Shown here: piece by piece, positions 1 to 64,000 of the stretch
Position numbering within the stretch: position 1 is the stretch's first letter
How the letters are laid out: each line of letters opens with the position of its first letter
Virus record (IMG/VR): IMGVR_UViG_3300028275_000007
Origin: a virus
Taxonomy: Duplodnaviria > Caudoviricetes
Direction: 5' to 3' (one strand)
Length of the DNA: 64,000 nucleotides
Notes under the pieces: model-generated
What the model was told of the DNA's origin: nothing
What the model saw: only the letters and a program-made list of their open reading frames with translations
Database searches by the model: none
Made by a program: the position numbers and the translations under genes

Positions 1-29
1 AATGTATCCGTAAAAAGGAAAGATTGAGG

Positions 30-58
30 TTGATTCTTCCAGAGCGTTCTGCTAATAT
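30..58 (+). promoter_or_regulatory. sigma70-type promoter
   Basis: TTGATT-N17-TAATAT upstream of CDS 112. Confidence 0.6.
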
Positions 59-111
59 TTAAGAACGCTGAAGAACAAGTAATCAGCTATATTAACTTAA
101 AAGGAAACAAA

Positions 112-384
112 ATGAAACGCATTTCTAAAGACACCAAGACTTTCAAGGTCTTCAACGCACTTTACAATGGTGCAAAACTTACCCAATCCGAAGCAACTAA
201 GCGTTTCGGCGTAGGTAACTTGGCTGCTGAAGCAAGCCGCATTCGTCAGCATGGTTACGCTGTTTATGCCAACACTCGTGTTGCTGGCAACGGTGTGACT
301 GTTACCGAATACGAGTTGGGCCAACCAAGCCGTGAGATCGTAGCACTTGGCTACAAAGCTCGCGCAATGGGTATCACTCTTTAA
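112..384 (+). CDS. winged-helix/HTH-like phage protein, probably highly expressed
   Basis: 90 aa ORF; AAGGA RBS; HTH-like segment LTQSEATKRFGVGNLAAEASRIR; biased codons (cgt, gct, ggt). Confidence 0.75.
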   Translation: MKRISKDTKTFKVFNALYNGAKLTQSEATKRFGVGNLAAEASRIRQHGYAVYANTRVAGNGVTVTEYELGQPSREIVALGYKARAMGITL

Positions 385-407
385 GAGTCGCTCCTAAAGT
401 AAACGAT

Positions 408-422
408 CCGATTCGCTCCCGG
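408..422 (+). repeat. 15-nt repeat CCGATTCGCTCCCGG, copy 1 (CCG/CGG stem, ATTCGCTCC loop) in a 3' UTR
   Basis: Exact match to 6555-6569. Confidence 0.9.
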
Positions 423-434
423 GGACTTTCTTTG

Positions 435-461
435 AGCCGCTACTACAGCGGCTTTTCTTTT
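435..461 (+). terminator. Rho-independent terminator
   Basis: AGCCGCT-actac-AGCGGCT followed by TTTCTTTT. Confidence 0.8.
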
Positions 462-468
462 GGCTGGA

Positions 469-499
469 TGTTGCAAAAATGCCACACCGGCCGGCACTC
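469..499 (+). repeat. bipartite element TGTTGC-N6-GCCACA-N4-CCGGCACTC
   Basis: Inverted counterpart at 3683-3713. Confidence 0.7.
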
Positions 500-509
500 T
501 CCAAACCGG

Positions 510-538
510 TTGACAACTTGGGCGATCAGCTATATAAT
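510..538 (+). promoter_or_regulatory. sigma70 early promoter
   Basis: TTGACA-N17-TATAAT. Confidence 0.9.
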
Positions 539-565
539 AGAGACAGTTAGACAACGGAGCGAAGA

Positions 566-1207
566 ATGCAATTCACAGCAGATCAAGTATGGGGCCTGGC
601 TGTTAGGGCTGATGTTCAAAATGGCGGCTACTGCAAAGAGCCAGTCTATGCTGCTACTGCCACCCACGGGATAGACTACAACACCGTGATCAAGCAACCA
701 AACAAGGTCTTGGTCAAGCAATGGCTCCGCGACAATGTGCAGCCTACAGCAGAAGAGATCGCTCAGGGACAGCAATATCGCGCACAGATCAACACCTTCA
801 CCATGAAGCTGCTGACTGGGAAGATCACAGACTTCGAGCAGACTGCTCTCAAGATTGCCCAAAAGGACGAGTTCACGGGCCGTGATATGTTGGACTTCGC
901 CATTGTCAGCTGCTTGCCCCAGTCAGCTCGCATGGAGCAATCCCGGACGGAGATGAAACGAGAACTGTTCCAAAGTGAGCAACTCCCGGGCGCTGTAGGG
1001 GATACTGTTGTGATCTCTCTGACTGTAATACGTTCGCGTTACAATCCTGAATACAACAAGTTCAAGATCTACGCCCGTGCAGGTGAGTCATTTGTGGACT
1101 TTTGGTTCTCACGTGCTGTAGAAGGTGAACTGCGGGTGAAGGCCAAGATCAAACAGCATCGTGGCGATAAAACAACAGCCCTAAATTATGTGAAAATCAT
1201 CAGTTGA
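566..1207 (+). CDS. hypothetical protein, possible C-terminal OB-fold
   Basis: 213 aa ORF with promoter and GGAGCGAA RBS; beta-rich C-terminus ending TALNYVKI. Confidence 0.75.
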   Translation: MQFTADQVWGLAVRADVQNGGYCKEPVYAATATHGIDYNTVIKQPNKVLVKQWLRDNVQPTAEEIAQGQQYRAQINTFTMKLLTGKITDFEQTALKIAQKDEFTGRDMLDFAIVSCLPQSARMEQSRTEMKRELFQSEQLPGAVGDTVVISLTVIRSRYNPEYNKFKIYARAGESFVDFWFSRAVEGELRVKAKIKQHRGDKTTALNYVKIIS

Positions 1208-1232
1208 CAGGTTGGGCACCTGGTGCTACAAT
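1204..1232 (+). promoter_or_regulatory. sigma70 early promoter
   Basis: TTGACA-N17-TACAAT. Confidence 0.85.
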
Positions 1233-1281
1233 AATGATACTGAGAGAGTAATTGTTTTAACTGTTTTTTAAGCGAGGTCTT

Positions 1282-2367
1282 ATGTCAAAGCAAGTAGATG
1301 TTTCCGTTCGCCAAGTTGGTCCTAAAAACGCCAAGAAGGCAATTCGTAAGGCGGTCAATGTTCGCCGTCCAGTGTTCCTGTGGGGTCCTCCAGGCATTGG
1401 TAAATCCGATCTCGTCAAGCAGATCGGTGAAGACGCAGGTCGTGAGGTCATCGACGTCCGCCTAGCACTTTGGGAGCCCACCGACATCAAGGGTATTCCT
1501 TATTACAATGCCGATCAAGGCAAAATGACTTGGGCTCCTCCTGCAGAACTGCCTGTGGACCCAGATAGCAAGGCAATCATCTTCTTGGATGAATTGAACT
1601 CTGCTCCTCCTGCTGTTCAGGCCGCGGCCTATCAGTTGATTCTGAACCGTCGTGTTGGTACCTACGAACTGCCTAAGGGTGTTGACGTAGTCGCCGCTGG
1701 TAACCGTGAAGGTGACCGTGGTGTTACCTACCGTATGCCTGCTCCGCTGGCTAACCGTTTCGTTCACTTGGAAATGAAAGTGGACTTTGATGACTGGCAA
1801 GACTGGGCTACCTTGAACAAGGTGCATCCAGATGTCGTAGGTTATGTAGGCTTTGCCAAGCAAGACCTGTATGACTTCGATCCTAAGAGCCCTAGCAAGT
1901 CATTTGCTACTCCTCGTTCTTGGATGTTCGTTTCTGACCTGCTCAGCGACGACGATGTTGACAACGAGACTTTGGCTACCCTGATTGCGGGTGCCGTTGG
2001 TGACGGTCTGAGCAATAAGTTTATGGCTCACCGTAAGATCGCAGGCAAACTGCCTAAGGCAGAAGACATTTTGGATGGCAAGGTCAAGGACCTGCAGATC
2101 AAAGAAGTGTCTGCGATGTATTCGTTGACTGTTTCACTCTGCTACGAGTTGAAAGACCGTGCTGAGAAGAAGGTCAAGGACTGGGACGGTATGGCAGATA
2201 ACTTCTTTGCCTATATGATGGCTAACTTCCCAACAGAGTTGGTTGTTATGGGTGCAAAGACTGCTCTTACTAACTACGACCTGCCCCTGGACGCTACTAA
2301 GATGAAGTCGTTCGACGAGTTCCACAAGCGTTTCGGCAAGTATGTTCTTTCAGCAATGGAGAATTAA
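1282..2367 (+). CDS. MoxR-family AAA+ ATPase
   Basis: Walker A GPPGIGKS, Walker B IIFLDE, AAGN sensor, PLANRF arginine finger; adjacent vWA gene. Confidence 0.9.
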   Translation: MSKQVDVSVRQVGPKNAKKAIRKAVNVRRPVFLWGPPGIGKSDLVKQIGEDAGREVIDVRLALWEPTDIKGIPYYNADQGKMTWAPPAELPVDPDSKAIIFLDELNSAPPAVQAAAYQLILNRRVGTYELPKGVDVVAAGNREGDRGVTYRMPAPLANRFVHLEMKVDFDDWQDWATLNKVHPDVVGYVGFAKQDLYDFDPKSPSKSFATPRSWMFVSDLLSDDDVDNETLATLIAGAVGDGLSNKFMAHRKIAGKLPKAEDILDGKVKDLQIKEVSAMYSLTVSLCYELKDRAEKKVKDWDGMADNFFAYMMANFPTELVVMGAKTALTNYDLPLDATKMKSFDEFHKRFGKYVLSAMEN

Positions 2368-2384
2368 GACCTCGCCCATTGCGG

Positions 2385-2415
2385 GGGTGTTGTAGAAATA
2401 CAACACCCTTTTTTT
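2385..2415 (+). terminator. Rho-independent terminator that also contains the palindrome TGTTGT-N6-ACAACA
   Basis: GGGTGTTGT-agaaat-ACAACACCC followed by T7. Confidence 0.8.
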
Positions 2416-2419
2416 ACGG

Positions 2420-2448
2420 TTGACGCATTGGATTTCCGGTGCTATAAT
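2420..2448 (+). promoter_or_regulatory. sigma70 early promoter
   Basis: TTGACG-N17-TATAAT. Confidence 0.85.
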
Positions 2449-2473
2449 ATATACATACTAAGGAGAGCGACTT

Positions 2474-3679
2474 ATGGATCCAATCGTTGAGAAACTAACT
2501 ACTGCACGAGTAGGCCTGCTTTTGAAAGCACCCTTCTTCGGCAATATGGCCACCCGTATGCGTTTGATGGACGCTTCAGACTGGTGCCCTACCGCGGCAA
2601 CTAACGGCCGTGACTTTATGTATAACAAGGACTTCATTAACAAACTGTCTGTTAAGAAGTTAGAGTTCCTGCTGGCACACGAGATCTGCCACTGCGTTTT
2701 TGATCACTTTGGTCGCGTAGGTTCACGTGATCGTATGCTGTCTAACATCGCACAGGACTATGCCGTAAACCAAATCCTTGTAGACGAACGCATCGGTGAG
2801 AAGATCACCGAGGTTAAGATCTGCTACGATCCCAAGTATCGTGGTATGGCTTGGGAAGAAATCTACGATCAATTGTATGAACAAGCAGAGAAGATCCCTA
2901 TGGATCAACTGCTGAAGCAATTGGGTGACCTTTTGGACGAGCACATTAAAGAAGAAGAAGGTGCTGGTAGCCCTGGCGACAAGACCAAAGACGGCAAAGA
3001 GAAGCCTACGCTCAGTAAGGAAGAAGCTGAGAAACTGCGTCAAGAGATCAAAGAGGCTATGATCCAAAGTGCCGCGGCCGCTGGTGCAGGTAAGACTCCT
3101 GCGGGCATTATGCGTATGATCAAGACTATGACTGAGCCTAAAATGGACTGGCGCCAATTGGTTCAGCAAGAGATCCAATCTATTGTGCGTAATGACTACT
3201 CATTCGCTCGCTACAATCGTAAGAGCCAACACTCAGGTGCGGTGCTTCCTGGTATGAAAGAAGCAACTACCATTGACGTGGCTATTGCAATCGATATGTC
3301 GGGTTCGATCGGTGAAGAGGATGCAACTGTATTCCTTTCTGAGATCAAAGGCATTATGGATCAATACGAGGACTTCAAGATCAACCTGTGGTGTTTTGAC
3401 ACAGAGATCTACAATCACCAAAGCATCAGCCACGACAACGCTGAAGACTTGGTTGAGTATGAACCTCAAGGTGGCGGTGGCACAGACTTCGATGTCAACT
3501 TTACCTTTATGGAAGAGAATGACATTCGCCCTAAGAAGTTCATTATGTTCACAGACGGCTATCCCTGCGGTAGTTGGGGTCCTGAGGACTACTGCGACAC
3601 AATCTTTATCGTTAAAGGTAACACATCTGCTCAAGCACCCTTTGGTCAGACTGTTATCTACGAAAAGGAAACGGGCTAA
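2474..3679 (+). CDS. DUF2201-type metallopeptidase plus vWA-domain protein (MoxR partner)
   Basis: HEICH (HExxH) motif; MIDAS DMSGS, GGGTDF, FTDG. Confidence 0.9.
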   Translation: MDPIVEKLTTARVGLLLKAPFFGNMATRMRLMDASDWCPTAATNGRDFMYNKDFINKLSVKKLEFLLAHEICHCVFDHFGRVGSRDRMLSNIAQDYAVNQILVDERIGEKITEVKICYDPKYRGMAWEEIYDQLYEQAEKIPMDQLLKQLGDLLDEHIKEEEGAGSPGDKTKDGKEKPTLSKEEAEKLRQEIKEAMIQSAAAAGAGKTPAGIMRMIKTMTEPKMDWRQLVQQEIQSIVRNDYSFARYNRKSQHSGAVLPGMKEATTIDVAIAIDMSGSIGEEDATVFLSEIKGIMDQYEDFKINLWCFDTEIYNHQSISHDNAEDLVEYEPQGGGGTDFDVNFTFMEENDIRPKKFIMFTDGYPCGSWGPEDYCDTIFIVKGNTSAQAPFGQTVIYEKETG

Positions 3680-3682
3680 CCG

Positions 3683-3713
3683 GAGTGCCGGGGGTTGTGG
3701 CTAAAAAGCCACA
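3683..3713 (-). repeat. bipartite element TGTGGC-N6-GCCACA-N4-CCGGCACTC (inverted copy)
   Basis: Reverse complement matches 469-499 in both arms and N4 spacing. Confidence 0.7.
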
Positions 3714-3759
3714 ACTTCCTAAGTGGCCCCGCTGCTACGTGTGTGCGTGAATCTAGGTC

Positions 3760-3788
3760 TTGACAGATAGGTAGATTGGTTGTATAAT
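3760..3788 (+). promoter_or_regulatory. sigma70 early promoter
   Basis: TTGACA-N17-TATAAT. Confidence 0.9.
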
Positions 3789-3820
3789 ATAGATATCGTA
3801 ACAAAGTAAGGAGTGATAAA

Positions 3821-3952
3821 ATGCTTAAATTCTTGTTAGGAGTATTTTTAACATTGGCTGTCCTGTACCCTGCTGTTACTAAGACCATCGTTGGTAATGC
3901 TGTTGATACCACCCACACGGTTGTAACTGGAGTTATGGAGAATGCTAAATGA
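3821..3952 (+). CDS. small membrane/secreted protein (43 aa, not in ORF track)
   Basis: AAGGAG RBS; MLKFLLGVFLTLAVLYPAV hydrophobic N-terminus. Confidence 0.7.
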   Translation: MLKFLLGVFLTLAVLYPAVTKTIVGNAVDTTHTVVTGVMENAK

Positions 3953-4125
3953 GTAAAGTCGCAGATCTTGCCTATGATATCGAGCAACTGTATATCGAAG
4001 GTCATTCGCCTAAGATGATTGCTCTCATGTTGGAGTGCCCCACAGAGATGGTCTATGATTGGATCGCCGGTAACGGGCTAACCACAGACGATTCCTACGA
4101 TCCGTTTGAGACTGTAAATTCGTGA
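3949..4125 (+). CDS. hypothetical protein (58 aa, HTH-like, not in ORF track)
   Basis: ATGA overlap with upstream gene; MSKVADLAYDIEQLYIEGHSPKMIALMLECPTEMVYDWI. Confidence 0.7.
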   Translation: MSKVADLAYDIEQLYIEGHSPKMIALMLECPTEMVYDWIAGNGLTTDDSYDPFETVNS

Positions 4126-4388
4126 GCAAATTAGAATACTACGCCCGCCCCCTTGTAGCCTTTGATCCAAGGAACAAGATGCACAGACGCTACTACAACC
4201 AATTCCTAGAGCATATGAGTTGGGGTCACTGTCCGGTTCGGTTCATCTGCCCGGAATCTAACGGTTCGGATTTGGTCAAAATGATCCAAACAGAGCTGCT
4301 CAAATACTATGTTGAGAAAGAGTTTAAGGTCAAGAAGAAACCCGCCAAACTCAAAGGTTATCCACATATCGCTAAAAAAACTGGTTGA
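4122..4388 (+). CDS. hypothetical protein
   Basis: 88 aa; GTGA overlap with upstream stop. Confidence 0.7.
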   Translation: MSKLEYYARPLVAFDPRNKMHRRYYNQFLEHMSWGHCPVRFICPESNGSDLVKMIQTELLKYYVEKEFKVKKKPAKLKGYPHIAKKTG

Positions 4389-4413
4389 CACTTTGGCTGA
4401 TCCTTGCTATAAT
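4385..4413 (+). promoter_or_regulatory. sigma70 early promoter
   Basis: TTGACA-N17-TATAAT. Confidence 0.9.
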
Positions 4414-4435
4414 TGACACATAGTTAGGAGAGCGA

Positions 4436-4576
4436 ATGGAATACACCGTGATTTACCCCAATGGCAACTCCCAGAAGTTCTACGTTCGGGCTGTAGCGGA
4501 AATGTACGCCACAATCAACGGCGGCCGTGTTGTAGGAAAACCTGAGTTGAAATTGGTTGACAAATTGGCTGCTTGA
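4436..4576 (+). CDS. hypothetical protein (46 aa, not in ORF track)
   Basis: Own promoter; AGGAGAGCGA RBS; MEYTVIYPNGNSQKFYV. Confidence 0.7.
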   Translation: MEYTVIYPNGNSQKFYVRAVAEMYATINGGRVVGKPELKLVDKLAA

Positions 4577-4585
4577 TCATACAAT
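4557..4585 (+). promoter_or_regulatory. sigma70 early promoter
   Basis: TTGACA-N17-TACAAT. Confidence 0.85.
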
Positions 4586-4608
4586 AGAACTATGATAAGG
4601 AGCGAACG

Positions 4609-4857
4609 ATGATAACAGAAAAACAGCGTGTTGTAAATGCCCTAAAGGGTTGGCAGTTCGTGCGTGGAACCCATGGTTGCTTGTATGATCGTGGATCCGC
4701 AGACTCCTACTACGGTAGGGCACGTGATCCTCACTACGGTGGAGTGGGAGGCGATTCCGGCGCCCGAGTCTCGGTCAACGACGAGGCTTCAGTGGCTGAA
4801 TACATGGCCGGCTACAACGACAACGAGCGTGATGGTAACAAGAAGGATTGGCGATGA
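4609..4857 (+). CDS. hypothetical phage protein
   Basis: 82 aa; promoter and GGAGCGAA RBS; YDRGSADSYYGR. Confidence 0.75.
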   Translation: MITEKQRVVNALKGWQFVRGTHGCLYDRGSADSYYGRARDPHYGGVGGDSGARVSVNDEASVAEYMAGYNDNERDGNKKDWR

Positions 4858-5051
4858 CCCCTACGGAATTTCAATACATTCAACGAGCCGTCAAGGCCTT
4901 GGAAACACCCATGAGCCTTCCAGAGAGGATTAAGGTGGAACGCACTATGGCCCAGATTCTGAGTCGCTCCGCTGACACTTTGGAACAGAATTTGGTTGAC
5001 AACATCGAAGATCGGTTGTATAATACTAATACTGAAACAGAAGGAGCGTGA
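4854..5051 (+). CDS. hypothetical protein
   Basis: ATGA overlap with the 4857 stop. Confidence 0.55.
   Translation: MTPTEFQYIQRAVKALETPMSLPERIKVERTMAQILSRSADTLEQNLVDNIEDRLYNTNTETEGA
4996..5024 (+). promoter_or_regulatory. sigma70 early promoter
   Basis: TTGACA-N17-TATAAT. Confidence 0.9.
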
Positions 5052-5052
5052 T

Positions 5053-5676
5053 ATGCCAAATTGGTGCAACAACACATTGACCCTTGAGCACGATGATCCA
5101 GCAATGATTACTCGTGCCAAAGAAGCACTGGATCGTGGAGAGTTCCTGCAGGAGTTCATTCCTGTGCCCAAAGAACTCACAGAAACCATGGCTGGTTCCT
5201 ACGGGGACGGAGACAAGCAGGCCGCATTGGAAGCACAGATGAAGTCCAATGTTGAAAAGTTTGGCTACAGCAACTGGTATGACTACTGCGTCGGCGAGTG
5301 GGGAACCAAATGGGATGTAGGTGGCGATGGACAGACTGATATTCACCCTGATGGTAAGACGCTGTTCACTACCTTTGATTCAGCATGGTCTCCACCCGTG
5401 AATGCTTATCAGAAGTTAGAGCAACTAGGCTTCCGAGTTTCTGCACAGTTCTATGAATCAGGTATGGCTTTTGCTGGTGTATATGAGGACGGCAACTGCG
5501 AGGACTTTAGCCTCGAAGGCATGACTGCTGATGAGATCGAACGGGATTACCCAGAACTAGACGAAGCGTTCTGCATCGCTGAGGCTATCCGTGAGTTCCA
5601 GGAAGAGGAAGAAGAAGAACTCACAGAGTGGATCAAAGATGGTGTTGACAAGAACCTGGAGTTGAAGTCTCTATGA
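5053..5676 (+). CDS. DUF1281/YubB-like ferredoxin-fold protein
   Basis: MPNWCNN start after AAGGAGCG; WYDYCVGEWGTKWD and FDSAWSPP motifs; start moved from 4996 because the promoter lies there. Confidence 0.75.
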   Translation: MPNWCNNTLTLEHDDPAMITRAKEALDRGEFLQEFIPVPKELTETMAGSYGDGDKQAALEAQMKSNVEKFGYSNWYDYCVGEWGTKWDVGGDGQTDIHPDGKTLFTTFDSAWSPPVNAYQKLEQLGFRVSAQFYESGMAFAGVYEDGNCEDFSLEGMTADEIERDYPELDEAFCIAEAIREFQEEEEEELTEWIKDGVDKNLELKSL

Positions 5677-5987
5677 CAATGACTGTGGTCAAAATGGACC
5701 GACGCTATGACGGGCACGATCGCTTCAGTCATAGAGTCGAGTTCACAGGCTATCAGCCACATGGCCAGAAGCAGACTCGAATTGCACAATGGGTTCGAGC
5801 TCGCAACTGGCTGTGGCAACAGTTTGGTCCTTCAGGAGAATTGTTCTGCGCCCGGCCCACTTACTTCGATGGACATCAGCCGGTTTGGGCCTGGGATGCA
5901 GAGAAATCATCGCTGTATCTGAGCAAGGAAGCCTACACGATGTTTATGTTACGCAAGGAATTTTGGGAAAATGTCGAGAACCTTTAA
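5673..5987 (+). CDS. hypothetical protein
   Basis: 104 aa; ATGA overlap. Confidence 0.7.
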   Translation: MTMTVVKMDRRYDGHDRFSHRVEFTGYQPHGQKQTRIAQWVRARNWLWQQFGPSGELFCARPTYFDGHQPVWAWDAEKSSLYLSKEAYTMFMLRKEFWENVENL

Positions 5988-6177
5988 CTATCGATTAGAA
6001 GTCATCTGTGGAGGTTCAGGCACAGCGGACGAGGTCCGGGTCGAGGAAATGCTCGATTTGGCCTTTCAGGATCTGGTCTATGACGACGAGTTTATCGCCG
6101 CCCTAGACGAGAAAGAGTCTGTGACCATTCGAGTGTCTAAATTGGACAACCGAATGGTTGACAGAAGTGGCACTTGA
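5971..6177 (+). CDS. hypothetical acidic protein
   Basis: 68 aa; GGGA upstream. Confidence 0.6.
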   Translation: MSRTFNYRLEVICGGSGTADEVRVEEMLDLAFQDLVYDDEFIAALDEKESVTIRVSKLDNRMVDRSGT

Positions 6178-6186
6178 TGCTACATT
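6158..6186 (+). promoter_or_regulatory. sigma70 early promoter
   Basis: TTGACA-N17-TACATT. Confidence 0.8.
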
Positions 6187-6240
6187 TATAACATACCAAA
6201 AAGGTATATTTTTTAACACACACAGAAAGAGGTAATTTAA

Positions 6241-6552
6241 ATGGCTACAGATAAGAAGTTTGCGGTTGCTGGTGTTTCCACTCAAGCAGGTAAGACCAAG
6301 GTTCGTTTCGCTAATGACGTGATGCGCATCAAGATCCTTGCCAAGAATGGTCACACTGACATCAACCTCGTGGATCTTCCACGTGAAATGACCAAGGCTG
6401 AGATTGGTGCCTATATGGTCGAAACTGGCTTTGGCAAGGGCAATGCTGCTGTAGAAGCTGCTGTTGCTTACATTGTCAAGAAGAACCCTTTGGCCACAGC
6501 TGCCAAGGTAAGTAAGACTACTGTCGCGAAGACAGAAGCTATCGCCGAATAA
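6241..6552 (+). CDS. basic Ala/Lys-rich phage protein, possible nucleic-acid binder
   Basis: 103 aa; GAGGT RBS; strong codon bias; K/A/T-rich tail. Confidence 0.8.
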   Translation: MATDKKFAVAGVSTQAGKTKVRFANDVMRIKILAKNGHTDINLVDLPREMTKAEIGAYMVETGFGKGNAAVEAAVAYIVKKNPLATAAKVSKTTVAKTEAIAE

Positions 6553-6554
6553 AC

Positions 6555-6569
6555 CCGATTCGCTCCCGG
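6555..6569 (+). repeat. 15-nt repeat CCGATTCGCTCCCGG, copy 2, in a 3' UTR
   Basis: Exact match to 408-422; 2 nt after the stop; CCGAT...ATCGG extended stem. Confidence 0.9.
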
Positions 6570-6585
6570 TATCGGCGGTCTTAAC

Positions 6586-6620
6586 ACCCTACTGTATACA
6601 CGTACAGTAGGGTTTTTTTT
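6586..6620 (+). terminator. Rho-independent terminator
   Basis: ACCCTACTGTA-tacacg-TACAGTAGGGT followed by T run. Confidence 0.9.
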
Positions 6621-6622
6621 GG

Positions 6623-6651
6623 TTGACAACTGGCGTTTTTGAATATATAAT
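6623..6651 (+). promoter_or_regulatory. sigma70 early promoter
   Basis: TTGACA-N17-TATAAT. Confidence 0.9.
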
Positions 6652-6670
6652 TAAACAATAGGAGAGCGCG

Positions 6671-7063
6671 ATGGAACTTATTGATTGGATCACACTAGCT
6701 ATATTCTTTGCCCTGGGTTGGTTCCTAGGTAACAGGGCTGCGACCCGCATTCATCTCACTGCTTTCTCCATGATCCTCAAGGAGTTGGGCGTGAAGAATC
6801 AGGATTTGATTCGTGTGGCTCGTGCCAATGGCCTCACTATCCCTGAACCTGAGCATGATGAACCTGAGTTAGATCACATCGAAATCAAGGTGGAAAAGCA
6901 CGGTGAAATGCTCTATGCTTTCCGCAAGGACAACGATCGGTTCCTAGGCCAAGGCACTTCACGTGAAGAACTCATCAATCGTATGGCTGAGTCACTGCGC
7001 AATGTTCGCTGTACCGTAGTGGAAGGCAATGAGTATATGATCAAGGATAGCCCTACAAGCTAA
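6671..7063 (+). CDS. hypothetical protein with N-terminal transmembrane segment
   Basis: 130 aa; WITLAIFFALGWFLG; GGAGAGCG RBS. Confidence 0.75.
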   Translation: MELIDWITLAIFFALGWFLGNRAATRIHLTAFSMILKELGVKNQDLIRVARANGLTIPEPEHDEPELDHIEIKVEKHGEMLYAFRKDNDRFLGQGTSREELINRMAESLRNVRCTVVEGNEYMIKDSPTS

Positions 7064-7081
7064 AGGGTTATTACAAATTGG

Positions 7082-7110
7082 TTGACAGATTGGCTGTTTG
7101 GGCATACAAT
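7082..7110 (+). promoter_or_regulatory. sigma70 early promoter
   Basis: TTGACA-N17-TACAAT. Confidence 0.85.
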
Positions 7111-7135
7111 ATACACATACTAACAAGGAGCGAAG

Positions 7136-7318
7136 ATGTTAACAAACAAGCAAAACCAGCAACTGCTCAGGGCTGTGGAACTACTGCAGGAAGCAGACGC
7201 ATTGGTACAGTCAGCAATGGGCGCCAGCGACGAATGCTACTACATCCACACACAAATTGAAAACTCAGCGGATGACGTGCTGGACTTTATACAAGAGAAC
7301 ACTGAAGAGGCAGCGTAA
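7136..7318 (+). CDS. hypothetical helical protein
   Basis: 60 aa; AAGGAGCGAA RBS. Confidence 0.75.
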   Translation: MLTNKQNQQLLRAVELLQEADALVQSAMGASDECYYIHTQIENSADDVLDFIQENTEEAA

Positions 7319-7629
7319 TGGAAGCCCTACAGGAAACCACTGGGGGGCAGTTTCCTGCCCACACTTACCTACTCGATGGCACAACGCTGGTTGCCTATAT
7401 CAAGCAAGGGGAAACTACGCCATTCTATTTCAAGTCAGGAATCAAAGGCTTCGACAAGCGAGGCCGGAAGTTCCAAACCGTAACACCAAACCCATTCAAA
7501 GTAAAGGCATCAAATGACACACGCACAGTCCAAGGCTCAAACGGCAAAACTTACACAGTCAACGACGCAGAGAAAACCTGTACCTGTCCAGGATTTACAT
7601 TTAGAGGTGCCTGCAAACACCTGGGCTAA
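7318..7629 (+). CDS. SWIM zinc-finger protein
   Basis: YTV...CTCPGF....ACKH. Confidence 0.8.
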   Translation: MEALQETTGGQFPAHTYLLDGTTLVAYIKQGETTPFYFKSGIKGFDKRGRKFQTVTPNPFKVKASNDTRTVQGSNGKTYTVNDAEKTCTCPGFTFRGACKHLG

Positions 7630-7634
7630 TATGG

Positions 7635-7663
7635 TTGACAGATTGGTAAAAGGCTGTTAAAAT
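7635..7663 (+). promoter_or_regulatory. sigma70 promoter, probably leaderless transcript
   Basis: TTGACA-N17-TAAAAT-N6-ATG. Confidence 0.8.
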
Positions 7664-7669
7664 ACACAT

Positions 7670-7894
7670 ATGATAAACAACTTACTCCAATGGTCCGGTA
7701 CTGCATTCCTCTTAGGAATGTATGTGGTTATGAACTTCTTCCACACTCTGCATCCTCTGCAGATCGTCTTGGGACTCTGCGGTGGCCTGTGCTATTTTGC
7801 TTGGAGCTACCGTGTGGCAAATAAGCCACAGATGATCGTTAACCTAGCGGGCATATCCGTATGCGCCGCAGGGTTATTCCACTATTTTGGTTGA
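7670..7894 (+). CDS. small multi-pass membrane protein
   Basis: 74 aa; three hydrophobic segments. Confidence 0.7.
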   Translation: MINNLLQWSGTAFLLGMYVVMNFFHTLHPLQIVLGLCGGLCYFAWSYRVANKPQMIVNLAGISVCAAGLFHYFG

Positions 7895-7919
7895 CAGTTT
7901 GGGCTAAAGATCCTATACT
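7891..7919 (+). promoter_or_regulatory. sigma70 early promoter
   Basis: TTGACA-N17-TATACT. Confidence 0.85.
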
Positions 7920-7946
7920 ATAAACACTGAAACAAAGGAGCGAACA

Positions 7947-8060
7947 ATGATCAAACTCATCGGATGGATTGCAGTTACCTGGGCTCTGTTCCACTTTGGC
8001 ATTGCTCAGGCCATCTTAATCACGGCCGCTGCTGCGGGAACCATAGTCTTCGGAGGTTGA
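7947..8060 (+). CDS. small hydrophobic protein (37 aa, not in ORF track)
   Basis: AAGGAGCGAA RBS; MIKLIGWIAVTWALFHFGIAQAILITAAAAGTIVFGG. Confidence 0.65.
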   Translation: MIKLIGWIAVTWALFHFGIAQAILITAAAAGTIVFGG

Positions 8061-8061
8061 T

Positions 8062-8322
8062 GTGTCAGGTTGGGTAGTCTACGATCAGCGTTCGGGTCAT
8101 ATGCAGAAGTATTACAAGCTGGCTGCAACTGCGAAAAGGATCGTCACACAGCACAACACAGAACGCGAGTATGATTGGGGCGATGGCTCAGGCAGCTACA
8201 CCTATCGTCCTCAGAGTCTTTGGGCCTGCTGCTCCTATGCAGACTACGAAGGGATTCTAATGGGTCTGCGTGGGGAAGCGTTTAAGATGTGGCAGTTTGT
8301 GCGCAATAACCCTAGAGGTTGA
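8062..8322 (+). CDS. hypothetical protein
   Basis: GGAGG RBS with GTG start. Confidence 0.65.
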   Translation: MSGWVVYDQRSGHMQKYYKLAATAKRIVTQHNTEREYDWGDGSGSYTYRPQSLWACCSYADYEGILMGLRGEAFKMWQFVRNNPRG

Positions 8323-8338
8323 CAGGTCTTCCAAAAGA
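8309..8338 (+). repeat. 30-bp direct repeat, copy 1 (promoter-containing)
   Basis: ACCCTAGAGGTTGACAGGTCTTCCAAAAGA identical to 8556-8585. Confidence 0.95.
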
Positions 8339-8347
8339 CAGTATAAT
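8319..8347 (+). promoter_or_regulatory. sigma70 early promoter
   Basis: TTGACA-N17-TATAAT. Confidence 0.9.
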
Positions 8348-8379
8348 TGACACATACACAAACAAACAAGGAGCGAAAG

Positions 8380-8553
8380 ATGATCAATCAAGACCTTAGA
8401 GTAATCGCAGGAATCCAAGAACGCCTGGGCCAACTGCCCGTGCTGGAAACCCTGATCTATATCGAAAACAACACTGGCGAGTTCACTATCGCTGAACTGC
8501 GTAGTTTCTACAACGTGATGTCACAATTCCGTGCGCTGTTTGCTGCCGCCTAA
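8380..8553 (+). CDS. hypothetical protein (57 aa)
   Basis: ATG 8380 after AAGGAGCGAA; the track start at 8347 lies in the -10 box. Confidence 0.7.
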   Translation: MINQDLRVIAGIQERLGQLPVLETLIYIENNTGEFTIAELRSFYNVMSQFRALFAAA

Positions 8554-8555
8554 AG

Positions 8556-8585
8556 ACCCTAGAGGTTGACAGGTCTTCCAAAAGA
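8556..8585 (+). repeat. 30-bp direct repeat, copy 2
   Basis: Identical to 8309-8338. Confidence 0.95.
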
Positions 8586-8594
8586 TCGTATAAT
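8566..8594 (+). promoter_or_regulatory. sigma70 early promoter
   Basis: TTGACA-N17-TATAAT. Confidence 0.9.
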
Positions 8595-8623
8595 ACACGC
8601 ATATTAACAAATAGGGAGCGCAA

Positions 8624-8860
8624 ATGAAACACAACGAAGTTCAACTCTACAAGAACATCGGCTCTATCCAGGCAGTCGAGGGTGACGAAGGCCGCTACTA
8701 CTTCTACCGTCACTTTGCCACAGGTAACACCTGCGATGAAGACACCATCAAAGGCGCCAAAGAGATGTTGGATTGGGAAGAAAAGAACTATCAAGAAGTA
8801 CAGGCCGCGATCCGTGTGCTTCAGGGCCGTGGCTATCGTGTGTTCAAAGAAGTGGCCTAA
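8624..8860 (+). CDS. hypothetical protein
   Basis: 78 aa; GGGAGCG RBS. Confidence 0.75.
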   Translation: MKHNEVQLYKNIGSIQAVEGDEGRYYFYRHFATGNTCDEDTIKGAKEMLDWEEKNYQEVQAAIRVLQGRGYRVFKEVA

Positions 8861-8865
8861 ATTGG

Positions 8866-8894
8866 TTGACAAACGGCCAGTTCGATCGTATAAT
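8866..8894 (+). promoter_or_regulatory. sigma70 early promoter
   Basis: TTGACA-N17-TATAAT. Confidence 0.9.
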
Positions 8895-8926
8895 ATACAC
8901 ATACACTAAACAACTAGGAGCTGAAA

Positions 8927-9109
8927 ATGGTTACAGAAGGTCAGGGAATGTTTGTCGTCATAGTAGGACTTGTGATCACTATGTTGGGCACAGGTGGTGT
9001 AGAGAATAGCATCACCAACACAGAGCTGCTACAGGCCCTAGCTGTTGCAGTAACTGGACTAGGTGCAATGTATGCAGGTACACTTATGATCCAGAGGGCT
9101 CAGCAATGA
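8927..9109 (+). CDS. small two-TM membrane protein
   Basis: 60 aa; AGGAGCTGAA RBS; two hydrophobic helices. Confidence 0.7.
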   Translation: MVTEGQGMFVVIVGLVITMLGTGGVENSITNTELLQALAVAVTGLGAMYAGTLMIQRAQQ

Positions 9110-9333
9110 CTATAGAACTACACGGACTTAATCGTCAACAACATCAGATCGCAGACATGATCTGGAGCTGTGAATCGCAAGCAGATGTTGAGCGGCTTAT
9201 ACGGAACCTGCCCCCCGCATATCAAAAGGATGCTGTAGTCATACACGATCTAATGATCGCTGCTGTGATGGATCAACATATGGAGATCACTGAAGATGTT
9301 CGTGCGCTTATTCGTAGCCTTAGCTCTAGCTAA
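9106..9333 (+). CDS. hypothetical protein
   Basis: 75 aa; ATGA overlap. Confidence 0.7.
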   Translation: MTIELHGLNRQQHQIADMIWSCESQADVERLIRNLPPAYQKDAVVIHDLMIAAVMDQHMEITEDVRALIRSLSSS

Positions 9334-9496
9334 TCTAGCTGCCTGTACAGCCTACGATCGTAGAGACGCAGCTTGGTCACGGCCCTATCATCAGAAGTTT
9401 GATCAGATTCCCAATCAACCTGGCGAGGCTCTTCGACGCTGTGGAGGTCAGGTTAGACCTGAACTGAGGACACCGGAGATGACCGACCGGTGCTGA
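9296..9496 (+). CDS. putative small lipoprotein
   Basis: Hydrophobic N-terminus with LAAC lipobox; two further Cys. Confidence 0.55.
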   Translation: MFVRLFVALALANLAACTAYDRRDAAWSRPYHQKFDQIPNQPGEALRRCGGQVRPELRTPEMTDRC

Positions 9497-9658
9497 GGTG
9501 GTGGGGGGTGGCCGGTATAGTGTGTATACTATAGTAGTAGTTTTACTAGCGGTATGGGGTCTAAAATCACCACCCTGAAATGAAAAGTACTCCACCCAAA
9601 TTTTTTGCGCGGCCAAATTTTTGACCTCTAAAACCCTTTTCTTAGTATATACTAGTCT

Positions 9659-10159
9659 ATGCTTTATACACCCAAATATCAACAGATGCTGGTTCAAGAA
9701 CATCTGCGCAGACCCTGGGGCGATGTTGGTCATCGTTACTCTGAACATATCTTAGAGCTTTATCATCAATACTCCTGTGCGCACATCTTGGACTACGGCT
9801 GTGGACAAGCTCTGCTCAGTAAAAAAATCGGCGATCTAGTCCCTGTGGATAACTATGATCCCGGAATCCCAGCTTATTCTACTCTGCCACAACCTAGAGA
9901 TCTCGTAGTCTGCGTAGATGTCTTAGAGCACATAGAACCTCAGTGTATTCACTCAGTCTTGGCACATCTACAGTCTTTGACTCTAAAAGTAGCCTATGTT
10001 AACATATCGTCAGTGCCTGCACGTAGTTCATTCCCTAACGGACAAAATCTTCATCTTATACAAGAACCCCTAGAATGGTGGCTAAGTCAGCTTAGTCAGT
10101 ACTTTACTCTTGGCTCTGTTACTAACAATCTAGTTATATGCCACAGTACGCACTCCTAA
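9659..10159 (+). CDS. class I SAM-dependent methyltransferase
   Basis: ILDYGCGQA motif I; DLVVCVDVLEHIEP. Confidence 0.8.
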   Translation: MLYTPKYQQMLVQEHLRRPWGDVGHRYSEHILELYHQYSCAHILDYGCGQALLSKKIGDLVPVDNYDPGIPAYSTLPQPRDLVVCVDVLEHIEPQCIHSVLAHLQSLTLKVAYVNISSVPARSSFPNGQNLHLIQEPLEWWLSQLSQYFTLGSVTNNLVICHSTHS

Positions 10160-10323
10160 ACTCTGATCCCCAGCTTAGAGAATTCTTTGCTTTTATAGAG
10201 CAACACAGTCTCCGTCACGAAATCCACTTAAATCGTACTCGTGTATGGATTGATTCCAGTCCTATATTAACTGAGTTTTTACTACGGTTTACTTCAGTGT
10301 TTCGTGTTCTAGATGATATATAG
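10138..10323 (+). CDS. hypothetical protein
   Basis: 61 aa ORF in a co-directional run. Confidence 0.55.
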   Translation: MPQYALLNSDPQLREFFAFIEQHSLRHEIHLNRTRVWIDSSPILTEFLLRFTSVFRVLDDI

Positions 10324-10326
10324 TGT

Positions 10327-10527
10327 ATGCAGACATTTAGTCCCCACCCCGATTGGCGCCGAACCTTTGAGTTTACGGCGCAGTATGTATCCACTCTAGA
10401 TCTGTCATTTAAACCGGATCCCATTCTAGCTCATAAGCAGACTCTAGAGTTTGTCATAGATCCTGTTATACACAAGTTCAGTCTCGCCAATGCACAGATT
10501 CATAACTCATCAACATCAGTGGCTTAA
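10327..10527 (+). CDS. hypothetical protein
   Basis: 66 aa ORF in a co-directional run. Confidence 0.5.
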   Translation: MQTFSPHPDWRRTFEFTAQYVSTLDLSFKPDPILAHKQTLEFVIDPVIHKFSLANAQIHNSSTSVA

Positions 10528-10589
10528 ACGACGCAAACTGCCCTTGGGATCTCACATAGATATAAGGGTTTGATGTAAATACTAGTGTA

Positions 10590-10853
10590 ATGCTACTTGT
10601 GTACCTAGAGCCATTTCGCCAGTCGCAGATTACCTTACTTAATTCTTGGCGCGACTCAGTACACTATTGGCCTCGTAGTTATGCTCACACTGATGCCTAT
10701 AACTCTGCTATTCCCACAGACTACTGGCTGCTTTTTGGAGTGCCAAAATTGGCCACACAATGGCTTCTACAGTATCCTGAACACTCGCGTATAATGCGCA
10801 CTCTGTTCGAAGACTTTGATCAAGATTTACTGACTAAATTCTCTTGTAGATAG
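10590..10853 (+). CDS. hypothetical protein
   Basis: 87 aa; TAAATA at 10576-10581. Confidence 0.55.
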   Translation: MLLVYLEPFRQSQITLLNSWRDSVHYWPRSYAHTDAYNSAIPTDYWLLFGVPKLATQWLLQYPEHSRIMRTLFEDFDQDLLTKFSCR

Positions 10854-10885
10854 GGCTTCTGCGGATATATGCGCAGATAATTCTT

Positions 10886-11509
10886 CTAAAAAATCTTGCG
10901 CTGCTGCGCTTCGCGCTCAGGAATTTGCGCTGCGGCTTCGCCGACTCTATAGAAATTACTTCCCCAAGATCTAGGCATTGCATTAAAGCTCAGAGTTTTT
11001 CTTGGTTCTTCGCTGGTGTGTGCTGTGGTTGAGTGCTGTAGATAACTGGGCCATAGGAGTAGATCACCTTGTTCTACGGGCAGTATGACTTCTGTCTGTG
11101 ACCAGGCTGTGGGCCTTTGATCCAGTTTCATAGTCCAGTGTGTAGATGAGTTTAAGCCCTGTTTGTGAAATCTAATCTCTGTTTCGGGTGTTGACCAATA
11201 CCAAGTTCCCGACACTATGGAATTAGGGTGGCTGTGCTGATGTATGGAGTCGCCGGTATTATAGACATTGATCCAACTTTCTGTGATGTAGAGTGTATCC
11301 GTGATGCCCAGAACCTGTTCAGCCCACTGTTGAACCCTTTGTTCAATTATTTGGTGTAGATCTGGAACTGTGTCCAAAACTCTCTGGGACAGGGAGTAAC
11401 AGTGATTGGTCTGATATTCACAGGGAATCTGATCAAGCTGCTGTTGCCAGGTTCCGGGCCAAATCTGTTGGCGAGTCACGGGTTCGGAAAATAAGCCTAG
11501 GGTCTGCAT
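10886..11509 (-). CDS. 2OG-Fe(II) oxygenase (TIGR02466-like)
   Basis: ESWINVY..G....HSHPNSIVSGTWY; LLLWPSYLQH; RKTLSFN. Confidence 0.85.
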   Translation of the reverse strand: MQTLGLFSEPVTRQQIWPGTWQQQLDQIPCEYQTNHCYSLSQRVLDTVPDLHQIIEQRVQQWAEQVLGITDTLYITESWINVYNTGDSIHQHSHPNSIVSGTWYWSTPETEIRFHKQGLNSSTHWTMKLDQRPTAWSQTEVILPVEQGDLLLWPSYLQHSTTAHTSEEPRKTLSFNAMPRSWGSNFYRVGEAAAQIPEREAQQRKIF

Positions 11510-11565
11510 ATCAATATTTAATTCACTGACCAGTTTATGGGATAAGTATGTGACAAGGAGATACT

Positions 11566-12153
11566 ATGACTGAAGAACTGTTGCCTAAACTGACTCAAAT
11601 TGATGACCTTTTTGAGGGTCAGGTCCGGGGCTGGCTAGCTGAACGCATCGGCAACCCATTGACTAATTGGGGATTTTTTCCTCCAGAAATGGCCCGAGAT
11701 ATTCGCAGATACGACTGGCACCAATATACCAATGTGGTCTATGACAACGACACCGTGATCAACGAAGAACTAATGGACATCTGTCAAATGATCCTATTCC
11801 GAGCCTTGGATCATCAGGGCAAAAACCTAAGTAGAATTTTTAAAATAAGAGTAGTTAATTCTCTACCCGGAGATCGTGGCAATAGCCAACCGCACATTGA
11901 CATCACAGGCCCACATCAAACTGGCATTTATTTCCCCATGGATTCCGACGGCACCACAGACATTCTTCGTGAACGTTCTTGGATGCAGGACTGGGAATTA
12001 CCCCAGAATTTGGAGAACATTGTGCATCGTCTAGAACCCCGTGGTGGTACTTGGTACGACTTTGACGGCACACACTGGCGCTGGACTGGACGTCCTCAAG
12101 AACATCAACAGCGTATCTGTGTGATCTTCAATTACACAACCACAAGGGTATAA
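11566..12153 (+). CDS. putative 2OG-Fe(II) oxygenase/cupin-fold protein
   Basis: PHID (HxD), FDGTHWH-like segment, RICVIFN; AAGGAG RBS. Confidence 0.65.
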   Translation: MTEELLPKLTQIDDLFEGQVRGWLAERIGNPLTNWGFFPPEMARDIRRYDWHQYTNVVYDNDTVINEELMDICQMILFRALDHQGKNLSRIFKIRVVNSLPGDRGNSQPHIDITGPHQTGIYFPMDSDGTTDILRERSWMQDWELPQNLENIVHRLEPRGGTWYDFDGTHWRWTGRPQEHQQRICVIFNYTTTRV

Positions 12154-12156
12154 ATA
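12149..12156 (+). promoter_or_regulatory. T4-type late promoter
   Basis: TATAAATA upstream of 12178. Confidence 0.7.
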
Positions 12157-12177
12157 TACTATTACAGGAGACGACCC

Positions 12178-12369
12178 GTGATAGCATATAGAGTAATGGC
12201 CCGAAATTTAAAAACACGCATTAGAATAGAAAGACAGCAGATCGACGGCCGTCTAATCACCAACGAAGACCTTGCCTGGAGATTGGCCCAAGATTTTGCT
12301 GTTCAACAAGAGCAGCGAACGCTGGATCAATGGAAGGCAGAAGTTGAATCATACACACCCAGAAGCTAA
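12178..12369 (+). CDS. hypothetical protein
   Basis: CAGGAG RBS; GTG start; late box upstream. Confidence 0.65.
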   Translation: MIAYRVMARNLKTRIRIERQQIDGRLITNEDLAWRLAQDFAVQQEQRTLDQWKAEVESYTPRS

Positions 12370-13267
12370 AAAAGATCCTCGCAGACTATGGATATTTGGT
12401 GATAGCTGGTCTGCGCTGTGGCCCGATCGCGATCCTATTCGCGTATGGACACGTCAACTGAGTCACGCCTTGGCCACTGAGCTAGGTGAAGTAATACAGT
12501 TACGCAATAATTCATTGGTAGGTTCTGCACAGGACTGGGCCCTAAATGAATTCCTAAAAGTTGTTCATTTAATAGATCCCAATGACATTGTGATCTTTAT
12601 TCTAACCAGTCCAGCAAGATTTTGGTACTTTGAAGATGAACCTACGATCAGTAACTGGAATATCATGGATCTTGATCAACACATATCTTCAGAACAGGCC
12701 AAGGCCATTGAACTGTTTATCAAGCACATACAAAGACCACACATTGATAGTCTAGCAATGCGATCGCGCCTAGGACTCATTGCCTACGAAATTGCCAGAA
12801 GAGGTCTAAATCGTGCTCTAGTTATTCCGGGCTTTGATATGGACCTAGTTGGCTGCGATCAATATGAACATCTGTTGTTTGCTCAGGGAAATTTATCTTT
12901 TATTCAATGGGGCGAATACAAGGATAAGAAAAAACTAGATGAAATGCTGGACCAAGGACACTCGGGATATTTCCAGGGCGGAGACTGTAGATACAATCAT
13001 ATGTGCCTGTGCAATCACGATGTCCTAGTTAAAAAGATTCTAGACACCTTGGTCAAAGGTCAACCCTTGGATCTTACCTCAGGATTTCATACAGAGCTGA
13101 TTGGTCCAGATTGGCTGTCTGACCAGGATCTTGTCGAAGGTGAATTGAATCCCCAGGCCGTAGAATTCTTTATCAAAGAAATACAGACTTCAAAATGGAA
13201 CCTGCCTTGGAAAAAGCGGTCTGGGGTAGAAAAAGTTATGCAGTCTAGAGGATACCACGCTGGTTAG
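12272..13267 (+). CDS. SGNH/GDSL-like protein (true start probably further downstream)
   Basis: IFGDSWS block-I-like motif; late YNH. Confidence 0.6.
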   Translation: MPGDWPKILLFNKSSERWINGRQKLNHTHPEAKKDPRRLWIFGDSWSALWPDRDPIRVWTRQLSHALATELGEVIQLRNNSLVGSAQDWALNEFLKVVHLIDPNDIVIFILTSPARFWYFEDEPTISNWNIMDLDQHISSEQAKAIELFIKHIQRPHIDSLAMRSRLGLIAYEIARRGLNRALVIPGFDMDLVGCDQYEHLLFAQGNLSFIQWGEYKDKKKLDEMLDQGHSGYFQGGDCRYNHMCLCNHDVLVKKILDTLVKGQPLDLTSGFHTELIGPDWLSDQDLVEGELNPQAVEFFIKEIQTSKWNLPWKKRSGVEKVMQSRGYHAG

Positions 13268-13701
13268 TGGTATAGGTAGTTTACACTATCTTCGTTTTCT
13301 CTATGAATCTCAGCACCGTTTTTCAAGTGAAATCTCTTGGCCATTTCTGTCTTAGGACTTAGAGTAACATAGGTTTCCACTTCAGGGTGTTCCTTTTTAA
13401 TGTGCTCTTGAGCCTGTTCGATTAGAGTACGGCCTGCACCAGCAGCATATGACCAAATAGTATAGAATACTGCGGTATTTGTGTTAATTGCAGCTTCGGC
13501 TAGATCGTTCACAGAACTAGGAATTTTTTCTAAGAACTTTACGCAGGTCACTGCCAGAGGTTCTTGTGTGGTTTCGTCGCGAAGAACAAAGATTTTTGAG
13601 TTTTGATTAACTCTTTGTTCAACGGGAATTTCAGGACGAACAGGATCGTCTTTGATTAAATTAAGTAGATTATCTGATAAGTCTTGGATGATGTGTAACA
13701 T
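13264..13701 (-). CDS. conserved phage protein, GNAT-like fold
   Basis: FYTIWSYAAGAGRTLI; TLSPKTEMAKRFHLKNGA; TATAAATA at 13723-13730. Confidence 0.65.
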   Translation of the reverse strand: MLHIIQDLSDNLLNLIKDDPVRPEIPVEQRVNQNSKIFVLRDETTQEPLAVTCVKFLEKIPSSVNDLAEAAINTNTAVFYTIWSYAAGAGRTLIEQAQEHIKKEHPEVETYVTLSPKTEMAKRFHLKNGAEIHRENEDSVNYLYH

Positions 13702-13750
13702 TTTTGTGCCCCATAATATGCGTATTTATATTATAAGACAAAAAATGTCA

Positions 13751-14464
13751 TTAGTCAAGCGGTTGTATAGCCTGTTCTAGAGAAAGTTCTTGATCTTCCA
13801 ATTCTCTAATTTTGTCAGTGAGCTCGTCGATAAGTCCAAGGTTACGAAGTATTTTGAATACAAGATTTTCTACTGACCACTCGCCCGCACGTTCCAATCC
13901 GCTCTTGCGCATCTGTGTAACTTTATCTTTTACTGTGCGTAACTTATCGATATCCTTGCTCAATAATGCGTGTTCGATCTGACGCAGTATTGCATCTTTT
14001 TTGGCTTCAATTGCAGCATCGTCTACTTGAGGTTTTACCTTCTTGGGCTCTACGAGCCACTTATCATCTAACAGAGAAAAAACGCCTGTTGAGTGATGTG
14101 GTTCATCTGCGCCTTGTACGTAGCATTCTACGGGCAAGCCTTTGATAGTGATGTCGTGTTGTTCTGCCCAAAGTGCCTTTTTAGCGGAAAATAATTCACG
14201 TTGTTCGTCTGTTGCTGTGCCTGGGATGATAATGTGTAAATCTAGATCTGAATACTGTGTCCAAGTATAATTAGCATTAGATCCGGTGATTGTGTAATCT
14301 TCTACTTCTAGATCAATGCCTACAAATTCTTCAAAGGCGTGTGCAATTTCAATTAATTTATTTCTAACTTCTGGATTGAGTTTGTCACTTGCCCAAATTT
14401 TAGGGTTTAGTTTTGAGTTTACGGTAACAAAATCTGAAGATTCATCTAATTCACGTAAACGCAT
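13751..14464 (-). CDS. Pol-beta superfamily nucleotidyltransferase
   Basis: ITGSNANY....SDLDLH (GS...DxD), third acid in VECYVQ; helical C-terminal domain. Confidence 0.8.
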   Translation of the reverse strand: MRLRELDESSDFVTVNSKLNPKIWASDKLNPEVRNKLIEIAHAFEEFVGIDLEVEDYTITGSNANYTWTQYSDLDLHIIIPGTATDEQRELFSAKKALWAEQHDITIKGLPVECYVQGADEPHHSTGVFSLLDDKWLVEPKKVKPQVDDAAIEAKKDAILRQIEHALLSKDIDKLRTVKDKVTQMRKSGLERAGEWSVENLVFKILRNLGLIDELTDKIRELEDQELSLEQAIQPLD

Positions 14465-14465
14465 A

Positions 14466-14846
14466 TTAAACTCCGTATTTGTTACGTTTTGGCTTTGCTA
14501 CAGAACTTGTTATATTAACATCTTTAGCTTCGGTTGATTTTGGAGTGCTAATTAGTTTAACGGCACCTGCGTGAACTTCTTTTGCTGCCTGCTTGACCAT
14601 TTTTTCGCTTTCGTTGTCATATGCTACAACAATAGCGTTTTCGCCCCAAGGAGTGTTAGGGGAAAACTGGTCTCGATCTGCAGGCTTACTTCCACCTGCT
14701 CTAGCTAGGGCCATACCAAATCTGTATTGTTTGTACGGATCTTGGTTCTGTAATGATGGAATAGAAAAGGTTGATGGTAGTGCATCAGCAACATCGTCTT
14801 GGATACTGCCTTCTCTAGCTTCGTTAATAAATTCTTTGGCTCGCAT
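14466..14846 (-). CDS. putative internal head protein (capsid-targeting-like N-terminus)
   Basis: MRAKEFINE resembles T4 CTS MKTYQEFIAE; TAAATA-N5-ATG. Confidence 0.65.
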   Translation of the reverse strand: MRAKEFINEAREGSIQDDVADALPSTFSIPSLQNQDPYKQYRFGMALARAGGSKPADRDQFSPNTPWGENAIVVAYDNESEKMVKQAAKEVHAGAVKLISTPKSTEAKDVNITSSVAKPKRNKYGV

Positions 14847-14850
14847 ATCA

Positions 14851-15090
14851 TTATTTAGCCCACATTAGATAGTAAGTAGCTAAGGTGCGTTCATCGTAGA
14901 ATTCTGCTATTAAACGACAATACATATCGTTTCTTTCAAGCACAACCTGACAATTAGTATGATTTTGATTTAACAACCATTTAGTATGATCTACACCAAT
15001 CGTACGGTGTACTTTAGGCCAATCGATTTCAATATATTCGCCCTCGTGTGGTAACCACTTTAACAGCTCTACCTTAGATGTCTTCATCAT
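14851..15090 (-). CDS. hypothetical protein
   Basis: Overlaps helicase 3' end; GGTGG upstream. Confidence 0.6.
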   Translation of the reverse strand: MMKTSKVELLKWLPHEGEYIEIDWPKVHRTIGVDHTKWLLNQNHTNCQVVLERNDMYCRLIAEFYDERTLATYYLMWAK

Positions 15091-16513
15091 CACCACCCAT
15101 ACTGTTCAAGATTTCACGTAGTTTTGACGAACCTACATTTGCTCGAACTTTGCCTATGCTAGCGCCTTGGGTTGGATCTATTTCGCCTGTTTCTGGATCT
15201 ACTTTATTAATTTCTGTTTTACGTTTAATGCTGTCAATGATACTGCTTGTGCCTCTATTTGCTCCGTTATGCGACTCTTGTTCATCTTCGGGCAAATCGC
15301 TAATCTTAAGCGTTTCTAGATTAAACTCTAGATCTACCTTTTGTCCTACACCTGAACTAGAACGAGTTTTCATTAATTGTATTTGATAACGTCCACGCTC
15401 ACGCATAGCACGTGACGTAAAGATACCAAACACGTTATCTGCTGTTTGAATCTTAGAAAGACCGCCTGAAATATGACTGTGGTCAAATTCAACTTCTTCA
15501 ACAGCACCACGGTTCAACTGTGCCGCAGTAACTAGAATACATTGTTTTTCCATTGCTAGGTTGCGTAATTCTTCAGAAACATACTTGTCTTTAATAAACA
15601 AGTTTTCTGCTGAAATCTTACGACTTGCTGGCATTAACAAGTCTAAGTAATCTACTAGTAATACATCAATCTTAGCACCTGTTTTGATTTCAAACTCTTT
15701 CATATATGCTCTAAGGTCATTGGCAGTCTTGCCACTAGGCATATATTTGATTTGTAGTTTACCAGCCTTCTTACCAATAACACGAACTTTCATTTCAACG
15801 TTTTCTAGATCTTTAAAAATCTCTTTTGTTGAAATACCAGTAGTCATTGCATCAATACGCATAGCTACTAGGTCTTCTGAAAGTTCTAATGTTAGATATA
15901 AAACATTAAGTCCTTGTAGACACCAATTCACGCCAAGGTTAGCAAGAAAGAGGGATTTACCTGCACCTGATCCACCAGCAAAAATGTTAAGTTCTCCACG
16001 ATTCATTCCTCCAAATAGTCTACGATCAAGAGTAGGCCAGCCTGTGCTAATTTGACCATTCTTGTCTTTGATACGCATTAATCGCTGTCTAGGATCTTCA
16101 AAATAATCAGTGCCTAGATCTTTAGTTAAAGAAATTTGTACTGCTTCTTTAATCATAGATTCTACTTGACCGTAGTCTTTCTTTTCAAGTAAATCTGCAG
16201 AATTAATAATTGCACGTTCTAATGCCTTATGGCGAGTAAAGTTTTCAAACTCGTCCATTAGCCAATCGTTGTGACCTTCTTTGATATCTTCTGGCTTTTT
16301 AAGATCTGATCTACACGATGCATTAACCATTTCGTAGTCAGGCATAACAGAATATTCTTTTGCATAGAGATTAATAAACTCTGCTGCATCTTGTAATTTT
16401 CTGTCAAAAAGTGTGTGATCAAAAATACCTTGGCAACGTACAAACACTTCTGCGTCTGCTAGCATTAGCTCAAGATATAATTTTTGTAGTTCGTATCCGT
16501 AGTCTTTAATCAT
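15074..16513 (-). CDS. gp41: DnaB-like replicative helicase (T4 gp41 type)
   Basis: FAGGSGAGKS Walker A; LLVDYLDL; TAAQLNR; MKTRSS. Confidence 0.92.
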   Translation of the reverse strand: MIKDYGYELQKLYLELMLADAEVFVRCQGIFDHTLFDRKLQDAAEFINLYAKEYSVMPDYEMVNASCRSDLKKPEDIKEGHNDWLMDEFENFTRHKALERAIINSADLLEKKDYGQVESMIKEAVQISLTKDLGTDYFEDPRQRLMRIKDKNGQISTGWPTLDRRLFGGMNRGELNIFAGGSGAGKSLFLANLGVNWCLQGLNVLYLTLELSEDLVAMRIDAMTTGISTKEIFKDLENVEMKVRVIGKKAGKLQIKYMPSGKTANDLRAYMKEFEIKTGAKIDVLLVDYLDLLMPASRKISAENLFIKDKYVSEELRNLAMEKQCILVTAAQLNRGAVEEVEFDHSHISGGLSKIQTADNVFGIFTSRAMRERGRYQIQLMKTRSSSGVGQKVDLEFNLETLKISDLPEDEQESHNGANRGTSSIIDSIKRKTEINKVDPETGEIDPTQGASIGKVRANVGSSKLREILNSMGGDDEDI

Positions 16514-17123
16514 TTTTGTTGTAAATGTAATCTATAATAATTGATCTTCTTGGTGTGGTCTTAACAGGATATACTCCGTGAAATACATCTCCTGTCATTA
16601 AAATACTTCTACCAGGAAATCCAACAAATGGAATATATACTGGTTTTCCATCTGTCATTAACGCATACATTGATCCAGGCGTATAATCCTTTGCCGCAGT
16701 ACTTTCATTAATATTGGGCTCATCCATATAAATTACCTGTGTAATACAATTTACACTATGCGTATGCATCGCCTGCCAGCCACCTGGCTCATAGTCCATC
16801 CACCAAGATATTACAGGCGTGATTTGTTTAATGATATGATGCTCTATTAATTTTGCCTGAGTCCATTTTGTAATGTTGTCGAGTTCTTGCTGCCAAGGTA
16901 TTGAAGAATTATCGTTATTGAATTTTTTATGTGAATAGTATTCGTCAGAAAGATTAGGATCTCTCCACAATGGATATTGTTTTGCAAAATGCGCCGATGT
17001 CTCGGAACTATATTCTTGCTCGTTACTAGGCAATAAAAATTTATACAAATTTTTATAGTTAGGATATTCCGAATCGATGATCCATTGATTTCCGCTAGTA
17101 AATTTTTTTTCTGTACTCAACAT
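16506..17123 (-). CDS. putative 2OG-Fe(II) oxygenase
   Basis: WWMDYEPGGWQAMHTH; GDVFHGVYP; RRSIIID; start set at ATG 17123 (TATAAT-N6-ATG). Confidence 0.65.
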   Translation of the reverse strand: MLSTEKKFTSGNQWIIDSEYPNYKNLYKFLLPSNEQEYSSETSAHFAKQYPLWRDPNLSDEYYSHKKFNNDNSSIPWQQELDNITKWTQAKLIEHHIIKQITPVISWWMDYEPGGWQAMHTHSVNCITQVIYMDEPNINESTAAKDYTPGSMYALMTDGKPVYIPFVGFPGRSILMTGDVFHGVYPVKTTPRRSIIIDYIYNKND

Positions 17124-17130
17124 AATACTA

Positions 17131-18075
17131 TTATACACGAATCTCGATATGTTTTACAACCCCAAGGTTTGCATCCCAAACTCTTTGCTTAGTGTGATAC
17201 AGTACAGCGCCAATACTGCTACTAGGATCGCCAGGTTGCGGCAATGACCAAATGTAATTAAATTTTGGTTCTACTACCTTTTTGTTTGCTCGACTATTCA
17301 TAGCACAGCCACCCATATATACTAGACAATCGGCTCCTGTTAAATCTTTGGCAATTTTCATTACCATATCAATTTGTTCTTCAAACACTTCCTGAACGGC
17401 AGCGGCAATGTGTACCTTGTCTTCATTGGTAATTTCATACGGCCAATTCCAAATGCCTTGATGCATATTTTGATGCGCATTAATAACGCTGCCCATATAT
17501 TCTTTTACATCAAAATAATATTTGTTAGGATCGCCTAGTTCTGCATCTTTTTGTAAAAGAAATTCATCTTGAATAGGAGTATGCCCTATTAACTCAGTGA
17601 AAGCGGAATAAAATAATCCTAAACTGTTAGGATATGTCTTACTCCATACTTTTTTCATTTCGCCGTGTTTACCTTCCCATATTGTAGCGCATTCCCATTC
17701 GCCAATCGCATCAAGCACAACAATGGCACAATGGTTAAATGGACTGGTATAGTAACCAGCGGCAGCGTGACTTGCGTGATGCGGAGTATAATGCATCTTT
17801 GCATAATTAGCACGTATACTTCTAATATAGGCACTAGGTATTGCTTGAAAATCAAAGACTCTATGCCATTGACCTGCATAGGCCTGTCTTGCTTTTTTAA
17901 TCCAAGGCCTTTCGTACCAAAATATATCCGAAGGTGCTCCGTGATGTAGAGCAGTTGTAATAGTCTTAGTATCTAACGTGTCAGTCTTATCAAAGGTATT
18001 TGAAATAAATTTTCCGTCTTTAAACACGGCAAGACTAGAGCCGTGATTAAGTGCGTTTATTCCCCAGCTTATCAT
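17131..18075 (-). CDS. carbamoyltransferase, N-terminal Kae1-like domain only (NodU/CmcH/TobZ family)
   Basis: HHASHAAAGYYTSPF, VLDAIGE, SLGLFYSAFT, GGCAMN, PGDPSSSIGA; 314 aa. Confidence 0.85.
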   Translation of the reverse strand: MISWGINALNHGSSLAVFKDGKFISNTFDKTDTLDTKTITTALHHGAPSDIFWYERPWIKKARQAYAGQWHRVFDFQAIPSAYIRSIRANYAKMHYTPHHASHAAAGYYTSPFNHCAIVVLDAIGEWECATIWEGKHGEMKKVWSKTYPNSLGLFYSAFTELIGHTPIQDEFLLQKDAELGDPNKYYFDVKEYMGSVINAHQNMHQGIWNWPYEITNEDKVHIAAAVQEVFEEQIDMVMKIAKDLTGADCLVYMGGCAMNSRANKKVVEPKFNYIWSLPQPGDPSSSIGAVLYHTKQRVWDANLGVVKHIEIRV

Positions 18076-18188
18076 TTGTAAATGAAAGGATCCCGTTTTC
18101 TTAATTCAGCGATCCGTTTTTTAAATCTTTGATGTTCTTGATATTTTCTGTAGGGATATAAAATGATATTAAGTATTTTCTTTAGCAT
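18072..18188 (-). CDS. 38-aa basic peptide ending KRDPFIYK (not in ORF track)
   Basis: Overlaps the primase stop upstream and has an ATGA overlap with the carbamoyltransferase start. Confidence 0.6.
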   Translation of the reverse strand: MLKKILNIILYPYRKYQEHQRFKKRIAELRKRDPFIYK

Positions 18189-19218
18189 ATTCGAGTCTCT
18201 CCAATTTGTGTTCTTGTTGCTTCTTAGCCATATTAATTTTAATCGATCCTTTTTGTGCTGTCTTTATTGCATCAACAATAACAAATAATTTTCCGTAGGA
18301 TTTTACAGCATCTGCAACGTCTTTTACATCGTCGTCCCAGTTAGGCATAGCCACTGACCAATTTAATTCGGCAGCTCTGTCAAATAATACTAGTCCTGCT
18401 TGATCTTGATCCGGAATTACAATAACTTCAGCACCTAGACTATTAATTATCCTAGATTGTTGTTCAGCTATATCGTTAGTAAGAAGAGCAACACCGTCTA
18501 TTGCCAATGCATCAAATGGACCTTCGCAGACAAATATATACTTCTGATTTTCTTTTTGACGGTCAAAGTTGAATACAAAATGTGGATGTTGATCTGAAAG
18601 ATATTTTGGTTTTCCGTCTCTAACTTTTCTAGCTGTATTTCCTACTATTCTTCCTTCCCATCTAAAAGGAACAATAACTCTATCAATATATCCAGGAGCC
18701 GGGCTCCAATAAAAATCATATTCAAATGGATTGTTATATCCTCTGCTGATTAGATATCTTAATACGTTTGAATAGTCTTCACCAATCTGTTCTTCAACTT
18801 CGCCTTCTATTAAATTCCCCCATTCTGCCAAAGGCATCGCACCTTCTGGTAATGCTTTATCTGTAAAATTTATTGGGGTGTTATCTTCTGAATGATATTC
18901 GTGATAATCGGGACCTTCTGTTTTAAGAGCTTCAAACACTAGATCTTTTATAAGGTCTTCACTGGCGCCCATCCATCGCGCCAGTGTTTTCATTTTTTCA
19001 CCAAAGGGTGCCCCTGGTTGCCAGCCTGTAGAAAACTTGCAGTTAAAGCAATTATAAACTACACTATTTCCGTCAAACCTAATACCACCACGTTTGCGAG
19101 TATCGGGACTATGGCCACGATGCTGGCAACAAGGGGCGTTAAACGATGTCCAACCAGACGGCGAGTGTTTGGCTCGCGGAGGAAGTAACGTTCGAAATTT
19201 ATCTACGACTAGTGTCAT
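18169..19218 (-). CDS. gp61: DNA primase (gp61-like; Zn finger plus TOPRIM)
   Basis: FNAPCC...YNCFNC zinc-binding domain; FVCEGPFDALAIDG; PDQD; KDVAD. Confidence 0.85.
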   Translation of the reverse strand: MTLVVDKFRTLLPPRAKHSPSGWTSFNAPCCQHRGHSPDTRKRGGIRFDGNSVVYNCFNCKFSTGWQPGAPFGEKMKTLARWMGASEDLIKDLVFEALKTEGPDYHEYHSEDNTPINFTDKALPEGAMPLAEWGNLIEGEVEEQIGEDYSNVLRYLISRGYNNPFEYDFYWSPAPGYIDRVIVPFRWEGRIVGNTARKVRDGKPKYLSDQHPHFVFNFDRQKENQKYIFVCEGPFDALAIDGVALLTNDIAEQQSRIINSLGAEVIVIPDQDQAGLVLFDRAAELNWSVAMPNWDDDVKDVADAVKSYGKLFVIVDAIKTAQKGSIKINMAKKQQEHKLERLEYAKENT

Positions 19219-19224
19219 AGATAT

Positions 19225-19253
19225 AGTATATTATCTATAGAGAACTTTGTCAA
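19225..19253 (-). promoter_or_regulatory. sigma70 promoter of primase, probably leaderless
   Basis: TTGACA-N17-TATACT-N6-ATG. Confidence 0.8.
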
Positions 19254-20310
19254 GACTTCCAATGCCGGAAGTTGTGCCAGAAAGAACAAAAGTTTTGACG
19301 CCGTTATAAGAAAGACCTGTCCAATCTATAGATACAATTGCACCACCGGGACTTACGCCTGTGACTGTAATAACTAGATCATTAGTACCTAGTTCACCGC
19401 CTAATTGATTTCCTGGTATAGTAATTGTGTCTCCAATTTGGTATCCTTGACCTGGGCTGTAAACAGATGCCTGATAATTCAATAACATTGTTTGGCTAAT
19501 AACAAATTGAGCTGTGTTAGATGACCTCGAAGGAATATGTTTAATTCTAAACCAACTCCAATTACCAATTATGTTTTTATAGCTTTCAACAGTTAGATCT
19601 ACAGAATCGATATTGACCCATTTATCGTGCCTAGGCGATGCTCCTTGATCGTCTAGACTTCCTTGTATGATTACTGATCCGTCGTAGTTAGTAGAGTAAA
19701 ATTGAAATGTGTGTAGGGCATTTCCTGTTTTTATTTTCGGTCTTGCATCTATAATTTCGCTTTCAAACCAAGCAGGAGTAGTATCTCCTTGTGTAAATGG
19801 ATTGACGTAATTAAAGGTATTGATTATCTTACTGCTTTCTACAGTTCCATAAACATCACCTAGGATTTCTAAAACCCCAGTTGGTCCGTATTGACTGTCA
19901 ACATACAATGGCATCTTAGAAGTTACTCGGTAATCTGTTGAATCAACTGTTTCTCTAATTTCTTTAACAATACTATATTCGTAGAATCCGTTATCAACGT
20001 TTAACAATTCGTTGTCAGTTAAAATTACTGTTACTTTTCCTGTAGATAAATCCATTGTGTCAAAATCTTTCTGTAATACTAAATCTTTTGTCACTTTAGA
20101 AATTAGATTAAATACCAAAGTAGAACCAGTTATGTTACTGGCTTTTTGATCGGGATTACGAACTTGGATGTCAATGCGATTATCAACACCACGATATATT
20201 TTTAAATTGCGATTGTACACTTTACGATACCTCTCTGATGACCAAGCGTCCGAGGGACTTGTAAATACGTCTAACTTATTTGTGTATAAATAAACTGGAT
20301 TAAATTGCAT
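19231..20310 (-). CDS. putative virion structural protein
   Basis: 359 aa, beta-rich; GQGYQIGDTITIPG..LGG....ND module shared with the giant tail protein; ATAAATA upstream. Confidence 0.65.
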   Translation of the reverse strand: MQFNPVYLYTNKLDVFTSPSDAWSSERYRKVYNRNLKIYRGVDNRIDIQVRNPDQKASNITGSTLVFNLISKVTKDLVLQKDFDTMDLSTGKVTVILTDNELLNVDNGFYEYSIVKEIRETVDSTDYRVTSKMPLYVDSQYGPTGVLEILGDVYGTVESSKIINTFNYVNPFTQGDTTPAWFESEIIDARPKIKTGNALHTFQFYSTNYDGSVIIQGSLDDQGASPRHDKWVNIDSVDLTVESYKNIIGNWSWFRIKHIPSRSSNTAQFVISQTMLLNYQASVYSPGQGYQIGDTITIPGNQLGGELGTNDLVITVTGVSPGGAIVSIDWTGLSYNGVKTFVLSGTTSGIGSLDKVLYR

Positions 20311-20338
20311 TTTTACGGACCTTTAGCATATTTATCGA

Positions 20339-20710
20339 ATGAGAATAACAACTAACTTACAAGAAAACTTTCCGTTCATCAGCGTTATAACCCACGTTAA
20401 TCAAGAGTACGTAGGAATCATTATCAACCAGGATGCACAAGTAACTAGCTTTTACGACTACTCTGCAATACGTACAGAAACAGAAAAACAACGATTTCTA
20501 GAACTGGGCGAAGCCTGGTGGTGGGAATCTAATAGGCAGATTCCTATTAACATTTTCTTACTTAAAGAAATTGCTGTATTCAAATATGTCATTAAAAACT
20601 TTAGTACAAAAGATGTTAAAATAATTCTTGGACCCTGTACCAGTTTAAATGATATCATTGTTAAAAGAATTAAAAGAAAATCTATTACTTTGGTCAGAAA
20701 AAGTTCTTAA
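20339..20710 (+). CDS. conserved hypothetical phage protein
   Basis: 123 aa; WWWESNRQIPINIFL. Confidence 0.7.
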   Translation: MRITTNLQENFPFISVITHVNQEYVGIIINQDAQVTSFYDYSAIRTETEKQRFLELGEAWWWESNRQIPINIFLLKEIAVFKYVIKNFSTKDVKIILGPCTSLNDIIVKRIKRKSITLVRKSS

Positions 20711-21285
20711 CTAAATCCGTAACTAATACCTTCGCAGATTAAATTCATCTGAACCACAATAGCTACCGCATACGCTGTAGCGTGTGATTTTTTAAAATAG
20801 TATTCGTCATTCTCCGGTTTCGTCCAAACTTCCGTCATCACCGTAGTCCAATCTTTGCCAATCAGATAACGTTTCGCTGGGCGTATCATTGCTAGAATGG
20901 CCGCCAGTTGTTCCACACTCGTCGGCTTCATTTGCCTTAATATAGAACCATGCCCGTTTACGTGAAAGAGTAAGTTGACGAAATCGTCTTGCTCTAGAAG
21001 ATCCCATAGTGGCTCCGTGTTCATTAATTGTACAAGATGTTCTTCGTCTCGAACACCTTTGTATAAACCTACATTCAAAAAGTCAATTTTAAAATAACCC
21101 TGTTCTTCTGCTTTGTCGTAAGGTACCGCACATACTGCTTCGAGGGAACTCATAGGTACTTCGTGCATATACACGCCCGTATTGTGCTTGACTAATTTTC
21201 CGTCGTCAATACGACTTGCCTTAACGTGTTTAAAGTGTTTTAAGGCATTGTCTCTATCAACAAAGTCAATATCGATATCAGGCAT
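20707..21285 (-). CDS. miniature DNA polymerase III alpha (DnaE)-like protein, 192 aa
   Basis: Collinear DnaE motifs PDIDIDF, HNTGVY, FKIDFL, LAMIRP, YYFKKSHATAYA. Confidence 0.8.
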   Translation of the reverse strand: MPDIDIDFVDRDNALKHFKHVKASRIDDGKLVKHNTGVYMHEVPMSSLEAVCAVPYDKAEEQGYFKIDFLNVGLYKGVRDEEHLVQLMNTEPLWDLLEQDDFVNLLFHVNGHGSILRQMKPTSVEQLAAILAMIRPAKRYLIGKDWTTVMTEVWTKPENDEYYFKKSHATAYAVAIVVQMNLICEGISYGFS

Positions 21286-21286
21286 A

Positions 21287-21475
21287 TTATTGCATCCTAG
21301 TAGTTTCAAATAACAATAGAGGTAATGTTTCTGCTAAAAAATCTGCATATTCTTCTGCATCTTCAGCGTCTGCAAAATTTGAAAATTTAACATAAACGCA
21401 GGGCTCTTCATCAGAGGTGCTCATAACTTCAATATCAAGATCATCTCTTGAAATATATTCTTCATTGTCTTTCAT
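21287..21475 (-). CDS. hypothetical acidic protein
   Basis: 62 aa; ATGA-type overlap. Confidence 0.6.
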   Translation of the reverse strand: MKDNEEYISRDDLDIEVMSTSDEEPCVYVKFSNFADAEDAEEYADFLAETLPLLLFETTRMQ

Positions 21476-22155
21476 AATATTTTTGCCTCTTTAATAACAT
21501 CTTTTACTAGTTCTGTGTCTGCTGGCAATGACTTAAATCTACGCATCCAAAACTGAGGATCGATATATTGTCCAACGATTTCTAATTGTTCGTCGTTCAT
21601 TTTTTGAAGCATTGTTTTGCCTTCTTTAGTATTTAAAATTACCCAAGGACTAATCAATCCTTCTTTAATATCGTGAGTTGCACGATTAAGATTCACGTAG
21701 GCAAAATAATGTTCCCAAGACGAATTGTTTTTCTCACCCCAGTCCATCATAGTCTGTATTGTACGCTGTATGGCTCCGTCTGCTGGTTCTATTTTAATTA
21801 ATTCTTTTACATATGTTTCGTAGAGTTCGTCTCTACACCAGTGATCAAGTTTCACGCCGCTCTTGATTACAAATTCAATAAATTTGTCTGGATGTATTGG
21901 TGCAGTATTAACCATAAAACTACCAAACTTGATAAAAGCGGTGTAGTACGGGCTAGATGCAAATTCGTCAAATGATTTTTGACTTTTCCCTTTTTGTGCG
22001 ATCTCGTAGAATTTTTGATAGGTCATTAGACCCATCTGAACGTGCTTCTCATTTTTGCTAAGATGTCGACGTTTTTGTTCGCAAATATGAACTACCAAAG
22101 TTTTTTCTTTGGCAAATAACTTACCGCAATATTCACATTTATAATTTAATTCCAT
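21472..22155 (-). CDS. zinc-finger (C2HC/C2H2-like) protein
   Basis: YKCEYCGKLFAKEKTLVVHIC; start set at MELNYK. Confidence 0.75.
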   Translation of the reverse strand: MELNYKCEYCGKLFAKEKTLVVHICEQKRRHLSKNEKHVQMGLMTYQKFYEIAQKGKSQKSFDEFASSPYYTAFIKFGSFMVNTAPIHPDKFIEFVIKSGVKLDHWCRDELYETYVKELIKIEPADGAIQRTIQTMMDWGEKNNSSWEHYFAYVNLNRATHDIKEGLISPWVILNTKEGKTMLQKMNDEQLEIVGQYIDPQFWMRRFKSLPADTELVKDVIKEAKIL

Positions 22156-22618
22156 TGACTTCTTTTTTATCCCAACCAAGAGACTCGCAATATTGTTTGA
22201 TTTCTTTGTCTGAGGTAATGGCTGCAAGTGTTTCAATGTCTGCTCTCTTCATATTAGGAAATAGTTCTGCTAAAAATTCTTCTTTCTTATTCTTTTCACG
22301 TTTTAACGGTAACCACTCGTGGAATTGTGTTTTCTTACTTTCATGGCTGCACATTGCGAGAGTAAGCCATTGCAGTTTTGGATGCTTACTAATGTCTGCC
22401 CAATTCTTATTGTAAAATTCATTCACTGTCATTAGGTAATGTTCTTGTAACTCTGAATTGTTACTTTTTACATTACTAATATAGCGATTAAGATTCCACA
22501 GGTCGCCTTTGATCTCTTTACGACCTTCTTCAGTGGCGGCATCCCAAAGCTCTTTTAAGCCCATATCCACAGCAGGAATCATATCTTTAAAAAGGTCTAC
22601 GTGTTTATTTTTGCCCAT
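22139..22618 (-). CDS. probable clamp-loader small subunit (gp62-like)
   Basis: LNRYIS...VNEFYN...HPKLQW...FHEWL pattern and size resemble gp62. Confidence 0.55.
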   Translation of the reverse strand: MGKNKHVDLFKDMIPAVDMGLKELWDAATEEGRKEIKGDLWNLNRYISNVKSNNSELQEHYLMTVNEFYNKNWADISKHPKLQWLTLAMCSHESKKTQFHEWLPLKREKNKKEEFLAELFPNMKRADIETLAAITSDKEIKQYCESLGWDKKEVNGIKL

Positions 22619-22901
22619 CGTCTTTACTCAAATGATATATTATTTTAACACGATCAATAGCCTCTTGTAAAGTAGGATTCTTTTTTCCGGCTAACCTGAT
22701 CTTAATCCATTCATTATGATCGTCGAGTTCGGCTTTTCCTGTTTTTTGATCTAATCCTCTGACCCTTGCCGGATTAGTTTCCTGCTCATAATCCCAACCT
22801 ATGGCAACTCTTGTTGACGGGTCTGAACCAAACTCACGTGCATAAACTGTGCCGCCTTGGCGCTCATAGATATATTCTGCTCCTGGTTTAAGCGATCCCA
22901 T
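22605..22901 (-). CDS. hypothetical protein
   Basis: MGSLKPGAEYIYER start overlapping the upstream cupin gene. Confidence 0.65.
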   Translation of the reverse strand: MGSLKPGAEYIYERQGGTVYAREFGSDPSTRVAIGWDYEQETNPARVRGLDQKTGKAELDDHNEWIKIRLAGKKNPTLQEAIDRVKIIYHLSKDDGQK

Positions 22902-23241
22902 TATTGTACCCCACAGTTTCTCTTTCAATGTCGTCGTGATCAAATTCTGCCCAATATAATTCAAAAGCAACACAGTCTTCAATTGCTTCAAACTGATGAT
23001 ATTCGCCAGGAGCAACTTTAGTATATTGTCCAGCCTCTAATAGCGTTTCATCTACTAGATCATAATTATTCTTCCATACACGAATAATCATCTTTCCTTT
23101 TTCAACAAAGAATCCGTTCCACTTATATTTGTGTTTATGTTTAGAACAGACTCCGCCTGCTTTGGCTTCAATGCGATGAAACTCTAATACACCGTTGGCT
23201 TCTAATAATTCTGTAACACCCCAAACTTTTCCAGCTTTCAT
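22888..23241 (-). CDS. cupin-domain protein
   Basis: CSKHKH...WNGFFVEKG; PGEYHQF. Confidence 0.8.
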   Translation of the reverse strand: MKAGKVWGVTELLEANGVLEFHRIEAKAGGVCSKHKHKYKWNGFFVEKGKMIIRVWKNNYDLVDETLLEAGQYTKVAPGEYHQFEAIEDCVAFELYWAEFDHDDIERETVGYNNGIA

Positions 23242-23456
23242 ACGATACCTTTAATTTTAAGAAATAGATATTGATCTTTATCACACCATCTATATTCAAA
23301 TACAGGTTCACCCGGACCTGTTATCATTGCTGTGCCAAGATAAGCACGTTTCAACCACAAATATTTACTTGTGTAGTGACACTTGCGAGGGATTATAACA
23401 AACTTATCAACCCAGCCAATACATCTCCGCTTAAACGCCTCGTCGTCCCACATCAT
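23238..23456 (-). CDS. hypothetical protein
   Basis: 72 aa; coupled overlaps at both ends. Confidence 0.55.
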   Translation of the reverse strand: MMWDDEAFKRRCIGWVDKFVIIPRKCHYTSKYLWLKRAYLGTAMITGPGEPVFEYRWCDKDQYLFLKIKGIV

Positions 23457-23959
23457 AATAACTTATGTAGTTGTAACACTTCACTTTGACGGCTAACTTC
23501 TTTTACAAAATATACACAAGGAGGATTAACACCGTCAGTTAACGGAACTGTTAATAACTGTCCGTTTTTCATTTTTGGAAAATACCATCGAACATCTTGA
23601 AAGATATTAACAATTTCAATTGGCATAAATTCTGCTCTAAACCCTTTAATAGGATTGAATACTAATGCGTCAAATCCTCGTTCATTAATACTTGTTAACG
23701 GAAGAACTTCGGGATCCATACCGCAATCTTTATCTCCTACTACCATACACCAATCCAACGGCATTTGAATTTCGTGTCCTCCTATATTCAATAAAATAGC
23801 AGGACTGTTAAATGATTCTAAGAATATCAACGGCATAAAAAAGAAATCAGGTTCTTGCGGATTACTGTTATCTAATACACTAAACCTAGTGTCTTCATCT
23901 ACTTCGTCGGGCAGGTCATTTAAATCAAATGCCTGATTGTTTAATGTTAAAATTTTCAT
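23453..23959 (-). CDS. conserved hypothetical phage protein
   Basis: 168 aa; coupled to uvsW. Confidence 0.75.
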   Translation of the reverse strand: MKILTLNNQAFDLNDLPDEVDEDTRFSVLDNSNPQEPDFFFMPLIFLESFNSPAILLNIGGHEIQMPLDWCMVVGDKDCGMDPEVLPLTSINERGFDALVFNPIKGFRAEFMPIEIVNIFQDVRWYFPKMKNGQLLTVPLTDGVNPPCVYFVKEVSRQSEVLQLHKLL

Positions 23960-25446
23960 GTATTCACCTTAATAATTGTAAAGGGGTATTTCGCCTCCTT
24001 ATAGTATTTTTTACGTTCTGTTAAATGTCGTTTTGCATATTTGCAGGTACTAGTTATATCCCAGATTTCAACGTGGTCTTTGTCTTCTGCTTTTCTAATA
24101 CCTCGCCCAATAGATTGTATAACCCTAACAAAGCTCTTTCCGGGTTCCAAAAGAACCAAATTAAAAATCCTAGGGATATTAATACCCACAGCGGCCACAC
24201 CATAAGTCGCCACAATAATCTTTTCATTGCTAGTCCGTACTTCATCGTATTCTTCCTTTCGATCATCTAACTTAACGCTACCGTTGATAAACACCGCATC
24301 TGGCAATTGCTCCATTAGTTTATTTCCAGTATCAATGCGATTGATGAGGACTAGGGTGTTGCCTGATTGACTTAATTCTTTAATTTTATTTGCTATCCAA
24401 GTTAATCTTTTTGGATCAGTTACTAACCAAGTATACTCTTCTTGATAACTTCTAAACACCTCAACATCGTTAGTTTGAACAATATTAATATTAAGATTTG
24501 CCAACACTCCTTTTTGTTGTAGATCGTGTGCAGATACGTTATTAATAACTGGACCAATGCTAGCAAGGATACCTTGAAATTCCCAATTTTCCTTAGGGAC
24601 AGTTCCAGTTAATCCCCAACGAATGGCACAATTTCTAAAGTTTTGTGTAAGAAGTTTTGTTAATACATCTGCCTTAGCCTGATGGACTTCGTCAACAATG
24701 ATTGCTACTACTCCTTCACAAAACTCTGCTAACGAAAGACTCTCTTCGTCATAACTCTTTTTATCCAAGACGTTAAGACTTTGCCAAGTACAGATAGTGT
24801 GCGTTCTGTTAAGTTCTTTTCTATCACCAAAATAAACTCCTACATCTAATCCTAAATTTTTGTAGTCTTCTTCAGTTTGGACAACAAGCGATTTGTTCGG
24901 AACAATAACCATCGTACGGCCATACGGTTCACAAAGATGCGATAACGTCGCAGTAGTAATTGTCTTGCCGGCACCTGTTGCTACCTCCTGTAGAGCTTGT
25001 GGATTTTCTAAAAATTTATTAACAACGTCATATTGATAATCACGTAAAACAATTGGCTGTCCTTCGGCAGGATGACCTTTAGGCCAAGTTTTTCCTTTGT
25101 CTGCCCAATAGTTTTCAGTTACTGGATCGAATTTAAAATCATGAGAAGATCTTAAATCTTCAACTTCAATGTCGTATCCTGCTTCATCTATTATAGGAAG
25201 AATAACATCTAAGTGTGCAAGATAACCGTTGCCACCAATGCTAAAATATGTTTTAGTTCCGTCCCAGCGACCTAGTTTGTAGGCTGGCATATGCCTTGCA
25301 TAGGGAAGGTCAAATTTTAATTTGTTGACAATTTTTCTTCGTGTTTCAACACTAAGTCCATCGACTTTAATGTTAACTTCATCTCTAATTGTAAGTTTAC
25401 AATTCGACAATCTTTCTTCCTTTATGAGTGCTTGGTTTTGCTGCAC
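23956..25446 (-). CDS. uvsW: UvsW-like SF2 helicase (true start may be TTG at 25410)
   Basis: ATGAGKT; IVDEVH; GLTGT; QSIGRGIR. Confidence 0.9.
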   Translation of the reverse strand: MQQNQALIKEERLSNCKLTIRDEVNIKVDGLSVETRRKIVNKLKFDLPYARHMPAYKLGRWDGTKTYFSIGGNGYLAHLDVILPIIDEAGYDIEVEDLRSSHDFKFDPVTENYWADKGKTWPKGHPAEGQPIVLRDYQYDVVNKFLENPQALQEVATGAGKTITTATLSHLCEPYGRTMVIVPNKSLVVQTEEDYKNLGLDVGVYFGDRKELNRTHTICTWQSLNVLDKKSYDEESLSLAEFCEGVVAIIVDEVHQAKADVLTKLLTQNFRNCAIRWGLTGTVPKENWEFQGILASIGPVINNVSAHDLQQKGVLANLNINIVQTNDVEVFRSYQEEYTWLVTDPKRLTWIANKIKELSQSGNTLVLINRIDTGNKLMEQLPDAVFINGSVKLDDRKEEYDEVRTSNEKIIVATYGVAAVGINIPRIFNLVLLEPGKSFVRVIQSIGRGIRKAEDKDHVEIWDITSTCKYAKRHLTERKKYYKEAKYPFTIIKVNT

Positions 25447-26584
25447 CTAGATAAATTACACAAGGATGAGAATCAAACCAATCTTTTGTAATAACACTTG
25501 TTGGCGGATAAATGTTATTTGTTACTAACATTTTAACATCAAGGTTATCTTTAAACAACCATTTAGCTGGCTTAGATTCAAATATTAAAAATTTTCCAGT
25601 ATCCACTTTGCCGCCAACACCTGCTAGTTTAATCCAGTCATTAAGACCGGTCTTTGAATCTTTAGTATCTCTAAAACATACCTTAATTTCTTCTCTAGGA
25701 ACACTATTTTGATCAGCTGCTTTTACAAATTCTTGTAACCATTTTAGTGTGTCAGATGTTCTATCTAAAATTATACAGACTCTGCCTTTAACGGTAGTGC
25801 TAATGTTAAAGAAATCTTGAACATTTTTAATCCAGAATAAATTTTCAGACGAAGATGCTATTTTTTCTACTAAACTTACCGGATTTTTTTTCAATGGAAA
25901 TCCCATACTCTTAGCCAGTAATAAATCATTGTTTAATGATTCGGTGCGAGTATTTGACCACCATTCTTCGGTTTCTGGATCAGCATTTACTAATTCAACT
26001 TTTGAATTAATTATTTCCGAACAGGGAATAATGTTGTCTGAATTTTGCCATATTTCTTCAACATCTGACAACACACTCATAAAACTGTCGTCAATTACAA
26101 AGTTGTGTTTATTAGCAAATTCATATAGACTGATCAAGTTGTATTCGTAAAATTTTAAACGTCGAACTTTGTCTTCTTGATCCCAATGACTGACTCTAGT
26201 TGAATTAGGCAAGTTAACATTTATTTCATCGTCAAACTCTTTTTTCAATTGATATGGAAATTTTAGACAAATTTCTAAAGATCCATCTTTGTTTTCTACA
26301 TAGATTTTTTTTGTAAGATCTAGTACTCTAAAAGGTCTTTGCCATTGCGCTGTTAACAATGCGTCTTTGTAATCAAAACCCAATAATGCCGATACATTTT
26401 TGTATTTTTCTAATATTTTTAAAATGTAGTTAGCTTGATTTTTTGTTAGTTCGCTGTCATTGGAAATTTTCTCGTGAAAACTAAGAATAGGCGAGAAGTC
26501 CTGGTGCTGAACGTGTAGTTGACCAGATTGAACAAGAGTATAAAAACGAAGAAAAATGTCTTCGGCATACACAGAGCTTAACAT
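25397..26584 (-). CDS. hypothetical protein
   Basis: 395 aa ORF with its own promoter. Confidence 0.75.
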   Translation of the reverse strand: MLSSVYAEDIFLRFYTLVQSGQLHVQHQDFSPILSFHEKISNDSELTKNQANYILKILEKYKNVSALLGFDYKDALLTAQWQRPFRVLDLTKKIYVENKDGSLEICLKFPYQLKKEFDDEINVNLPNSTRVSHWDQEDKVRRLKFYEYNLISLYEFANKHNFVIDDSFMSVLSDVEEIWQNSDNIIPCSEIINSKVELVNADPETEEWWSNTRTESLNNDLLLAKSMGFPLKKNPVSLVEKIASSSENLFWIKNVQDFFNISTTVKGRVCIILDRTSDTLKWLQEFVKAADQNSVPREEIKVCFRDTKDSKTGLNDWIKLAGVGGKVDTGKFLIFESKPAKWLFKDNLDVKMLVTNNIYPPTSVITKDWFDSHPCVIYLGAAKPSTHKGRKIVEL

Positions 26585-26590
26585 TTAATT

Positions 26591-26619
26591 ATTATATAAC
26601 AGGCAGATATGAAAGTCAA
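26591..26619 (-). promoter_or_regulatory. sigma70 promoter, probably leaderless
   Basis: TTGACT-N17-TATAAT-N6-ATG. Confidence 0.8.
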
Positions 26620-27440
26620 CCGAACAATCTTGCCAAAGGAATACCTTGACTTATTTCGTCAACAGTCCATTCGGTATGGCAGAGTTTGAGAAACCATTCT
26701 TCTCTATCTGGCAATGTGGGATTTTCAAGATTTTCCCATTTAATGCTTAATTCGCCAGCTAGGCTAGAAGAATCACAGAGCACGGGAATCCCATTTATAG
26801 GAGCTTGAACAGACGGTCCTGCATTATAATTAATCACGCAATGATAGTTGTAAAAAATATCAAAATTATCATAGGTGTTTGGAATATGTCTAGGCCTCTC
26901 TAATATTACATTAGGCACACTAAACGGAAATGGAGACCTTGGATGTGGTCTAACTATAATCCTGCGCTGTGAGTGCCGTCTAATTTTAGAAATCGTATCC
27001 TTACACCATTCTGCCATAGTTGGCATACCTTCCCATTGAAGACTTTCTTGATGTTGGCAAGCCACTAGTATCTCTCCTCTTGTTTTGTTAGGAGGAGATT
27101 TTAATTCTATACCTAATTTTCCTGGTCTCGAGGAGTCTAAATTTGTAAGATTATTAAAAACGCCTAATCCGTTTATATGGTTTAAAGAAATTCTCCAGGT
27201 CTCGTTCCTTTTTAAATTTCCAACTTCTATAATTAAAACAGATTTTTTATTTTTTATAGCATTATGATATATGGCTTGATTGTTTTTCATCCTGCCTGAC
27301 CATAAAACTGACCAAATTACCGGTATGTCTTCGTCTTTATTAACAATTTCGTGGCCAAGTGAACGCAGTCCTTGTTCGACTGCATTAAAAATTGGTGCGC
27401 TGTTTAAGGCACCGTATTCACGATAAAGTTTGAAGCGCAT
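26616..27440 (-). CDS. KpsS/KpsC-like GT-B capsule-type transferase
   Basis: ILVACQ, IIVRPHP, VINYNAGPSVQA..GIPV. Confidence 0.7.
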   Translation of the reverse strand: MRFKLYREYGALNSAPIFNAVEQGLRSLGHEIVNKDEDIPVIWSVLWSGRMKNNQAIYHNAIKNKKSVLIIEVGNLKRNETWRISLNHINGLGVFNNLTNLDSSRPGKLGIELKSPPNKTRGEILVACQHQESLQWEGMPTMAEWCKDTISKIRRHSQRRIIVRPHPRSPFPFSVPNVILERPRHIPNTYDNFDIFYNYHCVINYNAGPSVQAPINGIPVLCDSSSLAGELSIKWENLENPTLPDREEWFLKLCHTEWTVDEISQGIPLARLFG

Positions 27441-27474
27441 AGGAGTAATAAATATCAGAGTATTTAATTAATTT

Positions 27475-27873
27475 ATGGCCTCGTTTGAAAAAAAGATCAA
27501 AAAAATTATTGGCAGAGCAGAAAATGCTTTGGTAATTGGTGACGGTTTTGGAATGTTGCAGGACATAGTGTCTTTACATAACACAACTTTTATAATAGAA
27601 GCAGAAGATAGATCTTTAAAATCAAAAAAATTAATTTATAGAGAAAATTTTGACTATATTGAAACATTATATGAAATAAAGGCCATATACTTTAACCTAG
27701 ATAAAATAGATAGGCTGGAAAAATTGAATAATTTTTGGACAAGATTTAAATCTGTTGTAATAGTCGAAGGAAATTCTATAGTAGACAAAAAAACAATGAA
27801 GGCTCTATACAATACAGGCTGGGTATGCACCTCGGTTGATAAAAAATTTCACGTTTGGGAAAAAAGAAAATGA
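27475..27873 (+). CDS. hypothetical protein (possible degenerate Rossmann fold)
   Basis: 132 aa; ALVIGDG; ATAAATA upstream. Confidence 0.6.
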   Translation: MASFEKKIKKIIGRAENALVIGDGFGMLQDIVSLHNTTFIIEAEDRSLKSKKLIYRENFDYIETLYEIKAIYFNLDKIDRLEKLNNFWTRFKSVVIVEGNSIVDKKTMKALYNTGWVCTSVDKKFHVWEKRK

Positions 27874-28685
27874 AATATGCAGTGGTAACAACTTTTAATG
27901 ATGCGGGTCGTGCAAAATACGGCCAAAAAATGATAGATAGTTTTTGTGAAAAGTGGCCAGAAGAGGTCACCCTTCACATTTATCCAGAACTTTGTAATCC
28001 TGCAATACGAAATCACAATCACGTGACATTAAAACGCCTTGAAGAAGTTGAAGAGCTTATGAAATTTAAAGAAAAGTGGAAAAATGTTCCCAAGGCTAAC
28101 GGCGATGTATCAGCAGATCCTATTCGAAGTCGAAGAAAAGATGCTGGCAAAGGTTTTAAATGGGATGCTGTTAGATTTGCCCACAAAGTCTATGCAATTT
28201 TTCACTGTGCTAAGGAAACTGACGCAGATATTTTAGTTTGGATGGACGCAGATACCATTTGTCATAGTCCAATTACCATGGAAACAATTCAACGTCTAAT
28301 TCCGGCAGACAAAGATTTGTGTTTTCTTGGAAGAAAAGGAAAATTTAGTGAATGTGGCCTTTACGCAATGAATTTGCGTTCACCTGCTGTTCAAAAATTC
28401 TTAGAAAAATTTCAATGGATGTACGATTGTGCAGAATTAGGAATTTTTACCTTAGAAGAATGGCATGATAGTTTTGTATTTGATGTCGTACGACGAAATT
28501 CAACCTTAAATGAATTAGATTGGAGCAGCCATCTTATCACTGGAGAAGGTCATCCGCTGATTAACAGTGAATGGGGAGCATATCTTGACCATTTGAAAGG
28601 CGGTAGAAAAGATCTAGGCCGTAGTAAGCCTCAAGATCTAAAGGTTAGAAGAAAAGAAAGTTATTGGCAAACTGGAACAGTTTGA
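27870..28685 (+). CDS. GT-A nucleotide-diphospho-sugar transferase
   Basis: VVTTF; WDAVRFAHKV; WMDAD (DxD); ECG; YLDHLKG. Confidence 0.75.
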   Translation: MKYAVVTTFNDAGRAKYGQKMIDSFCEKWPEEVTLHIYPELCNPAIRNHNHVTLKRLEEVEELMKFKEKWKNVPKANGDVSADPIRSRRKDAGKGFKWDAVRFAHKVYAIFHCAKETDADILVWMDADTICHSPITMETIQRLIPADKDLCFLGRKGKFSECGLYAMNLRSPAVQKFLEKFQWMYDCAELGIFTLEEWHDSFVFDVVRRNSTLNELDWSSHLITGEGHPLINSEWGAYLDHLKGGRKDLGRSKPQDLKVRRKESYWQTGTV

Positions 28686-29410
28686 ATATTGCCAATTAAT
28701 TCTTCAATACTCGTATCAAGGTCATCATCTTCTTTTAGTCCTGCCTTAAAATGAGTAAAATAATCTTTTAGTATGGTTCTTGGCATCGGAGTTTTGTGAA
28801 AGTTAGGATTAATTTCATTCATACCTCCTAATTTTTCTAAATCTTTAATAGTTGCTCCAAGGACTTCACCGTCATAGAATCTTCTTAAATTCTCAGTTAA
28901 TCGATTATCATAATATTCACGATATCTCTTTGAAAATAATGAAAAATTTTGATGAGTTTTGTTTACAACAAAAAAACTTGATTCACAACTGAAATATTCT
29001 TTGTCATTTGCTTCGTGCCATACACCCATAAACGTAGTTAGATCTTTAGACGAACATAAATTTTCTAAAAATTCTCTAGGAACCGCTGTATGTGTTAATA
29101 CATCAGAATCAATCCATATTAATAGATCGCAATCTATGTTTTCCATAGCGTGAATTACAGAATAACCTTTTTTAGAAAAAGTTTTTACTCTTTGTTTAAA
29201 TTTTGTTTTTTGCAAATCAAAATATTCAACAGGAAGTTCTGTAAAAGGAATTTGTATAATACGTGGATCGGGAGTTAATGACATTTCTTCCACGTAACAG
29301 GTTAAATTAATGTCAGTTGGCCAATTTTTTAAAAATGTAGCAACACAATATTTGCCAATTAACTCATAATATTTTTCGTTAAAACTTGTAATAACAGAAA
29401 TCTTTTTCAT
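28661..29410 (-). CDS. GT-A transferase paralog
   Basis: VITSF; FSKKGY; WIDSD; CESSF; YFTHFK. Confidence 0.75.
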   Translation of the reverse strand: MKKISVITSFNEKYYELIGKYCVATFLKNWPTDINLTCYVEEMSLTPDPRIIQIPFTELPVEYFDLQKTKFKQRVKTFSKKGYSVIHAMENIDCDLLIWIDSDVLTHTAVPREFLENLCSSKDLTTFMGVWHEANDKEYFSCESSFFVVNKTHQNFSLFSKRYREYYDNRLTENLRRFYDGEVLGATIKDLEKLGGMNEINPNFHKTPMPRTILKDYFTHFKAGLKEDDDLDTSIEELIGNIQTVPVCQ

Positions 29411-30339
29411 ATAAATTTTTTCATATGGCTCCAGCATTCGCCGGATCTTAGTTCGTCAAAATTCCAATGAAACATGGCTAATCGTTCAAGCCATCTGTCT
29501 CTATAGGGCATTTGTGGATTTTCAATTTGAGATAAATCAGTATTAGCAATTTCTGCGCACTGACTACGGGCAGGATCCATTACAAAAATAGGAACACCTT
29601 CAATCGCTGCTCCTACAGCAGGACTTGAATTATAATTAATTGCTGCCCAACAATCTACTAAATCATCTTCTAAATTTTTATTATAGCTAAGAGTGATTCT
29701 TTTAGAAAATTTAATTTTACATCTACCTAGTCTAGGATTAAGATAATTTATAGCATCTTTATCTCCAGGATGTGGTCGTATAATTATGTGTCGATCGGAA
29801 TATTGTCTTACCTGAGCTATAACATCGTTAGCCCAGTCTTGTACATCAAGATTTCCCATACTCCATCCGCCGTTTCTTTGTAGCAACAACAAAATATGGT
29901 CTCCGTTAGTTCTCCACTCTTTAGGTTGAATTTTTAAATTATGACTAATTTTTTTCCATCGAAATGGATCAATTTCCGTATCACAATAAATTCCTGTATT
30001 AGGAAATATTCCATCAAAACTGTATCTGAGATAATGCAAAGGATTTTCTTTATTTTTATAAAGAAATAAATTGCTGTCAACACCTATTACGTGTCTTTTA
30101 TTTTTAAGTTGTTGTTGAATAACAGTATTTCTTAAGAGTAAATGCTTACCAGTTGGCCGACCGGGAGCGACCCAACCTTGTATAATGGCCACATCCGATG
30201 GTCGATAAGAGTGATCAAGATAGTCGTAGACTATTGATCCTGTTCTTCTAGCACCTTCAGAGAAGTATCTTAAAAGATCAATTTTTTCTTGGCTCTTTTT
30301 GTTTGGTACAGAACCGTGGTATACCGCTACTGTTGTCAT
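29407..30339 (-). CDS. KpsS/KpsC-like GT-B transferase paralog
   Basis: ILLLLQR; IIIRPHP; INYNSSPAVGAAIEGVP. Confidence 0.7.
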   Translation of the reverse strand: MTTVAVYHGSVPNKKSQEKIDLLRYFSEGARRTGSIVYDYLDHSYRPSDVAIIQGWVAPGRPTGKHLLLRNTVIQQQLKNKRHVIGVDSNLFLYKNKENPLHYLRYSFDGIFPNTGIYCDTEIDPFRWKKISHNLKIQPKEWRTNGDHILLLLQRNGGWSMGNLDVQDWANDVIAQVRQYSDRHIIIRPHPGDKDAINYLNPRLGRCKIKFSKRITLSYNKNLEDDLVDCWAAINYNSSPAVGAAIEGVPIFVMDPARSQCAEIANTDLSQIENPQMPYRDRWLERLAMFHWNFDELRSGECWSHMKKFI

Positions 30340-31019
30340 TTATTCTTTTCAATTAATAATTTTTTATTATCTTTATTAATCCAATGTTTAAAATATGGAG
30401 CAAAGTGACTATTAGCTAATGCTTCTGCATTAGGACATTTTTTCTTGCATAAATTTAAAAATCCTCTTTCCATTGCCACAGCACCTAATGCCTGTGCATC
30501 GTAAGGTTTCCATAGACTAAACAAGTTATCTTGATTTAGATACATATTTTCATATTTTCTAACAACCAAATCGATCTTATCGGCAGTTTGATTAAAAACA
30601 ACTATGCCGGATTCCCAACAGTCTTCGCCGTCACCGGAGTTTAACATTGCAATTGGTTCCATAAAACTAAAAGAAAAAATAGATTCTGGTAAAGTGGATG
30701 CTGTTTGTTCAACGTCAGCATCTATCCAAACTATTCTTTCATCTTTACCTCGTTCTCTCATTGCAGATATCTGGGCGCAGGCTTTACCCCAGAATTTTCT
30801 AATTTTTGTAGAATCTCTATCTTCTAAATTTAGATTAGGAACACGAACTAATTTTTTAACAAAGGATGATGGTAGTTCATTGATCCAGGCTATGTCACCT
30901 TCTTGTTGATCGATATAAACTGTCACTGTGCCTGGAAAATTTTTCCAAGTCTTTAGACAAAATTTTCCTGTTCCTTCCCAATATTCTTTAGAAAGACTGG
31001 TAATAAAATTTAAGTTCAT
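30336..31019 (-). CDS. GT-A transferase paralog
   Basis: FITSL; FWGKA; WIDAD; WESG; YFKHW. Confidence 0.7.
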   Translation of the reverse strand: MNLNFITSLSKEYWEGTGKFCLKTWKNFPGTVTVYIDQQEGDIAWINELPSSFVKKLVRVPNLNLEDRDSTKIRKFWGKACAQISAMRERGKDERIVWIDADVEQTASTLPESIFSFSFMEPIAMLNSGDGEDCWESGIVVFNQTADKIDLVVRKYENMYLNQDNLFSLWKPYDAQALGAVAMERGFLNLCKKKCPNAEALANSHFAPYFKHWINKDNKKLLIEKNK

Positions 31020-31846
31020 CTATGTTCCTTTATTAACTCATATGTTTCTTCTAACATCTTTTTTGCAGAACCATCTCTAAGTTCGTTGTTATGATATTGC
31101 AGATATGCTAGATGACAAGCCCAAGCATAAACTTTATCCTTGTCTGCATAATACGGATTTTCAATCTTGCTTAAGTCTCTTAATGTTACTGGACTAGCCG
31201 CATGGCTTGGAGCAAGTATAAATGCTGGTATTCCGTGTAGGACTGACTCAGTTGCAGAATTACTATTAAAAGTAACTAGGCAATGAACATCGTCATCGAG
31301 TGCTTCTTTTAGTGTATTATGAATTACACGATCTAATCTACTCTTAACTCTATCCCTAACAACAATCGGTCTATCGGTATATTTCTTAATTGTTTCTATA
31401 GTTTCTTCCAACCATTGTTCTCGATCTAATCCGTAGAACCTCATAGGTTTTTCATCGGGTGCAGCAATTAAAACTTTTCTTCCGCCTTTTTTCCAATCGC
31501 TAATCGGAATAGCTAACTGTTTAAATCTATCATTAGGTCTAGGAATTATATCTCCTTCGTATTGCAAATCGTTTTTTACAATTCTATGATAGTATTTCCA
31601 ACCCATTGGATTTACAGGACTTTTTTGATTTCCTAAATATCCAGTGTCAATAAAATAAAAATCTCGTTGTTCACGCCAGCATTGTTGAATTATTTTCTTT
31701 TTTAATATTCCTCTCATCACAATAGGATCTTCGGAATCTTCAAAGATAAAATCTTCAGTCGACACCACTCTTCCTCCGGTGCCGATAGCAAACATATTAA
31801 TATATTCGTCCTGGCCGTCTTTGCTTAAAAATAACCAATTGTTCAT
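31016..31846 (-). CDS. KpsS/KpsC-like GT-B transferase paralog
   Basis: FYFIDTGY; VLIAAP; VTFNSNSATESVLHGIP. Confidence 0.7.
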   Translation of the reverse strand: MNNWLFLSKDGQDEYINMFAIGTGGRVVSTEDFIFEDSEDPIVMRGILKKKIIQQCWREQRDFYFIDTGYLGNQKSPVNPMGWKYYHRIVKNDLQYEGDIIPRPNDRFKQLAIPISDWKKGGRKVLIAAPDEKPMRFYGLDREQWLEETIETIKKYTDRPIVVRDRVKSRLDRVIHNTLKEALDDDVHCLVTFNSNSATESVLHGIPAFILAPSHAASPVTLRDLSKIENPYYADKDKVYAWACHLAYLQYHNNELRDGSAKKMLEETYELIKEHR

Positions 31847-32523
31847 AGATTCCTTTGTTGACACCAATCTGCATAAATTCTTTCAAGATGCCATTCGCCT
31901 GAAAAACTTCCTTGATGTGCAAATTCGTGGAAGCAAGGTGTACCTAACGTATAATGAACTAATTTTGCATCTGGGTTATAATCATATTCGACATCCAGCC
32001 AGTTCCATTCTTTAGGCAATTCGCCAATGTCATTGTCTTCTAACCAAGTAAATCTATGTAGCTGTGCACCTGTAGATTTTTCAATGAAGTTAGGTGTTAA
32101 GATTCTATTTTTAGGATGGCTGCAATTCCATAAGATAACACTAGACCAATTTTTTCTAGGATAGTCTTCGTTCTTACTGCCTAGATATTTTTCTGTCATC
32201 TTAGTTTTATAGTCGTGTTTGACTACCATTACTGCCTTTGACTCGTCTCTTAGATTCCATAATTTTAAAATATCATCTCTTAAAATCATATCGCCGTCGA
32301 CAAATATAGCCCAGCCCATAAAGTCCGATAGGGCAGGTGTTAAGAATCTAGAGTAGATAAATTGATTACTACCATCGCTGTGTGTTTCTTTGTACTCATT
32401 GAATGTATTCAACGCCAGGGGAGTAATACTAACAGGGCAACTAGCCTGTCTAATAATACTGTTCGAACACACGTGAAACGCCACGGCTTCACGAGGATCG
32501 TACCCAATGAATATTCTAATCAT
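31843..32523 (-). CDS. GT8-like glycosyltransferase
   Basis: IFIGYDPRE; SRFL; FVDGD; YPRKNWSS; EWNWL; HYTLGTP. Confidence 0.8.
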   Translation of the reverse strand: MIRIFIGYDPREAVAFHVCSNSIIRQASCPVSITPLALNTFNEYKETHSDGSNQFIYSRFLTPALSDFMGWAIFVDGDMILRDDILKLWNLRDESKAVMVVKHDYKTKMTEKYLGSKNEDYPRKNWSSVILWNCSHPKNRILTPNFIEKSTGAQLHRFTWLEDNDIGELPKEWNWLDVEYDYNPDAKLVHYTLGTPCFHEFAHQGSFSGEWHLERIYADWCQQRNL

Positions 32524-33281
32524 TTTCTTTCTATGTCCTCTTCTTCGCAACGCTCACCGTATTGAATTTCTACAATTCTACAAGGCACATCGTAAGGGTT
32601 TGTTAATTGGTGCCATTGTCCGACTGGAATATCTTCTTCGTCGTGCAATTCTAATCTAGCAGTCGGCAACGAGTAACCGCTGTCCATCATTTTGTTAACA
32701 TCGGCTCTACCTTCACTCACTATCCAATATTCTGAACGATACTTATGTCTTTGCATTGATAATTTGCAACCTGGATTAACTGTTAGTTCCTTAACTTTCA
32801 TTCCAGGAACTTCGTGCAGAACACGATAGTAACCCCATTGACGTTCAGTCTTAGGTGCTTTCCATTCCTGTAAAATCCAAGAACTAGAATTCTTTTTATC
32901 TTCTCCGCCAACACCAAACACAAATTCTAGGTTGTCGTCTTTGATGTCCATTTCGGGAATATTTTCTTTGGTTCTATCTCCACCGTTGGCAAAAATAATA
33001 CGTTCTTGAGGATAACTTTGACGCACCATTTGTATGGCGTGTTTAGCACTACCGTCACTGTCATTAAAGTCTATAACAAAATCTACACCAACTATATTCC
33101 GTACAATTGATGCACGTTCCATATAAGGCATAAAAGGAGCACCTTTTTTGCGTGTTAGCCAAGCGTCAGAATTTACGCCTACAACTAAAATATCACCCAA
33201 TGCCTTTGCTGCTTTAAAATAAGCAATATGACCAGAATGTAGAGGATCAAAGCCTCCGGTAATTAAAACAATTTTTTTCAT
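32520..33281 (-). CDS. cytidylyltransferase (TagD/RfaE-like) fused to a mannose-6-P-isomerase-type cupin
   Basis: TGGFDPLHSGH (HxGH), GVNSD, NGGDR; C-terminal RQWGYY...LSMQRH..RSEYW...VEIQYG. Confidence 0.85.
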   Translation of the reverse strand: MKKIVLITGGFDPLHSGHIAYFKAAKALGDILVVGVNSDAWLTRKKGAPFMPYMERASIVRNIVGVDFVIDFNDSDGSAKHAIQMVRQSYPQERIIFANGGDRTKENIPEMDIKDDNLEFVFGVGGEDKKNSSSWILQEWKAPKTERQWGYYRVLHEVPGMKVKELTVNPGCKLSMQRHKYRSEYWIVSEGRADVNKMMDSGYSLPTARLELHDEEDIPVGQWHQLTNPYDVPCRIVEIQYGERCEEEDIERK

Positions 33282-33856
33282 AACAAATTTGTTCTTTCTT
33301 TCCATTCATTAAACGAACAAGTTTTAAATTCTATGTTGTCTTTTAAAAACCATGTTTCGAATAAATTTTCTTCTTTTTTATAATATACATCGGTAACTGC
33401 TACTTTATACCCGTTGTTTAATAAAAACTCAGTAGCAATTAAATTATAGTCAACTGTTGAATTATATAAATCGTGTTCAAATGTAATTATATCAAAAGTA
33501 ATTCCTTGACCAACAATATTCTTAAGAGCATTAAATGTATTTTCTGGAGGTTCTATATCACAAGACAAATAATTTATGTGTGTTGGTAAAAGATTTTCTG
33601 TTAATGCATTGATGTAATTAAATGTCAATGCATCTTCCCAATAAATTTTATTTTTTCTTTCAGGAGATTTTTCCCAAAACTCTTTTAAAGAATCATTGAA
33701 TTCTATGCCAAATCCTTTCCAGCCGCACGTTACTTCTAAATTATAAGTGTTACTGTTTTTTATTGGTTTATGAGCACCAACTTCAATGTATGTTCCATTA
33801 TTACCGAATAAAGAATATACGAATAAATCTTGATATGCTTGGGCTGTTGATTTCAT
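33278..33856 (-). CDS. FkbM-like methyltransferase
   Basis: GTYIEVGA; YLSCDIE; IITFEH. Confidence 0.7.
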   Translation of the reverse strand: MKSTAQAYQDLFVYSLFGNNGTYIEVGAHKPIKNSNTYNLEVTCGWKGFGIEFNDSLKEFWEKSPERKNKIYWEDALTFNYINALTENLLPTHINYLSCDIEPPENTFNALKNIVGQGITFDIITFEHDLYNSTVDYNLIATEFLLNNGYKVAVTDVYYKKEENLFETWFLKDNIEFKTCSFNEWKERTNLL

Positions 33857-34593
33857 TGTTCTTCCTGAGTTTTTTCTCTGCTGCCTTTAGAATAATTAGC
33901 CTTATTTTTTTGTGCTACCCAATGACGCATATATTGAGCTAATTCAGTATACATAAACGGCATCAAATGATCCTTAGATGTTTTTAAATGATTAGCTTTT
34001 GCACCTGAATTTTTTATAGCCGACCACCATACGGATGTTTCCATATATCTAGGTGTATCTAACATTTTTAGTGTTGTATGATATTCTCTATAGTAATCGA
34101 TAACAGATTTTGATTCTTTCATTTTTAGATTTAATCCAAAAAATCCTGTTTCTGCTTCTTTATCACGACCTTTTCCTCCTGCAGGAACATCAACAGCTAA
34201 TGTGTCTTCTGGAATTAAAGAATTCAAATATTCAATGGTAACATAATTATGAGTTATTACATCACTGTCTAACCATATAAACACATCGGAATCAAAAGTT
34301 TCAAGAGCTGTTAAAACTACGTGTCCTTTTAGCCAAAATGTTTTCTTAGATAATACTTTGTCATTTGTTGTTGACGAAAACATTAATTGTTTAAAGTTTT
34401 CAAATCTAGGATTTATTTTATTAAAATCTTTAATTATTAATCTAGGGTCTGTTATGTCGGGTTCAAAATTTTCTGCCCATAATTCGATTGAAACCTCTTT
34501 AGGCCAATATTTCAAAAAGGATTGAATACATTCCTTACCGATAAGGTCATAGTAAGGTTTATGTTGTGTAGTCACTACTCTAAAAGATCGCAT
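33853..34593 (-). CDS. GT-A transferase paralog
   Basis: VVTT; FWLKG; WLDSD; AETGF; YMRHW. Confidence 0.7.
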   Translation of the reverse strand: MRSFRVVTTQHKPYYDLIGKECIQSFLKYWPKEVSIELWAENFEPDITDPRLIIKDFNKINPRFENFKQLMFSSTTNDKVLSKKTFWLKGHVVLTALETFDSDVFIWLDSDVITHNYVTIEYLNSLIPEDTLAVDVPAGGKGRDKEAETGFFGLNLKMKESKSVIDYYREYHTTLKMLDTPRYMETSVWWSAIKNSGAKANHLKTSKDHLMPFMYTELAQYMRHWVAQKNKANYSKGSREKTQEEQ

Positions 34594-34641
34594 TGTAGTC
34601 CAATTCTATTAACTGCTCATATTTAGTCGATAAATATTTCT

Positions 34642-35499
34642 ATGAAAATATTACTTACAGGCCATAGAGGATTTATTGGTAGCCATTATTATAATTTAAT
34701 TAAAGATAAACACGAAACCGTAGTATTTGATAAAAGAGAAGGCCAAGACCTTTGTTTACCAGACATAACAAATTCTTCTCCAAATTGTGATGTCGTTGTT
34801 CATATGGCCGCGACCAATGGAACCAAACTGTTCTACGAAAAACCAACTGAAGTTGCATTTAATAATACTTTACCAACATTTAATTTAATTAATAGATATA
34901 AAGGTACAGATACTAAATTTGTTTTTACAAGCACTTGTGAAATTTTTAATGGTGCTATTGATAAAGGACTATATCCAGTTCCCACTGATGAATCAGTTCC
35001 TGTGATGTTTGAAGATGTGATCAATCCTCGCTGGAGCTATAGTTTACCAAAAGCACTAGGAGAAAACTTAGTTGCTAATTCTGGATTAGATTGGTTAATT
35101 ATTAGATACTTTAATATCTACGGTCCTGGTCAGGTAGATCATTTCATCAGCGAATTTGTTGAACGTGTTGCCAAAGGTGAGTATTATATCAAAGGCAATG
35201 ATACAAGAAGTTTTTGTTATATCGACGATGCTGTTGAAATAACTCATAGACTAGTGACAAATAATAAAAATTATATAGTTAACGTAGGCAGACAAGAAGA
35301 AAATGAAATTGCTGAAGTAGCAAGAATTATTTTAGACATAATGGGAGTAGATCCGGAGAAATTAGAAATACTTCCAGGTCCAAAAGGTAGTGCAAAAAGA
35401 CGTTGCCCCGATACTACCCTGATGAAAAAATTAACCGGATTTACAGAATATACATCATTGAAAGACGGATTAAAGAAAACTGTTGAGAGCTTAATATGA
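34642..35499 (+). CDS. NAD-dependent epimerase/dehydratase (extended SDR)
   Basis: TGHRGFIG; YSLPK (YxxxK); RYFNIYGP; RSFCYIDD. Confidence 0.9.
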   Translation: MKILLTGHRGFIGSHYYNLIKDKHETVVFDKREGQDLCLPDITNSSPNCDVVVHMAATNGTKLFYEKPTEVAFNNTLPTFNLINRYKGTDTKFVFTSTCEIFNGAIDKGLYPVPTDESVPVMFEDVINPRWSYSLPKALGENLVANSGLDWLIIRYFNIYGPGQVDHFISEFVERVAKGEYYIKGNDTRSFCYIDDAVEITHRLVTNNKNYIVNVGRQEENEIAEVARIILDIMGVDPEKLEILPGPKGSAKRRCPDTTLMKKLTGFTEYTSLKDGLKKTVESLI

Positions 35500-36290
35500 A
35501 AATAGGAATTATTGGTTGGGGAGCAGTAGGTAGTGCTGTTGGTGAAGGATTTAAGATGTTAGGACACGATGTAACTAAACACGATCCTAAATTTAATACA
35601 ACTATCGATAGTGTATTGGATACTGAAATTGTATTTGTTTGTGTGCCAACACCGTCGGGTGAAAATGGCGAATGCGATTTGTCAATTGTGCATCAAACAA
35701 TATCTAATTTAAAAAATTTAAAATATCAGGGTGTGATCGCTCTTAAATCAACATCGGTGCCAGGAACCACACAATCTATAATTGAAAAATATAATGATAA
35801 AGATATTTGCTTTGTTCCTGAATTTTTAAGAGAACGATCTGCCCTAGAAGATTTTGTAAGAAATCACGATGTACTAGCAGTAGGATGTTATACAGACAGG
35901 TCCTGGCACAAGGTCTGTGAAGCACATTCTTGGCTTCCTAAGAATACAGTTAGAATGACGCCCACTGAAGCAGAGATATTAAAGTATTATTCAAACACTT
36001 TTAATGCTTTGCGAGTAGTATTTGCAAACGTTATGTACGAAGTCTGTGATAAACTAAATTCAGACTACGACAAAGTATTAGAAACTTTTTTATTAAGAAA
36101 AACATCAAGTCCTGATTATCTTAGCTGCGGACCAGAAATGCGAGGGTATGGAGGAATGTGTTTGCCTAAAGACACAAAAGCAATGGCAGACCTATGCAAA
36201 CAATTAGATCTACCATTTGATTTATTTAAAACTATGGATCACGATAATAACCAGGTTAAGAAAACTGTATTTCCTGGTATGAGGTTTTAA
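35496..36290 (+). CDS. UDP-glucose/GDP-mannose dehydrogenase-like (no C-terminal domain)
   Basis: GIIGWGAVG; KSTSVPG; PEFLRE; KYYSN; GYGGMCLPKD; 264 aa. Confidence 0.85.
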   Translation: MKIGIIGWGAVGSAVGEGFKMLGHDVTKHDPKFNTTIDSVLDTEIVFVCVPTPSGENGECDLSIVHQTISNLKNLKYQGVIALKSTSVPGTTQSIIEKYNDKDICFVPEFLRERSALEDFVRNHDVLAVGCYTDRSWHKVCEAHSWLPKNTVRMTPTEAEILKYYSNTFNALRVVFANVMYEVCDKLNSDYDKVLETFLLRKTSSPDYLSCGPEMRGYGGMCLPKDTKAMADLCKQLDLPFDLFKTMDHDNNQVKKTVFPGMRF

Positions 36291-36742
36291 AGAGTAGCGT
36301 CTTCTAAACCAGCTACACGTAGTTTAACAATGTTGCTTAGATGCCATTGTTTTTGATCTAATGCTTTGATAATACCCAACCACTTATTTCTAAGTAGGGC
36401 AAAGTCATTGATAATTTTTTCAAAGTCTACAACGTCGGCCTCGCCCTCTACAAATTTTTCACAATCTCTAGAGGAGAGGCTACGTTGATAGTTTTCAAGA
36501 TACTTACGAAAATGTTGACTACGAAGCCGACGAAGTTCAATGTTTAGGTATTCTAAAATTGCTTCAATTTCTTGAAGTTGATTAAATCGATTTTCAACAA
36601 TGCCGGGCATCTGCGCAGACGCTTTCTCGATGTTCCCCGCTATACGGGCATCTTGTTTTGCCTCAGTTAATTGGGCTTCATAATAAGCCACAGCATCTGG
36701 AATATTTGAAATATCCTTTGAAACTCGATCATACCAATTCAT
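36287..36742 (-). CDS. uvsY: UvsY recombination mediator
   Basis: 151 aa helical protein; LSSRDCEKFVEGE..V; IIKALDQKQWHLSNIVKLR; next to uvsX. Confidence 0.8.
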   Translation of the reverse strand: MNWYDRVSKDISNIPDAVAYYEAQLTEAKQDARIAGNIEKASAQMPGIVENRFNQLQEIEAILEYLNIELRRLRSQHFRKYLENYQRSLSSRDCEKFVEGEADVVDFEKIINDFALLRNKWLGIIKALDQKQWHLSNIVKLRVAGLEDATL

Positions 36743-36988
36743 TTATTCCTCGTCGTCATCGTAACCGTAATTTTCTTCCTCATCACTTTCAATCTCCTCA
36801 CCATCGATAACATATTCTATAGCATTATCTAGGTAAGGGTCAACCCCTAATAGACTATCTAAAGTTGATTCTTTAATACCATAGTCCATTAAAGTGTTGA
36901 CAAAGTCTGCTGCCACATTGGCACGTTGTTTTTCTGGAATTACCTCAACAACAACAGACCAAAGATCTGCAATTAAGTCTTCTTTCAT
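36743..36988 (-). CDS. hypothetical acidic protein
   Basis: 81 aa between uvsX and uvsY. Confidence 0.7.
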   Translation of the reverse strand: MKEDLIADLWSVVVEVIPEKQRANVAADFVNTLMDYGIKESTLDSLLGVDPYLDNAIEYVIDGEEIESDEEENYGYDDDEE

Positions 36989-38064
36989 TATACGCTCTCC
37001 GTTTCAGGTTCGACATTAGTAGTTATCTCAGAAACGGAATTTTCACCATGTTTTGAAATGTCAGACATAATAGCATCTAAGCCACCATTTTCATTTCTTT
37101 CCCAGGCTTTGCGGAACTGTTTGATGATTTCACCATCTTTAGTTGTGTAAACAAGACTGTTACCTTCTTTCTTTAGAAGACCTTTTTCTTCTGCCAGATC
37201 TACCAGTCCACTATATGGATTCATACCTGTTTCATAAGGAATCTTCACTTGTACACTTTCAAATGGTTTAGCATAACGAGTTTTCATAATCTTACAAGCG
37301 GCACGAATACCCTTAACTTCTGAAATCTTGTTACCATCTTCATCTTCTTTTAACTTTAACTTACGCATAGCAACTACAATAGAGCTAGCGTAGATAAAGC
37401 CCTGACCACCTGAAATCTTGTCATCTGGATCAAACATATCTTGTGAAGCGTATGTGTGATTAGTTGCAACCAGGCCAATGTTAAGTGATCCAAACATATT
37501 AACACAGTTACGAACAAGTGCTGTCAATGCCTTAGGCTTACGACCCATATCGCCTTTCAAATCACCTGCTTCAAACTGATTAACATCTGTTGGAGTAAGC
37601 AACATACCTAAAGAGTCAAGGATAAACAATACTTTAGGACGAGTATCCTCTGGCATTGTTTTATATTCAGCAACAAATTCTGTAATGGTCTTTGCTACAT
37701 CATCGATCATTGCCATATTAAGTTTTAGCAACTTATCTTCTGAAGTATCGACGCCTAATGCCTTGAGCCAATCTTCGTCAAGAGCATTTTCTGTATCGAT
37801 CAAGATAGGATAAATTCCCTGTGCCTGTGCTGCCTTGATAAGGTTACCGGAACAGATATATGATTTACCTGCACCTGATTCACCGGCAAATACAGTCACT
37901 TTTCCCAACGGAACCCCTTTATGGAAATCGCCGCTGATCAAATAGTTTAAGGCAAAATTGCCTGTGCTGACCCAATCAGTAGGGTCGTTAAAGCCAATAC
38001 TAAGACCGTCAATAGACTTAGTAATTGACTTTCTAAATTTAGAAATATCAAATGCTTTTGCCAT
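36988..38064 (-). CDS. uvsX: UvsX RecA-like recombinase
   Basis: FAGESGAGKS; DTENAL; ILDSLG; NHTY; SGGQG. Confidence 0.92.
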   Translation of the reverse strand: MAKAFDISKFRKSITKSIDGLSIGFNDPTDWVSTGNFALNYLISGDFHKGVPLGKVTVFAGESGAGKSYICSGNLIKAAQAQGIYPILIDTENALDEDWLKALGVDTSEDKLLKLNMAMIDDVAKTITEFVAEYKTMPEDTRPKVLFILDSLGMLLTPTDVNQFEAGDLKGDMGRKPKALTALVRNCVNMFGSLNIGLVATNHTYASQDMFDPDDKISGGQGFIYASSIVVAMRKLKLKEDEDGNKISEVKGIRAACKIMKTRYAKPFESVQVKIPYETGMNPYSGLVDLAEEKGLLKKEGNSLVYTTKDGEIIKQFRKAWERNENGGLDAIMSDISKHGENSVSEITTNVEPETESV

Positions 38065-38066
38065 AA

Positions 38067-38255
38067 TTATTGATCCAATGGTAGTTTATTCCACTCTTTA
38101 ATTAGAGTGATTACTTCTTCTTCTGTGTTGCAAAGGGTCTTGGTATTTGCCCAATCTTCTTTTTTATTTCTGCCGCCAATTTCAACCATCCAACCGTTGT
38201 CGTAACGATTGATAGTAATTGACTCATTTACTTTTGTTAGTTTGTCTAGTTTCAT
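38067..38255 (-). CDS. hypothetical protein
   Basis: AGGAG RBS; 62 aa. Confidence 0.7.
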   Translation of the reverse strand: MKLDKLTKVNESITINRYDNGWMVEIGGRNKKEDWANTKTLCNTEEEVITLIKEWNKLPLDQ

Positions 38256-38323
38256 TATTATCTCCTAAATAGTGAAGAGAGCCCGGGCGTATGACTAAGT
38301 CACAGTGGCCCGAGCCGTGTTGA

Positions 38324-39334
38324 TTATTGCTTTTGACGATTACGAATCATTGCCAAGATGTCTTGAGCACGTGATGCGTTTTCACCGCCGGCTGCTGGAG
38401 CAGGTGCTGCCTTTGGAGCAGGTGCTTCTGCAGGAGCAGAATCTTCCCAAGGAAGATCTTCTTCACTAGATGTTTGAGGAGCAGGTGCGCTAACGCGAGC
38501 TGCCGGAGCGGCTGCTTTGTTAGGATCACCAGTTGCTTGACCCATACCTGCTGGTTTGAAGTATTGTCCCCAACGGTCCATATCATATGCTTCACCGTCA
38601 ACTGACGCTTCAAACATTTCTTTCATAACCTTGAGTTCAACGTCTGTCGGCTTCTTAGGTAGGAAGTCTGATAGATTAAACAAACCAAATTGTTCAATCG
38701 CTGCCTTATCTGCATCAGAAATTGAACGTTCACGACGGCTCCACTTTGAAGTAGAGTAGTCAGCAAATCCGCCTTTGCTGGTTTTAGCAATACGGAAATC
38801 TACACCACGGAGGTAGTCAGTTGGCAATTCTTCCAACTCAGGGTCCATAAGAGCAGATTTAATAGTTTGGAAAATCTGAGGACCGATAATGAATCTACGA
38901 ATCGGATTGTCTGGTGTATTATCTTCTTTGAGTGCATCTTCAACTACAAAGCCTTGGAAAATGTATGAACGCTTCTTCCAATATTTACGACCCATTTCTT
39001 CTAGTGATTTGTCTTTAAACCAACCACGCACTTCAGATAGAATAGGACAAACTGAACCATCGTTGTACATTTCAACACAGGGAACCTGTACTTGAACTGG
39101 ACGTGAATCTGTTTCACCTTTAATACCTGCAAATGGGAGTTTGATCATTGCACGCTCTACCCAAAAGAAAGTGTTGTTTGGGTTACCGTCTGGTAGAAAA
39201 CGTACTACGGCTTCTTTACCTTCCTGCATATTCCAGTGTGGGTAAATTGCGTTATCGCCGCCGCCTGTTGATTGTCCTGTGGACTTGCCTTGTGCTTCTT
39301 GAAGTTTTGCACGAATTTCTGCTAATGTTGCCAT
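38324..39334 (-). CDS. gp32: single-stranded DNA-binding protein (gp32)
   Basis: AVVRFLP; CPIL; KKRSY; DFRIAK; YSTSKW; low-complexity/acidic tail. Confidence 0.9.
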   Translation of the reverse strand: MATLAEIRAKLQEAQGKSTGQSTGGGDNAIYPHWNMQEGKEAVVRFLPDGNPNNTFFWVERAMIKLPFAGIKGETDSRPVQVQVPCVEMYNDGSVCPILSEVRGWFKDKSLEEMGRKYWKKRSYIFQGFVVEDALKEDNTPDNPIRRFIIGPQIFQTIKSALMDPELEELPTDYLRGVDFRIAKTSKGGFADYSTSKWSRRERSISDADKAAIEQFGLFNLSDFLPKKPTDVELKVMKEMFEASVDGEAYDMDRWGQYFKPAGMGQATGDPNKAAAPAARVSAPAPQTSSEEDLPWEDSAPAEAPAPKAAPAPAAGGENASRAQDILAMIRNRQKQ

Positions 39335-39391
39335 TTTATAGCCTCCTTATGCCTTTAATGTAAATGACTTTATGCCTATCGCATAACAACT

Positions 39392-39420
39392 ATTATGCGC
39401 TTTTTATTTAGCAAAGTCAA
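39392..39420 (-). promoter_or_regulatory. sigma70 promoter of gp32 with a nested late box
   Basis: TTGACT-N17-CATAAT; TAAATA at 39405-39410 inside the spacer. Confidence 0.75.
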
Positions 39421-39445
39421 AGGGTTTTTAAGATTTTATTTCACC

Positions 39446-39473
39446 AAAAAAAATCCACTCTATGAGTGGATTT
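39446..39473 (-). terminator. Rho-independent terminator
   Basis: AAATCCACTC/GAGTGGATTT stem with a T run on the minus strand. Confidence 0.7.
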
Positions 39474-39858
39474 GGTGATAACGAATCATAGCCGCTGTTC
39501 TTGCTAAAAATAGTTTCCACCGTATTTCTTCAGTAATTAACCCGTCCGGATCATCTGGTGTTGGGTCTGTTTGAATTCTTTGAAGATCGCGTCGACGATA
39601 AGATGTAATAATATCGTCAACTTCTATAATATCATATTCTTTATCGTCTGCAAATAAAGTAATTTTATGAGGATTACCTGTAAAAATTTTATTCTTGGGT
39701 AATCTTAGGGATTTTACAAGGACTGGTCCTTTTTTGGTCGCAGTCTTCGCTGACGATTCTGTAATGGTATGATTCCCAAAGAGGTTTTTCTGAGCCATAC
39801 TTACTTGGCTTATCCCAATTGTAATCATCGCAGTAAGAATCACTGCTAACCTTTTCAT
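39460..39858 (-). CDS. secreted hypothetical protein
   Basis: Signal-peptide-like MKRLAVILTAMITIGISQVSMA; GAGGA RBS. Confidence 0.7.
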   Translation of the reverse strand: MKRLAVILTAMITIGISQVSMAQKNLFGNHTITESSAKTATKKGPVLVKSLRLPKNKIFTGNPHKITLFADDKEYDIIEVDDIITSYRRRDLQRIQTDPTPDDPDGLITEEIRWKLFLARTAAMIRYHQIHS

Positions 39859-39876
39859 TTCTAGTCCTCATTAACA

Positions 39877-40173
39877 TTATTGACAAGTCCTTGTAATTGT
39901 CACGCTACCGTCTGGATTGCGTATTTCAGTCCAAGGACCACATACTTGTTGTTGCGTATAAACGGGCGGTTGTTGAATAACCGTTGGCGGTTGTTGAACA
40001 ACTACAGGGCGAGTTGCGGCATATACTACAGCACCTCCAACAACAGCTGGAACTACCCAATTCCAACTACCCCTATGATGCATATGGTGTCCACCATGAT
40101 GTCCGTGGTATGGACCTGCTTGCGCACCAAAAGCAGATAAACCAATTAAACCTGCAATTAAGAGTTTTTTCAT
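39877..40173 (-). CDS. secreted His/Pro/Gln-rich small protein
   Basis: MKKLLIAGLIGLSAFGAQA signal; GGAGG RBS; two C-terminal Cys. Confidence 0.8.
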   Translation of the reverse strand: MKKLLIAGLIGLSAFGAQAGPYHGHHGGHHMHHRGSWNWVVPAVVGGAVVYAATRPVVVQQPPTVIQQPPVYTQQQVCGPWTEIRNPDGSVTITRTCQ

Positions 40174-40187
40174 AAAACCCTCCTTGA

Positions 40188-40225
40188 TATTATAATAACG
40201 CCCCAGTGCCAACTTTCGTTGACAA
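40188..40225 (-). promoter_or_regulatory. ECF-sigma-like promoter, copy 1
   Basis: TTGTCAAC-N17-CGTTATTATAATA. Confidence 0.6.
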
Positions 40226-40238
40226 GGGGCAATTAAAA

Positions 40239-40412
40239 TTACTTCTTAGCTTCTTCTTTCTTAGCAGGAGCTTTTGGAGCTTCCTTAGCAGCAGGTGCTG
40301 GCGCAGATGCAGCTGGTTTGGCTTCTGCTTTCTTTTCTTCTTTCTTAGGTGCATCAGCAGCGAAAGCGGATACTGCAAATAATGATGCTACTAAAGTTGC
40401 TACTAGTTTCAT
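40239..40412 (-). CDS. secreted Ala/Lys/Pro-rich peptide (57 aa, acid-shock-protein-like; not in ORF track)
   Basis: MKLVATLVASLFAVSAFA-ADAPKKEEKKAEAKPAASAP; AAGGA RBS. Confidence 0.8.
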   Translation of the reverse strand: MKLVATLVASLFAVSAFAADAPKKEEKKAEAKPAASAPAPAAKEAPKAPAKKEEAKK

Positions 40413-40458
40413 AGTAATTTCCTTTTTTTAGGTTAAACACAGAAAAACCTTCCCTGTG

Positions 40459-40496
40459 TATTATATTAACGTTCTAGCATACAAAAAAGTTGACAA
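40459..40496 (-). promoter_or_regulatory. ECF-sigma-like promoter, copy 2
   Basis: TTGTCAAC-N17-CGTTAATATAATA. Confidence 0.6.
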
Positions 40497-40507
40497 ATAT
40501 TTTATCC

Positions 40508-40536
40508 AAAAAAAAAGGCTCCTAAGAGCCTTTTTT
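40508..40536. terminator. bidirectional Rho-independent terminator
   Basis: A9-GGCTC-ctaa-GAGCC-T6. Confidence 0.85.
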
Positions 40537-40542
40537 GAATTA

Positions 40543-41958
40543 TTATTTTATCCAGGCATATAAGTGATATTGTCGGTTAGTACCGCCCCATGTACCTTCG
40601 TCAAGACCTGTAGAACCCCAACCTGTGTTTACGCTAGTTGGGCTTGAAGCATCGATTGGTCCCCATCCAGCGTAGTTCCAAATATCGCTAGAAGATGTCC
40701 ACTTAAATCCTCCGGTATTATAACTATTTCTAAATGTGTATCCGTCTACTTCGTCTGAGCCACCGTTATTGTGTCCGTACTGCATTTCGCCAATTAGTGT
40801 ACCGAATCTATAGTTTGGATAGTTTACATCATTTTGAGTACGTATATTGTTTACAAGGTTGAGATCAACTCCCCAATAATTACCTCGATCTTTGGTTGCT
40901 CTTAACCATGCTCGTAATTCAGAATTTAATCCAACTGCATATTTAAAATTAGCAAATGCTGGAGTTGTATAGCTAGCATCATTATCTGAATTTAAATATA
41001 GGTACGTTACGTTATTAACAATCGCAGCCGGTAATGCATACATAAACATAGCTGTTGTGCTGGTTAATGTATAGGTTGTACCAGAGTTGCCTGGATCTGA
41101 AATGGTTAAGCTACCACTCATAGGATCTCTGTAATGATACCAAAGCATATAGCCTGCACCGTTCATACTACAGTACATTCTTCTTGCCTGGCTAGTATCT
41201 GTGGTGTTGCCTTTAATCCAGTACCAATTAGATGCACCAGCACCTTGATAAGTAGCACTAAGATTATAAATTGTTTGTGCGTTGGTTGCTGCCAGCGCCT
41301 GTGATGAACCGTCTGCCCAACGTTTAACAATATTAAAAGTTTGAGGAGTTCCGTTGCTTCTAGAATCAGTTGCAGTTATCTGAACAGTACTATTTGTATC
41401 TGGTAATCCAAAAGAATATCCTGTGGCCGTTGGTGTGCCTGTGATTAATCCAGATGACGATAAACTAGTTCCTGTTGGCAAAGATCCAGAAGTCACTGCA
41501 TAAGTAACTGCTTCTCCTTCGCTGTCAGTAGCACTTAATTGAATAGACGTAGAAGAATCCGCTGCATAAAATGTAGGCAATGTAGGGTTCGTTACCCACA
41601 TAGGTGCAGTTCCGTAGTTTGTTGCTATCCCTGGGGGTGCAGTGGTTCTATTTGTAACTCCATAGATAACAGCATTTACATCACTAGATGACGATCTAAC
41701 GACCACGCTTTTGCCAGGTGATACCATTATACTTTGTTTTTCTAAAGTAGTTTTTGGATCTATTGGTTGGTCATAAACAATAAATTCACCGGCGGCTGGT
41801 GAGGTTGCACTTGTGCTAATAGCAACTCTTACGTTGGCTATGGTGCTTCCTCTATTACACAAATTGATAATAACGACACTAGGAGTATCGTAGGCATTTG
41901 TGTAAATTGCCTGATTAATATTTGGAAGTAAGGTCCAAGTTCCTAAAATACCGTTCAT
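40543..41958 (-). CDS. putative virion protein with Ig-like domain
   Basis: YAVTSGSLPTGTSLSSSGLITGTP (putative Ig); Thr/Ser/Gly-rich; AAGGA RBS. Confidence 0.7.
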   Translation of the reverse strand: MNGILGTWTLLPNINQAIYTNAYDTPSVVIINLCNRGSTIANVRVAISTSATSPAAGEFIVYDQPIDPKTTLEKQSIMVSPGKSVVVRSSSSDVNAVIYGVTNRTTAPPGIATNYGTAPMWVTNPTLPTFYAADSSTSIQLSATDSEGEAVTYAVTSGSLPTGTSLSSSGLITGTPTATGYSFGLPDTNSTVQITATDSRSNGTPQTFNIVKRWADGSSQALAATNAQTIYNLSATYQGAGASNWYWIKGNTTDTSQARRMYCSMNGAGYMLWYHYRDPMSGSLTISDPGNSGTTYTLTSTTAMFMYALPAAIVNNVTYLYLNSDNDASYTTPAFANFKYAVGLNSELRAWLRATKDRGNYWGVDLNLVNNIRTQNDVNYPNYRFGTLIGEMQYGHNNGGSDEVDGYTFRNSYNTGGFKWTSSSDIWNYAGWGPIDASSPTSVNTGWGSTGLDEGTWGGTNRQYHLYAWIK

Positions 41959-41972
41959 TGATTATCCTTCTA

Positions 41973-43727
41973 TTACAGGCCTGCTAGTTCTCTGACTCTT
42001 GCTAGTTCAGCCAATTCAGGATTTTGTTCTGTAGTCTGCTCAGGAGCCATTCTTTCAACAAATTTGCGAGCAACCTGCTCTGCCTGCTCACCAAACTTCT
42101 TGCCTACCATTGTGCAAACACCTTCTGGGCCTTTGGGGAATGTACCTGATTCTTGGTCGTAAAATGAATGAATGAATTCAGCTAATTCTTTAACGCCCAT
42201 CTTGCCCTCGTGTCTTTCTTCTGGATCATCGCTGGCCATTTGTGGTTCTTCTGCAGGTGCTGCTGCTGGAACTTCTGCCGGTTCTTCTGCAGGAACTTCT
42301 GCTGCTGCTGGTTCTTCAGCTGCGGCTGCTCCCATATCGCCAAAGTCTAATGACTCTAGTGCCTCTGGTGCATTTAATTCTAACCAACCTTGGATTTGAG
42401 GGCGGACGTCTGCATTTGCATCTTCCGCCGCTGTTGCCTTAATTCGTTTGTATAATTCTGGATCTTCAATTAGGCCTTTTAAACTTTCAATTGCGTTTGT
42501 GCCATCTGTACCTGCAGGAAATTCTTGTCCAACTAATTCTTGTAATTTTTGTAAGGCTGATTGTTGTTCTTCTGGATCTTCAGAAGTTATAGCAGACTCT
42601 TCTCCAAGACCCATTACCCAGTTTTCAAACTTGGCAAATGGATCATCTTGTGTCTGCTCAACTTCGATGTCTTCTTGCATATCTTCTTGTGTTAAAGCGA
42701 CTATGTCGTCGTAGCCTATAGTGTTTCCTTCTTTCATTAGTCTATATAAGACCGGAAATACTGATGCAATGTCTTCTTTAAATGATCGTACTGTAAATTT
42801 TTCTTTGAAATCTTCAACTACATCCTGCGGTACTTCTTCGCTGTCATATGCCTGGAAATTTTCTCTATATGCTTCGTAGTGACTTTGTTTTGCTAGGGCC
42901 TTAATTTGCTCGCGTAGGCTATTTAGGTATTGTGTAGAACGTTCAACCACTGAATTTGTTTCTGAATTCATTAGATCGTTACGAACAACATAACCACCAA
43001 AGCTCTTTAATTGAGCAATTTCTTCACTCATTTGAATAATACTTTTACCAATGTCGTCATAGGGTACACCACCGTTGGCCACGTGGCGTTGCATAGCACG
43101 AGCACCAGCTAGGTGGATGAAAGGATATTTAAATCTTTCACCGTCTTGATTTTCTACAAAAAGTGCTGCAATGTGTCTTGTTCGTGCGCCAGGTTGTTGA
43201 TCATCCATTACTGCTTGACTATGTTTGATAATCAATTTAGTATCCATTAAATTCTGGTAACTCATTAATCTGCTACCGTACATTGAGCTTTCTGCCATAA
43301 TGCTTTCTCCGACTGGTTTCTGTATTGTGTTTGGTTGTGTTTGCTTAGGTTGCGCATTTGCAGCTAAAAATTCATAATCTCTACGATCTAAATTATCCTT
43401 AGCAATATCTCTTGTGTCAAATGCTAATAGTCTGCGTTTAGCAAATTCACGTAATTCTCGCAAAAACTTATACCAATTACCTTTCTGATGATCATCCATA
43501 CCTTCGGCAATTCCGTGACTGAAGTATACCTTCATAGAATTTGGTTCTGCTAGGCTAACACTAACGTGACCCATCGGTGTTTGACCTTCCATATAATCAA
43601 AATCAAAGAATCTAGCTTCTTCAGGATTGATGGTAATTTGGCCTGTTTCAGCACCTAATTTTAGGTTCTTAAAACGGCTTCTAATTTTATAGAATAAATC
43701 TGTAGCGATATTGTTTCTTGCGTCCAT
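41973..43727 (-). CDS. large acidic late protein, possible head core/scaffold
   Basis: TAAATA-N5-ATG; acidic EEPAA repeats; C-terminal ELARVRELAGL. Confidence 0.75.
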   Translation of the reverse strand: MDARNNIATDLFYKIRSRFKNLKLGAETGQITINPEEARFFDFDYMEGQTPMGHVSVSLAEPNSMKVYFSHGIAEGMDDHQKGNWYKFLRELREFAKRRLLAFDTRDIAKDNLDRRDYEFLAANAQPKQTQPNTIQKPVGESIMAESSMYGSRLMSYQNLMDTKLIIKHSQAVMDDQQPGARTRHIAALFVENQDGERFKYPFIHLAGARAMQRHVANGGVPYDDIGKSIIQMSEEIAQLKSFGGYVVRNDLMNSETNSVVERSTQYLNSLREQIKALAKQSHYEAYRENFQAYDSEEVPQDVVEDFKEKFTVRSFKEDIASVFPVLYRLMKEGNTIGYDDIVALTQEDMQEDIEVEQTQDDPFAKFENWVMGLGEESAITSEDPEEQQSALQKLQELVGQEFPAGTDGTNAIESLKGLIEDPELYKRIKATAAEDANADVRPQIQGWLELNAPEALESLDFGDMGAAAAEEPAAAEVPAEEPAEVPAAAPAEEPQMASDDPEERHEGKMGVKELAEFIHSFYDQESGTFPKGPEGVCTMVGKKFGEQAEQVARKFVERMAPEQTTEQNPELAELARVRELAGL

Positions 43728-43738
43728 AGTTATATTTA

Positions 43739-45325
43739 TCAAAACCCGCTGCTTACAAAGATAGGCAGCGGCATAGATTCCTCTGTAATTTTTTCAGTCA
43801 TTTTTTCGTAAACTGTAGGATCCCAATCTGCTAGTACGTCTGCCATACGTATGATCAGTAACGTAGAGCTCACTAGGTCGTCGTGTTCTCCTGTTTTGGC
43901 CTTAAAACCAAGTCCGCTGGCAACATACGTTTTTAACTCAGAAATCAGCGGTTTAGATGTAATTGTCATCTTATTAGTTTCTAGTAAATTTTTAAACTGA
44001 GAACAAGCAGTAACTTTACTGCGATGTGTAGTATTAAATCCTTTACGGAATTTACGAACGTGTCCTTTACGTATAGGCTCACTTAAGAATAAACCAGGAA
44101 AGTTTTCTTCTCCTATGTCGTTAATAACAATAAGAGCGGCTTCACCTAGAGAATTATTTTCAACAGAATAATAAATTTGCGGAACACCGCCTTTTTCTTC
44201 TCCGCGTGATTGAATGTATTTCAATATTTCACGCATATGTTTGACCTGTTGCTGTACTGGAGTAGTATTATGATGCCATTCCGCTACCTGAGTCATTGAG
44301 GGCATTTCAAAAACCTGTATAGCACCGTAGTCACCGCCTGTACCTAGACTAGGATCTAGAGCAACAAGATATGTGCATCTAGAATCTATATCTTTATACC
44401 AACGTGTTTGACCCATGGTCATAGTTGGATCAATTCCCTCTAATGCTGCAAGTTTAACTGAATTGATTAGTGTTTCGTCGAAGATCAAGAACTCACATTC
44501 AAACTCTCGGCGGAAACGTTCTTCACCAATTTTAGCACGTTCGACAGAGGCCCAGGCATCGTCGCGTAACGGGTTTTCACGCCAGTGAGCAAAGAATGGA
44601 AAGAATCCGTTAGGTCCTAATTTTGTCTCGTTGCCGTACTCGTCAAAACGTTTATTAGCTTCAGTCCAGATAAGAGCAAACTGATCTTCGTCCGAGTTTG
44701 GTGTTGATGTAATCAGTGCTTTACCACCTGTAGCCAATGTAGGAGATAGGGCAGTCCAAAACTCTTTGGCCTTTTCAGGTGGTTGAACAAATGCAAACTC
44801 GTCACAGTATATTAATGATAAAGACTTACCACGACCGGTGTTTTCTGTTGTTGTGGTAGCTTGAATACGTGCTCCGTTATCGTATTCGATTGTGTTTCTA
44901 TTGTATGAATAAACACCAGCACGAATAAAGTCAGGTAAGTTTTCGTAACCAAAACGGTAACGATCCATAATGTCTTTAGCACCTTCATATTTGTGTGCGG
45001 CAATAAGAACTTGGCAGTCTGGAACAAACATTGTGTACCACAGCAGGTAAGCAACTGCACAGGTTGTTTTACCCATCTGACGCGGTAACATTGCAATACA
45101 TTGCTTGTTTTCGTGATAGGCCTGTATTAGTCTAACCTGATATTCATAAGGTTCAAAAGGTATGCTACCTCTAACCGGGTGTTGAATTTTAATAAAGTTT
45201 CTAGCAAAGTACAACGGCCCGTTTACAGGATCCATACACTTTTCAAGATGTTCTACTTCCTCAAGTGTATACCTGGTTTGAGCGTGAGCTTTCTTAACTA
45301 AATTACCGTCTAATGATTTTGCCAT
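43739..45325 (-). CDS. gp17: terminase large subunit
   Basis: PRQMGKTT; YCDEFAF; ITSTPN; LDPS; HDDLV. Confidence 0.95.
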   Translation of the reverse strand: MAKSLDGNLVKKAHAQTRYTLEEVEHLEKCMDPVNGPLYFARNFIKIQHPVRGSIPFEPYEYQVRLIQAYHENKQCIAMLPRQMGKTTCAVAYLLWYTMFVPDCQVLIAAHKYEGAKDIMDRYRFGYENLPDFIRAGVYSYNRNTIEYDNGARIQATTTTENTGRGKSLSLIYCDEFAFVQPPEKAKEFWTALSPTLATGGKALITSTPNSDEDQFALIWTEANKRFDEYGNETKLGPNGFFPFFAHWRENPLRDDAWASVERAKIGEERFRREFECEFLIFDETLINSVKLAALEGIDPTMTMGQTRWYKDIDSRCTYLVALDPSLGTGGDYGAIQVFEMPSMTQVAEWHHNTTPVQQQVKHMREILKYIQSRGEEKGGVPQIYYSVENNSLGEAALIVINDIGEENFPGLFLSEPIRKGHVRKFRKGFNTTHRSKVTACSQFKNLLETNKMTITSKPLISELKTYVASGLGFKAKTGEHDDLVSSTLLIIRMADVLADWDPTVYEKMTEKITEESMPLPIFVSSGF

Positions 45326-45339
45326 ACTATTATTTAATG

Positions 45340-45367
45340 AAAAAAATAGGGCCCGGAGGCCCTATTT
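45340..45367 (-). terminator. Rho-independent terminator
   Basis: AAATAGGGCC/GGCCCTATTT stem with a T run on the minus strand. Confidence 0.8.
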
Positions 45368-45381
45368 GAGTGTTTATACAA

Positions 45382-45831
45382 TTAAGCGAATGTTAAACCA
45401 GTTAACGCTACGTCTGTAATTGTGATGTCGTTTTCGGCAACACCTAACGCTGCACCGATGACATCTTCTAGGTTTTCGTAAGAACCGTCTGCGCTTCCCG
45501 ATGCTGCATATCCATTTCCTGCATCTGTTTTGTTAATATTAACTAATGCAACAAATTGGTTAGCACCAGATGCTGTTGGTTTACCAACATAATAAATTTC
45601 AGATAAAGACTGTAGGGCAAAAACTGCTTTAGCTAAATTACTGTTAGCTGCTGCGGGAGTTGTTGTAAAGTCAATTGTTGCAGAAACAACTTTAATTGCT
45701 TGTAATTTTGGAGTACCAAAACTAGTATATGGTCCAACGCCTGATGCGCCGTCACCTAATAATTTTCTTGCATTACTGTCGACGTTACCTGTTAAACCGC
45801 CACCTAATGCGTCGCCGTATAAATCTGCCAT
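45382..45831 (-). CDS. hypothetical virion protein
   Basis: 149 aa, Ala/Gly-rich, strongly biased codons, followed by a terminator. Confidence 0.7.
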   Translation of the reverse strand: MADLYGDALGGGLTGNVDSNARKLLGDGASGVGPYTSFGTPKLQAIKVVSATIDFTTTPAAANSNLAKAVFALQSLSEIYYVGKPTASGANQFVALVNINKTDAGNGYAASGSADGSYENLEDVIGAALGVAENDITITDVALTGLTFA

Positions 45832-46478
45832 TATTTCGCTCCTTTAGCTTCTTCTAATCTACGCAGTAATTCTGCTCTAATAGAAGCACGTAATTCTTCG
45901 CCTTCCATGGCCATTGGATTGTCGCCTTGACGATAGCTGTGTTTAACCATTTGTTTAGGTTTGTTTAAATCATTACCGTCCGGAATAGCTGCGCTAACAT
46001 CTTTAACTTCTGGCTCAGAACCTGGAACTGAATTTCCAAATGCTTCGTCTTCTTTATCTTCTTCGCCTTTTTCTTCAGGACCTTCTTCGCCGCCTACTTT
46101 TTCATCGTTGTCAGCATCCATATCAGGAAGCATTTTCAATGGGCCTTTGTCTAGATCGCCTAGACCGCCTAGCTTAGGCATACCGCCTTCTGGCTTGTCC
46201 ATTGGTTCAATTTCAATGTGTGGCATACCGCCCATTGGAGCAGCAGGCTTATCCATACCTGGGTTAACTGCCTTGATTAAAGATAATAGTTCTTCAATAT
46301 TATCTAAACCTTGTGCATTTAAGTTAACGCTCATACTTGGAGGAGGAGCATCTGGTTTACCCATATTGCCCATTGGGCTAGGAGGCATTTCTCCACACTC
46401 GTCTGTTACAACTGGAGCTGCCTCAACTGCTGGTTGATCAAGCTCTCTCATTCTTGCCATTAAATCATTAAAATTCAT
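45831..46478 (-). CDS. acidic Pro/Met-rich late protein, possible internal head protein
   Basis: GGGAG RBS; low complexity. Confidence 0.7.
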   Translation of the reverse strand: MNFNDLMARMRELDQPAVEAAPVVTDECGEMPPSPMGNMGKPDAPPPSMSVNLNAQGLDNIEELLSLIKAVNPGMDKPAAPMGGMPHIEIEPMDKPEGGMPKLGGLGDLDKGPLKMLPDMDADNDEKVGGEEGPEEKGEEDKEDEAFGNSVPGSEPEVKDVSAAIPDGNDLNKPKQMVKHSYRQGDNPMAMEGEELRASIRAELLRRLEEAKGAK

Positions 46479-46479
46479 A

Positions 46480-47028
46480 TTAACTCCCTAAGGCGCTCTT
46501 AACGCCTGCTTTGTCTTGTTTGGCCTTAGGCAGCTTGTATTCTGTCTGCACACCGTCTTTTTTGCGTTCCTTGGCGGCCTTTGCTAAATCTTTCAAGAAA
46601 CTTTTATTAAAATCATCGCCGAAGTAGTCTTTGTGCTTTACCTTATCGTTGTAAGGCTCTGCTAATACTGATTCACCACTTGGTTCCATATCCGCTGTAT
46701 TGTGTTCTACTTCGCCTGCATCACCACCGTTTCTGACTCTAAAATTAGATTCTGGAACAAAGTATTTTACGTGTTCTGCAAGCTCAGGAGCAGTAATTGG
46801 ATATTCGCATACTACTTCAAATGTGTGAACTTCAACATTGCTTAGTTCCGGAAAATCTAGTGGAGTTGCTTGAATAGGTGTTTTAGATTTTTCAATGATT
46901 GCTGGATTTGCTTTTCCGATGCAATCTTTGAGTTCTTTAACAAAATTTTCAGGCAATTCGCCTGCTACCTTTAATCTAAAAGGGTAGCTCTTTTTGCTTT
47001 CGGCAAGATATTCTTTAAAAGTTTTCAT
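46480..47028 (-). CDS. putative internal head protein (capsid-targeting-like N-terminus)
   Basis: MKTFKEYLAES closely resembles T4 CTS MKTYQEFIAE; TAAATA-N5-ATG. Confidence 0.7.
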   Translation of the reverse strand: MKTFKEYLAESKKSYPFRLKVAGELPENFVKELKDCIGKANPAIIEKSKTPIQATPLDFPELSNVEVHTFEVVCEYPITAPELAEHVKYFVPESNFRVRNGGDAGEVEHNTADMEPSGESVLAEPYNDKVKHKDYFGDDFNKSFLKDLAKAAKERKKDGVQTEYKLPKAKQDKAGVKSALGS

Positions 47029-47036
47029 AGTAGTAT

Positions 47037-47519
47037 TTATGCTTTTCCGCCTAATTTTTTCAGTAGCTCATTGCGGTCTGTGATCACATACCCTTGGCCG
47101 TTGATAACATCGTTTGGATCGTTACCCGCATCGTTATCAATTTTTAATTTTTTAAGTTGTAGGTCAACAGCTTTTAATTTCTTTTCAATTTTGTTAGTTT
47201 TAGCAGTAATAGCGTTGCCCATCATAGAACTAGCTACTTCAAAAATACGACTAGCATAACGTACTTCTACGTTCATACCTAAATCCATAAGATCGTCGTA
47301 GGCCTGCTCTGCTTTTTTAGCTAGGTTATCTAGCTCGTTTTCGTCTAGATTTTCTAATTCTTGTATCTGCGGCAACGTGCTGGTAATTTTAGCTACTTCA
47401 GCATAACTATCATCTAAACTTTTAACCTGCTCGTGGGTTGGAACAGGAGTAGTATCTTCAGCAGCCTTTACAGCCTCAGCTGAATCTAAGTTAAAGAGTT
47501 CTTCAAGTTTCTTGGTCAT
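47037..47519 (-). CDS. probable terminase small subunit (gp16-like)
   Basis: 160 aa; RYASRIFEVASSMM...KKLK..DLQLKK helical pattern like gp16; near terL. Confidence 0.55.
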   Translation of the reverse strand: MTKKLEELFNLDSAEAVKAAEDTTPVPTHEQVKSLDDSYAEVAKITSTLPQIQELENLDENELDNLAKKAEQAYDDLMDLGMNVEVRYASRIFEVASSMMGNAITAKTNKIEKKLKAVDLQLKKLKIDNDAGNDPNDVINGQGYVITDRNELLKKLGGKA

Positions 47520-47526
47520 ACTTTAC

Positions 47527-47967
47527 TTATTTCCGTTTGCCGCCTTGGTGAAAAATATCATTTTCACTAACTACTCGAAATCTAACACCCTGTTGTTTGC
47601 ACCATTTATTTGCTGCTTCCCATTTGGCCATATTCTTAACATACTGTTCTTGGTTGTACAAGCTCTTGCCAACTTTTTCTAAAATAGTATGATTGCTAGG
47701 TTTAACTTCTACTACTTCGGCGTGTTTACTGCCATTCTTGTCAACATAGACAATAAAGAAGTCTGGGACATAGATTGTGCTTTTTCCTGTTAAGGGATCT
47801 CTATAAGGTATTTGTATACTTTCACTGGCCCAATTTTGTACGCCAGGATGTTCGTCAAGCATTCGCATAAAAACAAATTCCCAACTACTACGTGCCAAAG
47901 GAGTTTTTTTCCCAACATACTTGTCAGGATTTTTCATTTCAAATCTTCCCTGTGCAAATTTTGCCAT
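47527..47967 (-). CDS. gp4: head completion nuclease (gp4, TnsA-like)
   Basis: GRF...NPDKY; RSSWE; WASE...IPY; YVPDF; EVKP; KWEAA. Confidence 0.9.
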   Translation of the reverse strand: MAKFAQGRFEMKNPDKYVGKKTPLARSSWEFVFMRMLDEHPGVQNWASESIQIPYRDPLTGKSTIYVPDFFIVYVDKNGSKHAEVVEVKPSNHTILEKVGKSLYNQEQYVKNMAKWEAANKWCKQQGVRFRVVSENDIFHQGGKRK

Positions 47968-48332
47968 TATGCTGCTATGTTTCTTATCTGAATAGGTTTG
48001 ACGTCAGTTGTTCTAAATCCTAGTATAGAAGTTGGTACTCGATTGTTGTTTAAAACTTCACCTACTATTTGATTTAATTCTAAATAATTAAAATTTTTTA
48101 AAGTATCTAATAATTGACCCACAGGAATCGAATCTATTTTGGCCTGCCTTAACAAAGTCATTGCAACTACATCGGCAGCATCTTTTGAAAATCCCGCAGA
48201 TTGAAAAAATGAATGTGCTAGGTCAATTTCCATTGACGAAAATTCCATCGGAGCTTCGCCATATCTTTCAAAAAATAGTTTTGTTCCGGCAGCACTATCT
48301 TCTACAACTTGACTGGGTAAATTTGTTGCCAT
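47967..48332 (-). CDS. hypothetical protein
   Basis: 121 aa in the late operon. Confidence 0.7.
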   Translation of the reverse strand: MATNLPSQVVEDSAAGTKLFFERYGEAPMEFSSMEIDLAHSFFQSAGFSKDAADVVAMTLLRQAKIDSIPVGQLLDTLKNFNYLELNQIVGEVLNNNRVPTSILGFRTTDVKPIQIRNIAA

Positions 48333-48333
48333 A

Positions 48334-49410
48334 TTAATTTCCTGTTAGATTTCTTTGTGATGCAGTAGTTGTATTTTCTGTTGATGCACTCTTTGGAAAT
48401 ATTGCGCCAACAACACCTCCAACTGTGGATACTGCTGATGAAATATTTCCAGGATTACTTAGAATATTAATTGCTTCAGATTTTAATTGTGCTGTAGATA
48501 ATTGTTTAACATTTTTGTATGTGTTAACTGCTTTGATAGCAGTACTCATAAATCCACCCCAACTATCAAATGCTGTTCCGTCACCTACTGCACCGAACAC
48601 TGATTCTAGTCCGTCTAGTACACCGCCTTCACCTGTTAGTGTGGCCACGCCTCCGCCGGCAACTGAGATAGGACTTGGTGTTGTATCGTAATGAAGATTT
48701 GCAAAACCTTTAGGATTATTGTATGACACAGTTCCTGCTGAATATTTTACAGCTTCGTATTCTAATGTCATTTGACTTTCATTAAATTCTGATGCAGAAT
48801 AGTCCATAGCACCGTGTTGCCAAGATTTGATTCTTGGATTCACTAGTGTATATCCGATGAATCGTCGTCGACTCATTGTGTATATACTCACTGAATTAAA
48901 AAATGGATCGGATACATCGTTATCTAAACCGTATCGGAATAGATCTAAATTAGTGTTTGCAGGTCGAAGATGTGTAGCTGAATATGCTGCATTAGGATTC
49001 AATCTATCAGCAATATAATAGCCATAGTATATTGCCCATAACGCATTAACTACTCCGTCACTGTCGTCGTGTAAGGATATATTAATTGGCTCGTAGTTAA
49101 TGCCTTTGTATACAAGTTTTTTTCTATTATATTGATTTTTAACAATAGAATCAAAATTAAATTTTGGTAAATCGCAAGACTTTACCAACATCCCAACTTC
49201 TTGAGAATTTTCATTTGACCATCCAGGAGACCTAATTGTATGTTTGTTTAAATCAAATCTAACATAGTATAAAAATTTAGTCTTGGGTGATAATCTAAAA
49301 GAATTATCAATGAATAGTCGTGTGGCGTGTTGCCAATTGGCTTGTTGTCCTTTGGGATTTAATAATCCTTCAGATACACCGGTAAGGAATCTAGTAAAGT
49401 AGTTGGCCAT
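48334..49410 (-). CDS. tail-tube-fold baseplate/tube initiator (gp54/gp48-like)
   Basis: VKSCDLPKF...YEPINISLHDD...LVNPRIKSW...MTLEYE; adjacent to gp19. Confidence 0.7.
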   Translation of the reverse strand: MANYFTRFLTGVSEGLLNPKGQQANWQHATRLFIDNSFRLSPKTKFLYYVRFDLNKHTIRSPGWSNENSQEVGMLVKSCDLPKFNFDSIVKNQYNRKKLVYKGINYEPINISLHDDSDGVVNALWAIYYGYYIADRLNPNAAYSATHLRPANTNLDLFRYGLDNDVSDPFFNSVSIYTMSRRRFIGYTLVNPRIKSWQHGAMDYSASEFNESQMTLEYEAVKYSAGTVSYNNPKGFANLHYDTTPSPISVAGGGVATLTGEGGVLDGLESVFGAVGDGTAFDSWGGFMSTAIKAVNTYKNVKQLSTAQLKSEAINILSNPGNISSAVSTVGGVVGAIFPKSASTENTTTASQRNLTGN

Positions 49411-49427
49411 ATTAATATTTATGCCAC

Positions 49428-49458
49428 AAAAAAAGCCCGGTTTAACCGAGCTCTTTTT
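49428..49458 (-). terminator. Rho-independent terminator after gp19
   Basis: AGCTCGG-ttaaa-CCGGGCT followed by T7 on the minus strand. Confidence 0.75.
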
Positions 49459-49471
49459 GAACTAACGTTAA

Positions 49472-50119
49472 TTAAGCGCCGCCTGTTGCGCCTGTTACAG
49501 CGTTTCCAATTGTACGTCCTACTGCTGCACCAATACCACCGATTGGGCTTGTTGCTGCTGCACCTGCTGCAAACTGTACTAAGTTATCGTAGGCAATTGT
49601 TAAAGCAACTGTCATATGTTCGTTAGTAGAGTAGTTAGCATCGCCGTAGTCTACGTTTTGTAGGAAGCAACCATACATTTCAAAAGTTTCTAATGTTTCT
49701 GGAGTTAATGTACCATTACCACCATCTAACACTTCGATACGTGTTGTAAATTTATAGTCAATACCTGAACGAGCGGATGCCTGTTCCATAAAGTCATATT
49801 GTTTCTGGATTTGTTGACCAACTAATTTCTGAACTTGACCGCTAGCATCATCACGTAATGTTAATGTTACGTTTTCTAATGTATGCTTGCCTGCAAGTTT
49901 CACCTTTGAGTTATAGATGTCTAGTGTCATTTCTTCAAATGAAACTTTTGGTCTAGTAACGTCTTGAACTTGCTTTGTCAATTCAGTTGCTGCTGCAACA
50001 CCAAATCCTAGCAATGTAACACGGAATCGATATTTCAACTTAGGCATTAGAAGCACCTGAGTGCTTCCTGCCTGATTAGTTGTTGGAATACCAAAATTGT
50101 TTAGTGATGTAATTGACAT
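49472..50119 (-). CDS. gp19: tail tube protein
   Basis: KYRFRV; RPKVSFE; AGKH..E.VTLTLRDD; follows the sheath gene. Confidence 0.85.
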   Translation of the reverse strand: MSITSLNNFGIPTTNQAGSTQVLLMPKLKYRFRVTLLGFGVAAATELTKQVQDVTRPKVSFEEMTLDIYNSKVKLAGKHTLENVTLTLRDDASGQVQKLVGQQIQKQYDFMEQASARSGIDYKFTTRIEVLDGGNGTLTPETLETFEMYGCFLQNVDYGDANYSTNEHMTVALTIAYDNLVQFAAGAAATSPIGGIGAAVGRTIGNAVTGATGGA

Positions 50120-50121
50120 TT

Positions 50122-53100
50122 TTAAATCTCTCCTGTGTTCTTGACACGTAATGGGATGTAAATGAATTCAACAGCCTTAACTGGTTCAATTGCAATGTCA
50201 ACATATAGTTCATTACGATCGATTCTGCTAGGAGTGTTGTTGCTTTCATCACAAACAACTGCGAAGTCATAAATTGCTCTCAAACCTACCAACTCTAATA
50301 ACAAACTTTCTGCTGCCTGTTTGATCTCATCACGTGTGATCTTGTCATTTGGTTCAAAAATGTATGGACGAGCTAGTTTGTTCAACTGGCTGCGTAGGTA
50401 TACAACTAAACGTGCTACGTTGATTCTGTCTAATGCAGAAGCATTTCTTGCACGAGTCTTTTGACCATATGCAACTAAACCTACACCATTAAAGAATGGA
50501 ATTGGGTTAATCTTTAGATCATATAGTGTATCACGTTGACCTTCGTTTAGAGCTACGGTCTGGAATTCACCTGTCATTGCGTCAATATAACCAACTGCTG
50601 TTGCGTTAGTAATACCACCGCGTCTTGTACCTGCTGGAGCAAACCAAGGATAACTTACGTTGTCACTTAGTGCGATTGTTTTCAACATCATATGTGATGC
50701 TGGAACAACTGCGCCTGCACCGCTTAGGTCTGTTGTGTAACCGTTTGGATAGTAAGTTGCTAGATATTCGTCATATGTAACAATACCATCATCACCGTTG
50801 TCTGTTACTAGGTTAGCGTTAGTACCCCAAGTTGTTAGGCTTGTTGCATCTGCTGCTAAACGCAATGGTGTGTCACCAATTACAAAAGCTGTAATTCCAC
50901 GGTCAATGTTTAAGTTAACTAGGTTGCTCATTAGCTCAGGATATCCTGGGCAAGCAATCAAGTTAAAGTTGCGACGTTCTGTATCACGGATTTCGCTGCT
51001 TGTATCAACAACACTCTTAAGAGCTTGTGTAACAACCTTACGTTGTGCGTGACGACCAAATGTACCAGAACCGTCTTCGTTATTACCAGATGCTGTCACC
51101 CAACGATCTGTCCAATACGCTTCCATTGACAAACCAGAACCGCTTACAAATGCACTACCTGCTAGGGTAGCTGTACTTGTTCTTGGGTTATCGCTAGCTG
51201 TATCAATGTAACCGTTCATATATTTCTTAACGTTTCCGCCGCTTCTGCGTAGATTCCATAGCAACATACCTTTTGGATATAGTGCTGGATCTGGAGCGTC
51301 TGGATCTAAGAAGTTATTCTGCAATAGGTCTTCGATAGTAGACATTGCATTTGTTGTGCCTGTTGTGTTCCAACGTGCATCAGCAAACAAGATACCCTCT
51401 TCTGTTGTTTGATCAGTTTTATCAACTAATTCCCAACGTTGAGAAACATCCGCAATATCAGTTAGATTATTATTAAATCTGTAGATAGTTGGGAAGTTTT
51501 CCATATCGGCTGTGCTGATCCATAGGTCACCTGTTTGTGTGCTGCCTGCTTGATATGGATTGCTAGCTGAAACTAGTGGAGCATAACCAATTCTTGTTGA
51601 TGTCGCGCTTTCTGCGTACTGAGCAGAAGCGTGTCTATAACCAACCCAAGTTGCGCCATTGTGTACCATAACGTCAACTTCTGAGAAGTTAGGGTTGTAC
51701 CACATTTGTCCATCTTGTGGCTCATTTAATGGAGCATCACCGCTTGCTGCAAATCTTGGATTGCTTGCTGCCAATGGCATCCAACCAGAAGCTAGATAAT
51801 CATATCCTGCGGCTGATTGAGCTTCATATAAGTTTTCAGTTCCAGATAATGTGTTGATACTATAAGGTGTAAACAATCCACCAATTGGGCTACCTGTTCC
51901 GTCTGTTAGACTGAAATCTCCGCCTAGTTTGTGTGAAATAACCAACTTAGCTGAGGTTGAACTTACTGTTGTTACAGAAGCTACAATGTTGGTAAATCCT
52001 GCTGCGTTAATTGCTGTTGCAATTGCATCAGCATCTTCGCTGTTGCCAGCTGCTGAGAAATTAATTGTAACTGCTGTGTCTAAAGTTGCTTGTCCTTTTA
52101 ATGATTCTGCTAGATCAAAACTGTATGGGCCGGCAGCTAGTGTGCTGTCTTTAATAACTGCTGATGTAATGCTTGTTACAGCATTTGCAGAAACGTTTCT
52201 TTTCCATACTCTAAATTCAGCAGTTTCTGGAGTTGCATCAAATCCAGCAGCTTCTGTAGCATTTGATTGTACAAATAAAGAATCTTTGGAAATATTTGCA
52301 CCACCGCCACTACGATCTAGATAATAGTTTGCTGCACCAGTTGATGTGTGGATTGGAGCTTCGTATGATGCCCAAGAAAGTGTTCCTGCGCTCCAACGCT
52401 TAACTCTCCAACGAGCGCCGTTGTTTGGTTCAGTTGTTTTAATCCATACAGAACCAGTTGGGTTTCCGCCGACTGTGCCAACGTTGTCAGAAATCTTAAA
52501 TGCTGGAACAGAAGTATGTGGAGTTTGTTGTAATGCTGGGCTCAAATAAGTACCAGCTGTGATACCCAATGTGCTCCAGTTTGCTGTACCATTTTCTAAT
52601 TTAACTGCACCGTCAGCACCAGTTGAATCGCCTGCATCACCGTCAGCAGCTGATGTGCCGTTAGAATAAATGTACAATCTGTTGTTAATTGCTTGAGCAC
52701 TTACACCAGTAATTGCTGCTGCATTAATGTTTGAAGCAATAGTAGCTACTGTTCCGCCAGCAATTAAACTGTTGTTAACATATAAGTTACCACTTATCGA
52801 ACCTGAATATGCTGAACCAGATGCTACTGGCCAACTTGCTTTCCAGTCTGTAGAACCTACTAGTACCCACTGACCTGCATCAACAGCGTCAACTCCGCCA
52901 GTCGAAGCTGGAGCACCAGCTGATTTAAAGTAAACTCTTGCAAACTCTTCGTTTGCACCAAATGATCCATCACCTGTAACGGTTTGGAAAACTACAGCGT
53001 AGTCACCAATTGCACCAACTGATGTTTTTGGAGCATTGTTAGAAATTTTTGCTGTATCTGCGTCGGTTAATACTAATGGAACTTTGTTTGTAAATTTCTG

Positions 53101-53580
53101 CCCGCCAACTACTGTTGGTGCAGATCCATTCCATTCTTGAATACCCCAAGTTGTTGCTTGAGTGTCAATCCACCATTGACCGTTTGTTGGGTTCGCTCCC
53201 GGGGCGTCTACTTGAGCCTCTAGTTCGTCTAAGTTAATATCAGCACGAACGATAAATGCCGCGTTGCTAACACCCAATAAACTATATGCTGCTAATAATC
53301 CGTATTCGTTTCTTTCTGAACCGTGTACAGGAGTCGAACTCGCTGTCTGTTCAAAGAAAGGAACACCGAAGAAATCTGTTAGATCTCTCTGACTGGTTAA
53401 TTTAAATGCCTTACCAGCATTGGCTTTTGTTGTTGCGGACGCGGTACCTGTTCCCGATCCGTTTGCTTTATCTTGCGCTGTAGCTACTACGATAAGAGGA
53501 GTAGTACCAGGTTCTGCTGGTGTATAAAAACTCTCGTCGATAACTGTAACCGCTACGCCCGGTGATTGTAATGTTGCCAT
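50122..53580 (-). CDS. gp18: tail sheath protein with large insertion (1152 aa)
   Basis: LQSPGVAVTVIDES; WFAPAGTRRG; DRINVARL; FEPND; DIAIEPVKAVEFI. Confidence 0.95.
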   Translation of the reverse strand: MATLQSPGVAVTVIDESFYTPAEPGTTPLIVVATAQDKANGSGTGTASATTKANAGKAFKLTSQRDLTDFFGVPFFEQTASSTPVHGSERNEYGLLAAYSLLGVSNAAFIVRADINLDELEAQVDAPGANPTNGQWWIDTQATTWGIQEWNGSAPTVVGGQKFTNKVPLVLTDADTAKISNNAPKTSVGAIGDYAVVFQTVTGDGSFGANEEFARVYFKSAGAPASTGGVDAVDAGQWVLVGSTDWKASWPVASGSAYSGSISGNLYVNNSLIAGGTVATIASNINAAAITGVSAQAINNRLYIYSNGTSAADGDAGDSTGADGAVKLENGTANWSTLGITAGTYLSPALQQTPHTSVPAFKISDNVGTVGGNPTGSVWIKTTEPNNGARWRVKRWSAGTLSWASYEAPIHTSTGAANYYLDRSGGGANISKDSLFVQSNATEAAGFDATPETAEFRVWKRNVSANAVTSITSAVIKDSTLAAGPYSFDLAESLKGQATLDTAVTINFSAAGNSEDADAIATAINAAGFTNIVASVTTVSSTSAKLVISHKLGGDFSLTDGTGSPIGGLFTPYSINTLSGTENLYEAQSAAGYDYLASGWMPLAASNPRFAASGDAPLNEPQDGQMWYNPNFSEVDVMVHNGATWVGYRHASAQYAESATSTRIGYAPLVSASNPYQAGSTQTGDLWISTADMENFPTIYRFNNNLTDIADVSQRWELVDKTDQTTEEGILFADARWNTTGTTNAMSTIEDLLQNNFLDPDAPDPALYPKGMLLWNLRRSGGNVKKYMNGYIDTASDNPRTSTATLAGSAFVSGSGLSMEAYWTDRWVTASGNNEDGSGTFGRHAQRKVVTQALKSVVDTSSEIRDTERRNFNLIACPGYPELMSNLVNLNIDRGITAFVIGDTPLRLAADATSLTTWGTNANLVTDNGDDGIVTYDEYLATYYPNGYTTDLSGAGAVVPASHMMLKTIALSDNVSYPWFAPAGTRRGGITNATAVGYIDAMTGEFQTVALNEGQRDTLYDLKINPIPFFNGVGLVAYGQKTRARNASALDRINVARLVVYLRSQLNKLARPYIFEPNDKITRDEIKQAAESLLLELVGLRAIYDFAVVCDESNNTPSRIDRNELYVDIAIEPVKAVEFIYIPLRVKNTGEI

Positions 53581-53685
53581 TCCCTATTTCTCCTGGTAAT
53601 AGTTGCTCATAATATTTAGCGTACTATTATAAAAATGGGTAGTTATACAACCTGAAAAAGGGGAAGAAAAGGTGTAAATATTGAT

Positions 53686-54024
53686 ATGAGACCACTTTGT
53701 AAGGCCTGTAATGAACGGCCTAGAGCATTAAATTATTATAAAGGTAAAAAACCTTATTATAGAACGCTCTGCGAAGCGTGTCTAGCTCACGGACCTAAGG
53801 CACATATACCACGTTGGAAACGTTCTGGTTATAAAATAAAGTCACAATGTGAAAAGTGCGGACATCGTAGCCCGCACATGGAGGTATTTAGGGTATTTCA
53901 CATAGACGGCAATTTAGACAACTGCCGCCCTAGTAACTTAAAAACAATCTGTGCCAATTGTGCTCAGGTGCTTCACAAGGAGGGCATCACTTGGCGTCAA
54001 GGGGACTTGGTCGCTGACTATTGA
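53686..54024 (+). CDS. small HNH endonuclease-like zinc-finger protein
   Basis: CKAC, CEAC, CEKC; HIDGNLDNCRPSNLKTICANC; TAAATA-N5-ATG. Confidence 0.75.
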   Translation: MRPLCKACNERPRALNYYKGKKPYYRTLCEACLAHGPKAHIPRWKRSGYKIKSQCEKCGHRSPHMEVFRVFHIDGNLDNCRPSNLKTICANCAQVLHKEGITWRQGDLVADY

Positions 54025-54624
54025 TCTTGCCTGTTGATACAGATTATCGATAGTGCTGTTATTATCTACGACGTGATCAAATTCAGTTCCTACCCAAGCA
54101 GTTTCACTAGCGTGAATTTTTCGCATCTTTAATTCTTGAACAGCCCAATTATGTCCTTGATTTGCGGCCACTGCTACATCGTACCAATCCGGTAACTCTC
54201 CTCGCTGTACCCATACAATCTGTCCACCAGCTTTACGGATGCTTTCAATTTCATTAGGAAACCGGCAATCTGAAATAACAACATTGTCTTTGGAATTACG
54301 AAGTTTATTTTCTAGGCTAGCAATCCAAATGTCATCGTGGAAGCCTTTGCGGCATACTTCTGTGCCCCAATACTGTAGAACCCAACGAGGTGTGAGCGTG
54401 GGCATATCTAAACGTTCTGCCCACCACGGATCGACTTGTTCGCGCCACTCCCGGGCTTCTTTAGTTCGCCCTTCTAGCATCGTCCTGTCCCAGCCAAACA
54501 CAGAACTTACTGCGTCTTTTAGTGTATTAGCAAAAGACTCTCTTCTAAACTCGTGAAAATTAACTAGATAGTCAGCAATTGTATCCTTGCCTGACCCGAT
54601 AAACCCACAAATACCTATAATCAT
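53938..54624 (-). CDS. gp1: deoxynucleoside monophosphate kinase (gp1-like)
   Basis: IIGICGFIGSGKDT; FANTLKD; PRWVLQYWGTE; ISDCRFPNE; HASE. Confidence 0.9.
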   Translation of the reverse strand: MIIGICGFIGSGKDTIADYLVNFHEFRRESFANTLKDAVSSVFGWDRTMLEGRTKEAREWREQVDPWWAERLDMPTLTPRWVLQYWGTEVCRKGFHDDIWIASLENKLRNSKDNVVISDCRFPNEIESIRKAGGQIVWVQRGELPDWYDVAVAANQGHNWAVQELKMRKIHASETAWVGTEFDHVVDNNSTIDNLYQQARSIVSDQVPLTPSDALLVKHLSTIGTDCF

Positions 54625-54644
54625 AATAGCCTCCAATTAAGACT

Positions 54645-54673
54645 ATTATACTATACTAAAATATTAAGGTCAA
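54645..54673 (-). promoter_or_regulatory. sigma70 promoter of dNMP kinase
   Basis: TTGACC-N17-TATAAT; GGAGG RBS. Confidence 0.8.
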
Positions 54674-55428
54674 CCTATAATCCAACCATAGCCCATACCG
54701 CCTGGTACAAGTTTCATCAAATCATCAATGAGCTTGTCCATTTCGGCTTGAGCTTCAGTTTTAAGTGCTGCGCCGTTTAGGCTAGAACCGCCCTGTGGGC
54801 CTGCGATTTGAGCAAACTTCTCGCGGGCTTGACCTAGCATCATCTTGCAGTTTGCCAGTGCATAATCCTTAACCCATTGTCCTGAATAGATATCGTCGAT
54901 AATAGCAAAGTCAGGTTTACTGTTATAAACCATAAGCATTACACTTTCTTCGCCTCGTGGTCTTTGCTGAATAATGAGTTTGTGACTCTGTGGATGCCAA
55001 GTAAAGTTAATAAAACTACCAAACATTTTACCAACTAATTCTTGATACTGTGCAAATAATTCATATGTTAGCAATCCTCCCATATTTGTAGAGCTTAACA
55101 AATATGTGTTTGTGTATGCTAAATTGAATGGTTCAAAAACTGTTCCGCCCGTGCCGTTACCAGTCCTTGATCCAACACTTCGTCTAAAAATTTGACGGAC
55201 TTGTTGTATTTCTTTTGGTAAAATATATTCGTTTTGATCTTGTACCAGTGTTAAAAACACGTAAGATTCCTCTACAGCATTATCGCTTCTTTGCCTAAAA
55301 ACTGCAAGGGCTCTATTTAGAGCTGTTTCGTAGTGAGTTGGATCTAACTCAACATCAATCATACCGTCACCTAGCATAGTGCGGCAATAATTATAAACGC
55401 TTTGGCGGGATTCGTCGTTTGTACTCAT
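54670..55428 (-). CDS. gp13: neck protein gp13
   Basis: LGDGMIDVELD; WVKDYALA..K..LG..R.KF...GP.G...LNG. Confidence 0.85.
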   Translation of the reverse strand: MSTNDESRQSVYNYCRTMLGDGMIDVELDPTHYETALNRALAVFRQRSDNAVEESYVFLTLVQDQNEYILPKEIQQVRQIFRRSVGSRTGNGTGGTVFEPFNLAYTNTYLLSSTNMGGLLTYELFAQYQELVGKMFGSFINFTWHPQSHKLIIQQRPRGEESVMLMVYNSKPDFAIIDDIYSGQWVKDYALANCKMMLGQAREKFAQIAGPQGGSSLNGAALKTEAQAEMDKLIDDLMKLVPGGMGYGWIIG

Positions 55429-55433
55429 AATAC

Positions 55434-55454
55434 TATTTATCGTAGCGGTAAATA
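55434..55454. promoter_or_regulatory. back-to-back late promoters for gp13 (minus) and gp14 (plus)
   Basis: TAAATA minus at 55434-55439; TAAATA plus at 55449-55454. Confidence 0.75.
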
Positions 55455-55455
55455 T

Positions 55456-56856
55456 ATGACTATGCCAAGACTTTCGTTATATCGCCCGCAAAAGGGCAAC
55501 GACTATAAATTCATCGATAAAACCGTATGGGAAATGTTCCAGGTTGGGGGTACAGATGTATGTGTACACAGGTACCTAGGACCAGATATTTCTGTCCAAG
55601 GAAACACTCCTAGCACTCCTGCTTACGACTCTGATAATCCTTTTCAAATACAGGATATGTTATTTTTAGAAAATCGCGATCGAAAATATGACCCAGATGT
55701 TTATGTATTGCGAGGTGTTTATAATATGCAAGACATTGACTTTAATCTAAGTCAATTCGGGCTCTTCTTGCAAAACGATACAATTTTTATTACATTTCAT
55801 ATCAACGATACAGTAGAAAAACTTGGCAGAAAAATTATTGCAGGAGATGTTATAGAGCTGCCTCATTTAAAAGATGAATATGCTCTTAATGATCTAAGTT
55901 TTGCATTGAAAAGATTTTATGTTGTTGAAGAAGTTAATCGCGCAGCAGAAGGATTTTCAGTAACTTGGTATCCCCATTTATATCGTGCAAAATGTAAACC
56001 ACTAGTTAATAGTCAAGAATATAAACAGATCCTTGACGGAATAGCCAACAGCGACGCTGATAAAGGTAATTACAATTCATCGATTACTTATTATCCTGGA
56101 GATATTATTACTGGCCCGGACGGTGTAAAGTATGAAGTAATAAAAGAAGTTACTGGTATTGATCCTCCTAATACTGAATATTATCAAATAGCAGGTACGT
56201 TAAGAGATTTAATGAGTACATACAATAAAGAAATGGAGATTACTCAAGCTATCCTTAATCAAGCTGAAGCCGATGCTCCAAAAAGTGGGTACGACACTTC
56301 TAAATTTTGGACTCTTCAAAGATCGGACGACGGTACTGCTTCTTTGATTACAGTAGACTCTGATCAAATTAATCAATATTCTGCCGACACTGATATTGTA
56401 ACGGATAAAAATGGAAATCCTATATTAGACGCTGAGGGCAATGAAGTATCTGCCGTTAACGCTGCTTCAACTTATCCGTCTGTAGATGGAAAAGGTTATG
56501 TAGGATATCTAACTAAAGATGGTATAGCACCTAATGGTGCTCCAGTCTCTGTAGGCTATTCTTTCCCGTACAATCCAGTTGAAGGTCAGTTTCATCTTAG
56601 AACAGATTATCTTCCTAACAGATTGTTTAGATTTAACGGAACACGCTGGATGAAATTTGAAGACAACGTTCGTATGACTATGGATAACCTAGGTGCTAGT
56701 GATGTTGTTACCAGTGCATTGTTTGAAGGTAAGGATGTTAGACAAACACAAAAAACATCGTTTATTAACAATACATCAGTTGCAAATATTGATGGACATA
56801 CAATCAAACAGAAACAAAGCCTATCTAAGGCTCTTAGACCACAGGCGGACGAATAA
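55456..56856 (+). CDS. gp14: neck protein gp14-like with C-terminal extension
   Basis: QFGLFLQND.IFITFH...LGRK...GDVIELP...YRAKCK; divergent from gp13. Confidence 0.75.
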   Translation: MTMPRLSLYRPQKGNDYKFIDKTVWEMFQVGGTDVCVHRYLGPDISVQGNTPSTPAYDSDNPFQIQDMLFLENRDRKYDPDVYVLRGVYNMQDIDFNLSQFGLFLQNDTIFITFHINDTVEKLGRKIIAGDVIELPHLKDEYALNDLSFALKRFYVVEEVNRAAEGFSVTWYPHLYRAKCKPLVNSQEYKQILDGIANSDADKGNYNSSITYYPGDIITGPDGVKYEVIKEVTGIDPPNTEYYQIAGTLRDLMSTYNKEMEITQAILNQAEADAPKSGYDTSKFWTLQRSDDGTASLITVDSDQINQYSADTDIVTDKNGNPILDAEGNEVSAVNAASTYPSVDGKGYVGYLTKDGIAPNGAPVSVGYSFPYNPVEGQFHLRTDYLPNRLFRFNGTRWMKFEDNVRMTMDNLGASDVVTSALFEGKDVRQTQKTSFINNTSVANIDGHTIKQKQSLSKALRPQADE

Positions 56857-58355
56857 TGGATTACTTTTACGACGGGCAAATAAGACGCTATGTAACACAG
56901 TTTATGCGTGTGTTTATTGGATTTAAATGGCAAGCTGGCGATGGAACTCAACAAACTGTACCTGTAATGTACGGGGATATGAGTAGACAAGTAGCAAATA
57001 TAATTAAAGAAAATAGCGAAAACAAAATGCCTTCAGTTCCAAAGATTGCCTGTTATATTACAGGGTTAGAAATGGATACTACAAGGTTATCTGACCCTAC
57101 GTTTGTTAGTAAAGTTCATATTAGAGAACGAAGATTTACAGATGCAGGTGGGACTAGAGAATATCAAAATACACAAGGCGGTAATTATACAGTAGAACGT
57201 CTAATGCCTACACCATTTAAATTAACAATGAAAGCAGATATATGGACTTCGAGTACTGATCAAAAATTGCAATTGTTAGAACAAATACTGGTTTTGTTTA
57301 ATCCGTCCCTTGAATTACAAACCACCGACAACTATATTGATTGGACTAGTTTAAGTGCGTTATATCTTACAACTCCTACTTGGACTTCACGATCTATTCC
57401 AGCAGGAGCCGAAAGTGAAATTGATATTTCATCATTAGAATTTGAAATGCCTATATGGTTAACTCCTCCTGCTAAGGTTAAGAAACTAGGCATTGTGCAG
57501 AGTGTCATATCTAATGTGTTTATGGACAGTGGCGATATTATTAACTTAGATGATTTAATATACAATCAAAGAATTGGAGCATTTGGTACTACTACTAATA
57601 GATATAGAGTATTATTGTTTAAATCTAATACAGGTAACTTAAATGATCATCAGTACGACCTAACTCTAGTTAATCCTACACACGCTGTACTGGCATTAGG
57701 ATTGGATCAAAAAGAATATGCTAATGGTGCGCCTTTAGAGTGGGCTAAAATTTTAGAAGTTCAGGGCGGATACATTCCAGGCAGTGATATTTGGTTTAAA
57801 AAGCCTGATGGATCAGAAATTCTAGGCACATTTGTTATTAATCCTTTAGATCCTACAATCTTAACAGTAACACTAGATCAAGATACATATCCTAGCAATG
57901 ATGATATAGCAAGTTCAATTCCTGGAGGAGAAACCAGAGGAACTGTAGATGCTATTATTGATCCTTACAAATTTAATCCGTTAGAAGTTTTTGGATCTTT
58001 AGAAAATATTCCTCTTGGTATTAGATATTTGATGTTAGACGATATTAATAACAGTACCAATAGAGGAGACTTTAATAGATTGTACGAAGGGTCTGATAGT
58101 TCTAAAGACCCGTATGACGGCCCAGATGGATGGAAAGATGTTCACGGTTCTGATCCAGTAGTTAAGGCTAATTCTGTAATAGAATGGGATGGAGAAACTT
58201 GGACAACAATTTGGGATCCAGATCTAGCATCTGAAAATTTCTATATTCAAAATATTCGAACCGGCGTTAAGTATAAGTGGGACGGAGTACAATGGCTCAA
58301 AGCATTTGAAGGTGAATACGGGCCAGGAGACTGGAACTTCAAACTTATCTCTTGA
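56856..58355 (+). CDS. gp15: tail sheath stabilizer/terminator gp15-like with C-terminal extension
   Basis: YFYDGQIRRY; VPVMYG; PTPF.L....DIW; QLLEQIL..FNP. Confidence 0.8.
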   Translation: MDYFYDGQIRRYVTQFMRVFIGFKWQAGDGTQQTVPVMYGDMSRQVANIIKENSENKMPSVPKIACYITGLEMDTTRLSDPTFVSKVHIRERRFTDAGGTREYQNTQGGNYTVERLMPTPFKLTMKADIWTSSTDQKLQLLEQILVLFNPSLELQTTDNYIDWTSLSALYLTTPTWTSRSIPAGAESEIDISSLEFEMPIWLTPPAKVKKLGIVQSVISNVFMDSGDIINLDDLIYNQRIGAFGTTTNRYRVLLFKSNTGNLNDHQYDLTLVNPTHAVLALGLDQKEYANGAPLEWAKILEVQGGYIPGSDIWFKKPDGSEILGTFVINPLDPTILTVTLDQDTYPSNDDIASSIPGGETRGTVDAIIDPYKFNPLEVFGSLENIPLGIRYLMLDDINNSTNRGDFNRLYEGSDSSKDPYDGPDGWKDVHGSDPVVKANSVIEWDGETWTTIWDPDLASENFYIQNIRTGVKYKWDGVQWLKAFEGEYGPGDWNFKLIS

Positions 58356-58366
58356 TAAGTAAAGGT

Positions 58367-58759
58367 ATGCAACAGCGTGCCGGATTACTTTTTCTATCAA
58401 AAATAACAGGTAGAATATTTCTATTATTGGAAGACTCAAAATGGACTGTTCCAACATTTTTGCGAACAGGTCCTCTTTTAGCTGATGCCAATCCATTATT
58501 AAACAGGTATAGCGAAGGTCGAGTACTTCCTATAGAACTTTATCTCAGCGAGGATAAAGGCTTCGAATACGGTACCTATGTCTGTGTTGTAGAAACAGAA
58601 TTTTTTGGATCCAATGAAGAAACAATATGCTGGTCCAACATAGATAATCTTCCAAAAAATTTACACACCGGTTTAAAAACTACATTAAATAATGGACTAA
58701 TACGAGCGAAAATTGAAACTATAATGGTGATAGAAAATGCTTCCAACATTACGAACTGA
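58367..58759 (+). CDS. degenerate Nudix-fold-like protein
   Basis: RAGLLF..K.TGRIFLL start and LHTGL end resemble Nudix; no intact Nudix box; TAAGTA-N5-ATG. Confidence 0.55.
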   Translation: MQQRAGLLFLSKITGRIFLLLEDSKWTVPTFLRTGPLLADANPLLNRYSEGRVLPIELYLSEDKGFEYGTYVCVVETEFFGSNEETICWSNIDNLPKNLHTGLKTTLNNGLIRAKIETIMVIENASNITN

Positions 58760-59042
58760 TAAAAGAATTTTAGAAGATTTTAAAAAATATCAAGACTCTA
58801 TTGATAGAATAACCAACGAACCGCTCAAAGAAGAATTGAGTAAGTTGCTTAAACGTCTTAAAGAGCAGGTAGGTCACATAGACCGAAATCACGAACAGCT
58901 GATAATTTCTGGAAGAATCCCAACAGAGATCAGCGAAATTAGATCTAACATAGCGTCAATTAAAAAATCATTGGATTTTAAAATTGACGCTTGGAATAGA
59001 TCTAATAACGTTATGCCTGCGCCTCTCCCCAACGTAAAATAA
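58737..59042 (+). CDS. hypothetical coiled-coil protein
   Basis: 101 aa helical ORF. Confidence 0.65.
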   Translation: MLPTLRTDKRILEDFKKYQDSIDRITNEPLKEELSKLLKRLKEQVGHIDRNHEQLIISGRIPTEISEIRSNIASIKKSLDFKIDAWNRSNNVMPAPLPNVK

Positions 59043-62000
59043 TACCGCCAGGTACTGCTGTACCTGTGGTCTTATAAATGTTAATGGCCAATACGTCGGG
59101 TCCATTTGGGAAAGCTCCTCTTCCACCAACCGCGGTTGTTGTCAGTTCTTTAAGTTCTGATAAGTCTAGTGCATTTAAACTACCAGGTTGACACAAGAAT
59201 GAAAATACCTGCTCTCCGGGAATAGCATACTGTGGATCACCAAACTGGAATGTAACCGTACCTGCTGCACTAATAGTTGCACTAGAAGTTTGAGTAAAAG
59301 TAACACGCTGTATAGTAGTTGAACCTAATCGTCTTGGGGACACAGCTGATACAGAAGTACCTGCTGGAAATTGTGTAAAACTAGTTGCTACACGAGTACC
59401 AACTGTTCCGCTCGATGCGTTCCAGGATGGACTTGTAAAGAACAAATAGTTGGTGCCTGCATACGAAGCTGCCGAACCAGCTGCGGTAATAGTTATTGTA
59501 ACGTTATTACCAGTTCCTGCTGGGCTAATAGAATTTCCGTTTGAACTCATAACAATTCTAGTATAAGACACTCCGCTAACTGTAGCGTATGATCTAGTAA
59601 TAGATGATATAGTTTGATTTACTGTAACGTAAGTACTTGCACTTAATATATCACTCGACTGCATATAAGATACATCGTAATCTGCGTTAGTTATTAAGAA
59701 ATCATTTCTTGTTGTTGAAACTGCACTGGCGTAGGCTGTAGAAATGCTGCTAGTAACTGTAACGTTTACATTAGTATTAAGTGTACTTGAATTATTAGCA
59801 GGGGCACTCATTATAATTCGAGTATATGCAGAACCTAAATATGCTCTTGTAATAGAAGTTATTGATTGTCCGCCAGTGATAAAATTAGGTGCTGCTGCTA
59901 ATGTATCACCAACCCTTAACGGTGTAGTTGTTAATAATGTATCATATTGTGTATTGGTAATATAAAAATCTGTTCTGCTGATGCTTAGAGCTATACCAGA
60001 AGTCTGCCCTGTTAGACCAGTTGGTTGAGCAATAGCAGCAATAGTGTTTTGTACAGTTGAAAAACTTCTAGCAGCGACTGTTGTAGTCAATGCTCCTTGA
60101 ACAGTAGCGGTAGTTGTATACGGTGCAACACCTCCCCAATTAATAGAACCACCAAGTGCAATTTGTGCAAAACTTGGTTGTCCGCCAGATGCACTTGATG
60201 ATAGTCCAGTCCAGGTAATCTTAGCAGGATCTGTAGGATAATTTTTAGGATTTAATACTCCTTCAACAACAATAGCTCCAGATCCTGAGTCGGCAGTAAT
60301 AGCAATCTGATTTAATAATAATTGTGCTCTATTTAGAAGGTCTCTTTCTCCAAGGTCTCCTACAATAGCATTTGATACCGATGGTGCTAGTCTAATAGCA
60401 AATGCAGTCTGTTTGGCTGTAGAAATACTCAGACCAGTTGCTGCATAGTTAAAGATATAGCCTCGATCACTGTCAAACATACCGTCGGTTAACAGAGCAG
60501 AACCCCAGTGACTAATAGTTGGTGTTGTTGTGCAACTAATTAACTGAACACCGGAATTGGCTGGGTGTGCCTGATTTGGCCCGCCACTCATTGTTCTGTT
60601 TACACCTGCAATAAATGTTAAGAACGAAGCAGCTCTGGTACAGCCAACCAATGAATTACCACTTTTACCAGAATATGAAATTACTTCATTGTCGATATAG
60701 ATTGTTCCAGAATTAGGAAATCTGCTGGCATCAGTTAGAGGTATTGTCTGAGCAGTTGATGTTATAGCGGCAGCTAATTTATTAACCGCTGATCTATTTT
60801 CAACTTCGTAACGCACAGGCAAGTTAGCAGTACGCATATATGCTTCTGTGTTTACGTTAGAGTTTCTCATTCTGTGTAAAAATATAAATTTACCATCTGA
60901 TCCTCTAAGCATAAATTCAGCAAAACCAGCAGCATACCAAGAGTATTGCATACCTAACATCTGCATACGCCAAGGTAAAATGTTATATCCGCTAGGACCT
61001 GTTCCGTCTAATCGATCTATATTCCATTCACTTTGAGGAATATATAAATCTTGCGTCACGCATAATTTTGCACCAGTTATAGTTGTGGCGCCTCGCCAAT
61101 CTGGTGATACAGTCATAGAAGTTTGGCTAGCGATAGATGTAACAATATGACTCATACCCCTCAATACAACTTTATCCCCAACTTTTAACTGATCCTGGAA
61201 TCTAGTACCGGTTCCAGTTATTAAGTTACTGTCTACACTAATCCCTACAGTTCCTGTTAATTGATTAGTACTTGATCTACGTACAACTGCCATTTCTCGA
61301 CCATCGTATTGATAAAATAGTCCATTCTGCTCATCAAATGCACCAATTCTAACAGTACTGCCGTGCCAGCGTTTCATAATAACCTTGGCTTCTGGGCCTA
61401 GTGATCCTGTTGTAGAACTTAGTACGGCACCTGCTCGAACACGGAATCTTCTTGCATCAATGATACTTTCTACAATATAATCGCCATTGTATTCAAAAGA
61501 TACCATTCCAATAATTTCAATTTCTGCGCCTGCTTGTAATCCATGATCTGTATCATCGCAGGTAAATGTAATTAAACTATTTTCTGTAGTACCGTCGGCA
61601 GTTGCACTTGATAAGTTATAACTTGGAGCAAATAGGCCGCCGGTGGTGTACATAATGCCTTTACCAGATTGGTAACGAATGTATTTTTTACTTTGACGAA
61701 TTGCCTGTGCACCGTGACTTGGATTACCAGTACCTAGCTGAACGCCGCCGTCAAATGGTCTATGAGTAAAATATGCATCAGGTCTTGCATATACAACACC
61801 TGCCAAAGGAACAGACGAAGTATCAATCGTTCCTGTAGTTCTTGCTGGTAGTCTTACAGAAGTTGGTGTTGGAACAGAAACAATAACGTGAGGTCCTGTG
61901 GCAATTTGATGGTTTGCTGAAGTTAACACAATACTCTGAGCCGTTGTTCCGTTGGCTGTTGAAACAAATATTCCTAAACCTTGGTAAGACAGATATGCCA

Positions 62001-64000
62001 TTCCTGCCCAGGTTGCTGAGGCCGATGCTGTTCTAGATGTCCACGATCCAGTTTCGCCTGTGAATGAAGTAAGAATCGTTGTAGATCCAGAAGCCTGGAG
62101 AACAAAGTTATCGTCACCGAAGACCATATTGGTCCAGGTTGCAGTAGCTGGTAATGTTACAGAAGTCCAAGAAGTACCATTAGTCGAGTATGCTGCTGCT
62201 GTGCCACCGCTTGCCACAGCAAGGAATCGATTGTAACCATAGGCTAAGGTATTCCAAGTACCAGAACTTGGCAATGCTCCTGTAGCCGTCCAGCTTATTC
62301 CATTGTCTGCAGAATATGCTGCTGCTGTTCCGCCAGTGGCAACAACAACAAAATATGTTGATGAACCAATGAGTCCAGCAGCAATCTTTGACCAAGTGGT
62401 AGACGATGGAAGTGCTCCACCGGCGACCCAAGTTTGTCCATCTAGAGAATAAGCTGTAGCAGTTCCTCCTGATACGTGTGCAACAAACACACCATTAGAG
62501 AATGTTATACTCTGCCAAGTTCCGGAACTTGGTAGTGTTGTAGATGTCCAAGTTCCGCCTCCGTTTGTTGAATATGCAGAAGTAGTTCCAGAGTTTCCAA
62601 TTGCAAGGAAATAATCAACCGATCCAATAGTTCCTGCAGCAATGCCAACCCAGGTAGTTGATGTAGGTAGGGTGCCTCCTGCCAACCAAGTTTGTCCATC
62701 AATAGAATATGCAGATGCTGTGCCGGCACCGCCTACAGCAACAAATCTACCATTGAGTCCTGCAACAGAATTCCATCCGGTAAGGCTTGTTGGCAACGAT
62801 CTTGCTGTGGCCGCAAATCCCGGAGCTGGTTGAGAAGAAATGCTAGTTAAAACTGTTGTTCCTGGTACTAGTCCGTGGTTACTTGTAAAATCAATTTGAA
62901 TAGTTGCAATAGCACCAACGTTTAAAGATGTTCCGTCAGTAATTTCGCCTGTGATAGGTTCACTAACGGTTAATGTTGGATATATTGAAATAGTATCGCC
63001 GGCAAACGGAGTTCCTGATGCTGTTACTGTTGTAATTGCACCGCTAGATATTCCTGTGACTAATAGTGTACAGTCGTTGTCTGGTGTGATTCCGTCTAGA
63101 TTATTTCCAGCAATTATTATTCTATTTCCAATTGCATAATCAGTTCCTTCGGATCCACTTACAATGGTTGCAGAATAGACTCCGTCGGTTCTTGTGACAT
63201 CAAATACTGCGCCTGATCCGATAACTGCAATGTTAGAAGAACTAATGCCTGTATAGGCAGCATCGCCCGAATCACCTACTGGAGATCCGCTGATTGTGTA
63301 ATCTACAATTGCTCCAGCAGTAACTCCGTCAACTTGAAGAGTAATATCATTTGCAGGTGATGCACCACCAAATGAAGTTCCGGCCCAAGTTACAGTATCG
63401 CCCGGGGCAAAACTTGCTCCACCATCGGCTAATGTTATGTTGTATGCTCCGGTACCGCCGGTTCTTACTACAGTAATTCTAGCACCTGTTCCAGCGCCTG
63501 TTGTAGTAGATTGAAGTACACTCGTATATGTTGCTCCACCGGAAATTGCTGTACCAGAAAAACTAAATGTAGCAATTGCATCACCAGTTAATGTGTCTAC
63601 AACAATAGTAATATCATTGGTTGAGTCTCCGCCTAAGCTGCTACCGCTAATTAATAATCTATCACCAATTGCATAACCAGACCCGGCATTGTTGACAGTA
63701 ACGATAAGGTATGTTCCAGCAGATCTAGACACATCAAATGTTGCACTAGTACCAACCTGGGCAACATTTGACCCGGTTTGATTTGTAATTACCGCATTAG
63801 CACCAACCAGTACTGCGCCAACTGTCCCGTTTAAATTTATTAAAGAACCATCTAAAGATGTTACAAATACAGAATCCCCAGCGTTGGAAATTGCCATCCC
63901 CTGTTGAATTCCTACAGGATTAGTTACTGTGAAATTTATGTCGTCAGCAGCAGTTGTATCTTTAATTGTTGCTACTATAGTTCCAGAACCAACAACACCT
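59011..64000 (-). CDS. giant tail fibre/baseplate virion protein (5' end outside the window)
   Basis: Frame stays open from 63897 to the window edge; Thr/Ser/Gly-rich; Trp-containing propeller-like repeats. Confidence 0.85.
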   Translation of the reverse strand, partial: GVVGSGTIVATIKDTTAADDINFTVTNPVGIQQGMAISNAGDSVFVTSLDGSLINLNGTVGAVLVGANAVITNQTGSNVAQVGTSATFDVSRSAGTYLIVTVNNAGSGYAIGDRLLISGSSLGGDSTNDITIVVDTLTGDAIATFSFSGTAISGGATYTSVLQSTTTGAGTGARITVVRTGGTGAYNITLADGGASFAPGDTVTWAGTSFGGASPANDITLQVDGVTAGAIVDYTISGSPVGDSGDAAYTGISSSNIAVIGSGAVFDVTRTDGVYSATIVSGSEGTDYAIGNRIIIAGNNLDGITPDNDCTLLVTGISSGAITTVTASGTPFAGDTISIYPTLTVSEPITGEITDGTSLNVGAIATIQIDFTSNHGLVPGTTVLTSISSQPAPGFAATARSLPTSLTGWNSVAGLNGRFVAVGGAGTASAYSIDGQTWLAGGTLPTSTTWVGIAAGTIGSVDYFLAIGNSGTTSAYSTNGGGTWTSTTLPSSGTWQSITFSNGVFVAHVSGGTATAYSLDGQTWVAGGALPSSTTWSKIAAGLIGSSTYFVVVATGGTAAAYSADNGISWTATGALPSSGTWNTLAYGYNRFLAVASGGTAAAYSTNGTSWTSVTLPATATWTNMVFGDDNFVLQASGSTTILTSFTGETGSWTSRTASASATWAGMAYLSYQGLGIFVSTANGTTAQSIVLTSANHQIATGPHVIVSVPTPTSVRLPARTTGTIDTSSVPLAGVVYARPDAYFTHRPFDGGVQLGTGNPSHGAQAIRQSKKYIRYQSGKGIMYTTGGLFAPSYNLSSATADGTTENSLITFTCDDTDHGLQAGAEIEIIGMVSFEYNGDYIVESIIDARRFRVRAGAVLSSTTGSLGPEAKVIMKRWHGSTVRIGAFDEQNGLFYQYDGREMAVVRRSSTNQLTGTVGISVDSNLITGTGTRFQDQLKVGDKVVLRGMSHIVTSIASQTSMTVSPDWRGATTITGAKLCVTQDLYIPQSEWNIDRLDGTGPSGYNILPWRMQMLGMQYSWYAAGFAEFMLRGSDGKFIFLHRMRNSNVNTEAYMRTANLPVRYEVENRSAVNKLAAAITSTAQTIPLTDASRFPNSGTIYIDNEVISYSGKSGNSLVGCTRAASFLTFIAGVNRTMSGGPNQAHPANSGVQLISCTTTPTISHWGSALLTDGMFDSDRGYIFNYAATGLSISTAKQTAFAIRLAPSVSNAIVGDLGERDLLNRAQLLLNQIAITADSGSGAIVVEGVLNPKNYPTDPAKITWTGLSSSASGGQPSFAQIALGGSINWGGVAPYTTTATVQGALTTTVAARSFSTVQNTIAAIAQPTGLTGQTSGIALSISRTDFYITNTQYDTLLTTTPLRVGDTLAAAPNFITGGQSITSITRAYLGSAYTRIIMSAPANNSSTLNTNVNVTVTSSISTAYASAVSTTRNDFLITNADYDVSYMQSSDILSASTYVTVNQTISSITRSYATVSGVSYTRIVMSSNGNSISPAGTGNNVTITITAAGSAASYAGTNYLFFTSPSWNASSGTVGTRVATSFTQFPAGTSVSAVSPRRLGSTTIQRVTFTQTSSATISAAGTVTFQFGDPQYAIPGEQVFSFLCQPGSLNALDLSELKELTTTAVGGRGAFPNGPDVLAINIYKTTGTAVPGGIILRWGEAQA

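Follow-up and report, generated by a model that had tools for sequence, protein, structure and literature searches.

Late-type promoter boxes directly before start codons, and probable leaderless late mRNAs, in an uncultured river giant phage

In an uncultured giant phage from a river, T4-type late promoters appear to abut start codons, a layout that would probably yield leaderless late mRNAs. We analyzed a stretch of 64,000 nt (here, the window), part of a 110-kb contig, together with its relatives. At the genes of interest, a TAAATA-type box lies 4 to 5 bases before the ATG with no ribosome-binding site, which makes the AUG itself the most likely 5′ end of their messages. We call these genes fused; the contig has about a dozen of them, and a relative with a complete genome of 364 kb has about 25. 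In this phage, about 6 to 10% of the genes are fused. The exact transcription start site, the late timing, and the mode of translation are what we infer.

Boxes and start codons in the window

The original prediction of leaderless late genes stands as to the sites themselves. All nine of its TAAATA-N5-ATG sites are present (ATGs at 11509, 14846, 43727, 45325, 47028, 49410, and 55428 on the minus strand and at 34642 and 53686 on the plus strand), as are TAAGTA-N5-ATG at 58367 (+) and TAAGTA-N4-ATG at 47519 (−) (Table 1). The window holds 10 TAAATA-N5-ATG matches, compared to 1.66 ± 1.34 in 100 dinucleotide shuffles, none of which reached 10. The tenth match, at 53879 (−), is probably due to chance, since the frame that it opens is merely 16 aa long. 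Across the 110-kb contig, 12 of the 60 TAAATA copies stand at exactly N5, with 0 to 4 at each other spacing from 0 to 30. When only ATGs that open ORFs of at least 60 aa are counted, there are 10 at N5, one at N4, two at N7, and one at N8, the next being at N18. Within each ORF, the fused ATG is the first or almost the first start codon.

The hexamer is more than twofold rarer than expected genome-wide (60 copies versus 136 expected in the contig; 145 versus 379 in G001), and about half of its copies lie in noncoding DNA, which makes up 5% of the sequence. The conserved box is NTAAATA, with A favored at the preceding position. The full T4 octamer TATAAATA, originally taken as the box, was not enriched (3 found versus 5.8 expected), and its first two letters, unlike those in T4, are not conserved in this phage. 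Other T4-like phages likewise show little conservation of the T at −13 (PMC1524935). As had been claimed, there is no room for a Shine-Dalgarno sequence (SD), the 11 nt before each ATG consisting of the box and an AT-rich spacer. Farther upstream, the fused sites border on a terminator, on a divergent gene, or on the end of a preceding gene. We rejected TAAATA as a mere stop-restart signal (TAA and then ATG); no ORF ends at most of the sites.

Table 1. Promoter boxes and start codons in the window
Feature	Coordinates	Strand	Gene and context
TAAATA-N8-ATG	10576..10592	+	Gene 10590-10853, 87 aa; near-leaderless variant
TAAATA-N5-ATG	11507..11520	−	Gene 10886-11509, 2OG-Fe(II) oxygenase; divergent intergenic region
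TAAATA-N5-ATG	14844..14857	−	Gene 14466-14846, 126 aa, without family
TAAATA	34620-34625	−	26 nt before ATG of gene 33853-34593, divergent partner of epimerase gene
TAAATA-N5-ATG	34631..34644	+	Gene 34642-35499, nucleotide-sugar epimerase
TAAATA-N5-ATG	43725..43738	−	Gene 41973-43727, 584-aa virion protein; kept in relatives; box overlaps end of terL
terL junction	45323..45366	−	Hairpin/T-run terminator about 45340-45365, TAAATA 45331-45336, N5, ATG; terL is 43739-45325
TAAATA-N5-ATG	47026..47039	−	Gene 46480-47028, 182-aa virion protein; stop codon of gene upstream is the TAA within the box
TAAGTA-N4-ATG	47517..47529	−	Gene 47037-47519, 160 aa; variant box GATAAGTA kept in relatives
TAAATA-N5-ATG	49408..49421	−	Gene 48334-49410, 358 aa, weak tail-tube-like match; terminator immediately before
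Leadered late promoter	53580..53618	−	TAAATA 53613-53618, leader of about 27 nt with CAGGAGA, sheath ATG (gene 50122-53580)
TAAATA-N5-ATG	53675..53688	+	Gene 53686-54024, HNH-like, 112 aa; divergent from sheath gene
TAAATA-N5-ATG	55426..55439	−	Gene 54670-55428, gp13-like head-tail adaptor; −1 base often C in relatives
Divergent TAAATA	55449..55464	+	In-frame ATGs at N1 (55456) and N7 (55462, T before); 464-aa gene ending at 56856; box also in G001
TAAGTA-N5-ATG	58356..58369	+	Gene 58367-58759, 130 aa; immediately after stop of gp15-like gene
TTGACA-17-TAAAAT-N6-ATG	7635..7672	+	74-aa gene
TTGACA-17-TATACT-N6-ATG	19216..19253	−	DNA primase gene 18169-19218
TTGACT-17-TATAAT-N6-ATG	26582..26619	−	395-aa gene 25397-26584

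The same box is also found 18 to 37 nt upstream of SD-led late genes, such as those for the sheath and the tail fiber, which marks it as a signal for transcription rather than for translation. Strong SDs are present at the sheath, tube, and major head genes, in agreement with the earlier statement that abundant structural genes keep them, and the SDs of the ssb, tube, and sheath genes are retained in relatives. Across the related loci, the box-to-ATG spacing is bimodal, with one group at N4 to N5 and another at N16 to N18 or more, the latter with leaders that contain an SD; between the two (N6 to N15), where a leader could not accommodate an SD, boxes are almost absent. The 40 nt that begin with the AUG showed no difference in folding when fused genes were compared with SD-led ones (P = 0.31). 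The idea that the fused genes form a low-copy class leans on few annotations.

What did not hold was the view of the layout as a late-specific class. Host-type TTGACA-17-TANNNT promoters, among them that of the primase gene, likewise abut ATGs, and each class keeps its own distance, N6 for the host-type promoters (the sigma70 distance) and N5 for TAAATA (the gp55 distance). That the host-type promoters are fused likewise, at their own spacing, suggests that promoter-to-ATG fusion is a general design of the phage clade; within the clade, it is most often used at late promoters. A weak sigma70 −10 element was rejected as the identity of the box, which has no T at −7 and no −35 and occurs in a genome with near-perfect TTGACA-17-TATAAT promoters elsewhere.

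Conservation among relatives

The layout was compared across 80 related contigs, whose TerL proteins are 83 to 90% identical. Distinct boxes before ORFs of at least 60 aa numbered 191 at N5 and 24 at N4, with the other short spacings nearly empty. None of eleven control hexamers had a spike at N4 to N5 except TAAGTA at N4, which is the variant box of gene 47037-47519. The spacing histogram across the genome and its relatives has a sharp peak at N5, with N4 second. Box and spacing are kept in the orthologues of terL and of the genes starting at 41973, 46480, 47037, 48334, 53686, and 54670, while the letters of the spacer drift.

In 76 of 78 relatives, the terL junction keeps a hairpin, T7, TAAATA, N4 to N6, and ATG, with compensatory changes in the stem and a drifting spacer. 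Amino acid conservation with synonymous changes starts at codon 2 of terL, and the terminator hairpin lies upstream. Because protein conservation begins at codon 2 and noncoding features lie directly upstream, the sequences indicate that the fused ATGs are true protein starts; N-terminal conservation likewise led us to reject miscalled starts as an explanation. In two of the loci (L020 and L023), a 188-aa gene is inserted between the box and terL. The inserted gene carries the fused ATG (N4), and terL, with its N terminus retained, is stop-start coupled.

Conservation at the fused sites is limited to positions −12 to −6 and position −1, with nothing conserved beyond −13; the TAAATA core is invariant, and −12 favors A. 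There is no −35-like conservation at these sites, the same as for T4 late promoters. Of the 215 fused sites, 212 carry a pyrimidine at −1, a position mostly occupied by A in SD-led genes (39 of 61). Bacterial transcription starts usually favor a pyrimidine at −1 and a purine at +1, a preference that the fused sites fit. At the N4 to N5 position of ORFs of at least 60 aa in the 80 loci, the start codon was ATG in 215 cases and GTG or TTG in 1. AUG is expected to be needed for leaderless initiation.

All five long relatives tested encode a sigma factor of the gp55 family (phrog_234, E about 1e-25). No gp55 gene is found on the window's own 110-kb contig, a 31% complete fragment. A search of five records with a single domain model for the gp45 clamp C-terminal domain (PF09116) gave no match; no clamp was detected in phage CBB either (PMC5259590).

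Where transcription and translation may start

In T4, the late box lies at −13 to −6 (PMC1524935), and this distance would put +1 at N5+1. The geometry originally proposed holds, since the first base of the ATG falls at +1 when a T4-type late box occupies −11 to −6. We consider it likely that NTAAATA serves as the −10-like box of phage late promoters and that host RNA polymerase with a phage gp55-type sigma factor reads it, as in T4. With the box 4 to 5 bp from the ATG, transcription would start on the A, and the mRNA would thus lack a 5′ leader and an SD. Either 70S ribosomes or 30S subunits with IF2 and fMet-tRNA may recognize such a message through its 5′-terminal AUG. Other late units would use the same box with a 13- to 32-nt leader that contains an SD, and operon-internal genes would use an SD or stop-start coupling; host-type promoters make the same fusion at their canonical N6 distance. 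In all, the sites, their geometry, the lack of an SD, and their conservation speak for the leaderless late-gene reading that was first proposed; the TATAAATA octamer and the late specificity did not survive.

The RNA data at hand come from riverine metatranscriptomes, in which six runs contain the region and four were compared, as assembled contigs that carry no starts, strands, or levels. One contig (44835-47599) spans the terL terminator and promoter, and another, in run X19 (54540-55463), reaches 35 nt past the ATG at 55428 on its upstream side. These sites are thus covered, with the ATG internal, by some RNA or else by DNA contamination. Within X19, the contigs listed leave without cover the promoter region from which the sheath and HNH-like genes diverge (53595-53694), a gap that proves nothing. 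Contig ends at 50146 and 51279, common to all four runs, coincide with strain variation and were left out of the evidence.

Contigs that cross these junctions would also fit transcripts that start farther upstream, with the AT-rich, SD-less stretch acting as an S1-dependent landing or reinitiation site and the box as a partial promoter or none at all. Reinitiation has some appeal at four fused genes (ATGs at 43727, 47028, 47519, and 58367), where the stop codon of a co-directional gene lies at most 12 nt upstream, in or beside the box in two cases; coupling could serve these genes as well. However, AT-richness would not fix a hexamer at N4 to N5 and a pyrimidine at −1 over hundreds of sites, and most fused sites follow terminators or lie in divergent intergenic regions where no ORF ends. 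Nor can a hexamer 18 to 37 nt from an SD-led ATG act in translation, and the host-type promoters are fused in the same way at a spacing of their own. We therefore consider upstream starts unlikely.

If the box is indeed a promoter, the start might still fall one to a few bases off the A, or be multiple, giving leaders of 1 to 5 nt with the spacing a matter of packing. Spacings do vary over the range N4 to N7, among orthologues as well as from gene to gene, and the box-to-start distance for this clade's gp55 is taken from T4-type geometry. The conserved pyrimidine at −1, the A at +1, and the near-empty range from N6 to N15 nevertheless point to the A itself and leave such short leaders distinctly improbable. 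Leaders of 1 to 5 nt behave as leaderless in translation, so that little would change in practice.

Processing is a further way to obtain a 5′-terminal AUG; a phage or host endonuclease would cut longer late transcripts immediately ahead of the AUG, at a site marked by the box, leaving monophosphate ends. Nothing direct speaks for this, although the read-through contigs over some junctions would be compatible. In sequence, however, the motif is the T4 late box, gp55 is present in relatives, and the box faces outwards on both strands of divergent intergenic regions, as promoters do. A search for a RegB-type nuclease, which bears also on the earlier idea that leaderless genes escape a shut-off of SD-led messages, found no homologue, though its control gave no signal either. 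That idea gained no support from the analysis. We regard processing as very improbable, and starts on the A of the ATG remain our preferred reading.

One can envision a broader role, in which promoter-gated translation is a clade-wide design and a phage IF-1 possibly helps late initiation at 5′ AUGs; this we hold to be rather doubtful. The relatives do encode a phage IF-1, and an atlas search with it gave no pointer to the host. Were translation gated in this manner, a gene without an SD would be translatable only from transcripts of its own promoter, and read-through or antisense-driven RNA with the ORF internal would yield no protein. For terminase, neck, and other dose-sensitive genes, translation would then depend strictly on activity of the gp55 promoters.

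Related systems and implications

Late transcription in T4 depends on the gp55 sigma factor, the gp33 coactivator, and the gp45 clamp, and T4 late mRNAs have SD-bearing leaders. The phage described here resembles T4 in its TAAATA core, the lack of a −35, the gp55-family sigma in relatives, and the placement of the box before virion and packaging genes. Unlike in this phage, there is no N5 spike in T4, where 2 of 12 ATAAATA-N0-12-ATG matches fall at N5. An ATAAATA late-promoter motif has been predicted in the Rak2-like jumbo phages CBB and GAP32, likewise before structural genes, and CBB has a gp55-like sigma, CBB_244 (PMC5259590). That account does not mention leaderless genes for either phage (PMC5259590). 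CBB and PA5oct are distant relatives (TerL 44 to 55% identical); in these two and in Phosso, in contrast to the present clade, the box lies upstream of SD-bearing leaders, with no N5 spike.

Leaderless mRNAs are usually seen as a trait of the host phylum or as an oddity, such as lambda cI. The Thermus phages phiYS40 and Lalka27a have mostly leaderless transcripts, which begin with the A or G of the start codon, and this holds also for late genes with a phage-specific late promoter (bioRxiv 10.64898/2026.04.20.719267). Their promoter motif, TAGGGT, and sigma system differ from those here; their starts were mapped experimentally, whereas we infer ours, and most of their genes are leaderless, compared to the small share in our phage. 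The phylum of their hosts itself makes wide use of leaderless mRNAs (PMC12340547). A “−10 region adjacent to ORF” pattern is described for Deinococcus-Thermus, with the −10 a few base pairs upstream, a leaderless message, and no −35 (PMC12340547). That pattern is cellular and uses the host primary sigma, unlike the phage late box, accompanied by a second, full −35/−10 class, seen here.

A cultured phage, the Pelagibacter myophage HTVC008M, has the same TAAATA-N5-ATG spike, with 14 of 34 matches in the N2 to N9 range falling at N5. It differs in that it is no jumbo phage but a T4-like phage of 147 kb that infects a marine host. Our literature search found no published account of the layout in HTVC008M or of leaderless gp55-type late genes.

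A phage-specific sigma system thus appears to be wired for leaderless mRNAs of a fixed set of late genes, and this wiring is conserved in dozens of environmental jumbo-phage contigs. If confirmed, it would call for a leaderless model in software that predicts the genes and promoters of such phages, and the box-to-start distance of gp55-type promoters would become readable directly from genomes. HTVC008M on Pelagibacter would then offer a cultured system in which to study how protein dose and timing are set through leaderless, SD-led, and coupled initiation.

The virus and its TAAATA box

The source of the window is an uncultured jumbo myovirus. Its TerL shares 55% identity with the Pseudomonas phage PA5oct protein, 52% with the one from Sinorhizobium phage Phosso and 44% with the one from Pectobacterium phage CBB. 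At least 589 relatives are present in IMG/VR; TerL identity is 83 to 90% for the best 80, which include a complete genome of 363,943 bp (G001). Near letter-for-letter matches to the window DNA occur in river metagenomes and metatranscriptomes. Small plus-strand genes downstream of TTGACA-17-TATAAT promoters occupy the left 11 kb, with replication genes (ssb, UvsX, primase) to the right. The virion and packaging module encodes TerL, sheath, tube, head closure, gp13-like and gp15-like proteins and three giant ORFs, presumably tail or fibre proteins; the genes for the portal and the major head protein are just outside the window. Late boxes (34620-34644, 27449-27466) flank the edges of a low-GC block, possibly a glycosylation island, in which minus-strand genes of 190 to 500 aa adjoin a nucleotide-sugar epimerase, along with sugar enzymes.

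Several features identify TAAATA as a promoter box. Of its 60 copies in the parent viral contig (110,417 bp; 31% complete by CheckV), about half fall within the roughly 5% that is non-coding, nearly all oriented toward a gene, and the hexamer is depleted more than 2-fold relative to first-order expectation (60 versus 136 in the contig, 145 versus 379 in G001). For some 15 copies, the gene that follows 18 to 70 nt downstream has a clear SD (examples are the sheath gene, a tail-fibre gene and 13264-13701), and here the box can only be a transcription signal. Like T4 late promoters, the sites show no conservation upstream of -13. A late sigma factor of the gp55 family (phrog_234, E ~1e-25) is encoded by each of the five long relatives; this part of the genome falls outside the window's own fragment. 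A single-model profile of the gp45 C-domain gave no match in the five records searched. In distant cultured relatives, ATAAATA has been predicted as the late motif, alongside a gp55-like sigma factor (PMC5259590). With the T4 octamer TATAAATA taken as the box there was no enrichment (3 found versus 5.8 expected); the conserved box is NTAAATA.

Boxes fused to start codons

All eleven sites of the original prediction, at which a box stands four or five nucleotides before an ATG, are present in the sequence (Table). The window holds 10 copies of TAAATA-N5-ATG (five nucleotides between box and ATG) versus 1.66 expected, a count reached by none of 100 shuffles; the one at 53879 (-), which opens only 16 codons, is probably a chance match. 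Across the contig, an ATG lies at exactly N5 for 12 of the 60 boxes, other spacings from 0 to 30 having at most 4 each. Counting only ATGs that open at least 60 codons leaves 10 at N5, one at N4, two at N7 and one at N8, the next being at N18. The observation is thereby upheld, and the layout is strongly non-random.

Upstream of terL, 76 of 78 relatives share the same order of elements: a terminator hairpin, whose stem shows compensatory changes, a T-run, CA[GT]TAAATA and a variable spacer of four to six bases before the ATG. Synonymous substitutions, such as TCA to AGT (Ser) or TTA to CTC (Leu), appear from codon 2. Other fused genes inside the fetched flanks follow the same pattern, and their SD-led neighbours retain SDs. 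Judged by this conservation, the fused ATGs are genuine start codons.

The T4 late box lies at -13 to -6 (PMC1524935). TAAATA would then occupy -11 to -6 and, with N5, +1 would be the A of the ATG, so that the geometric argument put forward originally holds. Of 215 distinct fused sites, 212 carry T or C at -1, a position that is mostly A before SD-led starts; bacterial transcription usually prefers a pyrimidine at -1 and a purine at +1. Start codons at the fused position are ATG in 215 cases and GTG or TTG in 1. Spacing is bimodal, either N4-5 or N16-18 and beyond with an SD in the leader, and leaders with too little room for an SD are almost absent. In two related loci (L020, L023), a 188-aa gene, which by eye looks like a SAM-dependent methyltransferase, is inserted between the late box and terL; the fused position (N4) is now its own, and terL has switched to stop-start coupling (GTAAATG). 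These features, with the N6 fusions of host-type promoters, fit leaderless mRNAs and would be hard to explain otherwise. The best explanation, and a quite probable one, is that late promoters of the T4 type are joined to start codons and would yield leaderless late mRNAs.

Assembled contigs from four metatranscriptome runs show that RNA libraries contain the late region. One contig spans the terL junction and another extends past the 55428 ATG into the 35 nt upstream, so read-through RNA or contaminating DNA exists. Four fused genes (43727, 47028, 47519, 58367) lie directly behind a co-directional gene, and coupling on read-through RNA may thus contribute to their output. Fused and SD-led genes did not differ in the folding of their first 40 nt. 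Within the sheath gene (50970-51248), a contig of high depth in all four runs skips 277 nt, with undefined letters between, probably reflecting a co-occurring strain with a different sheath insertion domain.

Unlike this contig, T4 lacks an N5 spike, its genome (NC_000866) containing two ATAAATA-N5-ATG matches, at 113272-113286(+) and 131165-131179(-). PA5oct, CBB and Phosso lack it too, their TAAATA box preceding SD leaders, whereas the cultured Pelagibacter myophage HTVC008M has the same spike (N5 in 14 of 34 short-range matches). Leaderless programmes are known for the Thermus phages phiYS40 and Lalka27a, and among cellular genes of Deinococcus-Thermus a -10 element adjoining the ORF has been described as a pattern (PMC12340547). 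A literature search found no paper on leaderless genes at gp55-type late promoters. Separately, the annotated terL start of PA5oct (L001:2956-2985) falls within a terminator hairpin; conservation of the N-terminus sets in at the next ATG (ATG GCA), 8 nt past the T-run, with neither SD nor TAAATA.

Features of the window and of related loci
Feature	Coordinates	Strand	Remark
TAAATA-N5-ATG, ATG positions	11509(-), 14846(-), 34642(+), 43727(-), 45325(-), 47028(-), 49410(-), 53686(+), 55428(-)		45325 is terL
TAAGTA-N5-ATG	58367	+	
TAAGTA-N4-ATG	47519	-	
Host-type fused promoter	7635-7672	+	near-consensus TTGACA-17-TANNNT, 6 nt before ATG of real ORF
Host-type fused promoter	19216-19253	-	near-consensus, 6 nt before ATG of DNA primase gene
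Host-type fused promoter	26582-26619	-	near-consensus TTGACA-17-TANNNT, 6 nt before ATG of real ORF
Low-GC block	20000-36000		GC 34-36% versus ~40% elsewhere
Three giant ORFs (2151, 2222, 1822 aa)	59011-63999 and beyond	-	virion module
Inserted 188-aa gene	L020:3295-3861; L023:170-736		between terL terminator/late box and terL
IF-1 gene	G001:C1:264587-264799 = L103:4587-4799	-	also in G003 and G004, other relatives

Promoter classes and a possible translation class

Host-type TTGACA-17-TANNNT promoters are also fused to ATGs, at N6, the canonical sigma70 distance, with the same empty zone ahead of the leadered mode. Two further such fusions lie left of the window, and G001 has 10 at N5-6, then an empty zone to N16. 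With the late box fused at N5 and the host-type promoter at N6, each class would place its own +1 at the A of the ATG. Since the host-type group includes the primase gene and at least two further genes of the window, the proposed restriction of the leaderless layout to late genes does not hold. Early genes left of the window and at 1-8700 (+) share a unit of TTGACA/TATAAT promoter, stereotyped leader of ~20 nt and extended SD GGAGCG(A), which is located 3 to 11 nt before the ATG (14 copies in the early block, rare elsewhere).

The original interpretation as a whole, a late or low-copy translation class that would be immune to shut-off of SD-led early mRNAs, is partly supported; the shut-off element gained no support. 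A search for a RegB-like nuclease, made for the shut-off idea, gave no match and was uninformative, its control being silent too. Relatives encode a bacterial-type translation initiation factor IF-1 of 71 to 76 aa (PF01176, above the family cut-off); none was found in the window's own fragment. The contrast with abundant structural genes holds, the sheath, tube and major head genes being SD-led. On this small sample, a low-copy class comprising TerL, an adaptor protein, an HNH-like protein and enzymes is plausible.
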